Shown piece by piece: positions 1-64,000 of a stretch of 64,000 bases of DNA. Source of the DNA: Octopus vulgaris (lineage: Eukaryota). The stretch covers positions 28,210,001 to 28,274,000 of the forward strand of contig OX597833.1 of the NCBI GenBank assembly GCA_951406725.2, given 5' to 3'. The notes beneath the pieces are model-generated. The model had not been told where the DNA came from. It ran no database searches and saw only the letters and a list, made by a program, of their open reading frames with translations. Position numbers and translations under genes: made by a program. Numbering within the stretch: position 1 is the stretch's first letter; each line of letters opens with the position of its first letter.

Positions 1-505
1 CATCACAGCTTTTTGGATCCAGGCGAAACCATTATTGCAGAGAAGTACTGTCAGCAAATAGATAAAATACTGAAGAAACTCTGACAACAACAGCCAGCAT
101 TGGTCAATAGAAAAAGACCAATTCTTCTCTATGACAATGCTCGGCTGTACGTTGCACAACTGACCCCGCAGAAGTTGAACGAATTGGGCTACGAAACTCT
201 GCCTCATCCACCATACTCACCAGACCTCTTGCCTATCGACTACCACTTTTTCAAGTATCTCAACAACTTCCTGTGTGAGAAATGCTTCAAAAACCAAGAC
301 GATGCCAAACACACCTTCAACGACTTCATCGCCACCAAAAGGCAGGATTTTTATGCTACTGGCATAAATATTCTTGTTTCACGTTGGCAAAAGTGTGTTG
401 ATTTTGATGGTGTTTATTTCGATTAATAAAGTTTAGTTTGAGCCGAGACATGTGCAACTGAATTTAAAGGTTAAAAACCACAAGAACTTTCTAGACAACC
501 TAATA
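1..505 (+). mobile_element. mariner (SETMAR/Mos1-like) transposon 3' part, degraded
   Basis: ORF 100-426 has mariner motifs (LLYDNARL ~ HDNARPH, PHPPYSPDL, RWQKCVDFDGVYFD*); in-frame stop upstream; right TIR-like end ...ctagacaacctaata followed by TA. Confidence 0.9.
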
Positions 506-1444
506 TATGAAACTCTTCAGCCTCTGGAATCCAACTGAGAGCAAACACAGTATCCTTCCAGATAATATATACATCTGAACTCACTTCTACGTATATCGGT
601 GTGTGTGTGTGTGTGTGTGAATCATATATAGACACATGCATATATGACCATATACATAAATATACATACATACACATGCACACACACACATACATATATG
701 GATGGATAGATATATACACACATGCATGCATGGACAGACAGATGGATGGATGGATAGGTATTATGGTGATTTCACTATCTTTACAGATGATTGCTGTCTC
801 CTTGTGAATCATCATTGTCAATGAAATTTCTGACCTTCCATTCATGACTTTTCATATGAATTAATCAGTCTTGTTGCAAATCTGCATAGTTTGAAGCATA
901 GATGACAGATAAAAGTTGTAGTGTATTGTGCACTTGCAATTGGCTTGGTTGGCACACATTGTTGCTCCTCTATCATCATAGGATTCTCTGTAGATTGGAT
1001 GACAAATGAGGTCATCTGTATGTCATTGGATAAAGTGATAAATACTTCACATGATGAGTACCACTCCCTGCATCCCCGTGATTAGTACCTGGTGACAGGT
1101 TGAAGTGAGATGACTAATAATCATGTGAAACCACAGGTTTTACACCAGAATATCCCTTTCCTAAAAGGACGCTGTGACAACAGCTAGAGGTCCTTCACTC
1201 CTGGTAGTTATAGAAGTAAGATCACATTCATACAGATGTTAAATTTATTTCAACCATTTGAAGTATTTCAAATTTTCATTAGATGCTTTACAAATTTTCT
1301 ACCCTTACGTGGCTTTACATACTGATGACAAACATTGCATTCCATTTTCCTAGCAATTGATAATAAAGAAGTTTCAAGCATTTAAAGTTCTGCAATTTTA
1401 GCTAATCGAAAACTGCCATTACTGACATATCAAAAATCACAGCT

Positions 1445-1458
1445 GTCGTCATGGCAAC
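1445..1458. promoter_or_regulatory. RFX X-box-like motif
   Basis: GTCGTCATGGCAAC matches the palindromic X-box pattern; no associated gene identified. Confidence 0.25.
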
Positions 1459-2837
1459 ACATTTTTTCTGTAATAAAAGAAAATGCCGAGAATCTGTATC
1501 CATGAGAAAAGGCACAAAGTTAGAAGGGGGTACCCTTCCTCTTAGGAGTTCAATTTTGCTTTTAAGTTGCTAGGTACAACAATTAATTCTATTGGGAATA
1601 AAATTTTACAGTAATCTGTGTGGAGCATATTCACACAGTCAAGAGATACCAAGCTGCCACTTTCAGCATTGAACAGTGAACCACACACAACATTGAGTTT
1701 GTCAGCCTTCAAGACAGGACCCACACTCAAGAAGTAGAAAGTACTTGAGCCTATCTTAAGTGTGGAAACAAACAGCATTGTGGCACTCCTCCTCCTACAG
1801 TAGACTCATATTTCCATGAATTCATGTAGCAAAGTGTGACCTATTCGGAAAACTATTTGAATGTATTTTAAATACATAGCAAAAATTCGAGAATAAAAAT
1901 TCTGTCTCCAGTAAATACTTTTGAAAAAGAATTCAATGTTCAGCATGCAAAACCACATACATCAGTGTAGGAAATATGAAAAAAAGCTGGCAAAATTTGA
2001 AATACCTCAAGTGGTTGGAAGAAATTTAACAAGTTCCCTGAACTTTGTTAAGAACACACCCATATGCAGAAAAAAAAAACATAATATACATAATCACAGT
2101 TATTTTGTGCAAATGCATGTGCTCAGTTTGTCTATTTTCTTTACAGACAATTAACAAGATACATAACTCTGTCTTAATTTTTTTCTCTCAATGTACAGCA
2201 TATGCACAGACCAAACTAGTTTTGTCTCCATGTTCGTCAGCCAATTAAGCCACTCACTACAATTTACACATACTGCCATTAACATCATATGTCAAGTGGA
2301 AACAGAATATATGAAATCTCACTGTGGTTGTTCGACATTTAAAAGACACATTCCATACTTCGTAAACTTCAGTAGGATATATATATATATATATAGCAAG
2401 AGAGAGAGAATAGACACACACATGCACACACACATACACTCATACATATAGTTGATGTATGTGTGTCTATGTGTAAGTATGTGCTTGTCTATTTACATAG
2501 TCCTAAATAAACCTGTGTATTTCAACTTCTATCATTTTAGGTTTTACATTTATTATTTTCTGAAAAATTATACAATTTCTCTTTGAATTACATCCTCCTG
2601 TCTAATATATGTTTATATGTATCAATGAGCAAGAATAAAAACACCAGCTAGAAATAACTGGCACATGTTTCTCAAATCACATACTGCTGTCTTGTGTATG
2701 TGTATCTCAACAGCAATAACAATATTTACAAATAGAAACAACAGGTATATTTTCCTAAAATCACGCACTACTGTCTTATGTGTGTGTTTATCAATAATAA
2801 TAATAGTATTTACAAATATATATATATATATATATAT

Positions 2838-3253
2838 TCTCTTTACTCTTTCACATGTTTCAGTCATTTGATTGTGGTCATGCTGGAGCACAACCTTTAG
2901 TTGAGCAAATCAACCCCAGGACTTATTCTTCATAAGCCTAGCACTTATTCTATCGGTCACTTTTGCCAAACCGCTAAGTTACGGGGGTGTAAACACACCA
3001 GCATCGGTTGTCAAGCGATGTTGGGGGTACAAACACAGACACAAAAACCTATACACACATACATATATATATATACATATAAATATATACGATGAGCTTC
3101 TTTTCAGTTTCCGTCTACCAAATCCACTTACAAGGCTTTGGTCAGCCTGAGGCTATAGTAGAAGACACTTGCCTAAGGTGCCACGCAGTGGGACTGAACC
3201 CAGAACCATGTGGTTGGTAAGCAAGCTACTTACCACACACCCACTCCTGCACC
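2838..3253 (-). mobile_element. tRNA-derived composite SINE
   Basis: Reverse complement of the element at 57097 (A-box-like tgggtgtgtgg, B-box ggttcagtccc, shared body ccttgt.agtggatttggtagacggaaactgaaa). Confidence 0.8.
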
Positions 3254-3639
3254 TATATATATATATCATCATCATCGTTTAACATCTGCTTTCCATGCTG
3301 CCATGGGTTGGACAGTTTAACTGAAGACTGGCAAGCCAGATGGCTGCACCAGGCTCCAATCTGATCTGGCAGAGTTTCTACAGCTGGATGCCCTTCCTAA
3401 TGCCAACCACTCTGAGAGTGTAGCGGGTGCTTTTACATGCCACTGGCACAAGTGCCAATAATGTGACACTGGTAATATATATATATATATATATATAATA
3501 CTGAGGAAGGACCTGGTCTCTAACAAAGATACAAAACTCCATCATCAGAATGTAGATAAAGAAATTGTCACATTTTAAACCTGAGAAAAGTGTTGCATGT
3601 TTTTATTGTTTCACATGCAGATTGCATTTGTAATGTGCA

Positions 3640-4200
3640 AATCAGTTGGTTGATTTCCTTTTCTGAAATCCAAACTTATTTAGACTGTTTTGCCAAGCTT
3701 TTGCTAACAAAACAAGTTCACCAATTGGTGTAAATGTTAATTTATAATCTGGATATAGAAGCTGGAGGTTTTTGGAACTGCTTTTCATAATCATCTTCTT
3801 TCTCATTGATTTTCAAAGAGATATTCACATCAGCAGGACAGCTGACCTCTGTGATGCTACACACTTTTTGTCTGTTTCAAACAACAACATCCTGACTGTT
3901 ATGTTTACACTTGACAAATGTTTTGATGGGAATGTTCCACCAATACTTCTTGTGTTGATGTTTTTGTGTGTAGTCAATAACAGGAAGATTCTCTTCATTT
4001 ATTCCAAGACAGTCTTTTTTATGAATGGCATTGTATATTGCTTTTTGCAACAATTCTATGTTGCATAGGGAGGTAATACTTTGATGCCATTTTTGGGCAG
4101 CTGCTAATCATGTGTGATGTTTTCCACAGAAATATGACAATCTACATTTATGATTGCACCTTGAATTTCAAGGGCTTCATTGTCTCTCTTGTTTATGAGG
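3640..4200 (-). mobile_element. R4/NeSL-type non-LTR retrotransposon remnant (restriction-like endonuclease domain)
   Basis: Manual translation WWNIPIKTFVKCKHNSQDVVV*NRQKVCSITEVSCPADVNISLKINEKEDDY resembles the HNRPDI...IEVSCP.D.N...K..EK...Y RLE motif; stops and frameshifts. Confidence 0.65.
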
Positions 4201-4817
4201 TATTTAGTAGCATGCATCCATGTACATATGTATGTGTTGTGTGTGTGTGTGTGTGTGTGCGCGCACATGTGTGTGAATGTATGTATGGGCGCTACTGGTC
4301 ACATGCAACACAGTACAACCTGTTGCATGGTCAGATCACCAGTGACTAAACTGGCAACCCCATCAAGCTTGTTAGGTGAGGTGGGTGATTGTTGGACACC
4401 CTGCAGGATGAAAAATAGACCCGTCAAAGGGTGGAAGAGCTCATGAGCTGTCAACAGCCATATCCAACAATGTGTATATATACATATATTTATATGAGAG
4501 TATTGTAGTTCGCTGGGAGTGGGAGACCCCTCTGTTGTTGTCACATCTATCTAGGAGAGGGAGACTCTGAGAGAAAACCTGTAACACTGACAATATTCAA
4601 TGATGTAGACAAGTTTTTTTTGAGTTTATGTTGTCCATGTTTAGAGAGTGGGATTGGATTTGTGCAAATCCTTTCCCTATTATAAAAAAATCATCATGCC
4701 CAGGCATGCTTGAAAAAAAGTAAAACCTATCACAAAAATGGCTGGTCATAGTCTTTGATTAGGTGGTGATGAAACTCGAACATGAGTTTGCAGCCAGCCA
4801 TAATGTACATAAGTATG

Positions 4818-5375
4818 TATGTGGGCTGATCAATAAGTATCCGGACTGTTGCCATATTAATGGAGCTAAAGCATGAAGAGTAAAGCCACTTGGCACAGAT
4901 ATCAACCAGCAACTGCTGTGCTTATGCACTAAGTTTTAACATTTTAGCTTACTTGCACTGTTTACAACAGTGCCTAGAAGGAACATGTGTAGCGTGTCAT
5001 TGTTGCATCGACCATGACAGAGAATCTGCATCAAATCTTGACAAAAACTAGGTGATTCCTGCTCAAAAGCCTATGCAAAGTTTTCAAAAAGCTTTTATCA
5101 TTCTCAACACAGTCAAAAAGATCTTGTGCAACTGTAACTCGAGTGTCTTTTTGGTCTGCTGAAAGCAGTTTTGGCACAAACTTGGCAGATATGTGTATCA
5201 TACCCAAATCTTCATTGATAATGTACTGAACTGTAACTAATCTGCACATACTCTGATAACTCACAGATGGTGATTCAACAATTTCCCCTCACAGCTGCAA
5301 TGTTTTTCTCAGTTCTGCTGGTTGCAGGTCTCCCAGAATGTTTGACAATATTGACATTTTTTCAGCCATCCTGGA
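4818..5375. mobile_element. mariner remnant with internal inversion (same family as 57549-58791)
   Basis: Left TIR gggctgatcaataagtatccgga and 5' region on +; transposase segment (EDLGMIHISAKFVPKLLSADQK) on - at 5031-5264. Confidence 0.8.
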
Positions 5376-5394
5376 TAACGAGTACTTTTCAAAG

Positions 5395-6850
5395 TTTCTG
5401 CATCTCCCAATTATTATTTTTTTAGATAAGAATCTTGTTCATCAAAGCTTTTGAAGATTCTTCTCTTCTCTGCAGTGCACAGACCACATTTTACTTTCAG
5501 TTTAGTAGGGATAAGAGCTTTCTAAGATGTCTCATTTACTACTCCAGATGAAACTTTTTAACTTCCAAATGTAGTTGGCCACTTCCGTGGTGTTCTTTTT
5601 ACCTTTGTGCTTACAGAAGGATGTATGATTATATAATTTGTTTAAATTATTTGATTATTCAACCTGTGTAATGTATGTGTTTCTACTAAGTTCAATTGTC
5701 TTTTGCTCCTATATTGCAGGATTTATCTTGTGTCAGTTTTGATACTAGATATGTGCAATGTTTTCCATGTTTGATGTGCAACTATAGCTAATTTTAAGAT
5801 TGTATCTGTTAAAGATTTCTAGACAATCAGGAGGAAAATGCTTGTCAGTTAAAGTCTGTAGCTGTTTAGCTATTATGATGAGTAAAAAGTGAAACATTAA
5901 CCTTTTTTCATTTGTAGGAAGCAAGGTGTGAGTTGTGTAGATACTTCTCTCTTTGAATCTACAAGTTAGTAAGGTTTTATAGTATTAGGAGGCTACCTCA
6001 AATATTACCTTACTCAAGCAAAGATTGAACACCTTCTGCTAATATTGTAGATGAGATTCTTATACACTAATATGGTTTGCATGATCCTACATTAATAGAG
6101 GAATTTTTCATTTGGCTTCCATGTGTAACATTGAGGAAATCTTAAGTCAACTTTGCCTTTCATCTTTTCAGGGCTGCTGAAATTTACCCACCAGTTGAGC
6201 ATTTACCCACTCACCTGAAATTGCTGGTCTTGTGCCAAAATTTTAAATCATTATTAATATTCTACTGATTGATGCAAGCTTTTGGCATTCCTAATACAAT
6301 TGTTAACACTATTTAGAACTATGCTAGCTGGTCCAACCTCACATTCAGCAGGACTGATTAACCAACATTTACAGTTAAACATAAAATTTTTGGTCCCTAA
6401 TAGTTATAAATATTTGGCAGCTAAAAATCTTACCGAATATTTATAGTTTAAAATTATTTGCTGTTTCAAATCATTATTTGTGTTGGTGCATATTTCTCAG
6501 TAGTTTTGTTGAGAAGCTTTTTGTGGTGTCTTATCTAGATTTCTATATTTATGCATGCAAAATATAAATCTAGACTAGTGTAATACAAACACAATTTTGT
6601 AACTGTTCCTTGTTGTCAGTTTGCAATACTTGTGTGGAAAGCTGTTGGTTTTATAATGTCAAGAAGTGGTGAAAGCAGAAACACTGGCATTTTTTAAAAT
6701 TTCAATATTTTCTGTGTGCATTGCTATTTTATTGCCTTTCATATTGTCAAACTAAACTATGAGTGAATATTGTATTCATCTCTGTAACTGGTTCGGCTCT
6801 CTATGCTACTGCTGTTAGTTTTAATCAACTGATTCTGCTGATACCTTGTA
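5395..6850 (-). mobile_element. Penelope-like element RT/GIY-YIG remnant, interrupted by a SINE fragment
   Basis: Manual minus-strand translation gives LTDKHFPPDCLEIFNRYNLKISYSCTSNM and KNTTEVANYIWKLK...LCTAEKRRI, typical of the PLE linker and C-terminal GIY-YIG region; many stops; boundary beyond ~6060 less certain. Confidence 0.7.
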
Positions 6851-8280
6851 CTCCAATTAAACTGTCCTAGGGAAAGGCAGCAAGCTGGCAGAATCGTTAG
6901 CATGCTGGGCGAAACGCTTAGCAGTATTTCATCTGCCGTTACATTCTGAGTTCAAATTCCACCGAGGTCAACTTTGCCTTTCATCCTTTCGGGGTCGATA
7001 AATAAAGTATTAGTTACATACAGGGGTCCATATAATCAACTTAATCCTTTTGTCTGTCCCCTCTGTGTTTAGCCCCTTGTGGGCAATAAAGAAATAAGAA
7101 ACTGTCCAAGGGGTTTTTAAATTATGTAATAATTATATGTGATATATATAGCTGTACAGGCACAGACATAACTGTGTTTTGTCCCACTACATGGCATCTT
7201 GGGCAAGTGTTTTCTACTTTTTCCCCAGTCAACCAAATCTTTATGAGTGGATTTCATAGATGGAAACTGAAAGAAGCTTGTCATAAATATATATACTTGT
7301 GTACCCTTGTCTTGACATTATTGGATAGATGTAAACAAACATCATTGTCCTTCAAGAAATGTTGTTCATTTCCACTCTAGAGTACTGGGGTCAATTCATT
7401 CAACTAAAAAATTTAAGGTGGTACCCCAGCATGGCCACAGTCTAATAACTGAAACAAGTTCTAGAGGCACTGTGTGTTCCACCCACACAAACTTTTCACA
7501 CCCTTACCCCAACAAACCAAACTACATCTCTTCCTCATATTTCTTTTCATGCACTATGCTTATCTCTCACTCCCCAGTCCTGTCCTCACTGTATTATTGC
7601 TATCCCATAGTCTCTCACCCCCTTTATATACCTAGGTTTTCACCAGTCACTGCATTCCCCACCCCAACACTGTGCATCCATATGAAGTTTCTACTTCCTA
7701 GTCAATCATCTTTGGCAATACCCTGTTACTTATATGACCTCCATACCTTGAGGGTATGCCCTGGCACTTCACCACCATCTCTCCTGCTCTTCCCTCTGGC
7801 TGGGTAGTTACATACTCTCTCTTGCTGGCCAGGTAACCATGTACCTCCTCTACAGCAAGACAACTGTTTCTGTCACACTCTAACCTTTAATCATCTAGCA
7901 ATAAGATCACCTCCTCCAATTCCCCCTCCTCTCAAAAGTTCTTTGTCTTACAAGTTACTTGGTGACCCTGCCAGTGTTGGTGCCACATAAAAAGCACCCA
8001 GTCCACGGTATAAAATGATTTGCATCTGGAAGGGTATCCAGCTGTAAACACCATGCCAAAATTGACCTTGCTTGTGCTGGTGCCACATAAAAAGCATTCA
8101 GTCCACTTTGTGGGGTGGTCAGTGTTAGGAAGGGCATCCAGCTGTAGAAACCATGCCAAAACAGACACACAAGTCTAATGCAGTCTCCTGTCTGGCCAGC
8201 TCCTGTCAAACCATTCAACCTATGCCAGCATGGAAACTAGATGTTAAACAATGATGATGATATATACATACATATTTAAA

Positions 8281-8416
8281 AGTTTGATTCAGTTCTATGT
8301 GACTTCAAGTTTTGTGGGGACCCTTCTCTTTCGTGTTATGGTTTGAATCCAGAGCACAAGACAAGCTCCTGTTGGGAGCCGGTGAAACTTGAAGCCGCAC
8401 AGAACAGAAGCAAACT
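8281..8416. repeat. small fold-back element with degenerate hammerhead motif
   Basis: Imperfect inverted repeat 8281-8312 / 8385-8416; hairpin gctcc-tgttg-ggagc then GAAACTTGAAG(T/C)C; CUGANGA core eroded. Confidence 0.45.
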
Positions 8417-8480
8417 GTAACTCCTACTAAATGTGTTGAATACCCTTTTCTTGTTTATCCACTCACTCCCCTCTCTCTCT

Positions 8481-8516
<36 letters not shown>

Positions 8517-8527
8517 TATATAGAAGG

Positions 8528-8578
8528 AGCTTCTACAGGACTAGTACTGTTTCATTCAAGAGAAATCTTCAGGAAGCT
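8528..8578 (-). ncRNA. type I hammerhead ribozyme (left copy)
   Basis: Reverse complement of 12691-12741. Confidence 0.75.
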
Positions 8579-8982
8579 ATTTAACAAGAATTGTATTAGC
8601 ATTTATACATTTAGAGGAGTGGTGGTGGGGGACTTTTGGGGGTAGGCATAGCGCAAAATATCATACTTGGGGGAGTGGTCAAGGTAATAAAAAAATAAAA
8701 AAATAAAAAATAAAAAAATAAAAAGATAAAATAAAATAAAAATAAAAAATATAAAAAATATAAAAAATATAAAAAATATAAAAAATATATATAAAAAAAT
8801 ATATAAAAAAATATATATATAAAATATATATATAAAAAATATATATATAAAAAAGGGGGGATAGAGTTATAGGTAAATAAGGAGATTCTCACTTATACCT
8901 ATACACACATGTATACGTATCTACACACACATACGCACATACACATATATCTACACACACATACGCACATACACATATATCT

Positions 8983-9027
<45 letters not shown>

Positions 9028-9405
9028 CCTACACATACACACATACATACATACAAATATACATATACATATATATATATACAATCCAATACAGGCCCAT
9101 TCCCTAATTTTAATTTTATTATCTTCATTTATTACTTTTGTTATCTTTGATCGCTAAGGCTAAGAATCCTGGCAATAGCTGCTTGTCCATTTGTCTGTCT
9201 ACTAGAAGGCAAGTACTCATTCCCGCACGCACACTCATTAGCACGTACATTCACCCATTCGTACACTCATACACATACACGTACGCACGCGTTATATTCA
9301 TACATACAAACATCTACATACGTTCACGTATATACACATACGTACTCGTACCTACAGATTCGTGTCTACACTTTAGGAGGCTAGTCTATACATATACACC
9401 AATAA

Positions 9406-9437
<32 letters not shown>

Positions 9438-9488
9438 CCGCATATACATACACACACACACATATATACTCCTACATACAGATACATA

Positions 9489-9528
<40 letters not shown>

Positions 9529-9736
9529 TACATATATATATACATACATACACATACATACACATACACACATACACACACATACATACACATATATATA
9601 CATACACAAACATATATACACACACATATATATACATACACACATACACACATACATACGTATACATACCTACATACATCTATACATCCATACTTACATG
9701 CATTTATACGCATACACACACCCATCTATATATATG

Positions 9737-9767
<31 letters not shown>

Positions 9768-10046
9768 TCACACATACATATACAAATCTACGCACACACA
9801 TACATACATACACGTATACGCATACACGCACATACACATATACATGCGTACCCATACACGTGCACACACGCACGCGCATCCATATAAATACACACACACA
9901 CATATATATATACACGTGTGCAAGCATACATACATACTCATACGCGCACACATACTTACAAATACATATATGCACACACTTACACACATATATATACATA
10001 CACATATACATGCATACATACATATATGCATACATACACACACGCA

Positions 10047-10100
<54 letters not shown>

Positions 10101-11110
10101 CATAGACATATATACACATACATACACATACACATACGTACACACACATATACACATATATATATACATATATATATATATATACACATATACGCATACA
10201 TATATACACATATACATACATATACATACACACACACATAAATATATACATATACACTGATACACATACCCATACATACACATGCATATACTTATATTAC
10301 TACATACTCACATATATAGACATATATACATATACACACATACATATATACATGTACATACACATACGCATGCATATATATATATATATACATACATATA
10401 TATACACATATATATATATATATATATATACATACATACACACACACACACACATACATATACACATATACATGTATACATACGCAAAAATGATACGCAT
10501 ATATACACATACACACACACAGACAGATGCATATACATACATATATATATATACAAACTACATATCTATATAAATACATACATGATACACATATACACAC
10601 ACATATATATACATTCATGCATATACATATACAAGTATACATATGTTTGTGTATGTATACTTGTATGTATATGCATGAATGTATATATATGTGTGTGTAT
10701 ATGTGTATTATGTATGTATTTATATAGATATGTAGTTTATATATATATATATGTATGTATATGCATCTGTCTGTGTGTGTGTATGTGTATATATGCGTAT
10801 CATTTTTGCGTATGTATACATGTATATGTGTATATGTATGTGTGTGTGTGTGTGTGTATGTATGTATATATATATATATATATATATGTGTATATATATG
10901 TATGTATATATATATATATATGCATGCGTATGTGTATGTACATGTATATATGTATGTGTGTATATGTATATATGTCTATATATGTGAGTATGTAGTAATA
11001 TAAGTATATGCATGTGTATGTATGGGTATGTGTATCAGTGTATATGTATATATTTATGTGTGTGTGTATGTATATGTATGTATATGTGTATATATGTATG
11101 CGTATATGTG

Positions 11111-11145
<35 letters not shown>

Positions 11146-11224
11146 GTGTATATGTGTGTGTACGTATGTGTATGTGTATGTATGTGTATATATGTCTATG
11201 TATGTATATATATGTGTGTGTATA

Positions 11225-11262
<38 letters not shown>

Positions 11263-11537
11263 TGCGTGTGTGTATGTATGCATATATGTATGTATGCATG
11301 TATATGTGTATGTATATATATGTGTGTAAGTGTGTGCATATATGTATTTGTAAGTATGTGTGCGCGTATGAGTATGTATGTATGCTTGCACACGTGTATA
11401 TATATATGTGTGTGTGTGTATTTATATGGATGCGCGTGCGTGTGTGTGTATGGGTACGCATGTATATGTGTATGTGCGTGTATGCGTATACGTGTATGTA
11501 TGTATGTGTGTGCGTAGATTTGTATATGTATGTGTGA

Positions 11538-11576
<39 letters not shown>

Positions 11577-11778
11577 TATAGATGGGTGTGTGTATGCGTA
11601 TAAATGCATGTAAGTATGGATGTATAGATGTATGTAGGTATGTATACGTATGTATGTGTGTATGTGTGTATGTATATATATGTGTGTGTATATATGTTTG
11701 TGTATGTATATATATGTGTATGTATGTGTGTGTATGTGTGTATGTGTATGTATGTGTATGTATGTATATATATATGTA

Positions 11779-11818
<40 letters not shown>

Positions 11819-12281
11819 TATGTATCTGTATGTAGGAGTATATATGTGTGTGTGTGTATGTATATGCGGGTATATATATATATATATATATATGTATATT
11901 TATTGGTGTATATGTATAGACTAGCCTCCTAAAGTGTAGACACGAATCTGTAGGTACGAGTACGTATGTGTATATACGTGAACGTATGTAGATGTTTGTA
12001 TGTATGAATATAACGCGTGCGTACGTGTATGTGTATGAGTGTACGAATGGGTGAATGTACGTGCTAATGAGTGTGCGTGCGGGAATGAGTACTTGCCTTC
12101 TAGTAGACAGACAAATGGACAAGCAGCTATTGCCAGGATTCTTAGCCTTAGCGATCAAAGATAACAAAAGTAATAAATGAAGATAATAAAATTAAAATTA
12201 GGGAATGGGCCTGTATTGGATTGTATATATATATATGTATATGTATATTTGTATGTATGTATGTGTGTATGTGTAGGTATG

Positions 12282-12340
<59 letters not shown>

Positions 12341-12690
12341 AGATATATGTGTATGTGCGTATGTGTGTGTAGATACGTATACATGTGTGTATAGGTATAA
12401 GTGAGAATCTCCTTATTTACCTATAACTCTATCCCCCCCTTTTTTTATATATATATTTTTTATATATATATTTTATATATATATTTTTTTATATATATTT
12501 TTTATATTTTTTATATTTTTTATTTTTATTCTTTTATTTTATCTTTTTATTTTTTTATTTTTTATTTTTTTATTTTTTTATTACCTTGACCACTCCCCCA
12601 AGTATGATATTTTGCGCTATGCCTACCCCCAAAAAGTCCCCCACCACCACTCCTCTAAATGTATAAATGCTAATACAATTCTTGTTAAAT

Positions 12691-12741
12691 AGCTTCCTGA
12701 AGATTTCTCTTGAATGAAACAGTACTAGTCCTGTAGAAGCT
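12691..12741 (+). ncRNA. type I hammerhead ribozyme (right copy)
   Basis: AGCUUC | CUGAAGA | u UUC ucuu GAA u | GAAA CAG uacuaguc CUG UA | GAAGCU: 6-bp stem I, complete core, stems II and III, GUA cleavage triplet. Confidence 0.78.
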
Positions 12742-12822
12742 CCTTCTATATAATAAATTAATTTTACTCTGCTATGTATTGAGTACCTTACTTACTGTGG
12801 TTAACCCCGAATCAACCCGGGA

Positions 12823-12865
<43 letters not shown>

Positions 12866-14798
12866 CATGTCTTTTACTTTGTTTGCCAGTGTTTCTTACA
12901 ACAGAAAATGTGACATCAATTATTAGGAATAATTGAATTTACTAATGTAAACCAGTTTTTATAGACACCATAGCAAGCTATATTTGTCAATATAATTATT
13001 CCACTCAAATTGGGAATCTAAACTCAACCCCACACAATTTGCATAATAAACAATTGAAATTTTTTTACTACATATACAATTCTTATAAACATACCTATCC
13101 AATCTTCCTCAATACCACCACACAACCAATACAAACTAAGTAGATTATTTGATGTGTAGAAATGGCTCCGAGATTAACAGGTAGATTTACAGAGTATTTC
13201 AGTGATGCCCGACTGAACACCTCATGACAAGTTGCCTCTCATTTGAGCTGTGGACCCTTCCTTTGCCCATCTCCAATGCAAATCATAAATAATCTCCCAG
13301 TTCAGAAACTATCAGCTAAATGAATTAAACCTGACTCGATTTTCAGTAATTATCTACATTCATAAAATACATATTCATACTTAACTAAAAACATTTCATA
13401 ATTACCAACATAATTCCCTTAACATTCACTCTCCCAAAGAGAGAAACTTTTCCTCTGAGACGACATCTTTCTCTGAACAGGACAGTTAATTTTTTTCTTC
13501 ATCCAATGTGAAGCTGATGCATTATCATGTTATCTCCATTAATCTGATATATATCATCATGTGTGTATTTATTATAGTTACAAGGGAACTTTGTACATTA
13601 TGAAGGTGTGGATGCTATATTGGTTGCATTAAATTCTCCCACTTCAGCATTGAAGCTTTTGAATATTCAGGTAGGTTTGTCAAATTATGAATGGTTATTT
13701 TACTCTGTATACTGTATATTGTTAAATATAGATATGTACCAAGTATTATTCAGCGAGCTCACTTCAGGGAAAAGACCACAGGGATAATGTATTTTCTTGG
13801 GTGCTCAACTTTTGTCATTCATAACACTTAAAATATATTTAACACAGACATAGAAATATATTTGGGAGGAAGAAGCAGTGTAGACAATTTAACCAGATTC
13901 CAATATATAACCATCACTTAATTCGTTGACCCTTAAGACTGTAATGTCATAGTTGGCTTTGACATAATTTTAACTCAGAATACAGACAGTTGAAACTAAA
14001 CATTGCCAAGTATTCAGTTTAATGCTTTGCTGTTTCTAGTATCTGTGCCAGGAAAATAACATTTTCCTCTTCAAAGCAAACCTTGGATGTCAGAACCAAT
14101 AATCTTCTTCCAGTTTAACACTACTAACTACATGCCTGAGCACCTTTAAGGAACTCTACTTTGTCACAAGTATTCAGGCTAGGTCTCCAATCTTAGAACT
14201 TCCTTTCTTCCAACTAGTCTTGGAGGTTCTGTGAAAAAGTAATAGAAACTGTCTTTCTTACTCAAAGTCAACTAGAAAAGTACAGTATTCTTTCTCCTTG
14301 CAGAATGTGTCTTTCAATAAAGAACAAGAAGCTAAATTGAAAAAAATAAAGGAGAAGAAAGATATTGAGATTATTTTCCATCCTTGGGTTTCAGGAAAAG
14401 ACTTCAAATTTGGAAAATAGCATTTATAATAAAGTCTAAATTCCACTATAATTTTGTTCCTGTCCTTGACACTCAGTACATAAACAATATTCATTATGGT
14501 AAATGAATTCTCCACTTGTTTCAATAGCAATGATTCCCATTGATTGATTGATTAATTGAAGTGCCTGTAAGGCAGAATCAGAATGACAGTGTCTGATAAA
14601 GATAGGTCTTTGAATTACAGGTTCAGTCCATCTGATAACTTCACATTTTATGCCTTCTCAATTTTACCCATAAGGTTTAAGATGACCCATCACTATAATA
14701 AAAGCTGTCCAAGATGCTACACAGTGGGATTCAAATCTAGGATGTTCTGACTGCGAAGCAAACTTCTGAATCACTTGACCATGCCTACTACCATGATA

Positions 14799-15326
14799 TC
14801 TATATATATAAAACTGTAGTTGTGTGAGTGTCTGTCCCCTTCGATTTAGATTCCTAACTACTCCCACATTTTGCGGTGCAGTTTAACCAAATTCGGGTAT
14901 CTTATAGTCGTGATTCATATCGAGCCCATCTGAGTATTAGTGCGCGTCTACGATGAGTCTACGATTTAAAAAATAATTTAACATTTTTTATTCCATTTTA
15001 ATGCATAATTTTTCGTGTGTCAATGGCGGCGGAGTTGGCGTCCATGGTCACACCTGCACCTGTTTGCTTCTCCCCCTTCTTCCCTCCTTCGTAAAGCTGT
15101 GGGGAAGGGAGTGTAAGGAAATCAACGTCGTAAAGCGTTGTCAAGGAGACCAGCGTTCTTTTAGAACAACGACTTCATGGCTTGAAGACACTGAGTCAAC
15201 GATTTAAAAAAGAATTACCATAATTTTTTATTCCATTTTTAATGCATTTTTTTGCTATAACTCTCTAAAAATGTTTATATAGTTATTTCCCTTACAAACC
15301 CGAGCAACGCCGGGCGATACTGCTAG
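14799..15326 (+). mobile_element. non-autonomous Helitron
   Basis: 5' TC(TATATATATAAAA), 3' hairpin cccgagcaacgccggg then CTAG, inserted between A and T with no TSD; internal repeat of acgatttaaaaa...ttccattttaatgcat. Confidence 0.85.
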
Positions 15327-18300
15327 TTACTTATATAACACACCATACACATATTGTGTTAACTCTATGCAATGCACTTCCAGCTTGTTCTCTGAACTAC
15401 CAACTAGTTGCATACTCTCTTTAACCAGGTCCACCCATGTTACCTCCAAATCCCAGACTCAATACTTAACCCAATCCTTTCTTCCCAGGACAGCTACCTA
15501 CTGGAATACACCAGGGCAGAATTGTGGTTTAAGAATCACATGTAATCCCCCAAAACTTTTAGAGCTTTGGGAATTTTCAGAAAATTTTTGTAAATTTGTG
15601 TTCTACACACAGGAATTCATACAATTATGAACAAAATTTTCTGTTTTAAATTTTTTAACCCTGCTCCACCCCAAAAAATTCCTAAAAGTTTTACCTTTTT
15701 GAATTTTTTTGCCTAAATCCCAGTAACAGACCACCATTGGGTGCATCATCATTCCAATAAATGTATTTAATATTGAAGAACATCAATATGTCAGAGTGAC
15801 AAAAAAGTGAGGAAGGTAATCAGGTGGTCATGAGATGTACTAAAAATAACAGCCAAATTGCCCTTAAATGAAGCAAAAAATAATTTTTTTTTTACATAAT
15901 CATATGAATTCCCATATGTAGAACACAATTTCACAAACATTTTCAGAAAATTCCAAAAAATAAAGTTATGAGGTGTTATATGGGGTGCTTAAATCAGAAT
16001 TCCACCTACATGTCCATGTTTTTCCTACAGACCTGACTAACCTACAATAACCTAAAGGTTGATCAACTTACTAGAAGTAGCAGCCAAATTTCCTACCTAT
16101 CACACCAATTACTTGATCTTTCAGTAATAACATAGGATTTTCATCATTTTCTCATTATTTCTAATAATTATCAATTTTAACCTTTTAGGTCTGATCTCAT
16201 ATGCTCTTTACAACTACAAGACACTTAGCCATATCATCTTAAAATGGCAATGTTATGGACTATGTAATTTCTGATATATAAAATTAGAGGACATTCATGG
16301 TTAGAATACCTTTGATCAGACCTGAACCTGGAGCAAAACAGCTACAACCACCTTATATAAGAGGGAAAAAAAAAAGGGGGGGGGGGAACATGGAGTTTTC
16401 TCATGCTCAAGAACCTTCTCAGAGATGTAGATTCAAAGGATGTTTATGACTGTTTAATTTAAACTGAGTGCCCATAGCATAGTTGCTAACTGCATAGACT
16501 ATGGCATCAACAAGGTCTAGGTTCAATTCCTACTTAGCATGAAGACTGAATTTTTTTTTCATATATCCAGCAAATTTCTGCCCACACTTCAGAAAAATGT
16601 AAATTTTCTTTGAACAAATCCCAAAATCCAAGTATAAGGTTGAACAATTTTTACAATTCTAAAAAAATTTGAATTATTATCATTATTACTAGCTGTTACA
16701 CAACTAAAATCTGAATTTTTGGATTCATCAGTGCCAAACATTTGTGGCCTTAACAGTTGATACTTCCACTACCATATGCAACTTTACTCACAATTCCAGC
16801 TGAACAAGTCCTGTTTAGCTATAATCAACTAAAAATTTCTTCATTCATTTATTATTTTTACCCATTAGGTAATGTCCATATCATTGAGAATAATGTTTTG
16901 TTTTCTTTTGTAACCTTTTTAAATGGGGAAAATAAATGATTTAGATTTTAAAACGCTATATTTTATTGCCAAATATATCACTGCACCCATTGAATATGGA
17001 AATGAAAAGACCAACTAAGTCAAACTTTCATAGTAAATATGCGTATATCATCCATCGTCATCATCGTTTAATGTCTGTTTTCCATGCTGACCAGCCAGAG
17101 AGCTGTTCAGGCTCCAATTATCTGTTTTGGCATGGTTTATATGGCTGGATGTCCTGTCTAATACCAACCACTTCAGAGTGGTGTTGGGTGCTTTTTATGT
17201 GCCAATAGCATGGGTGCATTTGTATGGTACCAGCACAGAGTGAAAAGACAAGTTTGTTTCTTGGGGCGTATTTTTTTGGAGTGCCAGGATATAAAGGGAA
17301 AAGACTTCAGTTGGTCCTAGGCCACATTATCTGATATTTCCTAAGACTAGTGTGCGAATTGAAGATTTGGTTGCTATTTCCATCAGGTCAAGTAACCATG
17401 TAAAGATTTCTTTATTGGAATATGGGAGTCATGAACAGTAATGAAACCAATCTTTGCAGCTGTAAACAAATGATATTAAGATGAATTCCAAAGTGCTACC
17501 TTGCTTCAATTCTAATCAAAAGCAAACTTAAGCCTGCTGACATGACCCCTAACATTACCAGATTTTTTAAAAGGACTCACTTGATGCATGATAAAATGCA
17601 CACATCTAGTAAAAAGAGGTTTAAGAATTTGAAAACACTGTTATCTCAGTTTGCACCATTACCAATTATTTCTTTTTAATCCACTGATGTATGAAGTTAA
17701 CAAAAATGCTGAGCAAACAAAACTATAATTTAAATAATCACCTAACTGTTTGTATTACATACAAACAAACATTCTGGTTCTGTATATTTCCAACACAAAG
17801 CTGTACAAGCACTGTTTTTGTATGCAAAATAAAATACACACACACATTTATTTGAAGCTGAAACTTCCAATCTTCACAAAGTTGTAAATGCACATATATT
17901 TCTTGTTTCATATGATCCTGGATATGAAACTGCTGAAACAGATGATAGATTTTGGGAGAGCCATTCTGCCGATGGATCTCTCTCTCTCTCACACACACAT
18001 GCACATAAGTTGTATTATTAGTTGATTTGTCAAAGTATTTTACCACACAACTTGATTTTTCAATGAGTTCTCTGTCATGGTCTTTTTGAGTGTCTGGTAT
18101 TTATAATTTGTTGGTGGTGAGTGCAAGAGGGAAGAACGTGCATGTGAGTGTTTGTTGTATTCATGTATATGTCTGTAATTATTGGGGTAGTATTGTAGCA
18201 TCTTCATGGTAATGAGCATCCATGTGTATATGAGTGAGTTTACACAAACACACACTATAGTTCATCATTCACCACACAGACTCACTCCAATTGTAACAAC

Positions 18301-18994
18301 ACATACATACATACAGGAACAAGAATTACACATATGCATATATAAACCAAACACCTGTAAAAACACAGGCATGGAGAACTCATTTAAAAAGCTGGTAACA
18401 AAGTAGTAAACTACAAATAATGTGTGTGTTTATTGACAGTATGACAACATATACTAAAATACTATTACACACATATTTGTTACATTTCACATGTTCAATA
18501 ACTTCTTTGCACAGCTAAACACCAAACACAAAGGAGACTACCTACTAAATAACACCACAAAATTCCATAAATCATACCCTACAATCTTAAAAAAAAAGTA
18601 TATGTTGAATAATGTAGTCCTAAACAGACAGTGTCTGAAACAGAAAGATAGATTGGTCATTGATGGAATGCCACTGATCATAGGTTTGCTCAACCACATG
18701 TTATTCAATAACAACACATATGCATATTTATATTTTATAAATAAAAACCAAAACATCTTAAAAATTAAATATTTCTTATTTTTAGAACATTAGATTAAAT
18801 GTTAAAGTTTACTAGTTGTTTGGGAAATGTGTAGGTTTGTGCCTATGTGTGTCTGAGTGTATGTATATGTATGTATGTATATATATATATATATGTATGT
18901 ATGTATGTGTGAATGTGTGCATACATGTTAGTATGTATGTGTGTGCATGTGTAAACATCAGTACATCAGTCTGGTGAACTATCGCATAAACCTC

Positions 18995-19135
18995 TTAGAT
19001 GCCATACATCTTCTTTGTGTTCTGCCAGCAATGTTTTAGTACCACATCAATAAGGACATCCTTTAGTTGGGCCACTTCAAATGCAACTGCAACAGCAAAA
19101 CCTGGATGAGAGAATTTCATGTATCCCCGTGGCAC
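18995..19135 (-). CDS. TATDN2: TatD-family nuclease (TATDN2-like), last coding exon
   Basis: Acceptor gacag; VPRGYMKFSHPGFAVAVAFEVAQLKDVLIDVVLKHCWQNTKKMYGI*; phase 0 matches the previous exon. Confidence 0.88.
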   Translation of the reverse strand: MPRGYMKFSHPGFAVAVAFEVAQLKDVLIDVVLKHCWQNTKKMYGI

Positions 19136-19646
19136 CTGTCAAAAAAAATCAACAACAACAACTGCTGTTAAGTGGGAAGGCTCAATAGCATTAATAACAA
19201 TGACATGATGGGAACATTAATGTAATCCTTTAATCTGCTCAGTATAGCAACTGGATGTTCCCTCAATAAATCCTCTACTGCTTGTAATAGGCCACATGAG
19301 TCAGTAAAGAAGCTTTTAAATTGATCTGTCCAATTTAGTACTCAAACCCCTATAAAATAGGGATCATTTGAATCTGTATGGAAGGTTCTATATAATCATG
19401 ACCTGATACAGTAACTAAATGTTCTTCTCAATAAATACTAGTTTCTGAAATAGAGACCACATGATCCAGAGGATATATATATATATATACACACACATAC
19501 ACACACTCACAAAATATGGGGGTTTAGTTCACAGGTGATCTAAATGACTAGGTATGCTAGGTAAGTGCAGTAATGGATTACTAGGGCTCCAAGGTTATAG
19601 CCAAGACAATAGTTATGGAGCCATTGTAGATTTCCAATATAGCGGA

Positions 19647-20317
19647 TATATAATTGTTAAAGAGAACAAACGTTAAGGCAAGGCAAACATCTCAAGTCAT
19701 ATGCATTATTATTATTATTATTGGAAAAAAATTTGAAGTCTTACAGCTGTTTCTGGAATATCCCATAGTAGGGGATATTCTGTCAGAGACAAATAGGGAA
19801 AATGAAAAGGGTATAGATTAATGAAATGATGACAGAAGACAGGAGAGAAGGAATAAGGAAATGAAGAAAGGGAAGAAAAAAGGCATAAAAGTTCACAGTT
19901 CAACTTTCCAGTCGTGCAGAAGTCCGTCCCTAAGTCCTTAGGTGCAATCCTGTGTAAATCCATGTAGGTTAAAATCCTGATAGTGTAAATATCTAGAAAT
20001 AGATGCGAACCTATGCTAACAGAATGGTAGCAGAGGTGGCTTTTAAGTGGTAAAAAGAAAGAAAAATAAATAAATAGAAAGAGAGGTAGAGAGAGTGAGA
20101 GAGGAAATTAAAGATTGACATTAAGGATAAAATAAGGTATATAAAAATATAGTGTCTAAGAATATAGTGTACACTATATTTATATTTATCTTATTTTATC
20201 CTTAACGCCAATCCTTAATTTCCTCTCTCACTACCTCTCTTTCTATTTATCCAACAATAATAATATAACTTGAGATGTTTTCCTTGCTTTAACGTTGTCC
20301 TCTTTAACAATTATATA
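19647..20317. repeat. intronic fold-back element with degenerate hammerhead and nested palindrome
   Basis: Inverted arms ~19647-19728 / 20248-20317; palindrome ~20072-20248 centred on aatatagtgtacactatatt; HHR-like motif on minus at 19738-19790. Confidence 0.7.
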
Positions 20318-20615
20318 TATATATATATATATACACACATCCGTTTTTCCATGTTGGCATGGTTGGACAGTTAGACAGGAGGAACTGGCTAGACTACAAT
20401 TGTCTTGTGGTATGGTTTCTAAGGCTGTGTCCTCCATAACAACAACCACTTTACGGAGTATGCTGGGTGCTTTTCACATGCCACAGGTGCATTTTACTTG
20501 GCACCAACATCTGTATGTATGACCACGATTTTACATAGCTTGACATATCTTCTCAGATACAGCAAATTGCTATCTTTATCCTCTGGATCATGTGAGCAGG
20601 TCAAGTATGTGTGTA

Positions 20616-20661
<46 letters not shown>

Positions 20662-21493
20662 ACCTGTTCACTATAACAACTATGTGCACCTTCCCCTATA
20701 TACATTCATTAAAATAAAGACCACTTGATCCAGTATGAAGAGCTTCTATGTAAGTTACTTGTGCTGCTCAATGGAATGGTGAAAATATTATGAACGAACA
20801 GCTAAGTTTTAAATGAAATTTGAAACAAAAATGCTTTCTGGAGTAATCCATTGCATTATCACCCTTTAAGTGGTAGGAATATCGTCCAAGTCCCACCATC
20901 GGATGGTCTATTACTCTTCTCTTAAAATGGTGATTACAATGTCTATTATTTGCCGGAAGTTCTTGCTTTTAATATTTTCATCAATCATTAGGAACAACAA
21001 TTTGAGATAGAAAAGAGGAACAGAACCATTGATGAGACATTGTTTGTTACACCTACCATTCCAGCTCCACAACATAGATATTATAAAAGTTAAGAATGTC
21101 TAATATTATTGGTTTTAGTTTTGATATTGCATTTTGTGAACAATAGTGTTGTTGGTTACAGATTTCCAACAAATAAGGAATCACATTTCTAATGGCAAGA
21201 ATGATGTAAATCGTCTATGCAACATGAGAAGAACAAATACCAGGTGACTGTTTTGTTCAGAAGCACTGGTTTACTGAGTTACTCCGTGAACTTGTGCTTT
21301 CATCAAAGTATATTTGCAAGAGATATGCACATACATAGATTATATTTATACATCCTGTTTATATTGATATCTTAGCATTAATCTAATATTTGAAGTCTTC
21401 CATAACGTAAGTATATATACAGTACAATACATCCACAGCAAAGATAAGATGGAATGATCAGGATCAAGAATTCAACATCAGTTGAATTATTTC

Positions 21494-21711
21494 TTAACCG
21501 TTTAGCACTTAAACGAGCCATAATATTCTATTTGTTTTATGTTCAATCAGGTCAAATACAGTTTCTTACACCTATGCTATATTGTCATACTGAAAGTAAT
21601 CAAACCCATAATCGAAATCTCAAAGCTACAAGATAATGCACGATTAATTCAAAACAATGTAAATAAATAAGCATTACATGTGGCAAACTAATCTGAATGC
21701 TAAAGGGTTAA
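21494..21711. mobile_element. TTAA-flanked MITE (piggyBac-like ends); related copies ~26285-26480, 29860-30010, 39660-39825
   Basis: TTAA-ccgtttagca ... tgctaaaggg-TTAA; shared core gctacaagataatgca..taattcaaaacaatgt. Confidence 0.6.
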
Positions 21712-21894
21712 AACTACAAAATTTCAAACCAATTTCTCTCAACTGATGTCTTACAAAGAGTAGAGCTGTGAATCCAAGGTAACGTAATCCTGGATCCATA
21801 GTACCTTGAACAAAATTGGAATGGTTACAGATTAAATACCTTTGACCATCTGTTATGTAGGCTCAAACGTGGTTGATTTGGTGGGTCAAACAAT

Positions 21895-21931
<37 letters not shown>

Positions 21932-22004
21932 CATTTGGAATAACATGGAATAGCTCTCATGTTGACACAGACAAAATAACTATTTAAAAAAAATAATAAC
22001 TTAC

Positions 22005-22217
22005 AAGTCTAGGTACAAAATATGGTGAGTCTGTCTCCAGGAGAAGTCGGTCAAGAGGAATGTGATAGGCTGTGTTGTGTACTTCAAGGGCCGATGGGTA
22101 GGTCACCAAAGGAGTGAGGCCAATGAAGAGGTTCGGGAAGTAGGACAGCCACTCCTTAGCATACTTGAATGATTTGGTGAAACAGTGGCAATGAATACGG
22201 TAATCCACTGGAACATA
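22005..22217 (-). CDS. TATDN2: TATDN2-like exon
   Basis: ttccag|YVPVDYRIHCHCF...IPLDRLLLETDSPYFVPRL|gtaag; TatD HCF and ETDSPY motifs. Confidence 0.93.
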
Positions 22218-22710
22218 CTGGAAATAAGAGTTGTTTATATTTGTAGTTGTAAGTGAAACAACAGAGAAGACAATGATATTATCAACGGAAACAAGAATGA
22301 AAGAGGAAAAACAATGCTAATTAAAACGATAATGGCAACGACAATAGTGATAGCACTAATGATAATGATGAATACGAGAATGAGTGAAGGTAATGGTGGC
22401 TATTATGATAATAACAATGGTTATGTAAATAATAATGGTTTACATTGTTTCTAATTTAAGTACAAGGCCTGGAATTCTTGGTTGGGGTGTAAATAATCGA
22501 TTAAATCATTCCCAATATTTGACTGGTTCTATATTTTAACATCCCTACAGATATTAAAGGCAAAGTTGGCTGTGGTGATGTTTGAACCCAGAACATAAAG
22601 AGCTGATCAAAATACTGCAAGACATTATTTTCTGATGCTTCAACAACTCTGGCAATCCACTACACATCTGTCAAAATTAGTTTACATAATACTACTGATG
22701 ACGATTTAAC

Positions 22711-24730
22711 AATGTGGTTGACAGGGCTATTAGACAAAAGAAACAGGCTTGGAAGGACTGGAAGAACGGAGGTAGCAGGGAACTGTATCAGACTGCCAGA
22801 AGGGAAGCTAGGAGACAGGTTTATTTAGCCAGAGGGGAAGCAGATAAGTAAAAAAATTTGCCAATGTTCTGTGCCGTGAGGACCAAAGACTTGAGGTATT
22901 TCGTGTTGCAAGACAGTGTGTAAGAGAGAATCGTGATGTGGTAGGAGAGAAATGTGTTCGCATGGATGATGGTTCACTTGCGCTAAATGAGGATGCAAAG
23001 AGAGAGGTTTGGAGATGCCACTATGAAAGGTTGTTGAATAAGGAAAATGAATGGGATAAAGAGAGTCTGCCGAATGTCGACCCAACAGAGGGACCAGCTA
23101 TCTGAGTTGACAGTTCCTTGGTAGTTAAGGCAATTACAAGCATGAAAACAGGGAAAGCCCCAGGCCCATCAGGAATTACTGCAGAGATGCTCAAAATATC
23201 TGGCAGTGTCGGCTGTAGCCTAGTCACCCATATAGTTAACCAGGTGATACACGGAGGAGTCATACCCAATGACTGGTGTAGCAGCATAATAGTCAACTGC
23301 TACAAAGGTAAAGGTGACGCCCTAGATACAAATAATTACAGAGGTATCAAGCTGATGGATCAGGTAATGAAGATTACGGAGAGGGTCATAGCCCAACTGA
23401 TTAGGGAGAGAGACAGCTTGGATGAGATGCAGTTTGGTTTTGTGCCAGGGAAAAGCACCACTGATGCCATATTTCTGGTGAGACAGCTGCAGGAGAAATA
23501 CCTAGCCAAAGATAAGCCCCTGTACCTGGCTTTCGTTGACATGGAGAAGCCTTCGACAGGGTCCCCCGATCCCTTATCTGGTGGTCAATGAGGAAACTAG
23601 GGATAGATGAATGGCTGGTGAAAGCTGTGCAAGCCATGTACAGGAATGCTGTAAGTAAGGTTAGGGTTGGCAACGTGTACACTGAAGAATTCAAGGTAGA
23701 GGTTGGGGTCCACCAGGGTTCAGTCCTCAGCCCCCTCCTATTTATCATAGTCCTCCAGGCAATTACAGAGGAATTCAAGACAGGATGCCCCTGGGAGCTC
23801 CTCTATGCTGATGACCTTGCTCTAATTGCTGAGTCACTATCAAAACTGGAGAAGTTTCAGGTGTGGAAGGAGGGATTAGAATCGAGGGGCCTTAGAGTCA
23901 ACCTAGCTAAAACCAAAGTCCTAATAAGTAGGAAGGTAGACAAACCACAAATACCTTCAGGTAGATGGCCCTGCTCGATCTGTAGAAAAGGGTAGGTGGA
24001 AACTCTATAAGATGTACCCAGTGTAAGCTATGGACACATAAGAGGTGCAGCAATGTCAAAGGAAGGCTAACTGGGAAGATAGTTTTTGTATGTGGCAGAT
24101 GCTCAGGACCAATAAACACTGAAAATCTGCAGAAAACTTCTGTCACTTTCCAGGGGGAAAAACTAGAAGTAGTTGATAGCTTCCGTTATCTAGGTGACCA
24201 AGTCAGTAGTGGGGGTGGGTGTACTGAAAATGTAACTGCTAGAGTAAGAATAGCCTGGGCAAAGTTCAGGGAGCTCTTACCTCTGCTGGTGACTAAAGGC
24301 CTCTCGCTCAGAGTAAAAGGCAAACTGTATGATGCATGTGTACGAACAGCCATGCTACATGGCAGTGAAACATGGGCCATGACTGCCGAGGACATGCGTA
24401 AGCTCGCGAGAAATGAAGCCAGTATGCTCCGATGGATGTGTAATGTCAGTGTGCATACTCGACAGTGTTAGTACCTTGAGAGAAATGTTGGACCTAAGAA
24501 GCATCAGCTGTGGTGTGCAAGAGAGACGATTGCGCTGGTATGGTCATGTGCAGAGAATGGATGAAGATAGGTGTGTGAAAAAGTGCCAATCCCTAGTTGA
24601 GGGAACCTGTGGAAGAGGTAGACCCAGGAAACCCTGGGACGAGGTGGTGAAGCACGACCTTCGAACTATTGGCCTCACCGAGACCTTTGGAAATATGCTG
24701 TGCGTGAGAAGACCCGGCAGGACAAGTGAG
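22711..24730 (+). mobile_element. RTE-clade LINE, 5'-truncated and frameshifted, antisense within a TATDN2 intron
   Basis: GKAPGPSGITAEML, NYRGIKL, QFGFVPGKSTTDAIF, AFVDMEK, GVHQGSVLSPLLF, LLYADDL, MLHGSETW, RRLRWYGHV split across frames. Confidence 0.93.
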
Positions 24731-24829
24731 TCCAGCCCACTTATACATGTCTTTCCTCCCTTGGACACACAAAGCCCTGTTGAGGCAATCCGACGACAGG
24801 CACCCATGCCAACCTCCCTTCATTGGACA

Positions 24830-25430
24830 CTAAACTCTGCTTGCGAAAACCTGTTGGGGCAAGTGAAATCGGAATCGAAATTGAACCAATCCTATGACTG
24901 GCACCCGGCAGTTGCCAGGACTGCTGGACTGACTCCTGTGCAGGTGGCAAGTGAAGAAACACCATTTCGGCCCTGTGCTTGAGGAGATCCATTGAGTCAA
25001 GTACACCAACATCAAAATCAATGGAAACTGCAGTTGTGATCCCTGTGCTGGTGGCACGTAAAAAGCACCATCTGAACGTGGCCAATGCCAGCGCCGCCTA
25101 GACAGGCTTCTGTGCCAGTGGCACGTAAAAAGCACCATCCGAATCGTGGCCAATGCAAGCGCCGGCTTGACTGGCTTCCGTGCCGGTGGCACGTAAAATG
25201 CACCAATCCGATCGTGGCCGTTGCCAGCCTCGCCTGGCACCTGTGCAGGTGGCACGTAAAAAGCACCCACTACACTCACGGAGTGGTTGGCGTTAGGAAG
25301 GGCATCCAGCTGTAGAAACACTGCCAGATCAGACTGGAGCCTGGTGCAGCCTTCTGGCTTCCCAGATCCCCGGTCGAACCGTCCAACCCATGTTAGTGTG
25401 GAGAATGGACGTTAAACGATGATGATGATG
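24830..25430 (+). mobile_element. SINE-like element with tandem gtggcacgtaaaaagcacc units and a (gat)n tail; related copies ~3270-3470, 7960-8260, 44340-44540, 56050-56330, 61900-62110, 62240-62530
   Basis: Repeated motif, shared 3' body ggagtggttggcgttaggaagggcatccagctgtagaaa and tail gttaaacgatgatgatg. Confidence 0.75.
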
Positions 25431-25627
25431 ACACACAAAGCTGCATATTATGGGGCCATGGGTGTAATCAATTAGAATGATCCTACTATTTAACTGGCAC
25501 CTTATTTTATCAATACCAAAAAGGGTGAAAAGGTAATGTCAATCTTGATGAGAGTTGAATTCAGAAACCAATAACACCAGTTTTTATTGTAACCATGAGT
25601 GACAGTACAATAAGAAAAGATACTGAC

Positions 25628-25757
25628 CTTCTTAAGGATCTGTAGACAATCATCCTGTGCCTCCCTACAATGAATCACCAGTGGTTTCTGTACAGTAAGA
25701 GCCAGCTTGATCTGATGAATGAACACTTTCTTTTGAAGAGATGCTGTCTCCCAGAAC
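25628..25757 (-). CDS. TATDN2: TATDN2-like exon
   Basis: ttccag|(R)FWETASLQKKVFIHQIKLALTVQKPLVIHCREAQDDCLQILKK|gtcagt; TatD IHCR motif. Confidence 0.93.
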
Positions 25758-25945
25758 CTGGAATAACAATATTGCAGAAATATAGATTAGTGAGATTATG
25801 AGAATGAACGAGCAAGAGGAAGGACAGAGCAGAAGATACAAGAGACAGAATGAGATTGGTAGAAATAAACAAGGCAAAGAAGAACAGAATCTTCCTCCTT
25901 CCAGTAAATTGGGGAATCAAAAGTGTAGTCTCAGGACTATCTTAC

Positions 25946-26114
25946 CTTCCAGAATAATCTAGACCAATTTCTCCAATAGCGACCACTTTGGGTTGTTCTA
26001 TGCATTCTCGGAGTCCCTTCTCAGCAGCACTATCAAAGTTCTCAACATTTTTGGGGTGACAGCCCATAGCAAACCACATCTCACTTTCATTATTCAGACT
26101 TTTCCACAGACTTC
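25946..26114 (-). CDS. TATDN2: TATDN2-like exon
   Basis: tacag|(G)SLWKSLNNESEMWFAMGCHPKNVENF...PKVVAIGEIGLDYSG|gtaag; TatD GxHP and GEIGLDY motifs; phases 1 and 2 fit the neighbouring exons. Confidence 0.93.
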
Positions 26115-26226
26115 CTGTATTTTAACAAATAATTTCTAATTTAGGTATGTACAAAGTCAAAAATTTCAAGGGAAAAAGAAAAACAAATTATATTGATCTT
26201 AGTACTTCATTTATTTCATTGATATA

Positions 26227-26276
26227 TTCCACCATTGAATTTTGCTTTTTATAAAAAGCAAAATTCAATGGTGGAA
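26227..26276. repeat. perfect 50-bp palindrome, no spacer
   Basis: ttccaccattgaattttgcttttta / taaaaagcaaaattcaatggtggaa. Confidence 0.9.
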
Positions 26277-26890
26277 AGATTCAATTCTTTAGCATTTAAA
26301 CCAGCCATATCTAGCCCAAATATTCTGCCCATTTTATGTTCATAATAGCCAGATCCAATCATCTACACCTACCCTACAACACCATTCTAAAAATAACAGC
26401 AATTACTTAATCAAAATCTTGAAGCTACAAGATAATGCGTGACTAAATCAAAACAATCTGACAGAGTAATCTGAAAGCTCAACTCAGAACTAGTGGGATG
26501 CAAATAAATACAAGGCCAGGCACACAACACCAGTAGAAGTGTGTGTATCAAAAACTATTTGATACTGAATAGAGAGGACAAGATGCGGGTATATAATCGA
26601 GGACTGTGTGAGAAATAAAATGTATAATGCTGTATAGTAGTTAATGTACAGGATTAAATGATAGTGTATGGTAGCAAATAAAGATATATGAGATGTAGGA
26701 TGTGTGATGTATGATAAAGGACTACATGAGGTGTGACAGAGTATGGCAGTGAACACAGAGGACTGAGGTGGGTGTAAGATGTGTGTTGTTAAGATGATTA
26801 TGTAAGATGTGTGATGTATATGGTGATAACTATAGAGACTGTGTATATGTGATAGTATATGTAAAATGTGTGTGTGTGTGTGTGTGTGTA

Positions 26891-28134
26891 CCATAAAAAC
26901 CGATGTAATTTATGCACCTTTTTTTTTCACAAAAATAAACTTCAGGGGGTGCATGAATTACATGAACAGATCATTTCTAGAATTTTCTTGAAATTGTTTT
27001 TTGTTGGTAAAAGATGTACGAAACAAACATTTGTACTGGAAGTTGACTCAATGTCAGAATAAGTTTTTACAGAAAAAGTATTAGCTTAAATATAATGAAG
27101 TTAACTTTTATTTATGTTGGACAGTATAATGCTTACTTCTTCTGTATAAAATTACAAAAACAATTTAATGGTTAACTACTTTATGAAGTCTGACGGTGGT
27201 AAACACAGTCTGGGCCATATCTTACATTGTTTGGAGTTTCTACCTATCAAAATGGAGCACCATTGACATACATAGTGACATGGATATTCTTGACTGAAAA
27301 AATGTAATATGGATAATCTTGATTGTATGGTTTTATTTTTGTCTGTTTATTACTAGGCACAGTTTTGTCGTACAGTTTACGCCAATTTTGAACATTGGTT
27401 TCCTTAACATTAAAATGCCTTTCGGCAGCTCTATTGCCGCATTCAAACGTATATTCAACACATTTAATTTCTCCTTTGCAGTAAGCGATTCATCACTTCT
27501 GCCCATACTGACAATAATGGTATGAAAAATTTTAAAGTTTGCTTGACATTTTATAAATGTGAAAGGGATTAAAATTTTGATAGTACAATTCAAAGGTTCC
27601 AATAAGAATAGGCAGAAAAGAATTGTTTACATAATCATTTTGATTAGTCACCTTCCTCCCTCAGTTGAGTAAAAGTGTCATCCAAGCTGATGCTTACTGG
27701 TAATTAAACTTAATTTGCAACACTTGTGTATATTTACCAGCTTTGTTTTTGTTGGTAATTCTTAACAACTTTTCCTGTGATCATGATTTGAGAAGACATA
27801 CAGCAGTATGCTAAAGATTGGACATAATCTCTTGATGGCAAGAAATGTAAAATAAAGTTTATTATAAACAACACTTTGTAATTCAATAGCTTTCAATGTG
27901 ATACTTGTTAAACAGAAATTATTTTTATTTAATGAAAATTTAATAAAATCTAATAAATAACTGAAATTATGCTAAATACAACTAAATTGAAAACCTTTTG
28001 CCCCTGGTTATATCAACAATTCTGAAAACTTTCAGGTACAAATTTTACATGTGTAGAAGCTTTTTTTAACAAATTTTATCCCGAAAATCACCTGCATAAA
28101 TGCACGGGTGTGCAAATTACATGGGTTTTTATGG
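26891..28134 (-). mobile_element. pogo-family DNA transposon, internally deleted
   Basis: TA-flanked TIRs ccataaaaacc.atgtaattt / aaattacatgggtttttatgg; frameshifted Brinker-type DNA-binding domain TAKEKLNV/VEYTFECGNRAAERHFNVKETNVQNWRK at ~27375-27490. Confidence 0.8.
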
Positions 28135-28457
28135 TATATGGAGGTGTGTAAGACATGATTATAACTGGTAGTGAATGTAGAGGACTATATGAGATGTAAT
28201 GTGCATGAAGGTGTATGGTAGCAGAAATAGAGGACTATATGTGGTGTTTGTAAAATGTAGGATATAGTATTTGGTAATAAATATAGAGGATTGTGTGTGT
28301 GATAATGTATGACTGCAGAGACGAAAGAGTACATCGTCAAGAGATCTGAAGAGACGATGAATTGCAGACTTGTCCAACCCATGTCAAAATAAACAAAACA
28401 GGTGCCAAAGCAACAACAACAACAATTATGATAATATAATGAATAAATGTCAATTAC

Positions 28458-29722
28458 CATCTGGGCTGAAGCTTTTTGGTTCACAGAACACAGCCACACA
28501 TCCTCCATAGTTGGCAGGAAATGTATCAGCATTGTCAAGACGATATTTCTTAAAAGACCCTTTAAATGGTAGACGGTTGAAGAGGAAGTCAACATGGCAA
28601 TGGGAATCTATAAAGGAATTAGCAAGGTTTGAACATTTGTCCAGAAACATTTTCTTCCAGTTTTTACCATAGCTAGGGATACTGCTGCTACAACTACTAC
28701 TACTACTGCTGCTGCTACTGCTTGTGTTATACAAGCTCATGTGGTTATCTACCAAGGATCTAGAGAAGGGGAAAGCTTCAGAGAGTTTCTTACGAGAGTG
28801 TTTTTTCCATTTGTAGTATTGCGGTGTCCCTGACAATGACTTGGAAAGTCTCTCTAGTTTATGCTGTGATAAGTATTTCTCAAACTTCCAACGTTTACTG
28901 GTGCTGTCAGAGGTTTGATTCCCCATAGAACTTTTCACAGATAGAGGTGTTGATGTTAAGAAGTTCAGTTGGGTTTGTGGAGGGGTCAAAGACCTTGATG
29001 CATCCTTTGGCAAAGTGACAGGTGACGCAAATAGTGATGTGTTGCAATTTGGAGAAACAAGCATTTTAGACCAATTGGCATCGGATCTGTAATGGGCTCT
29101 TTCTTCTTTGTTGAAACTGGAACTCGTGGAATAAGTATGACGCCTTCTTCTTTTTGGACTGCTGCTAGCTATGCTTTTGTAACTGTGCAACTTAGGGCTA
29201 GAACAATGTCTGTGGCTGTTTTTCACATCTAGAGAATACCGACTTCTTTTAGTCTTGTGTATATTTTCATTTTCTTCACAACAACCAGATTTTGAGAATG
29301 AATCACTTTTAACAGGTGTCACATCCTGTTCTATGGAATCAGAACTCTTAGAAATTGATGACAGGGATTTTCTGCGATTGAACTTGGGTGTTTTAGTGGC
29401 CATTTGGCTGTGATTTGGAGACAAACTATTGATGTAATCAGAATAATAATAATTAGGTGTTGGAATATAACTTAGTTTGCCTTCTTGGGTCACATCAACA
29501 ATGAAGAAAGAAGATTCTGAAGCAGAACAAGATGAAGAACCCGTAGAGAGTGGATTTACTCCAGACTTATATACATCCAATATTCCTTTACTGAGTGTGG
29601 ATTCCCTCTGGATATCTTGAGCCAAAACGTTGTTACTCAAACTCTGGATAGAATTACTGTAGAGCCAAGAAAAACTTCGATACAGAACATTCTTGAAGTA
29701 TTCAGAAGAATTCAAAGTAAAT
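28458..29722 (-). CDS. TATDN2: TATDN2-like large exon (Ser/Lys/Arg-rich extension plus start of the TatD domain)
   Basis: ORF 28450-29751; acceptor tttcag at 29723-24, donor gtaatt at 28457; ends with FIDSHCHVDFLF...GGCVAVFCEP, the TatD HxH motif. Confidence 0.93.
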
Positions 29723-30267
29723 CTGAAATTATAAATGAAAAGATTTGTCACTCAGTCTGAATTGCTAGTTAGTTGGATAGATTTACCTCTAACCAATGTT
29801 AAAGGTAATGTTTAATCCTGCCACTATATTGTCAATTAACAAAAAAATTGGCTAGATCTGACCTCTCACACATATCCTGCAATATCTTTCTAAACCTAAA
29901 CAATCACATCATGAAAATATCTTAGCTACAAGATAAAGCATGACTAATTCAAAACAATGTGAATAAATAAGCATCACATTTGACAGAGTAATCTGAATGC
30001 TAAATGTTTAAGTGGGTTAGTAACATGGGATCTGATACAATGTAAAGAGGGCTGGTAACCTGGGACTTGGTCCAGTTTTGAATGGGCTGATATTGAAAGG
30101 GTTAACAACGACATAGATGAAGTTGGTGATGATTATGATTGCATTGTTACTAGTTAATAAAAATGTCAATGATTGCAACAGCAATAGTAACAGTGGTTGT
30201 CAGAGTAATGACACCAGAAATAATAACAGTGGTAAGGATGATGGCAGACACTAACAAAGATACTTAC

Positions 30268-30325
30268 AGGGATAAAATCTGCAACTGAGGAACAGTCTTG
30301 TTTACCAATCTCGTTGAAAGTAAAT
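30268..30325 (-). CDS. TATDN2: TATDN2-like putative 58-nt exon
   Basis: ttgcag / gtaagt; phase 1->2 gives (D)LLSTRLVNKTVPQLQILS(L), in frame with the exons on both sides. Confidence 0.6.
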
Positions 30326-31138
30326 CTGCAAAGAGATAGAACTTTCTTAGAAACTTGTGCACATTTCAGTTCTCGGAGTGAGAGAGGGAAACAGAGAGGT
30401 GAAAGGAGAATAAAAAAAAAATAATAATAAAAGAGTGGTTTCCCCATTAGACAACAAACTCATACATTCAACAGCAACAAAAAATTTAATGACCAAATGA
30501 ACATTTCACTTATTGGATTCTATATCATCCTCAGAAGTTTGGTGTCCTATCCAGGAGTTTTATCACCTAGTCACCAGAGATAAACGAGATAGTACTAGAC
30601 ACACAACACCCTCAGATCATATTGGATCATTACTTGCTCAACGGGGATAAATACATAATTATTTCAGGGAAAGGTTATAATCAACAGACTAGTAACTTAT
30701 CTGGTAGGGAGAAATATTAGTGGAAAGAACAGTAGAAAATATTCTGGGTTCAAATTCTCTCAAATTACAAGATGAAAAGCAGAGATGCAATGGTGGTTAA
30801 AGCAACCGTAATTTAGTCTATAATGATATGGTATCTTCATTTTAGAGATAGCTGTCATCATTTACAACAAAGTCAACAAAGGATCCCAAATTTTCGCAAA
30901 TCATACCCTACAAACGTAGAAAAAATACAAAAGGATGATTTAGCCTAAAGCAGTCCAAAATATTTTTTAAAAAAAAGGACAATGGTCACGATTGGAACGT
31001 CTTTGACAATAGTTCTAATCAATCAGGATTGACTTGGAGTTAAATAACATCAACAATGTATAACTTCAAACTCCCTACCATCACCACCACCACTACTATT
31101 ATCATCATCATCATAACAGTATTAAACAAGATATTTAC

Positions 31139-31148
31139 CAATCTCCAT
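31139..31148 (-). CDS. TATDN2: TATDN2-like putative start exon (ATG GAG ATT G)
   Basis: ATG then a gtaaat donor in phase 1, completing a 1986-nt CDS (661 aa + stop); in-frame stop upstream. Confidence 0.5.
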
Positions 31149-31744
31149 TACTGTTGTCGAGCAGTTTCTGACGTTTAACCAAACTATATTATAGTTTCCT
31201 TGTCTATCGATCTCTCTGTTTCTCAATATTTTCCATTCTAAGATCTTAATATATATTTCTTGTAGAGGTTCAATCACAGGACAAATCGATGTTGTTTAAA
31301 CACAGATACACACACAAGTTGGTTATTGTACGCTGGATACCTTTACTTTGTTCGTCCACCAAACTATCTCAACAGCTTATCAGTATATGTACCTACCTAT
31401 CTGTATGTCATTGTCTATCGGTCGTCTGGTCAGTCCATTTATCGATATCTAAGTCTACTTCTATGTCACTGTCTACCTTACCTTGCCGGCTATTTGTCTT
31501 ATCAGTCAGTCTGTCTGTTTATATCTCTTTCTGTCCCACCTCCGACTAAACCCTCTCTTGCTCTTATTGTCTATTTGTCTTTATCTAATTACCTGTCTAT
31601 CGATTCAAATCCAAACCCCTCCATCCCCTCTAATATCACAATCCTCCATCTCCTCCCCACTTTCCCCCTCTCTCAACTCCCTATTTATCTTTCTCTACTA
31701 TTACTACTACCTTCCCTCCGCCCACCAGACAACAAACGTCTTAC

Positions 31745-32000
31745 AAACGCCGCCGAAACTTTGAAATAACCGCTGACTGAGTCCGGCTGTAATCTCAGTT
31801 CGAACTCATATCATTGTAGATAGGAATGAATACACACACAAATGAAAACCTCAGCTATATAATGCTTACATGTTGCTGAATTTCTATAGATGATGGTGTT
31901 GTATTATTATCACATTATGAAATTGCCCTCTTGAAAAATATTTCCAAAGTATCTACCGGACAAACCTTACGATTTCGGCAGCAAACGTAAAAAGCAAGAC
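31745..32000 (-). promoter_or_regulatory. putative TATDN2 promoter / non-coding first exon
   Basis: Locally CpG-rich; donor ggcgttt|gtaaga at 31744. Confidence 0.4.
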
Positions 32001-35000
32001 GGTCACATTGGTTTTGTTATTGATTTAGATGGGGCTATGTATATGCAGATCGCAGGGCCTCTGAGTCAGATAAAACAGATGAGTTAAGGATATTTAGGTT
32101 TTCATGATGAAATTTAACTTCCTAAGAAACAATAACAGTATAGAAAATATATCAAACTATTCCAATGGTTATGATAGAAAAAATTATATACTAACAAATG
32201 ATTTCTGTAACATATTCTACTAATATAAGGAGTGTATAATCGATTATATCGACTTGTAATTGAGTGGTCCTTTATTTTACCGACCACAACGGGATTTGAA
32301 CACAAGATTTTACACGGGCGAAATCAATTCCCAAGAACGAAAGTATAATTACAAATGCAAATAAATGATTTACTTAAGAACTTGAAATGAAAACATTGTA
32401 CCGATTCTTTTGTTATTAAATGAGTCTTCGAATGCAATGGAACCGAATTCACAATATTTAGAAACACAACTAAAAAACACTGCAAAACGTTGGCCAGAAT
32501 CAATTAATCACAATGTCAATTTGGGATGGAAAGGAAAAAAATCGGTTAAAATGACTAGTACTTTTATCCATACCCCGGCAAAATGAAAGGCTATCTGGTG
32601 AACTTGACTGCGATTTGAACTCAGAATATAAAAGGACGCAATGTTTTGGCATTTGCAAAGATATCGCACGAGATTGAACAGAAGCTATGCGGTATACGCA
32701 AATGTGCAGCATTCATTAAATGGAGGTTGTGATATACCTCCTCTTCCTTAATGGATCGGTTTGAGGAAGAGTAGAGATAGGGCGTTAATAGAGAGGTAAA
32801 AAGAAAAGAAAAATAACAGAGAGGTAGAAAGAGTAATACTTTGCAGATTTTAGCATAAGACCACCAATTTTGGAGGAATGGGGCTCAGACGATCGAACAC
32901 AGTACTCAACTGGTCCATATAGCGATCCCGAAGAAATGAAAGGTGCAGTCAATCTCGACGGAAATTTGAACTCATAAAGAGACGGAAGAAATGCTGCTAA
33001 GCATTTTAGCCGACGCGTTAAAGATTCTGCCAGTTCGCTACCTTTAGCAAGAGTAACAGAATAGGAGAAAACAGGAAAGAGGAGTGACAGACAAAGAAAA
33101 TAAATAATGTAGCTGGGGGTGGGGGAGAAGAGGAAAGTGAGTGATAGACAACATGCAAGAGAAGTGAGAAAGTTATAACAGAAGAGAGTGAAAAATTGAA
33201 AGGATAAGATATTGAATATAAAAAAAACACACAGAAGTAGGGGGAATTGGGCAAAAAAACAAAGATGAGGAAGAAAGGTGTACAGTCTGAACACTTTTAA
33301 ACATTATACATATATACACACACACACACATAATATACATAGATGAAGGCTAGACATATGCTACCAAAAAAGGTAACAATTCCCTTTCGCTCAGAAAAGG
33401 GTATTGTGTATCTTGTCTATATGTGTCATCAGAAGGGGTAAGGTAAACGAAACAAGCACAGCAGGGGTCTTTAGGCTTCAACAAAAATTTGAATATTTTC
33501 GTAAACAAATGTGGTTATAAACTCTTTTACACGTGTCTTGATGTCAGTACAGATGTATCCCAATCATAAGCGATGTGTCACCAGTACCTGCAGCCCAGAC
33601 AGGCAATGTCATCGCCGTCCAAACATGCCCTTACCACAAACCAGCGTGAGGGCTATTAAGAGTTCGCTCGATCTGCTAGAAATAGCAGTCAAATTTCTCT
33701 CAAACCACACCCAACCGTTTTAAAGGAAGGAAAGACACATTGGATAATGCAGTTCTTAAAAATACCAAATGATGCAGATGGCCATCGATGGAATGTTTCT
33801 TCAAAGGTTTGCACTAAGTTGATCAGACATGGAAGCGTCCCTATGGTAGTTCAATCTCTCTAATATCATCACGTCTTACCAATTTAATAAAAAGAAGGAC
33901 ACGTTGGAGAATGTAATCCGAGGTAGAAAATAATAAGTATTCAGGCCTGAAATAAAATAGATCTTGGCCCAATTCCCAACCACGAGTTTCCAGTTGTTCG
34001 ATCAACTACCAAATTCTTTGAATTAGCTTGTATGTGGCTGTGTATTCCACAGACATGAGTGTCCTTAATGTAATTTTGGGACAGAATCAGCGAGACAAGA
34101 TCGAATCTTTAAATTACAAGCCCAACACACTTGACGGGGTTCCACACACAGTTTCTATCCATCCAGTTTGATTCACAAGGCATACATTGAGCCCAACCCG
34201 TAGATTAAGAGATATTTGCCCAAGATATCTTAGATCAAATCCTGGACCTTGTGATTGAGAAACGAATATTCACTACACTGCATCTACAATATAGTATGTG
34301 TGGAAAAAAGACGAAATGGTCAGAGCTAGAATGTCTTTAATCATAAATCTGCCCAATTAAAGCCGACTTCAGATGTTCATTTTTTTTCTCTTTTTTTTTT
34401 TTTTGTAACTTGTGTGTAAGTTCAAAGTTTCCTTTCATCTTCGAGAGAATTTTCGTTTAGATAATTAAAATTTTCCCAGAAAGATGAAAGGAAGATTTAA
34501 ACTTTCATCCACCTCTCAGCTGTATGCAATAAGTGGATGACAGCAAAATCATAGCAGTACTGTTTCACCCTGGTAACACAACACCGGCCAAAAATACAAG
34601 TTTTTGCATCATGTGAGGCAATTCTCGTAAGTAAAATAATAAACTATATGGTTTACCTAAAAGAAGATAAAGTCGAATTTAAATTATATAATGTAGTTTA
34701 TGGAGGATCATCTTATGATTTTTTTAAATTTTATACCTGTATACTGTCACAATATTGTAGCTACATGCAATAAATCAGACACATTTCCTTCAACGAAACC
34801 ACTTTAAATGATGAAACCTATTAAACTTACTTTCTTCTACAAAATATACTTGTACATTAGGGATGCGTTTCGTACACTGACAAGTATGGTAACCTGGAAG
34901 AAACGAAGATCTGATTTTATGCAAATAAGCCCCAACTGCAATTAAGGTGCAGGGAAGAAGAGAATGAATGTTGTTAATGTAACACAAACTAATCAAAAGA

Positions 35001-36836
35001 AAAAAATCTAGCTTTCAGCTACGCGACAATGCTAATATCTTACACAGGCACAAAGCCAGAAATTTTGTGTAAGTCAGTTAAATCGACTACAATACTTGAA
35101 TGGAACTATAGTTTTGTAGGCCATGGTAGGTACAGTTTCAGCCTTGGACGAAATTTGAACTCAGAACGTAACCAAATATCACAAGGTATTTTATCCGATG
35201 CTCTTGCCTTCGCATGAATAATATACCTAAGGTTCCTTAGAACAAAACACTTAAAGGCTTTTTACAGAAATCGTTTATATGGCTTTTTTATGTTTCAAAA
35301 GGTTTTTATGTTTTTATCCAATCGATTATTAAGGACGAATGATTGATTGGTTGGTAAAGCTGGTTACCATAAAAACATTGCTTTTATATATTTTAACACT
35401 TATTTGCTCTATATGTATTTTCAGCGTGAGTATCTTTAACATCAGACGGTCTTCTGTAATAGCTAAAACTATGAATTGATGTCGATAAGCCTGCTTCCGC
35501 TTGTAGAAAACAGCCGAAATTATAAATATAGATGTGTTAAGGTTAGGTATTCAATAACAGCTGCCTACCTACAACAATTCACTATTTCAGTGGTAGGTTT
35601 TAAATAATCAATAGCTGTTAGTTATCGATAAAGGTCGTACAACCTACCTTTTCAATCAAACTCCACTTGGTGTCCAGTTTTTCTCCTAAACATGTCTCCC
35701 GCCTCCATTTTCTTTTATTCTCAAAAGTATTTTGATTATTTTTAACGTGTTTATTATTATTCAGTTGTATACCAGTGTGTTGATTGTTTTGAAGTAAATC
35801 ATGTGTGTTATTAGTAATGTATGCGTTAAATACAGAATTGAGAGGAATCAACACTAGCCACAGAGACACAAGAGTACCAATACAGATTAGCTTGTAGATA
35901 ATAAACGGAATGATATTCATTTATATTTATTATTTGCAGTAGAATGAAATCCCATCAAGGCCTTTATGAGGAAAAGTAGAATCGCAGAATTCGGGGAAAA
36001 TGATTTACAGAATTTACTTAATCTAATTCTGTGTGCAAATGCAGTCAGCTTGATCCATCTCACAAAACCATTCCCTTTCATTCGAGCCCTTTGCTGGCAA
36101 AGTCCACCGAGTACGAAATATAGATTATCTCTTAAAAAATCATACGGTGAGCGTGTTACCATTTTAACAATCTGTCGTACTGCGAATAGGCTCGGTATTT
36201 ACAAAACCTTTCAGTTGTAGTCACAGGTGTGGCTGTATGTTTAAGAAGTTTGCTTCCCAACCACAGGATTACAGGTTCAGTCTCACTTGCGTGGCACATT
36301 GGGCAAGTGCCTTCTACTATAGCCTCGGGTCGACTTGTGAGTGAATTTGGTAGACGGAAACTGAAAGAAGCCTGTCATGTGTATGTGTGTATCTGCATAT
36401 GTATGGTATATATATGCATACATGTCTGAGTGTGTGTCTCCTTGACATCACGTCATAGTTGTAAATGATTGTCACTGTCATACAAGCAGTGTCGTTCATT
36501 TTCAATACTCTACTTAAACATGTCTGGCCACTGGGAAATATTACTTTGCTTGGAAACAGGTGAGGATTGGCGACAGGAATGACATCCGGTCGTAGAAAAC
36601 CTGCCTCAATGAACTCCATCTGACCCACACAGGCTTGGGAAAGTAGACGCTAAAACGATGGTGATATTTTAAAACAAAGATAAAACTAGAGACTTGTAGT
36701 AGTAAATAAATGCAACAATGAAAACTAACGGTTGGCAAAGATAACAGAGGATCTGTCATAAGTGAGCTGAAAACACCTGCAGAAGTAGTGGATGAGAAAT
36801 ATAACTATGTATGACTTTTTTGGTCAATATACAATT

Positions 36837-37643
36837 TAAGCCCTGGTCACAAAAAAAAAAAAAAATTTTTTTTAAACAAGCCTACAATCATAAAGACATA
36901 TCTGGGGAAAATGTTTTCCAAAGAGGTGGGGAGAGGATTTCAGAAAATTCACATGATCAGTTTTTTTCCCTCATAACTTTCAGGGAAATGGATATCTTTT
37001 AGTGAAATTTTACAGAAATACCTTTCAAATGGCATAGATTATGATTATAAAATTTGTGGGGAAAATGTTTTCCTGAAAATTGAGGGGAAAAAATCAGACC
37101 AATTTTCCAAAACTCCTCTCCCCAGCACCCTTCATTCATTTGCGCAATTTTTTTTTCATATTCGTTTTTTACACCTGTTAGACTTTTTTTTTTTTTTTGT
37201 GACTGGGCACAAAATGAGATCCTGAAAGTTAGGGAAAAAACGGATCATGTGAACTTTCCAACAACCCCTTCGGAAAACATTTTCCCCACAATATTCTTTA
37301 TAATTGTAATCTATGTTGTTTGAAAAGTGTTTCTGCAAAATTTCTTTGAAAGATATCCATTTTCCTGATGAGGAAAACAAACGGATTGTGTGAATTTTCC
37401 AAAATCATCTCCCTATTCCTTCTGAAAACAATTTCTTTATGATCGTAATCTGTGCCATTTGAACGGTATTTCTATAAACTTTCATTAATATATATCCATA
37501 TATCAAGGTCGGATCTTGTGAATTTTCTGAAAGTCTTCCCTTTCCCGTTCATTTGCACAAATTTTTGTTTCCATATTAGTTTTCTACACATTTTTTTTAA
37601 ACCTAGTAGGATGTTGTTTTTTTTTTATCGTGCCCAGGGCTTA
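36837..37643. mobile_element. MITE-like element with TIR aagccctgg(g/t)cac and internal tggggaaaatgttttcc subrepeats in both orientations
   Basis: ttaagccctggtcacaaaa ... tttatcgtgcccagggcttaa. Confidence 0.6.
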
Positions 37644-37654
37644 AACTGTATATT

Positions 37655-37885
37655 TATTTATAGCCCACAGGGGACTAAACACAGAGAGGACAAACAAGGA
37701 CATACAAAGGGATTAAGTCGATTACATCAACCCCAGTGCATAACTGGTATTTATTTAATCAACCCCAAAAGGATGAAAAGGCAAAGTCAACCTCAGTGGA
37801 ATTTGAATTCAGAACGTAATGGCAGATGAAATACCACTAAGCATTTCACCCAGCATGCTAATGATTGTGCCAGCTCGCTGCCCTC
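37655..37885 (-). mobile_element. SINE with target-site duplication
   Basis: Flanked by ttaaactgtatatt (37641-37654 and 37886-37899); same family as ~6875-7100 and 63460-63800. Confidence 0.75.
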
Positions 37886-40800
37886 TTAAACTGTATATTG
37901 ACCTGACTTTTTACCAAATCTGCATTCCAATGATCACTAACAACAATGATACCAAACATAGGCACAAAGCCAGAAATTTAGCTAAAGAAAATATACTGGT
38001 GCTTTATCAACTCTAGGAGGATGAAAAAAAATGTAACTAAATAAACAACAATGTTCTACCAAATCTGTGATTCAAAAATAACCGTAATAACCTTATGGTG
38101 ATGATTATGCGGTGATGCATATAAATGTGACAGAATTCCTGATCTGAGCTTCTTTCACTCTACTTTGTCCAACTGGTAATAAATTTCAAAAGACCGTATC
38201 AATATGCTGAAGACTAAAATTGAATCAGAGTTGCCTTTTAAACCTTCGGTCTAATGCTCTCTCAACTATTTCAGCTATCTACAAACGGTTTCCTAATTTT
38301 TATAAATACATTTACTGCAATTAAAATTAAAATATTTTTCTGAAGTATACCAAACAAAATACATTAATTAATGAGTAGAGAAAAAAACTTTCAAAATTTT
38401 AGAAATAATGTTTTTTTTCCTTTGTCCTTTTATGTTTCATGTTTATCTGAAATACAGCTATTTACTTAAATAGAACAGACGTATTACAGCAAACAAATAG
38501 TCTCATTAGAAACATCAGAACACGTCTCCATGGACCCCATTGATTGCATGCAACATATCAAGATGATACAATACAATCAATTGAGGAAGTTGTAAAGATA
38601 ATTTATAAACATCCTGTGTGTGTATGTAAACATACCTAAACAAGTTTACCCCCATCCATACTTTGTTTCTTCATAACCTTAAAAAAAAAAAAAAAATCGA
38701 TATTTTTAAATGAAATTATCAACTTCCGATGGTGAAGTTTCCAAGTATATCAGAATAGGTTTTTGAAAACTTTTCCAAAAATTCACACGTGTCTGCTTTG
38801 TTTCCTCACAACTTTTAGAAAATTGAATATTTTTTAGTGAAATTTTCTACAAATATTTTCAGATGGTGTAAATGACAATTACAGCAGGATTTAATGTAGA
38901 TGGGGTGGGAATTGGTGAGCGTGCACACTTCTACATACATTACATATAGACACGGACGGGTCATTTGAAGTTTTCTTTGAAAAGTCAAGTTCCAAATTAT
39001 CTTTACACATTTGGCTCGTTACATTCAAGATTGCTTCAATTTGGCCAGCCCCAAAGAAAAACTAAGCTAAGAGCATTAGATTCCTTGGAATATATATCTT
39101 TTATTGTTTAATTATTTCAGTCATTAGACTGCAGCCATGCTGGGGCACCACCTTGAAGAATTTGTAGTTAAATGAATTGACCCCATTACTTATTTTTTTA
39201 AATCTGATACTTAACCTATCAGTTCTTCTGCCAAACTGCTAAGTTACAGGGATGTTAATACACCAACACCAGTTGTCAAGCAGTGGTGGGGGACAAATAC
39301 AGATACACACACACACACAATATATATGTGTGTGAGGGGCTTCTTTCAGTGTCCATCTACCAAATCCACTTGCAAGGCTTTGGTCAACCTGAGGCTATAG
39401 TAGAAGCCACTTGTCCAAAATGCAATACAGTGGGACTAAACCTGGAAACATGTAATTGAGAAGCAACACTCATACAAGAAAAAAGTGTAATAACATAGCT
39501 TGTCCAGCACCATGCCACCAGTTTTCATAGATCTATGACTTAAAAGAAGAGGTGAATCAATTTCCACAAAGTCAGCTTTTTTCTGATTAGACTAAAAATT
39601 ATCAAACTTTGAACCTCTAGCAACTCAGCAACCTCAGCCAACTGTAATGCTTATTTAGCCACATTGTTTTGAATTAATCAAGGATTATATCATAGTTTTG
39701 AGATTTCTATCATGTTATTTTTAGCATGATATTGTTGGAGTAGGTGTGAGAGGCCAGATCTGGCCATTTTGAATATAAAACAGAATATATTAGCCTGATA
39801 TGGCCAATTTAAACATCAAAGAGTTAAATAAATTCCAAATTTGGATTCAGCATAAAAAATTACATCACTATACAATATTTGAAAATTTTTACTTAATTTT
39901 AAAATTTCCAAATTTGCGACAGCAACTGACTAAACTTAAAGTCTTTATTCCTTCCATTCAAAGTTCCAAGAAGCACTTCTAACCACAATTCTCCAGTAAT
40001 CGCATGAGTACAAGCAGAATCTAACAATGCCATGCCAAGTATCTCTTTCACAAAAGTGGATATTGATCAGTGAATCTGATCAATATGGAATTCAACATGG
40101 AATAAAAATCACATATTGCAGACTTCATGACAAGATTAACATCTTTTATATTAGCCTCTGGCAAAACACTTCATGATCTTGGGATCTGACCTTCTACCCA
40201 CAAACAGATTAACAGTTGCCTCTTTTGCTATAAAATTGTTTGTATCAGTTAAAGTTTACAGTCTCTGGTTCGTACTTCATAGCTGGTACAACAAACTCAC
40301 TTGAAATATCTCTAATTACCTTCTTCAGGGTGCCTTTGATGCATTCACAAGTTAGATGAGAACATGTAGTATATGCTAGCTTTCCATTTTAATTTTTTTT
40401 TTTTCCTAAATTGTTAATATCATTAAGTACAAAAAAGTGCCTAACGACTTCCAAAAAATAATTCTGAATTGTGATAATTTTTGTTAAAGAAACTCTTACC
40501 AAAGAAGCAAGTCATTCAAGCTTAAGCTTGAGCTCCTTTTGTAAGAACAGAATTCATCAAAAGACATGTAAGCTCTCAGATTTCCATCATAAAGGTAAAT
40601 TTTATCAAGCTTGCCTGTATCAAGTTTAGCCTAATGTCTGCATCAATATCAGCAAGTGCTAAGTTAGATAAATGTTAACATGTATGTTAAGAGGCAATGC
40701 AATGCAAACTGATCACATTTTTAGAGCTTGTTTCCATTCAATATATAGGTCTTCATTAGACAAAATCAGTGGTTATTTCCTAAAATTTACTTTTGAATCC

Positions 40801-40976
40801 AAATGTACCACAATAAACTGCACCAGAAACATTACTTCCCATCATACTAGAATCAATGACAATTACTGCCTTTGTGAAATGCTTCTAACTCCTCACATTA
40901 TATTAGTTATTTGTTCATTTTGAATGTTCAATGATTACAGACACCATCTTCCTCTATGATTCACTATGATCTATAC

Positions 40977-41315
40977 CAGTGGCTGGGGTTCATATGACTC
41001 CTGGGGATCCACCACACAAGCAAAATACCAAATTTATGTCTACTAAATACCAAGTTTTGGGATCCACAGTAGTTAATTAAGGGTCCATGAAAAAAATTTT
41101 GATTTATATGTATTTATTTCAAGGAACACCTAGTTTCCTTTCTCTAATGTTTTACATAGTTCAGCCCACACAAGTTAATGTGTTAAAAGGAAAACAGGAA
41201 TTTCAAAAGAAGTATCCATAAAACCAGTTTTTAAATATCAAATTGCTATGGAGGTCCACCAGAATAAAATAGTAATCAAAGGAGTCCATACATTAGTAAT
41301 GGTTGAGAACATCTG
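40977..41315. mobile_element. hAT (Charlie-like) MITE
   Basis: cagtgg... / ...ggttgagaacatctg ends; near-perfect 8-bp TSD atctatac / acctatac; internal gggtccat repeats. Confidence 0.6.
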
Positions 41316-42313
41316 ACCTATACCAAACCAACAACACGTTGACCTTGCTGATATATTTAAAAAGAAGGCAATCTAACATCAACAAGTGAACATTATTCAT
41401 ATTACTCACATAGAGATATTTGGCTCAATCAGAATTGTTTGATAACTAGCAAATATTTAGGCAGACTGCCAAGACAAAAATCGCAGAATTTGATCTGTAC
41501 AGGTGTCTACACGTCTGAAATCTTTAAAAACTCCAGTATTACAATAAAGCAAATCAGTATGTCCAGAGTTGTATTTAAAACTAGTCTAAGAGATCTTTGT
41601 AAATTCTGATTTTACTAGACCCCACAAAATAACACTATAGTGTACATGACAACTAATAAGAGTCTGATAAATGTTTAGGTATATAATTGTCTAGGTATAT
41701 AATTACTGAGCACTTATAGATTACATTAACATGTGGTTTCTATTTAAGATAATTAATGACAGAATTTAAACTGATCAACATGATGTTACAATCAAATTCA
41801 AGCTGTTGGAATGAGACTAAGTCTATTTGCCTTTAACCAACTTGATACCTCATACGTTCATTGCTTATACTCTGTATTTGCCTTATTAAAGTCTAAAAGC
41901 AAAAAAAAAAAAAAAAACAGTGAATGTGACATCCACATAATAGAATAAAATCAAATAATTTTGAAGACATGGATATGTAATGTATATAGCTGCAGGCATG
42001 GCTGTGTGGTAAGAAGCTTCCTTTTCAGCTACATGGTCTCAGGTTCAGCCCCAGTGAGTAGACATAAACTGAAAGAAGCGTGTGTGTGTGTGTGTATGTA
42101 TATATATATATATATAACATTATATAAAAGGGCTTAGTAAAATAAATTACTTTGCCACATACTGAACTCATTAGAAATAGCAGCTAAAAAAAATTTTTTT
42201 TTTAGCTATTTCTAATACTTAAAGAAAATCTCTCTCAGATAGTGTTTGCTCAAACCAACTCACGAAAGTATGGGGGTAAAAACATTAAAAAACTCACAAG
42301 TGCAAAGGTTATT

Positions 42314-42365
42314 TGAGAACATACGTTTCTAGATTAGTCAAATCGACATTTCTTTCGTCAGCTCA
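42314..42365 (-). ncRNA. minimal type I hammerhead ribozyme (left arm)
   Basis: Reverse complement of 42884-42935 with one change in the stem III loop (cgtatg vs cgtacg). Confidence 0.6.
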
Positions 42366-42883
42366 GAACTCCTTGATTCGGATTTGGGAACACTGAAAGT
42401 GGGAGCATACCCTTTTGGCTTCTTATCACCACCGGACATCCGCTCGAACTAACAGTGCTAACAAATTCAAAATATGCAAGCGAAGAATTTCTGCTCTCCC
42501 CCTTCCACCAGCGTGGGTTAAAATTGGCAAACACTATGTTTTATCGGTGAAAACCGAAGCATTAAACAGAGAGAAATGATTCGCCTTAAATGGTCCCTTT
42601 ACATACTGAATACTTGGTGAAATTGATTAATAATTAATTAATTTTACCCTCAATTGTTGAAATTATAATTCATTTCTCTCTGTTTAATGCTTCGGTTTTC
42701 ACCGATAAAACATAGTGTTTGCCAATTTTAACCCACGCTGGTGGAAGGGGGAGAGCAGAAATTCTTCGCTTGCATATTTTGAATTTGTTAGCACTGTTAG
42801 TTCGAGCGGATGTCCGGTGGTGATAAGAAGCCAAAAGGGTATGCTCCCACTTTCAGTGTTCCCAAATCCGAATCAAGGAGTTC

Positions 42884-42935
42884 TGAGCTGACGAAAGAAA
42901 TGTCGATTTGACTAATCTAGAAACGTACGTTCTCA
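42884..42935 (+). ncRNA. minimal type I hammerhead ribozyme (right arm)
   Basis: UGAG | CUGACGA | a AGA aau GUC gauuu GAC uaa UCU a | GAAA C guac G UU | CUCA; palindromic stem III ACGUACGU. Confidence 0.68.
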
Positions 42936-44037
42936 AATAACCTTTGCACTTGTGAGTTTTTTAATGTTTTTACCCCCATACTTTCGTGAGTTGGTTTGAG
43001 CAAACACTATCTGAGAGAGATTTTCTTTAAGTATTAGAAATAGCTAAAAAAAATTTTTTTTTTAGCTATTTCTAATGAGTTCAGTATGTGGCAAAGTAAT
43101 TTATTTTACTAAGCCCTTTTATATAATGTAATATTTTGAATTCGCCTTAAATGGTCCCTTTACATACTGAATACTTGGTGAAATTGATTAATAATTAATT
43201 AATTTTACCCTCAATTGTTGAAATTATATATATATATATATACATATAGAAGATAAAAGATAGATAATTACAGGGATCCTAGGGGGAGTATTAGGGAACC
43301 TCAACGAAGAGATATAGATGACAATTGACCATTGCACTCAAGAAACTTATCAGGAATTATTATTACGATTATTTCATTAATATGTGATAATCATGGAACA
43401 TTTGTTGTTTCATTTTTAATTCTTCTTCACTTTTTATCTCACATTCCAACTCCACCCCCACCACCCTCCCTCCTGAAATGTAAGTAGTCACGTCACTCCT
43501 CTACAACAAGAAACCCATTCTCTCTACTTCTTACCCACCTAGCAAATAGTTCCCCCTCCCCACTCAGGATTCATAATCTCGCAAGCTGCATAACAACCCC
43601 ACTAGTGCTCATGGCAGAAAAAAAATAAGTACCCAGTACCTACTGTAAGGTGTTTGGCATAGGAATGATATCTAGCCATAGAAACTATGCCAGTCCCTGG
43701 GCCCATTAGATTCTGTCAAACAGTACAACCCATACCAGCATGTCACATGGATGTTAAATGATGATAAATGAATGAATGAATAAAGAGGGCAAAGTATAAT
43801 AATCTAGAAAATTGAAAGTTTTTGAAAGTTCTGAGAATATTTTGATTGATGTTTTTTTTTTCTAGTTATCTCATAAAAATCTTTTTTATCAAGTCCATGG
43901 TTGCATATTGTGTGGTCAGATTTCTAAAAAGTCATATTCTTTGAATAAAGAATAGAGTTGAAGACAGAGTGTTTAATTAGTAAACAAAGGGATTCAGCTA
44001 GTATGCTATTCATAACTGAAGACAGTAGAGATATTCT

Positions 44038-44217
44038 TTTCTACCCTAGATACAAGGCCCGAAATTTGCGGGAAGGGGGCCAGTCGATTAGATTGACCCC
44101 GCAAAGATGAAAGGCAAAGTCAACCTCAGCAGAATTTGAACTTAGAACATAAAGACAGACAAAATACTGCTAAGCATTTCATCTGGCTTGCTAACATTTC
44201 TGCCAGCTCGCTACCTT
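44038..44217 (-). mobile_element. SINE with 17-bp target-site duplication
   Basis: aagacagtagagatatt on both sides. Confidence 0.75.
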
Positions 44218-44859
44218 AAGACAGTAGAGATATTGCCACAACCATAACTCTACTTCAGTTTCAAATCACCTATCCTCCACAGCAGAATTGTTAATGCTGC
44301 TCCCTCTGCTGCAGAGGATGGGCCTGCAAAAGCCCCTGTTCCAGAGTCATGTAAAAGCACCCATGCTGGCACTGGTGTACCAGTGCTATGTAATAACACC
44401 TGTGCCAGTGCCATATAAAAAGCACCCAACACACACTGTAAAGTGGTCCGTGTTAGGAAGGGCATCCAGCTCGCCTGCTCTGGTCAAGCCATCCAACCCA
44501 TGCCAGTATAGAAAATAAACATTAAATGATGATGATGATGAATAGGTTCAAAAGTTAATGTTCAGGTAGAAGGAGGTACTTTGTATTAAAATTGCTGATA
44601 GCCATTTCAGCAGAAATTGAGTATATTCAAGTAAGTGATTTTCTATACAAGAGAAATATCTATTAAAAGACTATCAAATCTTAATCTCCAATCTTTCTAC
44701 CATCATTATCAATAAAATAATCAGAGGGTAAATTTGGTTTCAATTCCCTAGTTAGAAATTTTTGGAGTAAAGCTTCATTTGTAACAAACGCAGTGAATCA
44801 GTTCATACTACGAGTACACTAGAAATAGATTCTCCTCAATGTCCAGATGCCTCACTAGA

Positions 44860-45310
44860 AGTAGTCAATAGCATTCATTAACTTAGGAGATGTAATTAGC
44901 AGGGAAGGTGGTTGCTCAGAAAGTATATTAATCAGAGTAAGAAATGGTTGGAAAAAGTTCAGGGCGGCAATAAAAGTCTTTTCACACAGAGTGAAGTACA
45001 GATTATACTTGTGTTAGAACAATGCTGCATGGTAGTGAGACATGGGCCTTGAATGCAGAGGATTTGAGAAGACTGTTCAATGTAAGTATGCATGAACAAT
45101 ATAGAACAAATGTGTTGAGAGGAAAACGAAGCATAAGAAGAATCAGATTTAGTATACAGGGGAAAAGACTGCACTGGTGCGGACATGTGATGTGTATGGA
45201 TGAGGCCAGCTATATAAAGTGCTGATGATGTGGATGGAACTTGCAGAAGGGGGAAAACCAGAAAGACAAGGGGCAGACCGGTGAAGGCTGACCTCAGGAC
45301 CTGGAACCAA
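44860..45310 (+). mobile_element. RTE LINE 3' fragment
   Basis: MLHGSETWALNAEDL, KRLHWCGHV. Confidence 0.75.
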
Positions 45311-45577
45311 ACAACATTTCCTCTACTGCAAAACATTTCAGAATTACACTACGTAAATTTATTTAATATTTTTTTTACAAAAAAGCCAGTTTTGCCTAGG
45401 ATAATTGCAAAGCGTCTCTTTCCACAGAAATTTTTATTATAACAATAACTAAAGAGAGAAAAAAGGATGGTACATATACGGGTCAAACTAGGCACAAAAA
45501 CAAAAGAAAAATAGTGTAATAGGTGTAAAACAGCTTGCTCTAAACGAATATGAAAAAAAGACAGTAGGTATTATAAA

Positions 45578-46057
45578 ACTTTGCAAAAATAAAACAGTCT
45601 TACAATGAGAGAAATATTAAATAATTCTTGAAAAAAAGTCCAAGATTTGTGTAGAAAAATCTGTCTCGAGGAAAACTAAGAGAATGGAGAAACACTACGA
45701 ATCCAGAAGACTGCAGTTGTTAAAAACTGTGCAACGTTAGGTTTTGTACGCTAATATAAGTGGTCTAATAATCCAGAATCAAAAAATGTAGGCACGTGTA
45801 TATTTGTCAACAGAGTGGTATTAATCAAAGTATACTACATTACAGATGATTTTACCAATTAGATGATCATCTGATTATTTAATATCTTGTGCGAAACCAA
45901 TTGGTTATATCTGACACTTTTTAAAAAATTATTACGATAGGTACTACAACTTCGCAAAAATAAAACACCAGCCTTACAATCAGAGAAATATTAAATAATT
46001 CTTGAAAAAAATCTGTTCTAAGGAAAACTAAGAGAATGGAGGAGAAACACTACGAAT
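45578..46057 (+). repeat. imperfect ~110-125 bp direct repeat (45578-45702 and 45949-46057)
   Basis: Shared gcaaaaataaaaca...gagaaatattaaataattcttgaaaaaa...aggaaaactaagagaatggagaaacactacgaat. Confidence 0.75.
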
Positions 46058-46466
46058 ATGTGTGTGGTGGGAGTATCGAGTATGTAAAGAATATGTATGG
46101 TATGAAATTGCCTCTTCATATGTTAAGAAATTCTTTTCTCTGCGTTTGTACATAAAAAATTGCTTCCGTGTCTATTTTTTGTTTATGCACATAATTAATT
46201 CACCATGAAATATATATATATTTTACACGTGTCATTATATATCTAATATATAAAGTATGCATGTCTATGTATCTGAATATGTTTGTAGACATGACCTAAC
46301 AAGGTTTAATCAATCCAGTGTTTACACGAACAAGTCTATAATTAAGCCAATAATTCCACACAATCTATAATCTAATTCTACGAAATATCTGCAAAATCAA
46401 ATATGCATGAGTCATTGTACATTTGATTGTTTAAATAAACCAGAGAAAATCCATTAAAATACTTAC

Positions 46467-46640
46467 CGAAAACGTCGAAATCAAATTTTAGTAGACCGTA
46501 ACATTCAAAATGGCGTTCATACTATTTCATGGACACAACGACTTGTGTCAGCTGTTCAACTAGAAATTTAAGATTCCTTGATCTCCGCTTCAAACGACTG
46601 ACGTTTAATTCGATTGGTTCAGATCGCACTTCTTATCCTA
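46467..46640. promoter_or_regulatory. CpG-rich promoter-like segment
   Basis: Many CpGs, YY1-like aaaatggcg (~46507), attgg (CCAAT) box, strong minus-strand donor cg|gtaagt at 46466; downstream exons not identified. Confidence 0.35.
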
Positions 46641-47375
46641 GAGGAAATCTAAAGGTTCCAATGGCAAAATTGTTTTTAGGTTTAAAAATTCTTAATCATT
46701 ATTCGCAGTCTTTACTACATTTAATTTCCTTAGTTTTTGTTTTAAAGATGCTTCCATTTAAGATTTCAAATTAATAACAGGTTATCAATGTTAAATAACA
46801 AGAAGCTGGAATGGTGAACAGATAAGGTATGATACAGTAAAAAAAAAAAGAGAGAGAAGTTAGGAAAACGTAATTCAAATAAAATATTATCACAATCTGC
46901 TGAGGTAAGGGTGCGGTCTCCAGCATTAGTGGTCATTTATTGAGAGCAACAATTAATGACTACCTAACCGCTATATTTCCTTGCCACAACAGAGCTACCT
47001 CATTAGAATATTAATGGCTACAGAATGACCTTTGACAACACGATTGGACAATAGAGTAACAAATCTAACTAGCATAAATCAGTCATCCTCCGCGTTAATA
47101 TGATGATAAACATCAATAAGGCTGACCTTACCAGTTGGCTTCAAAAAGACCGGCCATGAAAAGCAAGAAAGGATTGACGTTTACGATCGCCGACGCCTGT
47201 AAGCATAGCAATCGAGGAAGAAAAAACAAGATAGTAAATGCTATTTGCTTTGTTTAATGCTCAAAACATGGCTGTATGGTCGAGGTTGCCTCTTGACCAC
47301 GTGGATTTAGCTTTGCACTTGAGCCGACAAGAGCCTTGTGAGTGGATTTGATGGACGGAAACCGAAAGAAGCCCG

Positions 47376-47776
47376 GGATCTTTTCGGTTTGAACGGCAGT
47401 TTTTTCTAGCGGTGTCATATGAAATTGTCACCCATAATTATGACCCTAGTATCGATCTATTGCATTTCAATCTATTTTAGGGTTAGGGGTGGGGGGAAGG
47501 ATATCTTTTTTTCTTCACAAATGTAAATAAACCCAATCTGTTTCTTAAACGAGGGACATATTCATACGGCACAGAATGTTGTTTACCTCAATGGACGTCA
47601 TTAATTGGTTGAAATTGAAGGAAAAAACAACAAATATCTTACAAACTATAGAATTTTTTCAATAAAGCCAAGAGAAAAAGATGTTTTATAAACACATTCT
47701 ACCAGTATACGAAGTTTAAAATTTTTTAGTTACCTAAAAATTATGTTAAAAACTGCCGTTCAAACTGAAAAGATCC
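47376..47776. mobile_element. MITE with ~29-bp TIRs and 8-bp TSD, nested in a SINE (~47268-47990)
   Basis: ggatcttttcggtttgaacggcagttttt / aaaaactgccgttcaaactgaaaagatcc; TSD gaagcccg at 47368-75 and 47777-84. Confidence 0.9.
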
Positions 47777-48349
47777 GAAGCCCGTATATGTCTCTGTGTG
47801 TGTGCGTCTCTGTGTCCCTACCACCACTTGACAACCAGTATTGGTGTGTTTACGTCTCCGTAACTTAGCGGTTCGGCAAAGAGACTGATATACTAAGTAC
47901 CAAGCTTTTAAAATAAAAATAAGTACTGGGATCGATTCAATTCGATTAAAAAATTCTTCAATGCTGTACCCCGGTATAATCTCAGTCTAATGACAGAAAA
48001 AAGCAACAGATTTATTTTATCTTTTGTTTCATTCATTGTTCAGCAACCATGCTGAGACACCACTTTCAAGAGTTTTAATCTATTCTATCGGTAACTTTTT
48101 ACAAACTGCTATGCTACGAGGACGAAAAACAACTAACATCAGTTATTAAACGATGGGGTGGAGACACAGGAACAAAACGCACACATAGATGTGTGTGTAC
48201 GACAGGCTGCCACACAGTTTCCATCTACGAAATTCACTTCGCCTGGAGCTATAGCAGAAGACACTTGCCCAAAGTATTGCATGGTTGTAGAGCGAGCTTA
48301 TGCCCTTTTGAGGCTGATTTTATAGCTGGTGTTTATAACAAAAAAACAT

Positions 48350-50100
48350 TCCCGTAGTCTTTTCCCAGTGGTTACTTCCTTGAAGAAAGTTTAATGAAGA
48401 TATCTCTTCTTCGATTGTAATCAAATGTTCTGACCAACAATGGTCGGGACATATGATGCTTCAGATGGCGCAGAACTTTTGATAATGGTAACACACCAGT
48501 ATTTTTTTTCTTTTCTTTTTTCTCCATCGTATTTCACAAGCGTAAAATAATGTTACGGTAAAGAGAACTTGATAAACCATCAGTTTCGATCTTCGGATTG
48601 GATGTTTGTTCATAAAGACTCGTTTTACTAGTTTTTGTGTTCCGCATTCTTTTCCGAAGTAATTTATTAGAAAGGAGACTTGCAATCTGGAGAACATGTT
48701 CGATTTCATCTGGTGATATATCAGAGATGACAATGTTGAAATCAGAACGATTGATCAGTCTTCTTAATAATTACAGCACGGCCGAAGCGAGTGTGTGTAC
48801 TGGTGATTTTTGGCTGATTTCTGTATTTTCGATATGTGTGAAATTTGGCAATGCTAAATAATCCATCAAACTGATATCTGATATAAAAACTTTGATTGCT
48901 TGGGGAGGAAGTTAAAAAATATCGCAAGTAGATATAAGAAAGTACAAGTGCAAGAACGCAACCTTGATTCAGTTCACATGTAATTGGAAATTGATCCGGA
49001 AAATTTGTTTTGATGAAAAACACAACCTGACACACTGTCGTCCTATGCTTTAACCAGTGAGGTGAAGTGGTTTGAGCTGCCAAAGCGTTGAAGGATCATT
49101 GACATACCAAACGCTTTTCCCAAATAGTAGAAGACAAGACTGGTTTCTGCTTTTTCTCTTACGCACACATAGATGTCTAATAGAGCAACTGAGAATATAT
49201 GCCAGAGATGCTACATTAAAACGAGATTTGGATGTTTTGCCTGTAAGGACATGAAGTAAAACAAGAGGAGGGTGCGAACAAGGTGGTGATTCATACAATA
49301 GTTTGCACCTCTAGTAACTCCAGTGAGAAAGACATTGCGAATATCACGGAAACGAACAATGACATAGTCCAGGAGATGCAGGGCCCGCCCTTCGGTTGCT
49401 GGCGCCCCGGGATAGTTGAACTTCGACGTGTACAAGCTGACAGTCGTGGAAATTTCCTTGTATTTATCACGCCCTCCTTGGAGCCCCGGACGACTGCTCG
49501 AGATGCCGGTATCTTGAGCCGGCCTTGAAGAGATAACAGTTTCTTGACCGTGGGTACTTCCAGGTGGGTTTCTGTTTGGCTGGGGGTTGAAACATCGAAC
49601 TGGTAATGGTGATTATTCAGCACATTGAGGGGAAAGGTGGGCCCATTTGAATTCGAGTCTACACCGTAGTTCCCAATTACATAGTTCCAAACGGTCTAAT
49701 TTATGCTTATGCGAGCAGCGAAGTTATCCAAAAGGAATAGGTTTTCAGATTATTGGTTCAGAATAGCATAGACTTCTTTGTGTTGAGCGCATGTGCACGA
49801 ATCTCTGGTCAGTAAATCAGGGAGTAAAATGATCCGAGAGCAAATACCAACTGGAGATTCGGGAAGCTTCTAGAGGGGAGCTTGTTTCTGACATCCAGAC
49901 CAACACTACGTATATGATTCTAGCTTTGTACAACCTTTTTCATACGAGCATGTAGTCAACCTCAGTCTTTATGATAGACTCTTCAGCTGAAGGGGGCTCT
50001 CAATGAAACTCTTTGACGATAAGTGTAGTTCTACGTGGAAGCCTACTTCTTACAGAAGCAGAACCACATTCGGGACACCAAACACAAGTTTCTTTCTTTT
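48350..50100 (-). mobile_element. degraded LINE (APE endonuclease and RT fragments, RTE-like)
   Basis: HLLDYVIVRFRDIRNVFLT...GANYCMNHHLVR; FPITCELNQGCVLALVL; YQVLFTVTLFYACE. Confidence 0.7.
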
Positions 50101-50249
50101 TTTTTTTTTTCGTATAATTTCAACCTCACTGGGGGAGATGAATCGTCTGATGCGGTTTCCAACCTAGCATGAGAAAGAGCAAGCTTTTTTTTTTTTTTTT
50201 TTTTTTCAGAACATCTTTTTAATATTTTTTCCCCCTAAATTTAGATAGC

Positions 50250-51830
50250 CAGTGACCGCAATTTGAAAGCTGATGTTGAAGATTTTTCAGAGTTCACTAC
50301 TTGAAAAAAAAAAACCGTTCTGACTGGTTTCACGAATCGGGTGATGAAATGATGCCTCTTTTGGGAGAAAAGTCCATGGTTTTCAAGGACTTAGAAACTT
50401 GGGTAAAGATTCAGAGAAAATATGTGCCTGGTGGAATGCAAAAACTCATGAAATTCAACGCTTTGCTGACGCAATCAGCACAGACAAGTTTTATAATGCA
50501 ATTATTAATATTATATCCTGCCAAAAAGGCAATTGCTCCTTTATGCACAGTTGACAGAAGCCAACCTCTCGAAGACAAAAAAAAAAAAGACACTGGACTA
50601 CGTAAATACAACTGGCTCATTTGTACTTACTAAACTCCTAACTCTTTCTTTGATGCCAGAGTTGGATGAATTTCCATGGCCTCATGAAGTTACTACCTTG
50701 TCCAATGCATTGGAAAACAAAACGATATCTGCCGAGGTTTATAAGTTTGAAGGAGGTCATCTACGAGAGGAACTATGTAATGTATTGAGTTACTTCCCTT
50801 CAATTGTAACGGTGTTGCTTATTGTTATATTTAACCAATCATAATTTAATAAAATATTCAGTGCAAACCTAACGATAGCGGCCTGACTAAACGAACTTCC
50901 TGTAAAGTCCTCGTTTGTTACCTGACGTTGTAACACGACGGAACAAACTATTTTATTTCTCCTTACTTTCTTGAAAAGCTGACAAAACACCCTATTCTTG
51001 GAAACATGCAAGTATCATAACTATTTAAGAAAAGTAAGCTATCGCTAATTGTGCAGGACTATTGATGGCGACATATCCTGTTTGGTGTATTACTTGTTTT
51101 GCCGCTGAAAAAAATCCTTGCTTCTTCTATGCCTCTTCTCCAAAATGTCTTCAAGATTGTTTCCTGAATCTCAAGCCAGCTTCTAGCCTCAGTGCACCTC
51201 AACCGACATAATTTTTGTATACAATGGAACATACTCATGAATTTCAAATGTCACCCACGTTTTCCTTTACAAGTTGCATCTCTTTCTTGATAGACTGATG
51301 ACTGAAGTTTCTGTGAGTTGCAAATCTGCTCTGCCCTTTAAAATTAGTGTTGTTGTTAAACAGGGCTATGTTCTTGCTCCCATTCTTTTAAGCGTCAGTC
51401 TTTTTGCTGTGTCACTCCTCTCAAGGATGTGAACGTTAGAATACGTGTGAGGTATCCGTAGATTTTTGTCCACTCTAAAACTTTGTCCATAGACTTTTAT
51501 GATCAATAGTATGCAGGCAAACTTAGAAAATTCTTTAAACATGTGTAATCCATCAGTATTAAAACAATGACCATAAAGTGAATTCTCTGCTGGACTGAGC
51601 ATGTAATCTGTATGGAAGATTCCCATTTTCTGTATGGTGAGCCAACAAAGGATTATCCTCACCATAGTAGTCATAAGAAGCACTGGAAATTACTCTCAGA
51701 AACACATCTTCACTGACTGCTCAGTTCTTGCCAAGGACATTGAAAATTTTGCTGCAGATCAAAAAGCGTGGAAAGGAGCAACTTTCAAGATGTGCAATGG
51801 TTTGATGCTGAACACACCAGGCAAGAGGAT
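50250..51830 (+). mobile_element. degraded LINE fragments (RTE-like)
   Basis: KNRSDWFHESGDEMMPLLGEK, ISAEVYKFEGG, VVVKQGYVLAPILL, IENFAADQKAW. Confidence 0.6.
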
Positions 51831-51936
51831 AAATATAGAGCAATTACCAAATTTATTCACTAAATATCAGCAATGCAATTCTTCATTGATGTTTGCAGAT
51901 TTGTCTCTTTTGTATATAAGCATCAACATGCTTATA

Positions 51937-52142
51937 TATGAAGGGGTGCTAAAAAATTCCTTGCTTTGGGGAGAATCAATTAATTGTGTTTTTATTCAAC
52001 ATATTCCCTTCTCAGATTCACACACTTATTGCAGTGGTCCTTCAGTTTTTCTAGGCTCTGTAAAAGTACTCAGAAGGTTGGACCTCCAACCAGACCTTTC
52101 GCAATACCCTTAAAGCCAGGAACTTTCAGCCCCCCCCCCCAT
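51937..52142. mobile_element. mariner-type MITE (same family as 58800-59020)
   Basis: TIR-like gaaggggtgctaaaaaattcct / aggaactttcagcccccc; shared core cccttctcagattcacacacttattgcag. Confidence 0.75.
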
Positions 52143-52150
52143 GTGTGTGT

Positions 52151-52183
<33 letters not shown>

Positions 52184-52186
<3 letters not shown>

Positions 52187-52730
52187 TGGGGTTGGACAAA
52201 ATAATGGAAACACCTAGCATCATAATTTTGAAATATCTATAAAACCATCAAAGGCTTGTTTATTTATTTATTTTTTTTTATTTATTATTAGTGTTGCTTA
52301 AAATGTTTTGCTGTTTCTTTTTAGATATCATCAGAAAAAGGTAATTAAAATTCAATAAAATGACATTTATCGGACTCTCAGAGTTCAAATTGTTGGTGCT
52401 TGTATGGCAGGTGCTAGCATAACGCAAACAGCCAAAATGTTTGGTGTATCAAGAAGTACTGTCTCAAAAGTAATGACAGCCTTTGAGAAAGACGGAAAAA
52501 ACTCCGGTAGAAAACCAAAACTTTTAGATAGGAACTGTCAGATTATTACACGAATTGTTAGAAAGTATCACAAAAAACAGCTCCCAAAATTACTGCAGAG
52601 CATAATGACCACCTCAAGAACCCAGTTTCCACAAAAACTGTTTGCCGGGAGCTGCACAAAGCCAGATTTAATGAGAGGGCTCAAATCAGAAAACCATTAC
52701 TTTCAAAAACAAATGTTGCAAAGCGTTTAG
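52184..52730 (+). mobile_element. Tc1-like transposon 5' part
   Basis: TIR tactggggttggacaaaataatggaaacacc; HTH GASITQTAKMFGVSRSTVSKVM and SGRKPKL. Confidence 0.85.
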
Positions 52731-52739
52731 AACTTGGTT

Positions 52740-53340
52740 TTCATGATATGTAGGACATTACATGGATTGAATGCAAACCATCAGTTCTAGGTGTTGTATA
52801 ACTGGTCCTGACGGAAATTCTTTTCATCTGAAAAAAGCCAGAGCATTGCTGGCTTAGCAGTATAACTCAGCTTGTTCAGGAGCCTCTTTGCCTCTGTCAG
52901 GTGGTTCTTCATGGGCTTGGCTGTCAAAATTTGTCCCTTGCACTTCTTGTATGAGTGATTGCAAAGGTCTTCATTCAGAGCCAGTTTCATGGTGCCAACT
53001 CTAACACCTATCTCTGTTGCCAAATTTTTGGATAATCCATCACCTTGCCCTGCAGTTGTTGCATGAATCCCAACATGCTGATGCAGTCAGAGCATCTTCT
53101 ATGTCCCTTACTGCTGGCGACGGCTTTGTAGCTCTCCATGTTACATCTTACAGCCCTTACAGTGTTTCCAGAGCACAGAGTAGTTGTTTTGACGTTGGCA
53201 TCTTGACACCCAGAGCGAATCATCATGCAATGCTCAGATGGTTTCAAGTTCTTCATATCAGTTACCATTTTCTCAACTACAACTTTAATCTTTATACTCT
53301 CCAACATTGTTGACTGTTCACCAACACATCAAGTTGTTCC
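52740..53340 (-). mobile_element. Tc1/mariner-superfamily transposase remnant
   Basis: MATEIGV...LNEDL...SYK..KGQILT...AKRLLNKL...WLFSDEKNF. Confidence 0.75.
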
Positions 53341-55547
53341 TGGAAAAAAAAAGACAGAGAATTATTAAATTTATCCCAAACACTTTGTGTGTGTGTGTGT
53401 GTGTGTGTAATATCATCAATGTCATCATCATCACTTTAACATCCACTTTTCCATACTTACATGGGTCAAATGAAATTTTGTTGAGGCAGATACCCTTTTT
53501 GTTACCAATGCACATGGCATTAAGATATTTATAGCTCATTACATATATAAGAAAACCAAACATTACCATTTGGTTTTCTTGCAGAATGTATTCCCTGGTA
53601 ATTTCTGCTACTTCTTGTTTCAAGTTATGATATCACATAGTGTGTATTTGATTATTTGCAGAAAAAAAAAATACGTATCTCTCAAGTCATCTTTGCCTGG
53701 AAATACTGGTAATATGTGTTGTTTGCTGAGTAGGTCTAATAAGACTGAAACACATCTATTATTGTCACCCCACTATTATAATTAAACTCAGTATCTACTG
53801 CATTTTTACGTCAATTTAATTAGTACAAGCAAAGAAAAGCAGTCCTCATTGCCTTTGCAGACCTTCTTTAATCAGGAAAATACCTGCAAGTGTTCTATAT
53901 ACCGATTTCCAGTCCAACATTCTAAATCAATGAAATACTTAAGAATCACACAATTCTCCTTCTGTTTGCATTGGTAGTTGTATCTATTATTTAACCTTTT
54001 TACTGGACAGGTACTTATTTACAGCTGGGTCGAATGGCTATGATAATGATGATGAATGATGGTAGTTTCTTGTAGACTGAGAAAGATGGTTCTGCAATTT
54101 CTAGCTGAACAATCTGCACAAATGATTTGTTTTTAATGATCAAATGTTTGTGCTATACATTGATTCTCCCTCCATCAAATCAATGTTGCCTGGATAGATG
54201 CACAGTATACCACATGTCAGGTTTTGAAGTGATTGCTCAAGAACACAATGCAAGGAATTGAAATCACAATCTGACAATCATAAGTGCAACACCCTAACCA
54301 CTAAGACATGCACCCTTGTGACTGACTATACTACAACACATCGCATTTGTTTGCAACTGATGGACCATCTTTCCTTGTGATACACACATACAGCTATAAG
54401 GTTCTTATTTACAACCTGCCTTACATGAGACACAATTTACAGATCAAAAGACCATTTGATAGCAACTTATGTCTTGGCATAAACACATTGCAGGGTTGAT
54501 TCATGCAAATAAATCAATGGCTATTCAGTCTGTGGGGCCAATATCATACCTCTGGTTTGTTGTAGTTGCTCCACTGAGTTAAACATAATTTTAAAAACAC
54601 ATAGTCATAGATTCAATAGAAAGTGGTGATGTTAGTGACAAGCATGTGACATTTCCATGAAAAATCTTCAAATGTCATCTCTTTTGCTCTTCCTACACAG
54701 ACAAGACAATTGTGATAAGCACAAAAATTTGGTGAACTCGTAGGAATTCAGCAAGTGCACTTATTTGGAGGTGTAGTGGAGGTTTTTATAGAGCTAATAG
54801 TGGTGTGTTATATTCTGTGGTATGTTAGAAAACTGCCAAATATAAACTTAATGTGTGTGTGGTGTGTGAGAGATCATCATCATCATCAATGCTTTTCATG
54901 CTGGCATGAGTTAGATGGCCTGACAGGAACTAGCAAGGCCAAGGGCCACACCAGGGTCCTTTTTTCCATACTGGTATGGATTAGATGATTTGACAAGGGA
55001 CCACTGAACCAGAAGACTGCACTGAGCTCCAATGTTTGCTAGTATCATAAAACTAAAAGCACCCAGTACACTGTAAAATAGTTGACATTAGGAAGAAAAA
55101 GCATTAAACCATCCTACCCATACCAGCATAGAAAATGGATGCTAAGTTATGATGATGGTGATAAAATATGTATGTATGTTCATTCTTTTACTTGTTTCAG
55201 TCACTGGACTATGGTCATGCTGGGGCTCAGCTTTGTAGGATTTAGTACATATTTTTCTTTTAAGCCTGATATTTATTCTCTCAGTCTCTTTTTGCCAAAC
55301 CATTAAGTTACAAGGACGTAAACAAACTAATACTGGTTGTCAAGCAGCAAAAGGAAAAAACCAAGTACACACACACACACACACACACATATATAGAATA
55401 TAAAGGAAGTCAGAAAGTACAAGATGAATATATTTATTTCACCATTTGATATCCATAGGTTGGTGGCTGTTTATGTATGTAGCCGGGTCCACTAAAGAAG
55501 CTTTTTTGTTATTACCAATGGATTATATAAATCCATATATTATACAT

Positions 55548-55580
<33 letters not shown>

Positions 55581-55871
55581 CAATAAATGGTGGGGTTGTG
55601 TTGACCGCACGTGGAGAAATGATAGGAGAGGAAAAATTATAATAAGGCAGAAAGCTAAATTGAAAGCAAATTTTAATAAAAATGGGTGTATGGAAAATTA
55701 AAAAAGAAAAAATAATAAAGCAAATCGGTTTTCATTGCAAAGCAAATTTTCAAGATTTGGAAGGGGAAAAGAAATTTTTTTTAAATTGAAAAAGGGGAAA
55801 AAAGAAATTTACAATGTTTTTACATTTTTCAGTTTCTATCAACCAGGATTTAATATATCCATATATTATAC

Positions 55872-55914
<43 letters not shown>

Positions 55915-56339
55915 TTCTTTCAGTTTCTATCAACCAAATCCAAATTCATTCGCAAAGCTTTGGGGCTACAGTGGAAAACACTTGCACAAGGTGCCACATA
56001 GTGGGACCTTATGTATCTAAAAAGGGTCAGAAGTGTTTCCCCCACTTTATATCATCATCATCATCATCGTTTAGCGTCCGTTTTCCGCGCTAGCACGGGT
56101 TGGACGGTTCAACCGGGGTCTGGGAAGCCAGGGGCTGCACCAGGCTCCAGTCTGATATGGCAGTGTTTCTACAGCTGGATGCCCTTCCTAATGCCAACCA
56201 CTCCGCGAGTGTAGTGGGTGCTTTTTACGTGCCACCTGCACAGGTGCCAGGGGAGTCTGGGATCGGCCACGATTGGTTGGTGCTTTTTATGTGCCACCGG
56301 CACAGGTATCACAACTACTATTTCCATTGATATTTATTT

Positions 56340-57090
56340 CGATGTTCATGTACTTGACTCAACAGGTCTCCTCAAGCACAGCGGGATGTTCTGGAATCCA
56401 AGGTACTTAGAATGGGCAGGGGCTATCCAGAACTGGTGCAGGAAGCAGCCCGGGTCTTTGCAGTCACAGCATATCTCCAGAGATCTCGGTCCTTCGCCAT
56501 TGCCTCAGTGAGGCCCAACGCTCTCAGGTCATGCTTGACTACCTCATCCCATGTCTTCCTGGGTCTACCTCTCCTCCTGATACCTTCAACTGTTTGGGAG
56601 TGGCACTTCTTCACACATCTCTCCTCATCCATCCGCAGTACATGACCATACCATCGCAAGCGTCGCTCTTGCACACCACATCTGATGCTTCTTATGTCCA
56701 ACATTTCTCTCAGGGTGCTTACCCTCTGTCATGCGCGCACACTGACATTACACATCCAGCGGATCATGCTAGCTTCATTCCTTTCAAGTCTACGCATGTC
56801 CTCAGCAGTCACAGCCCATGTTTCACTACCGTGAAGCATGGCAGTTCACACACATGCATCATACAATCTACCTTTCAATCTGAATGAGAGACCCTTTGTC
56901 GCCAGTAGGGGTAGGAGCTTTCTAAAATTTGCCCAGGCTATTCATATTCTAGTGGTGACACTCTCTGAGCATCCACCCCCACTACTAACTTGGTCACCTA
57001 GGTAGCAGAAACTATCAACTACTTCTAGTTTCTCCCCCTGGCATGTGATGGAATCTGTTTCCTGAGTCTCTGTGGTGTCTATTGTCCCTA
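56340..57090 (-). mobile_element. RTE LINE 3' fragment
   Basis: EKLEVVDSFCYLGD, MLHGSETW, RRLRWYGHVLRM, GRPRKTWDEVV. Confidence 0.88.
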
Positions 57091-57096
57091 TGTATA

Positions 57097-57258
57097 GGCG
57101 CAGGAGTGGCTGTGTGGTAGGTAGCTTGTTTACCAACCACGTGGTTCCGGGTTCAGTCCCATTGCGTGGCACCTTGGGTATGTGTCTTCTACTATAGCCT
57201 CGGGCTGACCAAAGCCTTGTGAGTGGATTTGGTAGACGGAAACTGAAAGAAACCCGTC

Positions 57259-57305
<47 letters not shown>

Positions 57306-57530
57306 TGTGTGTGTGTTTGTCCTCCTAGCATTGCTTGACAACCGATGCTGGTGTGTTTATGTCCCCGTTACTTAGCAGTTCGGCAAAAGAGACCGATAGG
57401 ATAAGTACTGGGCTTACAAAAGAATAAGTCCCGGGGTCGAGTTGCTCGACTAAAGGCGGTGCTCCAGCATGGCCACAGTCAAATGACTGAAACAAGTAAA
57501 AGAAAGAAAGAAAAAGAAAAGAAAAGAATA
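57097..57530 (+). mobile_element. tRNA-derived composite SINE; related copies ~7155-7460, 36225-36660, 39110-39470, 41993-42085, 47268-47990
   Basis: A-box tggctgtgtgg, B-box ggttcagtccc, internal (TA)n, A-rich tail. Confidence 0.85.
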
Positions 57531-57548
57531 TATATTTATATGTATGTA

Positions 57549-58791
57549 TACATGATAAGATCAATAAGTATTTGGATTGTTGCCATAGTAATGAAGCTAA
57601 AGCATACAGCGTGAAGCCACTTGTCACAGATTGACCTTGAACTCTGCTGTGCATGCACACCAAGTTTTAATGTTCTAGCTCACTCCCACTGTTCACAGCA
57701 GTGCTTGGAAGGAACGTGTGTAGTGTGTGATCATCACATTGACCATGACAGAAAGTTGAGCTGAGAATCTGCACCAAAGTTGCAGAAAATGTATGGAGAG
57801 GAGTGAATGAGCTGCACACAAGTGTACGAGTGGTACAAATGTTTCCAAGATGGCCAAAAATATGTTGATATTGACGACCATTCTGGGAGTTCTGCAACCA
57901 GCAGAACTGACAAAAATATCGTAGATGTGCATACAGCTGTGAGGGGAAATCGTCAAATCACCATCCATGAGTTATCAGAAGATGTGAAGATTAGTTACAG
58001 TTCAGTTCAATCCATTATCACTAAAGATTTGGGTAGAAGATGCATGTCTGCCAAAACTACTTTCCGCTGACCAAAAAGACACTTAGATTTCATTTGCACA
58101 AGATCTCCTTGATTGTGTCGAGAAAGATGAAGACTTTTTAAAAATAGTCATAATGGGTGATGAATTGTGGATCTATGGCTATGACCCTGAAACAATGGCT
58201 CAGTCTTCACAGAGACCAAAGAAAGCACGAATGAATCAGAGCAATGTGAAGACACTGCTGACAGTTTTCTTTGACTACAAGGGGATTGTTCATCATGAGT
58301 ATGCTCCAACTAGTCAGACAGTAAACAAGAAGAACTACTGTGATGTTTTGTGGCATTTGTGAGATACTATTTGTCAGAAAAGGCCACAATTGCATGTGTC
58401 CAATGAGCAGCAATTGCACTATGACAATGCACCTGCCCATTCAGTGCAACTTGTGCAGCAGTTTTTGGCTAGGCACAACATCCCCAGGTCTGACAGCCAC
58501 TGTATTCCCCAGACCTTGCCCCTTGTGATTTTTTCTTCTTTCCAAAAATTAAATCCTGCTTGAAAGGAAGAAAATTTCAGGGTATCAAGGAAATCAAAGT
58601 GAATGAGACGAGGCATCTGCTAATTATCCCAGAAAACGAGTTCCAGGAATGCTTCCATCAATGGAAACTACTGGATTAAGTATGTGGCTTCCAAAGGGGA
58701 CTACTTTGAAGGAGGTTAAGTGCTAAATCAAGATGTGTTGTAGTTTTGTTTTTATAGCACCAATCCGGATAGTTATTGATCAGACCTTGTA
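57549..58791 (+). mobile_element. near full-length degraded mariner element
   Basis: TIRs gatcaataagtatttggattg / caatccggatagttattgatc with TA ends; VYEWYKCF, MGDELWIYGYDPET, VFFDYKGIVHHEY, HYDNAPAH, PDLAPCDF; frameshifts. Confidence 0.92.
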
Positions 58792-58799
58792 TTTATATA

Positions 58800-59020
58800 T
58801 ACAAGGGGATACTGAAAAGTTCCTCACTTTAGGTAAAAGAAAATATAGGGGACTCAATTAATTATGATTTTATTCAGCATATTCCCCTCTCAGATTAACA
58901 CACTTATTGCAGCAGTCCTTCAGTTTTTCTAAGCCCTGTAAAAGAACTCAGAAGGTTTGGCCTCCAACCAGGCTTTTTGCAAAACCTTTAAAGCCAGGAA
59001 CTTTTCAGCACCACCTCATG
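58800..59020. mobile_element. mariner-type MITE
   Basis: acaaggggatactgaaaagttcct / aggaacttttcagcaccacctc. Confidence 0.75.
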
Positions 59021-59699
59021 TGTGTGTGTTATACCATTGTCATCATTTAAAATCCACTTTCCATGCTGTCATGGGTTGAATAGCTTGACAGGAGCTGGCA
59101 AGTCAGAAGATTGTGCAAAGCCCTACTGCCTGCTTTGGCATGGTTCCTACAGCTGGATGTCCTTCCTAACACCAACCACTTAACAACATGGACTGAGTGT
59201 TTTTTACAGGGCACCAGCAACAAAACCCCCCAACTAAAAGATAATAGTATCAGGGAAGGTGCTACTTGAGAGGAATATAAGCAGAGGGACAGGAATAGAT
59301 GCCTTGTAAAAAATATTACATAGCTACCTTTGTATGAGAGAGGGAGAGAGAAAAAATGGTGAAGTTGTAGTGGGAATGGGTACATTCATGTTACAGAAAG
59401 GTGATATGTAAATGAAATGGGACCAAAAAATGAATAAGGTGAATGGGTGGATAAGTTGGCAAGATTGCAAAAGGAGAATGGGAGGTGAAGGGGAAGGTTT
59501 GTTAGGAGGCTACGTTGTAGGGAAGAGATTCAACATAATAGGGGAATACAACAGATGGCAAGAACACATGGGTGGAAGGGAGAGGTTTTGGAAAAATAGG
59601 ATGTTGTGGAGAGGTTTGTCAAGGATGGATTGTGTGCAGGGTCTGTGCCATGAACTTAAAGGACATGCCTTTATTTTACTTATCTGGATGGGTCTTCTC

Positions 59700-61225
59700 A
59701 AGCACAGCAAATTGCTAATTGTCTCAGTCCTTTGTCATCTTTGTGAGGCTCTGCTTCTTTAAATCATTTTTAACCGCTTCACCCCATGTCTTCCAAGGTT
59801 TTCTTCTTCCACAGGTCCCCTCCACATTTAGAGATTGGCACTTCTTTATGCAGCTGTCTTCATCCATATGCATCACATGACCATACTAGTGCAGTCATCT
59901 CTCTTGTATACTACAAACCCAATTTATAATAATGCTTCTTATACCTAATTTTTCTCTCCACACATTTAAACTTTGTTGTACATGCATATGGACATTGCAC
60001 ACTCAACAAAGCATGTTGGTTTCGTTTCATTTCAAGCCTTAGCATGTCCTCTGCAGTCATGGCCCACATTTTCTACCATGTTGCTACTGTTCATACACAA
60101 GCATCATTCATACAATCTACTTTACTCTCTGAGGGAGAGGTCCTTTGTTCAACCAAATTCTAATTTGAGCAACTACACTTTCAGAACATCCTCCTCCACT
60201 GCTAATTTGGTCACTTAGATAATGAAAACTTTCTGTTACCTCTAAAGATCTCCCTGGGCATTGCAGAAAATCTATTTTCTGTGTTCTTAGTGTTTGTATT
60301 TTCTTGTACATCTGCCACACACAAAGACTACTTTCTCTGTTAAACTTCTTGTGATTCCACTGCACTGCTCATTTATCCATAGCTTGCACTGCCAATTCAT
60401 ACCTACATCTTTACTACATATCGAGCAGAACCATTTTCCTGAATAGATTAGTAATTTGTCTACTTTCTTGTTGACTAGTAGTACTGTGATTTTTGCTAAA
60501 TTAACTCTCTCTGTGGCCCTTTCATTCTGAGCCTTGCTTCCACACCTGATATTTCTTCTCTAATTCTACTATAGATTCAGCTATAAGAACAAGGTCATCA
60601 GCATAAAGAAGCTTCCATGAGCAATCACTTTTAAATTCCTCTGTTGTGACCTGGTGGACTATAAAACAAGATGGGGCTAAGAAATGAGCATTGGTGAACT
60701 ACCTACACACTAAACTTGTTGCTACACACGTTGCTGATTTTCACCTTACAGACTGCATCCCTGTACATGACTTGGGCAGCTCTCACCAACCACTCATCTA
60801 CCCCTAGCTTCTGCAGCAACTACCTGATGGTTTATTTTTTACTAAATGCTTCTCCTGCAGGTACCTTGCTAGGAAGATAGAGTCAGTAGTGTTTCTCCCT
60901 GGCACAAAACCAATCTACACCTCTAGGTTAACTATCTTCCTAATGAGTTGAACTATGACCCTTTCTGTAACTTTCTTCATCTGGACCAACAATTTGATAC
61001 CTCTGTAATTACTTCAGTCTACAGTAGTTGACTAGAATGCTAGTCATTGGGTATGACCCCTTTCTGGATGACCTGATTAACTATACAAGTGACTAAGCTA
61101 TATTCCACTTTACCAGATATTTTAAGCATCACAGTGGTAATTCCAGATAGGCCAGGGGCTTTCCCTGTCTTCATATCCTTAATTATTGCCTTATTTATCA
61201 TGTAACTACCAACTCAGATAACTCT
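59700..61225 (-). mobile_element. degraded RTE LINE (same family as 22711-24730)
   Basis: MKTGKAPGLSGITTVMLKISG, KSDCSWKLLYADDLVL, LEVTESFHYLSDQISSGGGCSES. Confidence 0.85.
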
Positions 61226-61262
61226 ATCATACATATACATATATATATATATATATATAAAT

Positions 61263-61725
61263 TAAAAAGTAAGAGTCAAAAGGAAGAGTTAGTATGGTTA
61301 GGCAGCTTTTTAATCACTACAAATGTTTCGATACATACAGATCCTCGTATATACAGGATTTAAAGTTAATTTTAAATTAAATTATGTAATGATTTACCTA
61401 TATAAGAAGATGTATATGTATCTTCTCAGGTGATACTCAGTTGCTGTCTCCATAAGTAAATCTAGATTTCCATGCCACAACATCCATGGCTTCTTCTTTA
61501 AATCCTGTATATACGTTGATCTGTATGTATCAAAACATTTGTAGTGATTAAAAAGCTGCTTAACTGTACTTACTCTTCCTTTTGACCCTTTTACTTTTTA
61601 TTTTCACACACAAGGAATACCTATGACTAGAATTGGTAGCATACCATAAAAATACTACTGGCTAAGGGTGAATGAGCTCTATTTGTACTCTTATACATTC
61701 TTAACAGAACACACCTCAACTGACT
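61263..61725. repeat. fold-back element with degenerate hammerhead, between (TA)n tracts
   Basis: Inverted arms 61263-61365 / 61496-61600; minus strand 61313-61434 reads AUCAC cugagaa GAUACAUA...UAUGUAUC GAAA CA uu UG UA GUGAU. Confidence 0.7.
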
Positions 61726-63024
61726 ATATGTATATATGTATATATATATAAAGAAAAGGGAGGTACACAGGATAAAAACTTTTTTTTTCAGCACTTTCAT
61801 CTCTTTGTGGGATTCATCATGAATCCTTCAAAGGGATGAAAGCACTAAATAAACTCCTTTTTCTCAATATATAAATCTGTACATACCCTAAAACCAAGGT
61901 GCCATGTAAAAAGCATTGATGTGGGTGCTAGTGCCATGTAAAAAGCACTCAGTTCACCTTATAAAGTGGTTGGCATTAGAAAGGGTATCTAGTTGTAGAA
62001 ACCAAGCCAAAACAGATTATGGGACCAAGTGTGGCCCCTGACCAATTCCTATCAAGCTGTCCAACCAATGTTAGCATGGAAAATGGGCGTTAAATGTTGT
62101 TGATGATGACGATGACTTCAGTCTATACACGTGCGTGTACATGTGTATAGATTTGGTAGAATCCATCCATTGGAACCTGAAAGAAGCCCATAGTATATAT
62201 ATATATATATATATGCCTTACTGGCATGTGAACAAAACATTTGAGCGAGGTCGTTGCCAGTGCCGCTGGGCCGACTCCTTTGCAGGTGGCACGTAAAAAA
62301 ACACCATTTCGAGCATGGCGGTTGCCAGTACCGTCAGACTGGCCCTCATGCCGGTGGCACGTAAAAGCACCCACTACACTCTCGGAGTGGTTGGCATTAG
62401 GAAGGGCATCCAGCTGTAGAAACTCTGCCAGATCAGATTGAAGCCTGGCGCAGCCATCTGGTTCGCCAGTCCTCAGTCAAATCGTCCAACCCATGCTAGC
62501 ATGGAAAGCGGACGTTAAATGATGATGATATATATAAAGCTAATAAGTAACAAGGATGTCCAGGTATCCTTGTTATTTGCTTTTTATTCACCTAACTTCG
62601 AGCTGTGCAGACTATACTGAATTGGCTTGGTCCCCCAATTTAAGTACCTAATTCAACTGAGTCACGCATTGAGTCGAACCAGGGGCAGCTCACGAAGGGG
62701 AATTTTCCTTGTATTGTTTGTCTCGCACTCTCTGTTTTTTCGTTAAAAAAAGTCCGTTTCCTTGTTTGATTTTATGTTTTCGTTTCTCGTTGTGTTCTAC
62801 GTTTATTTGTGGTGTCCTGTACTCATATATGCATGTATATATACATATAGATGTAAGTATGTACATATATGTATGTATATATGCATATGTTTTATTTATA
62901 TTATTATATGACCGAACGCACGCGTTGTTTTCTCTTCTCCAAGTAAGTTTTTATTTATTTATATATATATATATATACTTTTGTTTAGTTTGGACTAACA
63001 TATGTTGTGATCCATTAATAAAGT

Positions 63025-63435
63025 AGAATTCTACTATATGGCTCAGAAACCTGGACGCTATCAAAGAAGCTTGAGAGGCGGTTGGATGGAACCTACACTC
63101 GCCTCCTTATGAGAGCTCAAAATCTCTCGTGGAAGCGCCATCCAACCAAAATGCAAATATATGGGAAACTACCACCTGTGTCATCTCTTGTGAAAGGTAA
63201 GAGAGTCCAGTTTGCTGGACATTGTTGTAGAGCTGAAAACGAGGTAATTTCTCCTCTTCTCCTCTGGAAGCCATCTACTCGCGATACCAGAGGGCGGACA
63301 CTCTCCTACCCAGATGTAATCTCCAGGGATACAGGCATCCAGCAACAGGACCTCCGTAATGCCATGATGGACCGTGAAGTCTGGCGTAGCATGGTAAATT
63401 CCATTGTCTCGACCACGGTTGAACAATGATGATGA
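63025..63435 (+). mobile_element. RTE-type (RTE-X-like) LINE 3' end
   Basis: LLYGSETWTLSKKLERRLDGTYTRLLMRAQNLSW...RVQFAGHC...AMMDREVWR, ending in a (tga)n tail. Confidence 0.85.
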
Positions 63436-63843
63436 TTAATAAAGTCTATGAATTTCCATCTGCAAGTTGGCAGAATTGTTAGCACACAAGGCAAAATGGT
63501 TAGTGGCATTTTGTCCATCTATACATTCTGAGTTCAAATTCCGCTGAGGTCCACTTTATCTTTCATCCTTTTGAGGTCAATAAAATAAGTCCCAGTCAAG
63601 CACTGGGGTCAATGAAATCAACTTACCTCTCCCCCGAAATTGCTGGCCTTGTGCCAAAATTTGAAACCATTATTATTATTATTATGAAGGCAGGGAGCTG
63701 GCAGAATCGTTAACATGCCAAGGTCGACTTTACCTTTCATCCTTTCGGAGTCGATAAATTAAGTATCAGTGAAACACTGGGGTTGATGTAATCGACTATT
63801 CCCCTCCCACAAAATTTCAGTCCTTGTGCCTATAGTAGAAAGG

Positions 63844-63890
<47 letters not shown>

Positions 63891-64000
63891 GTGTGTGTGT
63901 CACCAGCGCTTGTTTATGTCCCTGTAACATAGCGGTTCGGCAAAACTGACCGATAGAATAAATACTAGGCTTTAAAAAAATAAATACTGAATCGATTCCT

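What the first reader, a model, noticed from the sequence alone, without database searches (positions are those of the whole stretch)
8281..61870. Several unrelated hammerhead fold-back families share one architecture and a (TA)n neighbourhood
Seen: about six elements (8281, 8511, 19647, 42117, 61263, 61794) with no obvious sequence similarity to each other. Each combines an inverted repeat, a CUGANGA/GAAAC..NUH motif (complete or decayed) and adjacent (TA)n, and several have a one-sided tail. A PLE RT/GIY-YIG remnant sits at 5395-6850. Inference: a diverse and abundant class of non-autonomous ribozyme retroelements mobilised by PLE enzymes with a preference for TA microsatellites, roughly one per 10 kb in this window. 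Such elements are easily masked as low-complexity DNA, and they could both target and spread microsatellites.
Basis: inference. Interest (0 to 1): 0.75.

Follow-up and report, generated by a model that had tools for sequence, protein, structure and literature searches.

The report
Hammerhead fold-backs left by Penelope elements
Four of the six mirror-image repeats carry an outward-facing hammerhead ribozyme motif and end on TA microsatellites, the known footprint of Penelope-like jumping genes (likely the Hydra group), and one of them is a 561-base non-coding unit of a very abundant repeat family that likely borrows those elements' enzymes.

Summary
Largely real, largely a known kind. B (8511-12826), C (19496-20314), D (42117-43228) and E (61259-61604) hold all 6 type I hammerhead hits of the window (0.05 expected); cores are intact in B and D, one base off in C and E. 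All point outward, and each element has an arm ending within 1 nt of (TA)n. A keeps only a 3' half; F is a truncated remnant at best. The remnant at 5367-6502 is a decayed Hydra-clade PLE. Inverted 5'-truncated copy, one-sided tail, hammerhead and (TA)n targeting are all published for PLEs and Hydra (Craig 2021), and this scan found such stubs before in other genomes. Non-autonomy is supported only for D: 561-nt tandem period, no ORF, strong fold, read depth thousands of times the flank. B, C and E may be plain truncated ends. Not found in my searches: a small tail stem-loop shared by B (looser in A, D) and three published Hydra consensus ends, and 1.4 kb of microsatellite doubled inside B (one case). 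No genome was held, so no genome-wide test.

The parts
5367..6502 (-). Decayed Hydra-clade PLE ORF (part of RT region, thumb/linker, GIY-YIG-type endonuclease), many stops and frameshifts, a SINE piece inside
   Evidence: profile of 72 full-length relatives: best iE 1.3e-8 at 5873-5718; also 5642-5460, 6502-6269; relatives carry RWK, DKT and CxCX5C marks named in Craig 2021 section 11
8281..8447 (+). Element A: 32-nt arms (8281-8312, 8385-8416), decayed hammerhead 3' half, candidate tail with degenerate stem-loop at 8420; probable old remnant
   Evidence: no hit with the full descriptor
8511..12826 (.). Element B: 4.25-kb palindrome (8-nt centre near 10647), about 66% simple sequence per arm, 68-nt tail on the right, (TA)n on both sides
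12691..12741 (+). Intact type I hammerhead of B, right arm (predicted cut after 12735); same layout as the Hydra hammerheads tabulated by Craig 2021
8528..8578 (-). Identical hammerhead of B, left arm
12766..12787 (+). Tail stem-loop of B matching a motif seen in three published Hydra consensus ends
   Evidence: by eye; only strict hit in the window, 0.07 expected
19496..20314 (-). Element C: long arm with hammerhead (19790-19738, one core base missing), about 150-nt tail on the left, nested hairpin 20070-20250, 70-nt short arm, TSD-like (TA)nCACACA on both sides
42117..43228 (.). Element D: inverted arm 42117-42579, spacer 42579-42667 identical to 43140-43228, direct arm 42670-43129, 99-nt tail; tandem period 561 nt; no ORF; member of a very high-copy family
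42884..42935 (+). Hammerhead of D with intact core and palindromic helix III (dimer type); mirror copy at 42365-42314 with one CpG-type change
61259..61726 (-). Element E: long left arm with hammerhead (61434-61313, one core base off, about 30-bp helix II), 109-nt short arm to 61604, possible tail 61605-61726
61751..61868 (.). Element F: small hairpin folded back within a hammerhead-like core; doubtful remnant
   Evidence: no descriptor hit

Best explanation
The fold-backs are head-to-head pairs of hammerhead-bearing 3' ends, likely written into (TA)n tracts by the reverse transcriptase-endonuclease of Penelope-like elements, most likely of the Hydra clade, and D is likely a non-autonomous 561-nt passenger while B, C and E may be either passengers or truncated ends of full elements. 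Proposed cycle: (1) an RNA carrying the hammerhead and tail is bound by the PLE protein, possibly at the tail stem-loop (inferred); (2) the endonuclease nicks both strands of a TA tract (shown in vitro for a Poseidon element, inferred here); (3) each target end primes a cDNA, one at the tail end and one at the tail start, which gives two outward-facing arms and one tail (two start sites shown for Poseidon, inferred here); (4) the two 5'-truncated copies join at a few bases of microhomology, sometimes after an extra template jump, as in D's repeated 89 nt and C's nested hairpin (junctions seen, mechanism inferred); (5) whatever lies in the copied RNA is doubled, including 1.4 kb of simple sequence in B (seen once). 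Cleavage by the ribozymes is untested; D has one hammerhead per sense strand, so this copy could not by itself cut out a monomer.
For: 6 of 6 descriptor hits lie in the arms and face outward. Arm ends sit on (TA)n in 4 of 4, controls 0 of 6. Same architecture is described for PLEs, and Penelope-13_HM (Hydra) has an inverted 5'-truncated copy with hammerheads on both strands. B's hammerhead follows the Hydra layout, and U cut sites as in D are common there. A Hydra remnant lies in the window and a Hydra family with (TA)n preference is listed for an octopus. B's tail holds the only strict hit to a stem-loop read off published Hydra ends. D: exact 89-nt repeat, period 561; longest stop-free run 60 codons; fold z -7.5; summed contig depth 233,000-1,530,000 in 16 of 19 bins against about 45 in the flank in run X1, same pattern in the other three runs laid. 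In D the inverted arm stops within 2 nt of the unit boundary, as expected of a defined unit.
Against: The descriptors were written after seeing the candidates; Rfam and a strict descriptor found nothing. No sequence link between any fold-back and an autonomous element: none to the local remnant, 0 of 5 hammerhead words and one chance coding match in the published consensus file, tails do not score as Hydra ORF starts. D's 5' boundary and its spacer-arm junction were not shown in other copies (began at the boundary). D's 5' rod alone folds at z -3.9, no better than a SINE control at -3.8, and no two-sided compensation was seen in it among the 39 listed variants I checked. The stem-loop match in D is ambiguous: a common family variant favours another partner strand. 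Naiad and Neptune PLEs also target microsatellites. B's near-zero loop and C's nested hairpin fit self-priming as well as two primings.
Confidence: 0.75

Rival explanations
1. All elements, D included, are just 5'-truncated pseudo-LTR pieces of autonomous PLEs; there is no non-autonomous family, and D's 561-nt period is a one-off double truncation.
For: Most PLE insertions are 5'-truncated, with partial tandems and inverted copies; Cervera 2014 read dispersed and opposite-strand hammerheads this way; single copies only for B, C, E; earlier notes of this scan reached this verdict elsewhere.
Against: D has 340 nt after and 220 nt before the hammerhead without an ORF, while Hydra hammerheads lie about 100-430 nt from the 3' end and close behind the ORF; depth does not fall steadily toward its 5' end; predicted rod begins at the unit boundary.
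Confidence: 0.3
2. Same enzymes, but the mirror arm is made by a single cDNA folding back on itself (self-priming), not by two primings.
For: B's arms end within about 8-14 nt of each other after 2.1 kb; C has a nested hairpin; Arkhipova 2013 argued for self-priming from junction palindromes; the long arm carries the tail in B, C and D.
Against: In E the possible tail is on the short arm (tail unverified); in D the arm stops exactly at the unit boundary; Poseidon protein nicks and extends both strands from two start sites.
Confidence: 0.3
3. They are MITEs or fold-back DNA transposons, and the hammerhead-like words are incidental.
For: Inverted ends flanked by TA also fit Tc1/mariner derivatives; true TIR elements occur in the window (47376-47776 with an 8-bp duplication, 36833-37645).
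Against: Those TIR elements have no hammerhead hit and are 159 nt or more from (TA)n; the fold-backs have unequal arms, one-sided tails and an internal tandem repeat.
Confidence: 0.06
4. B and D are assembly artefacts from fold-back reads.
For: Arms nearly identical; most B differences are in simple repeats.
Against: Both resume into unique flank after a tail and (TA)n; arms differ at a few transitions; D's flank and family are in independent runs; older, diverged examples of the same layout (C, E) stand beside them. No read spanning B or D was seen.
Confidence: 0.05

Closest known systems
Hydra-clade Penelope-like elements (Craig et al. 2021, PMC8557442; e.g. Penelope-13_HM, Hydra-1_Obim)
   Same: Type I hammerhead near the 3' end with the same layout, (TA)n targets, inverted 5'-truncated copy, tail on one side; a Hydra remnant is in the window.
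   Different: No ORF in any fold-back; tails of about 68-150 nt rather than 30-40; no sequence match to the one published octopus Hydra family beyond two short words; B carries 1.4 kb of simple sequence per arm.
Animal non-LTR retrozymes (Cervera and de la Pena 2020, PMC7229834; Li, Clavereau, Pollet 2026, 10.64898/2026.07.22.740005)
   Same: D is a non-coding, highly self-paired unit with one type I hammerhead and a head-to-tail repeat; such units are proposed to be non-autonomous PLE derivatives.
   Different: D has 1.16 units, not two hammerheads in tandem; it is longer than the 170-400-nt circles described for invertebrates; it is inserted as a fold-back with a tail; no circular RNA or cleavage shown.
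Minimal hammerheads of PLEs, dispersed or paired on opposite strands (Cervera and de la Pena 2014, PMC4209133)
   Same: Variable sequence, palindromic helix III, long helix II, pairs 100-700 bp apart on opposite strands.
   Different: B's pair is 4.1 kb apart and has a helix III that could close in a monomer.
Penelope/Poseidon insertion structure and chemistry (Arkhipova 2013, PMC3846280; Frangieh 2024, PMC11167929)
   Same: Inverted pLTR, optional tail, AT-rich targets, capture of other sequence in trans, two RT start sites that define the tail.
   Different: There the tail is the ORF start; here the tails did not score as ORF starts.

Membership tests
EN+ Penelope-like insertion | Inverted 5'-truncated copy, 3' ends outward | tested here: met
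   for B, C, D, E
EN+ Penelope-like insertion | Tail on one side only | tested here: met
   B and D clear; C likely; A, E uncertain
EN+ Penelope-like insertion | Type I hammerhead near the 3' end | tested here: met
   intact in B, D; one base off in C, E; not met for A, F
EN+ Penelope-like insertion | RT plus GIY-YIG ORF in the element (autonomous member) | tested here: not met
   profile hits only at 5367-6502
Hydra clade | RWK, DKT, CxCX5C linker, CxxC/CxH in the protein | tested here: met
   met by the relatives of the 5367-6502 remnant; the remnant itself is too decayed to show all; not applicable to the fold-backs
Hydra clade | Insertion into (TA)n | tested here: met
   not specific to Hydra
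Hydra clade | 3'-end sequence similarity to an autonomous family of the same genome | tested here: inconclusive
   no match to the local remnant or to words of published consensi; shared stem-loop only; genome not held
Non-LTR retrozyme | Two or more tandem units each with a hammerhead | tested here: not met
   D has one full unit plus 89 nt; other copies not seen
Non-LTR retrozyme | Non-coding, highly self-paired unit of a few hundred nt | tested here: met
   D: (circular fold z -7.0)
Non-LTR retrozyme | Self-cleavage and abundant circular RNA | not testable with these tools
   only assembled contigs were available
MITE / TIR DNA transposon | Symmetric terminal repeats with a fixed TSD | tested here: not met
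   met by the control at 47376-47776
any | Prior entry in Dfam or Repbase | not testable with these tools
   libraries not available

The most novel reading that the evidence does not exclude
This animal genome hosts a SINE-like swarm of unrelated, non-coding hammerhead RNAs, D's family alone in the order of ten thousand copies, that dock on Hydra-clade PLE protein through a small conserved tail stem-loop, are copied from circles or tandems, and land as fold-backs in TA tracts, at times doubling kilobases of microsatellite. That would be a direct genomic signature that retrozyme-like units are integrated by PLE enzymes and would name the cis signal.
Probability: 0.35. Interest if true: 0.62.

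Novelty: new member of a known kind. Interest (0 to 1): 0.38.

Why it matters
The architecture itself is published, so the finding as worded is not a new class. Its value is narrower. Retrozymes are thought to ride on PLEs from co-occurrence and pLTR homology in vertebrates, and the review read here says no conserved motif points to the partner; D shows the PLE insertion signature on a non-coding unit, and the tail stem-loop is a testable candidate for that motif. A young, very abundant family gives thousands of junctions to decide between two primings and self-priming, which Craig 2021 lists as open. Such elements are easily filed as MITEs, unknown repeats or simple repeats; the text of the 2026 octopus repeat annotation has 0 occurrences of 'ribozyme'.

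Tried and rejected
No genome held, so no genome-wide scan. Rfam: no hammerhead among 120 matches. Strict descriptor: 0 hits. Pfam did not recognise the remnant (0 families in 3 frames) or its relatives; the first protein search found nothing; tblastn with short relatives did not show the RT part, the later profile did in part. A 27-nt D word was absent from metagenome, prokaryote and viral collections. Idea that the shared GARTAC word in 4 of 5 tails (0.5% of 5000 random sets) encodes the ORF start: not supported, best p about 0.12 for D's tail. tRNA head for D: 0 genes by ARAGORN. Expression: no RNA holder listed; in the one run guessed to be RNA, D's depth relative to DNA was like that of an unrelated flank repeat, which says nothing firm. 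Circular junction of D: not seen, but the tool skipped 43216-43255 and my stretch began at the boundary. Local fold energies of the B, D, A, F hammerheads alone are not above shuffles. A 3'-half-only scan is weak: 2 of 8 strict sites lie in arms. Splice-acceptor-like AG at or in the hammerheads of B and C was noticed but not tested. Literature searches found no description of these families or of the tail stem-loop; the library lacks most subscription papers, bioRxiv supplements were closed, and I read only parts 2, 52 and 53 of 59 of the Craig supplement plus search hits.
Full report
Setting. The window is AT-rich animal DNA full of SINEs, RTE pieces, mariner pieces and simple repeats, with exons of a TatD-like gene. 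That it is an octopus is my recollection of the SINE ends and was not tested. No whole genome was held.

Inverted repeats. A self-comparison of the window and pairwise alignments show inverted repeats at all six places. A has 32-nt arms (27 matches). B is a palindrome from 8511 to 12758 with 10 substitutions and 68 gap columns in 2151 columns, an 8-nt centre and a 68-nt extension on the right; about 66% of each arm is simple sequence. C has a 70-nt short arm, a long arm on the minus strand and a nested hairpin. D has 465-nt arms with 4 substitutions. E has a 109-nt short arm. F is a 35-nt hairpin. Cross-comparison gave one 21-nt AT-rich match between B and D (E 0.012) and otherwise nothing of note, and no second copy of any element in the window.

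Hammerheads. Rfam gave 120 matches at E up to 1, none a hammerhead. A strict descriptor gave 0 hits; dropping the helix II demand gave 4 against 0.175 in 40 shuffles. A relaxed type I descriptor, written after I had seen the candidates, gave 6 hits on both strands against a mean of 0.05 in 60 shuffles; all 6 lie in B, C, D and E and all read toward the outer end. The 4 hits in B and D have intact cores; C and E are one base off. B's motif has the layout of the Hydra hammerheads in Craig's File S2, and cleavage after U, as predicted for D, is common in that table. In D's family a variant in about half to three quarters of the depth closes helix II next to the core. A has a helix II and a 3' half resembling several rows of that table, with one mismatch in each arm, but no 5' core. 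F folds back inside a core-like word and is not hit.

TA tracts. Each of the four hammerhead-positive elements has an arm end within 1 nt of a (TA) run of four or more; 2.0% of 5000 random positions lie within 5 nt; six hammerhead-negative inverted repeats are 159 nt or more away. Tail ends also lie at or near TA runs, but I placed those ends partly by the runs, so they are not independent evidence. C has the same (TA)n plus six bases on both sides, like a target duplication. Two ordinary TIR elements in the window, one with an 8-bp duplication, have neither hammerhead nor TA tract.

The PLE remnant. Pfam and the word-indexed search missed it. The full search returned 22 proteins at E up to 0.001, one with RT motifs. 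A profile from 72 full-length relatives found hits the window only at 5367-6502 on the minus strand (best 1.3e-8). The relatives show the RWK, DKT and CxCX5C marks of the Hydra clade, of which Craig 2021 says that canonical hammerheads are readily found and almost all families insert into (TA)n; the supplement lists an octopus Hydra family with that preference. The remnant is heavily broken, has no hammerhead hit and shares no sequence with the fold-backs.

Element D. The 89-nt spacer is repeated exactly at the end of the tail, giving a period of 561 nt; the inverted arm stops within 2 nt of the unit boundary at a microhomology of 3-6 nt. The longest stop-free run is 60 codons. The unit folds at z -7.5 linear and -7.0 circular, with the hammerhead inside a long rod; the rod alone scores -3.9, like a SINE control at -3.8. 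Of the 39 listed family variants that I checked, several common ones keep or add rod pairs, some break them, and none in the rod is compensated on both sides; the tool hid 35 more. Twenty of 24 listed runs, from 9 studies and four organism labels, hold part of D. In the 4 runs laid, summed contig depth over the unit is thousands of times that of the flank (X1: 233,000-1,530,000 in 16 of 19 bins, 24,000-36,000 in 3, flank about 45). The tool warns that this is no copy number; I read it as order 10^3-10^4 copies. Few contigs ran past the ends of the stretch (10 of 3323 in X1), a weak hint of a 5' boundary that is confounded by the edge of the stretch and by divergent subfamilies.

A tail stem-loop. 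Four of five candidate tails share a six-letter word within 45 nt of the arm end (0.5% of 5000 random sets). It does not mark an ORF start. Reading the six Hydra consensus sequences of Craig's supplement, I saw by eye a four-base stem around a short inner hairpin, with a two-base 3' bulge and a following ACY, in 3 of 6 (two at the 3' end, one at the 5' start), a variant in 2 and nothing in the octopus one, which lacks a pLTR. As a descriptor allowing transitions it hits the window once, 7 nt into B's tail, with one pair exchanged on both sides (0.07 expected in 200 shuffles); looser forms add D and A but have null means of about 0.7, and D's partner strand is ambiguous. The motif was found after the fact and needs a proper test. 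Craig's main text has 0 occurrences of 'stem-loop' or 'hairpin'.

Mechanism. Craig 2021 (passages, section 11, three supplement parts) describes inverted 5'-truncated copies, one-sided tails and microsatellite bias, and non-autonomous Chlamys elements. Frangieh 2024 (first half of the text) shows a Poseidon protein nicking and extending both strands of AT-rich DNA from two RNA start sites that bound the tail, without needing hammerhead cleavage. Arkhipova 2013 (passages) shows the same anatomy, capture of foreign sequence in trans, and argues for self-priming. Cervera 2014 (first half) reports hammerhead pairs on opposite strands. Cervera 2020 (passages, section 14), the 2020 review (passages) and Li 2026 (parts 1-3 of 5) define retrozymes and link them to PLEs. 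I commit to two-ended priming with joining at microhomology, about 0.55 against 0.3 for self-priming; B and C fit either, D and perhaps E favour two primings. All mechanistic steps are inferred from these papers and the junctions; none was shown for these elements.

Verdict. The class is known, and earlier notes of this scan report similar stubs in other genomes (unchecked AI notes). D as an abundant non-coding passenger (about 0.65), the tail stem-loop and the doubling of microsatellite in B are the parts worth following. Interest 0.38; new member of a known kind.

Noticed in passing
window 47376-47776: 401-bp element with 29-nt terminal inverted repeats and an exact 8-bp target duplication inside a SINE; Merlin-like MITE by recalled criteria. 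Used as a control.
   Followed up: partly
window 36833-37645: TIR element of about 800 bp with internal repeats, Tc1/mariner-like ends by recalled criteria; no hammerhead.
   Followed up: partly
window 26227-26276: Perfect 50-nt palindrome in unique sequence, far from TA tracts, no hammerhead.
   Followed up: no
window 34415-34507; 1237-2031; 15519-16002: Older inverted repeats (72-77% alike) without hammerhead hits.
   Followed up: no
window 21984-29751 (-): Exons of a TatD-family nuclease gene with a long serine-rich exon; RTE and SINE copies lie in its introns.
   Followed up: no
window 12680-12696 (+) and 19800-19780 (-): Pyrimidine-rich runs ending in AG at the start of B's helix I and within C's core, recalling the intron end at the Drosophila virilis Penelope hammerhead; B's simple-sequence interior might be a retained intron.
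   Followed up: no
window 42755-42846: Two words of 10 and 11 nt are shared with the 5' end of the published Hydra-1_Obim consensus, in reversed order; seen by eye, may be chance.
   Followed up: no
window 43033-43076 and 43175-43207: Two near-perfect AT-rich hairpins inside D; the second ends about 20 nt before the 3' end.
   Followed up: partly
window 42790-42824: Variable segment of the D family: loose ends in three runs show a subfamily with a shorter version.
   Followed up: no
window 61259-61868: E and F lie side by side around one TA-rich tract, suggesting repeated insertion at the same site.
   Followed up: no

Follow-up and report, generated by a model that had tools for sequence, protein, structure and literature searches.

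A young fold-back insertion in Octopus vulgaris read as a non-autonomous Penelope-like element with a hammerhead motif

In this work we analysed a 64,000-nt stretch of Octopus vulgaris DNA (the window) and attribute a 1112-nt insertion in it, at 42117-43228, to a young copy of an abundant non-autonomous Penelope-like element (PLE) of Octopus. The element would have a 561-nt unit and would have been copied from a more-than-unit RNA with two internal priming sites; we put the probability of this reading at about 0.7. On our best reading the 561-nt unit is a PLE end module devoid of an ORF, which comprises a hammerhead (HHR) motif, an end signal and a tail. Five of the seven features listed for PLE-mobilised insertions were found: a partial tandem, an inverted copy, a one-sided tail, an HHR in the repeat and an A/T target.

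Anatomy of the insertion and of a second element

The segments are collected in Table 1, and the length of the insertion amounts to 2 x 561 - 10 nt. The tail-body-tail order of the preliminary description was recovered with a direct repeat of 89 and not 88 nt at a spacing of 561 nt. The inverted copy of the body in front of it (42117-42578, the reverse complement of 43129-42670) was found as well, and so was the (TA)n on both sides, as (TA)9 on the left and from 43224 to 43243 on the right. The direct part spans 1.16 units (650 nt of a 561-nt unit), so that either a template longer than one unit or a jump is needed. The direct part resumes at unit positions 470-473, 7-10 nt from the outer end of the inverted arm (unit position 462); the inner end of this arm falls at the unit boundary, within 3 nt. 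The hexamer complementary to the TGAATT site at the junction occurs once in the direct part. Both this element and the second one described below are flanked on both sides by (TA)n, that is an A/T-microsatellite target in which a TSD is unreadable.

Table 1. Features of the 1112-nt insertion and of the second element (positions in the window)
Feature	Positions	Strand	Remarks
Left (TA)9 target microsatellite	42099-42116		(TG)n immediately before
Inverted body copy	42117-42578	minus	reverse complement of 43129-42670, 462 nt; outer end is the first end site
Inversion junction	42574-42582		TGAATT in both templates (42667-72 reversed; 43137-42); one A lost
Upstream tail copy, last 89 nt of upstream unit	42579-42667	plus	100% identical to 43140-43228
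Complete non-coding unit, 561 nt, 34% G+C	42668-43228	plus	member of an abundant family
Predicted long imperfect stem	42672-43021	plus	two terminal arms, one of them the HHR; from folding
Type I HHR motif	42884-42935	plus	long stem II, palindromic stem III; predicted cut 42931/42932
HHR copy within inverted arm	42314-42365	minus	C>T in stem III; palindrome still pairs via G.U
Perfect 21-bp A/T hairpin	43033-43076	plus	compared with left arm: spacer flipped, 3 nt lost
End motif AAGC(T)CCTTYTATATAAT	43111-43129	plus	where the inverted arm ends; common to second element, 12737-12756
One-sided tail, ~99 nt	43130-43228	plus	contains 15-bp A/T hairpin; absent at outer end of inverted arm
Right (TA)n	43229-43243		boundary ambiguous from 43224
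Second element (comparator), same layout	8513-12828		2.1-kb inverted arms, 8-nt centre, (TA)n flanks
HHRs of second element, different from those of the first	12691-12742 and 8527-8578		6-bp stem I, palindromic stem III

As had been stated before, the body is devoid of an ORF; stop-to-stop frames of the element do not exceed 60 codons, and none of three frames of this length matched Pfam. Remnants of a PLE ORF were found neither in the 561-nt unit nor among the 14 frames of the window that were scanned with Pfam. Together with the HHR motif, these short frames bear out the earlier view of a protein-free, HHR-bearing retroelement. An autonomous EN+ Penelope-like element, for which an ORF with a telomerase-like RT and GIY-YIG would be required, was rejected on the same grounds. 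An exon in the window yields protein 100% identical to O. vulgaris TATDN2; the coding exons of this gene occupy 18998-29727 of the minus strand, a further weak match was obtained at 30276-30326, and the element is located some 12 kb upstream of the exons.

The second element lies about 30 kb from the first. Its arms align with 2151 matches, 20 mismatches and 160 gap columns including the tail, which measures about 72 nt and is present on one side only. Its upstream part is a 2 kb microsatellite. The inverted arm of each element stops two bases past AAGC(T)CCTTYTATATAAT, and the two end-motif sites are each other's sole plus-strand match (12,792 windows); on the minus strand, the motif of the first element recurs in its own left arm and at one other place, 43805. 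Common to two otherwise unrelated sequences, this motif points to a fixed end signal and not to random permutation.

A single CpG-type C>T in stem III of the HHR distinguishes the two arms of the first element, as do a 3-nt indel and a flip of the A/T spacer in the 43033-43076 hairpin. The left arm keeps the 3-nt GCT form of the hairpin, which other family copies show too. Most simply, one quasi-palindrome template switch within the right arm would have made the hairpin perfect and turned its centre around. In 16 of the 36 variant rows used in the folding test below, the two arms agree in a letter that departs from the family majority, and they therefore stem from one source. The near-identity of the arms and these shared letters fit a young insertion, in agreement with the recent event proposed earlier, and argue against an artefact of read duplication.

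Hammerhead motif, predicted folding and family copies

The hammerhead core assigned to the body in the preliminary description was identified again, as a type I motif with palindromic stem III. It consists of stem I (42884-87/42932-35), CTGACGA (42888-94), GAAA (42920-23) and the palindrome ACGTACGT (42923-30), an 8-nt stem III that permits a dimer form. An HHR descriptor gave four matches on both strands of the 64 kb, all four inside the two fold-back elements, as compared with a chance expectation of 0.18 matches on average (100 Markov resamples). Rfam returned no match at gathering score for the whole window; at E<=10, none of the 15 matches in 42000-43400 was to a hammerhead family, and the best Rfam match, to a plant microRNA model, was discarded as it merely reflects the inverted arms.

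In both arms of the present copy the closing pair of stem II (42895/42919) is A.A. Position 42919 is T in 49%, 72%, 84% and 50% of the family depth in four runs, and this letter pairs with 42895 and closes stem II. Variants of the catalytic core were absent among the 40 variant rows listed of 139. For the present copy the active HHR dimer was computed at -15.0 kcal/mol against a dimer minimum of -24.1 kcal/mol, and the active monomer at -0.2 against a minimum of -7.8. The isolated HHR region folded no better than shuffles (z +0.74). The minimum-energy fold of the HHR dimer of the second element has hammerhead shape. We propose that HHR activity would be confined to dimers within tandem source RNAs and would play no part in setting the ends of the insertion. 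These ends (43129 and ~43228) are not HHR cut sites; they lie about 200 and 300 nt from the predicted cut and conform to the tail pattern of PLEs.

The plus strand of 42668-43030 is predicted to fold into a long stem with two arms (z -3.9, 0 of 100 shuffles as stable); for the minus strand of the same stretch z was -2.5, with one of 100 shuffles as stable. Folded as a circle, the 561-nt unit reached -157 versus -109 +/- 7 in 30 Markov resamples. A single-variant folding test on the 36 rows within 42668-43030, taken from the 40 rows listed of 139 so that compensating partners may be among the rest, gave a mean ddG of +0.28 versus a null of +0.70 (P 0.09; majority alleles alone, P 0.15). Six of these rows break a predicted pair, although at 42994 and 42995 the outer stem is improved by the letters of the majority.

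In read-through RNA of the locus, 457 of 463 bases of the left end were computed to pair with the right arm, a pairing that would bury both ribozymes. With one sense HHR only and its arms paired in this way, the locus could not release a 561-nt circle by two cuts. The present copy is probably dead, and its read-through RNA would form a 460-bp hairpin. Octopus is known for heavy RNA editing, and the long double-stranded RNA that read-through of such fold-back insertions would yield is possibly relevant to it.

The family is abundant in Octopus. The unit or part of it was present in 20 of the 24 runs listed (9 studies, four organism labels), none of which is on record as RNA. Contigs from four runs (3390, 1349, 65 and 54) were compared on 42668-43600, leaving out 43216-43255, so that the comparison covers the inside of the unit and the flank but not the junction 43228-42668. 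In the run with 3390 contigs (X1), summed depth was 2e4 to 1.5e6 on the unit versus 44.7 on the flank, which serves as a contrast and not as a copy number; 12 of its contigs extend over either end of the compared stretch, and the flank at 43256-43600 is represented by one low-depth contig. Head-to-head inversions recur at varied points among the copies: we found joints 42769/42912 in run X17 and 43084/43120 in run X3, each on a single contig. Run X17 also has, ahead of 42862, a loose end of 255 nt that resembles the reverse of about 42737-42762 when matched by eye (24 loose ends were listed of 287). Runs X15 and X17 consist of contigs whose RNA nature is guessed, and their coverage says nothing on transcription, strand, splicing or circles. 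Skips of 42779-42881 and 42842-43144, each on one contig and without GT-AG ends, were rejected as introns. Metagenome scans with a tail stretch and with an HHR motif gave no match each. PLEs as a whole are numerous in O. vulgaris, with 190 families that make up 6.83% of the genome and 31 families with recent insertions (PMC13282606).

Template, priming and alternative readings

A course of events that would lead to the observed anatomy is the following. An autonomous PLE, a partner that we infer, would supply the RT/GIY-YIG protein that binds a more-than-unit RNA of the family in trans. This protein would nick the (TA)n DNA and start cDNA synthesis inside the RNA at 43228 and at 43129, some 99 nt apart. 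The first cDNA would run 650 nt through the unit junction and the second would extend over 462 nt; joined at the 6-nt microhomology TGAATT with loss of one base, they would give the inverted arm, the partial tandem and the one-sided tail. Junction microhomology is also a feature of L1 twin priming. The octopus microhomology fits the template switch suggested earlier for the inversion as well as the joining of two cDNAs. We slightly favour two-primer joining over fold-back of a single cDNA. The arithmetic of the arms, at this one locus, is that of twin priming on a two-unit RNA; fold-back of one cDNA fits the first element too and suits the second one better.

As template, a linear tandem read-through RNA appears probable and a circle rather unlikely; a jump of the RT in place of a more-than-unit template is quite unlikely. 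Taken alone, the present locus fits a circle and a tandem equally. The proposal that a circular or tandem RNA was copied for more than one round holds in so far as a more-than-unit template or a jump is needed; the permutation itself is no new evidence for a circle, since the layout is standard for PLEs (Craig 2021) and a circular PLE template had already been proposed (Cervera 2014). A bolder scheme seems to us unlikely: the Octopus family would be a very abundant, still active 561-nt HHR RNA with a viroid-like fold that circularises at unit length, and a PLE enzyme would insert it by priming at two fixed internal positions on a single dimeric or circular molecule. Were it true, the insertions would record, copy by copy, the circle cycle of a retrozyme together with the initiation at two sites known from in vitro work, and the shared end motif would be a cis signal able to mobilise any RNA upstream of it, for instance the microsatellite of the second element.

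The same locus might have arisen by stacking of 5'-truncated ends of an autonomous PLE. The stretch 42668-43228 would then be a terminal module, 561 nt would not be a family-wide unit, and the upstream 89-nt tail copy would be due either to a jump of the RT or to a further insertion that hit the A/T-rich end of the element itself. Most PLE insertions in published descriptions are indeed 5'-truncated, PLEs nick their own end region, and the inverted arm stops at most 3 nt from the unit boundary. Family depth, too, reaches its minimum in the unit's first bin, and contigs that cross 42668 are few, a pattern confounded by the edge of the stretch and by divergence. One 99-nt contig in X1, at a depth of 341 (flank 44.7), however, extends past 42668 by 13 letters whose identity lies outside the listing, and the unit shows neither start nor remnant of an ORF. 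Its 5' part is spanned by the long stem at 42672-43021. The inverted arm, moreover, ends 7-10 nt from the resumption of the direct part, as one dimeric template predicts. We regard the stacking of ends as improbable. A strict retrozyme, with HHR-cut 561-nt circles as template and circularly permuted genomic copies devoid of fixed ends, is very unlikely. The best point for that view is the stable fold of the unit (z -3.9; as a circle, -157 versus -109 +/- 7), and it would also account for the 1.16 direct units, for the paired stem II base of the family majority and for the core that is invariant among the 40 rows listed of 139; metazoan retrozymes are reported to yield circles (Cervera 2020, PMC7229834). 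But the ends of the element do not lie at the HHR cut site, and its end motif recurs in an unrelated element, where the arm stops at the corresponding position. A retrozyme should have two or more head-to-tail units, each with a complete HHR, whereas the locus has only one sense HHR, and the shape of this HHR is of the PLE type. Nor was there a significant preference of the variant alleles for the long stem (36 rows, P 0.09, six breaking a pair). In related systems, one of nine Xenopus retrozyme dimers was reported to be cleaved in vitro (Li 2026), and no reads were reported to end at the HHR site of an anole PLE (Frangieh 2024, PMC11167929).

Long and near-perfect inverted arms in a TA target, where no TSD is readable in the (TA)n, would also be displayed by a DNA fold-back element or MITE with long TIRs, or by an assembly artefact from palindromic reads. 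The ends are asymmetric, however, with a tail on one side, the inner junctions vary among copies, and mutations separate the two arms, one of them a variant found in other copies as well. All four descriptor matches, moreover, place HHRs in both such elements. This explanation, largely refuted, is most improbable.

Significance and comparison with known systems

As a type of element the insertion is expected, PLE ends with HHRs and non-autonomous derivatives having been described before. It departs only modestly from what has been published, by a 99-nt tail, a strongly folding 561-nt unit and an end motif in common with a cargo-laden second element. A description of a hammerhead or retrozyme family from octopus or another cephalopod was absent from the literature searched, which lay outside Repbase, Dfam, subscription journals and several supplements. 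The main text and one supplement of the 2026 repeat annotation of O. vulgaris (PMC13282606) name neither hammerheads nor retrozymes, and the main text of Cervera 2020 (PMC7229834) does not mention octopus; the supplements of Cervera 2014, Cervera 2020 and Li 2026 may list cephalopod HHRs. The family offers material on which to test how the inversions and tails of PLEs form and whether an HHR or a circle takes part. Being abundant and young, with a long tail and a short unit, it would allow thousands of insertions in one assembly to be scored for end, junction and number of units.

PLE insertions as described by Craig 2021 (PMC8557442) show a partial tandem, an adjacent inverted 5'-truncated copy and a tail of 30-40 bp at one end; their bias towards microsatellites hides TSDs, and non-autonomous forms exist. 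In vitro, a PLE protein nicks both strands of A/T-rich DNA and starts cDNA at two internal RNA sites bounding the tail, for which HHR cleavage is not needed (Frangieh 2024, PMC11167929). For PLE palindromes, fold-back of cDNA has been favoured (Arkhipova 2013, PMC3846280). The octopus element resembles insertions of EN+ PLEs (Penelope/Poseidon, Neptune; PMC8557442, PMC3846280) in its inverted 5' copy, partial tandem, one-sided tail, microsatellite target, HHR in the repeat and microhomology at the junction. It differs by having no RT-GIY-YIG ORF, by a tail of about 99 instead of 30-40 nt and by a whole unit of 561 nt. The Chlamys PLEs, such as MRC1 (PMC8557442), are likewise represented by non-autonomous members that form pLTRs and head-to-tail insertions, but these are algal, mostly lack HHRs and have a known partner, whereas the octopus partner is a presumed one. 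Naiad was rejected for this role, since in the account of Craig 2021 (PMC8557442) Naiads have no canonical HHRs and only remnants in cephalopods.

The HHRs of PLEs have a long stem II, a short stem I and a palindromic stem III, and occur as opposite-strand pairs 100-700 bp apart, with a circular RNA proposed as template (Cervera 2014, PMC4209133). The octopus motif has the same long stem II, a 4-bp stem I and a palindromic stem III that requires a dimer, and its opposite-strand pair, 527 bp apart, falls within the published range. In place of the usual G10.1-C11.1, however, it has A-U in the family or A.A in the present copy, and its cut triplet ends in U.

Twin priming of L1 (Ostertag and Kazazian 2001, as reviewed in PMC9148063) gives a similar inverted segment that ends beside the resumption of the direct one, with a small loss. 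The octopus element has neither a poly(A) tail nor a TSD, and its arms duplicate each other, unlike those of L1, which a tandem template would explain. A search of the literature by title and abstract returned no paper linking twin priming to PLE insertions.

Animal retrozymes, with units of 51-972 bp, are placed as sister to PLE pLTRs in the preprint of Li 2026 (bioRxiv 10.64898/2026.07.22.740005), which argues that they derive from PLE ends and takes two tandem ribozymes as the mark of a retrozyme; if so, the labels PLE and retrozyme nearly merge. By that mark the octopus locus does not count as an active retrozyme, although its family may do so. The sampling described there included no mollusc. 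Like metazoan non-LTR retrozymes, the octopus unit is non-coding and low in G+C, carries a type I HHR with palindromic stem III, and shows a head-to-tail period, a stable fold and abundance. Its 561 nt lie inside the range of Li 2026 and above the 150-450 bp units of Cervera 2020 (PMC7229834). Unlike a retrozyme, the octopus locus has 1.16 direct units and one sense HHR, together with an inverted arm and a tail of the PLE type.

The second element and its tail

The second element, read like the first as a Penelope-like element (PLE)-type insertion, forms a near-perfect palindrome of 4.3 kb (8513-12828) sited in (TA)n, with a hammerhead unlike that of the first element near either end and a tail of ~72 nt on one side only. 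The ~1.9 kb interior of each arm consists mostly of TA/CA-type microsatellite and is perhaps host sequence carried along by a PLE end. At its end, just before (TA)n, the tail is predicted to form a stem-loop whose loop is rich in A and C (12796-12826).

An A/T-rich stretch of 21 nt in this element (12750-12770) has a counterpart in the first element's tail (43191-43211), matching at 19 of 21 positions (E 2e-4), a match that is possibly due to chance since its complexity is low. In the second element the stretch follows immediately after the end motif, the site where the inverted arm stops, whereas ~60 nt separate the two in the first element. Because of this additional segment, the long tail seen there may be composite.

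Variants in the family of the first element

In hairpin 43033-43076 of the first element the spacer is flipped relative to the copy in the other arm (42170-42216), and the two copies also differ by 3 nt; such changes are those expected of a quasi-palindrome template switch. At 42909-42935, within the hammerhead, one contig of sequencing run X17 represents a diverged relative in which stem III is longer and the cut triplet reads GUA; the hammerhead of this relative could fold as a monomer.

Host gene and other repeats

Other features of the window
Feature	Position	Strand	Remarks
TATDN2-like TatD nuclease gene, coding exons	18998-30326	minus	one exon ~1.3 kb
Non-LTR retrotransposon, broken copy	23096-24979		reverse transcriptase and PHD-finger matches
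Pieces related to this retrotransposon	56452-57048, 59770-61223		
68-nt unit in tandem, 3.4 copies	25043-25267		within dispersed repeat present several times in the window
Helix-turn-helix frame	52359-52727		similar to Tc1/mariner transposase N-terminus

Comparison with known elements

In the ribozyme of the second element stem II has U.U at its base, a feature also reported for one axolotl retrozyme ribozyme (PMC7229834). The predicted stem-loop at the tail end of the second element is reminiscent of the AC-rich stem-loop at which, according to PMC11167929, cDNA of an anole PLE starts.
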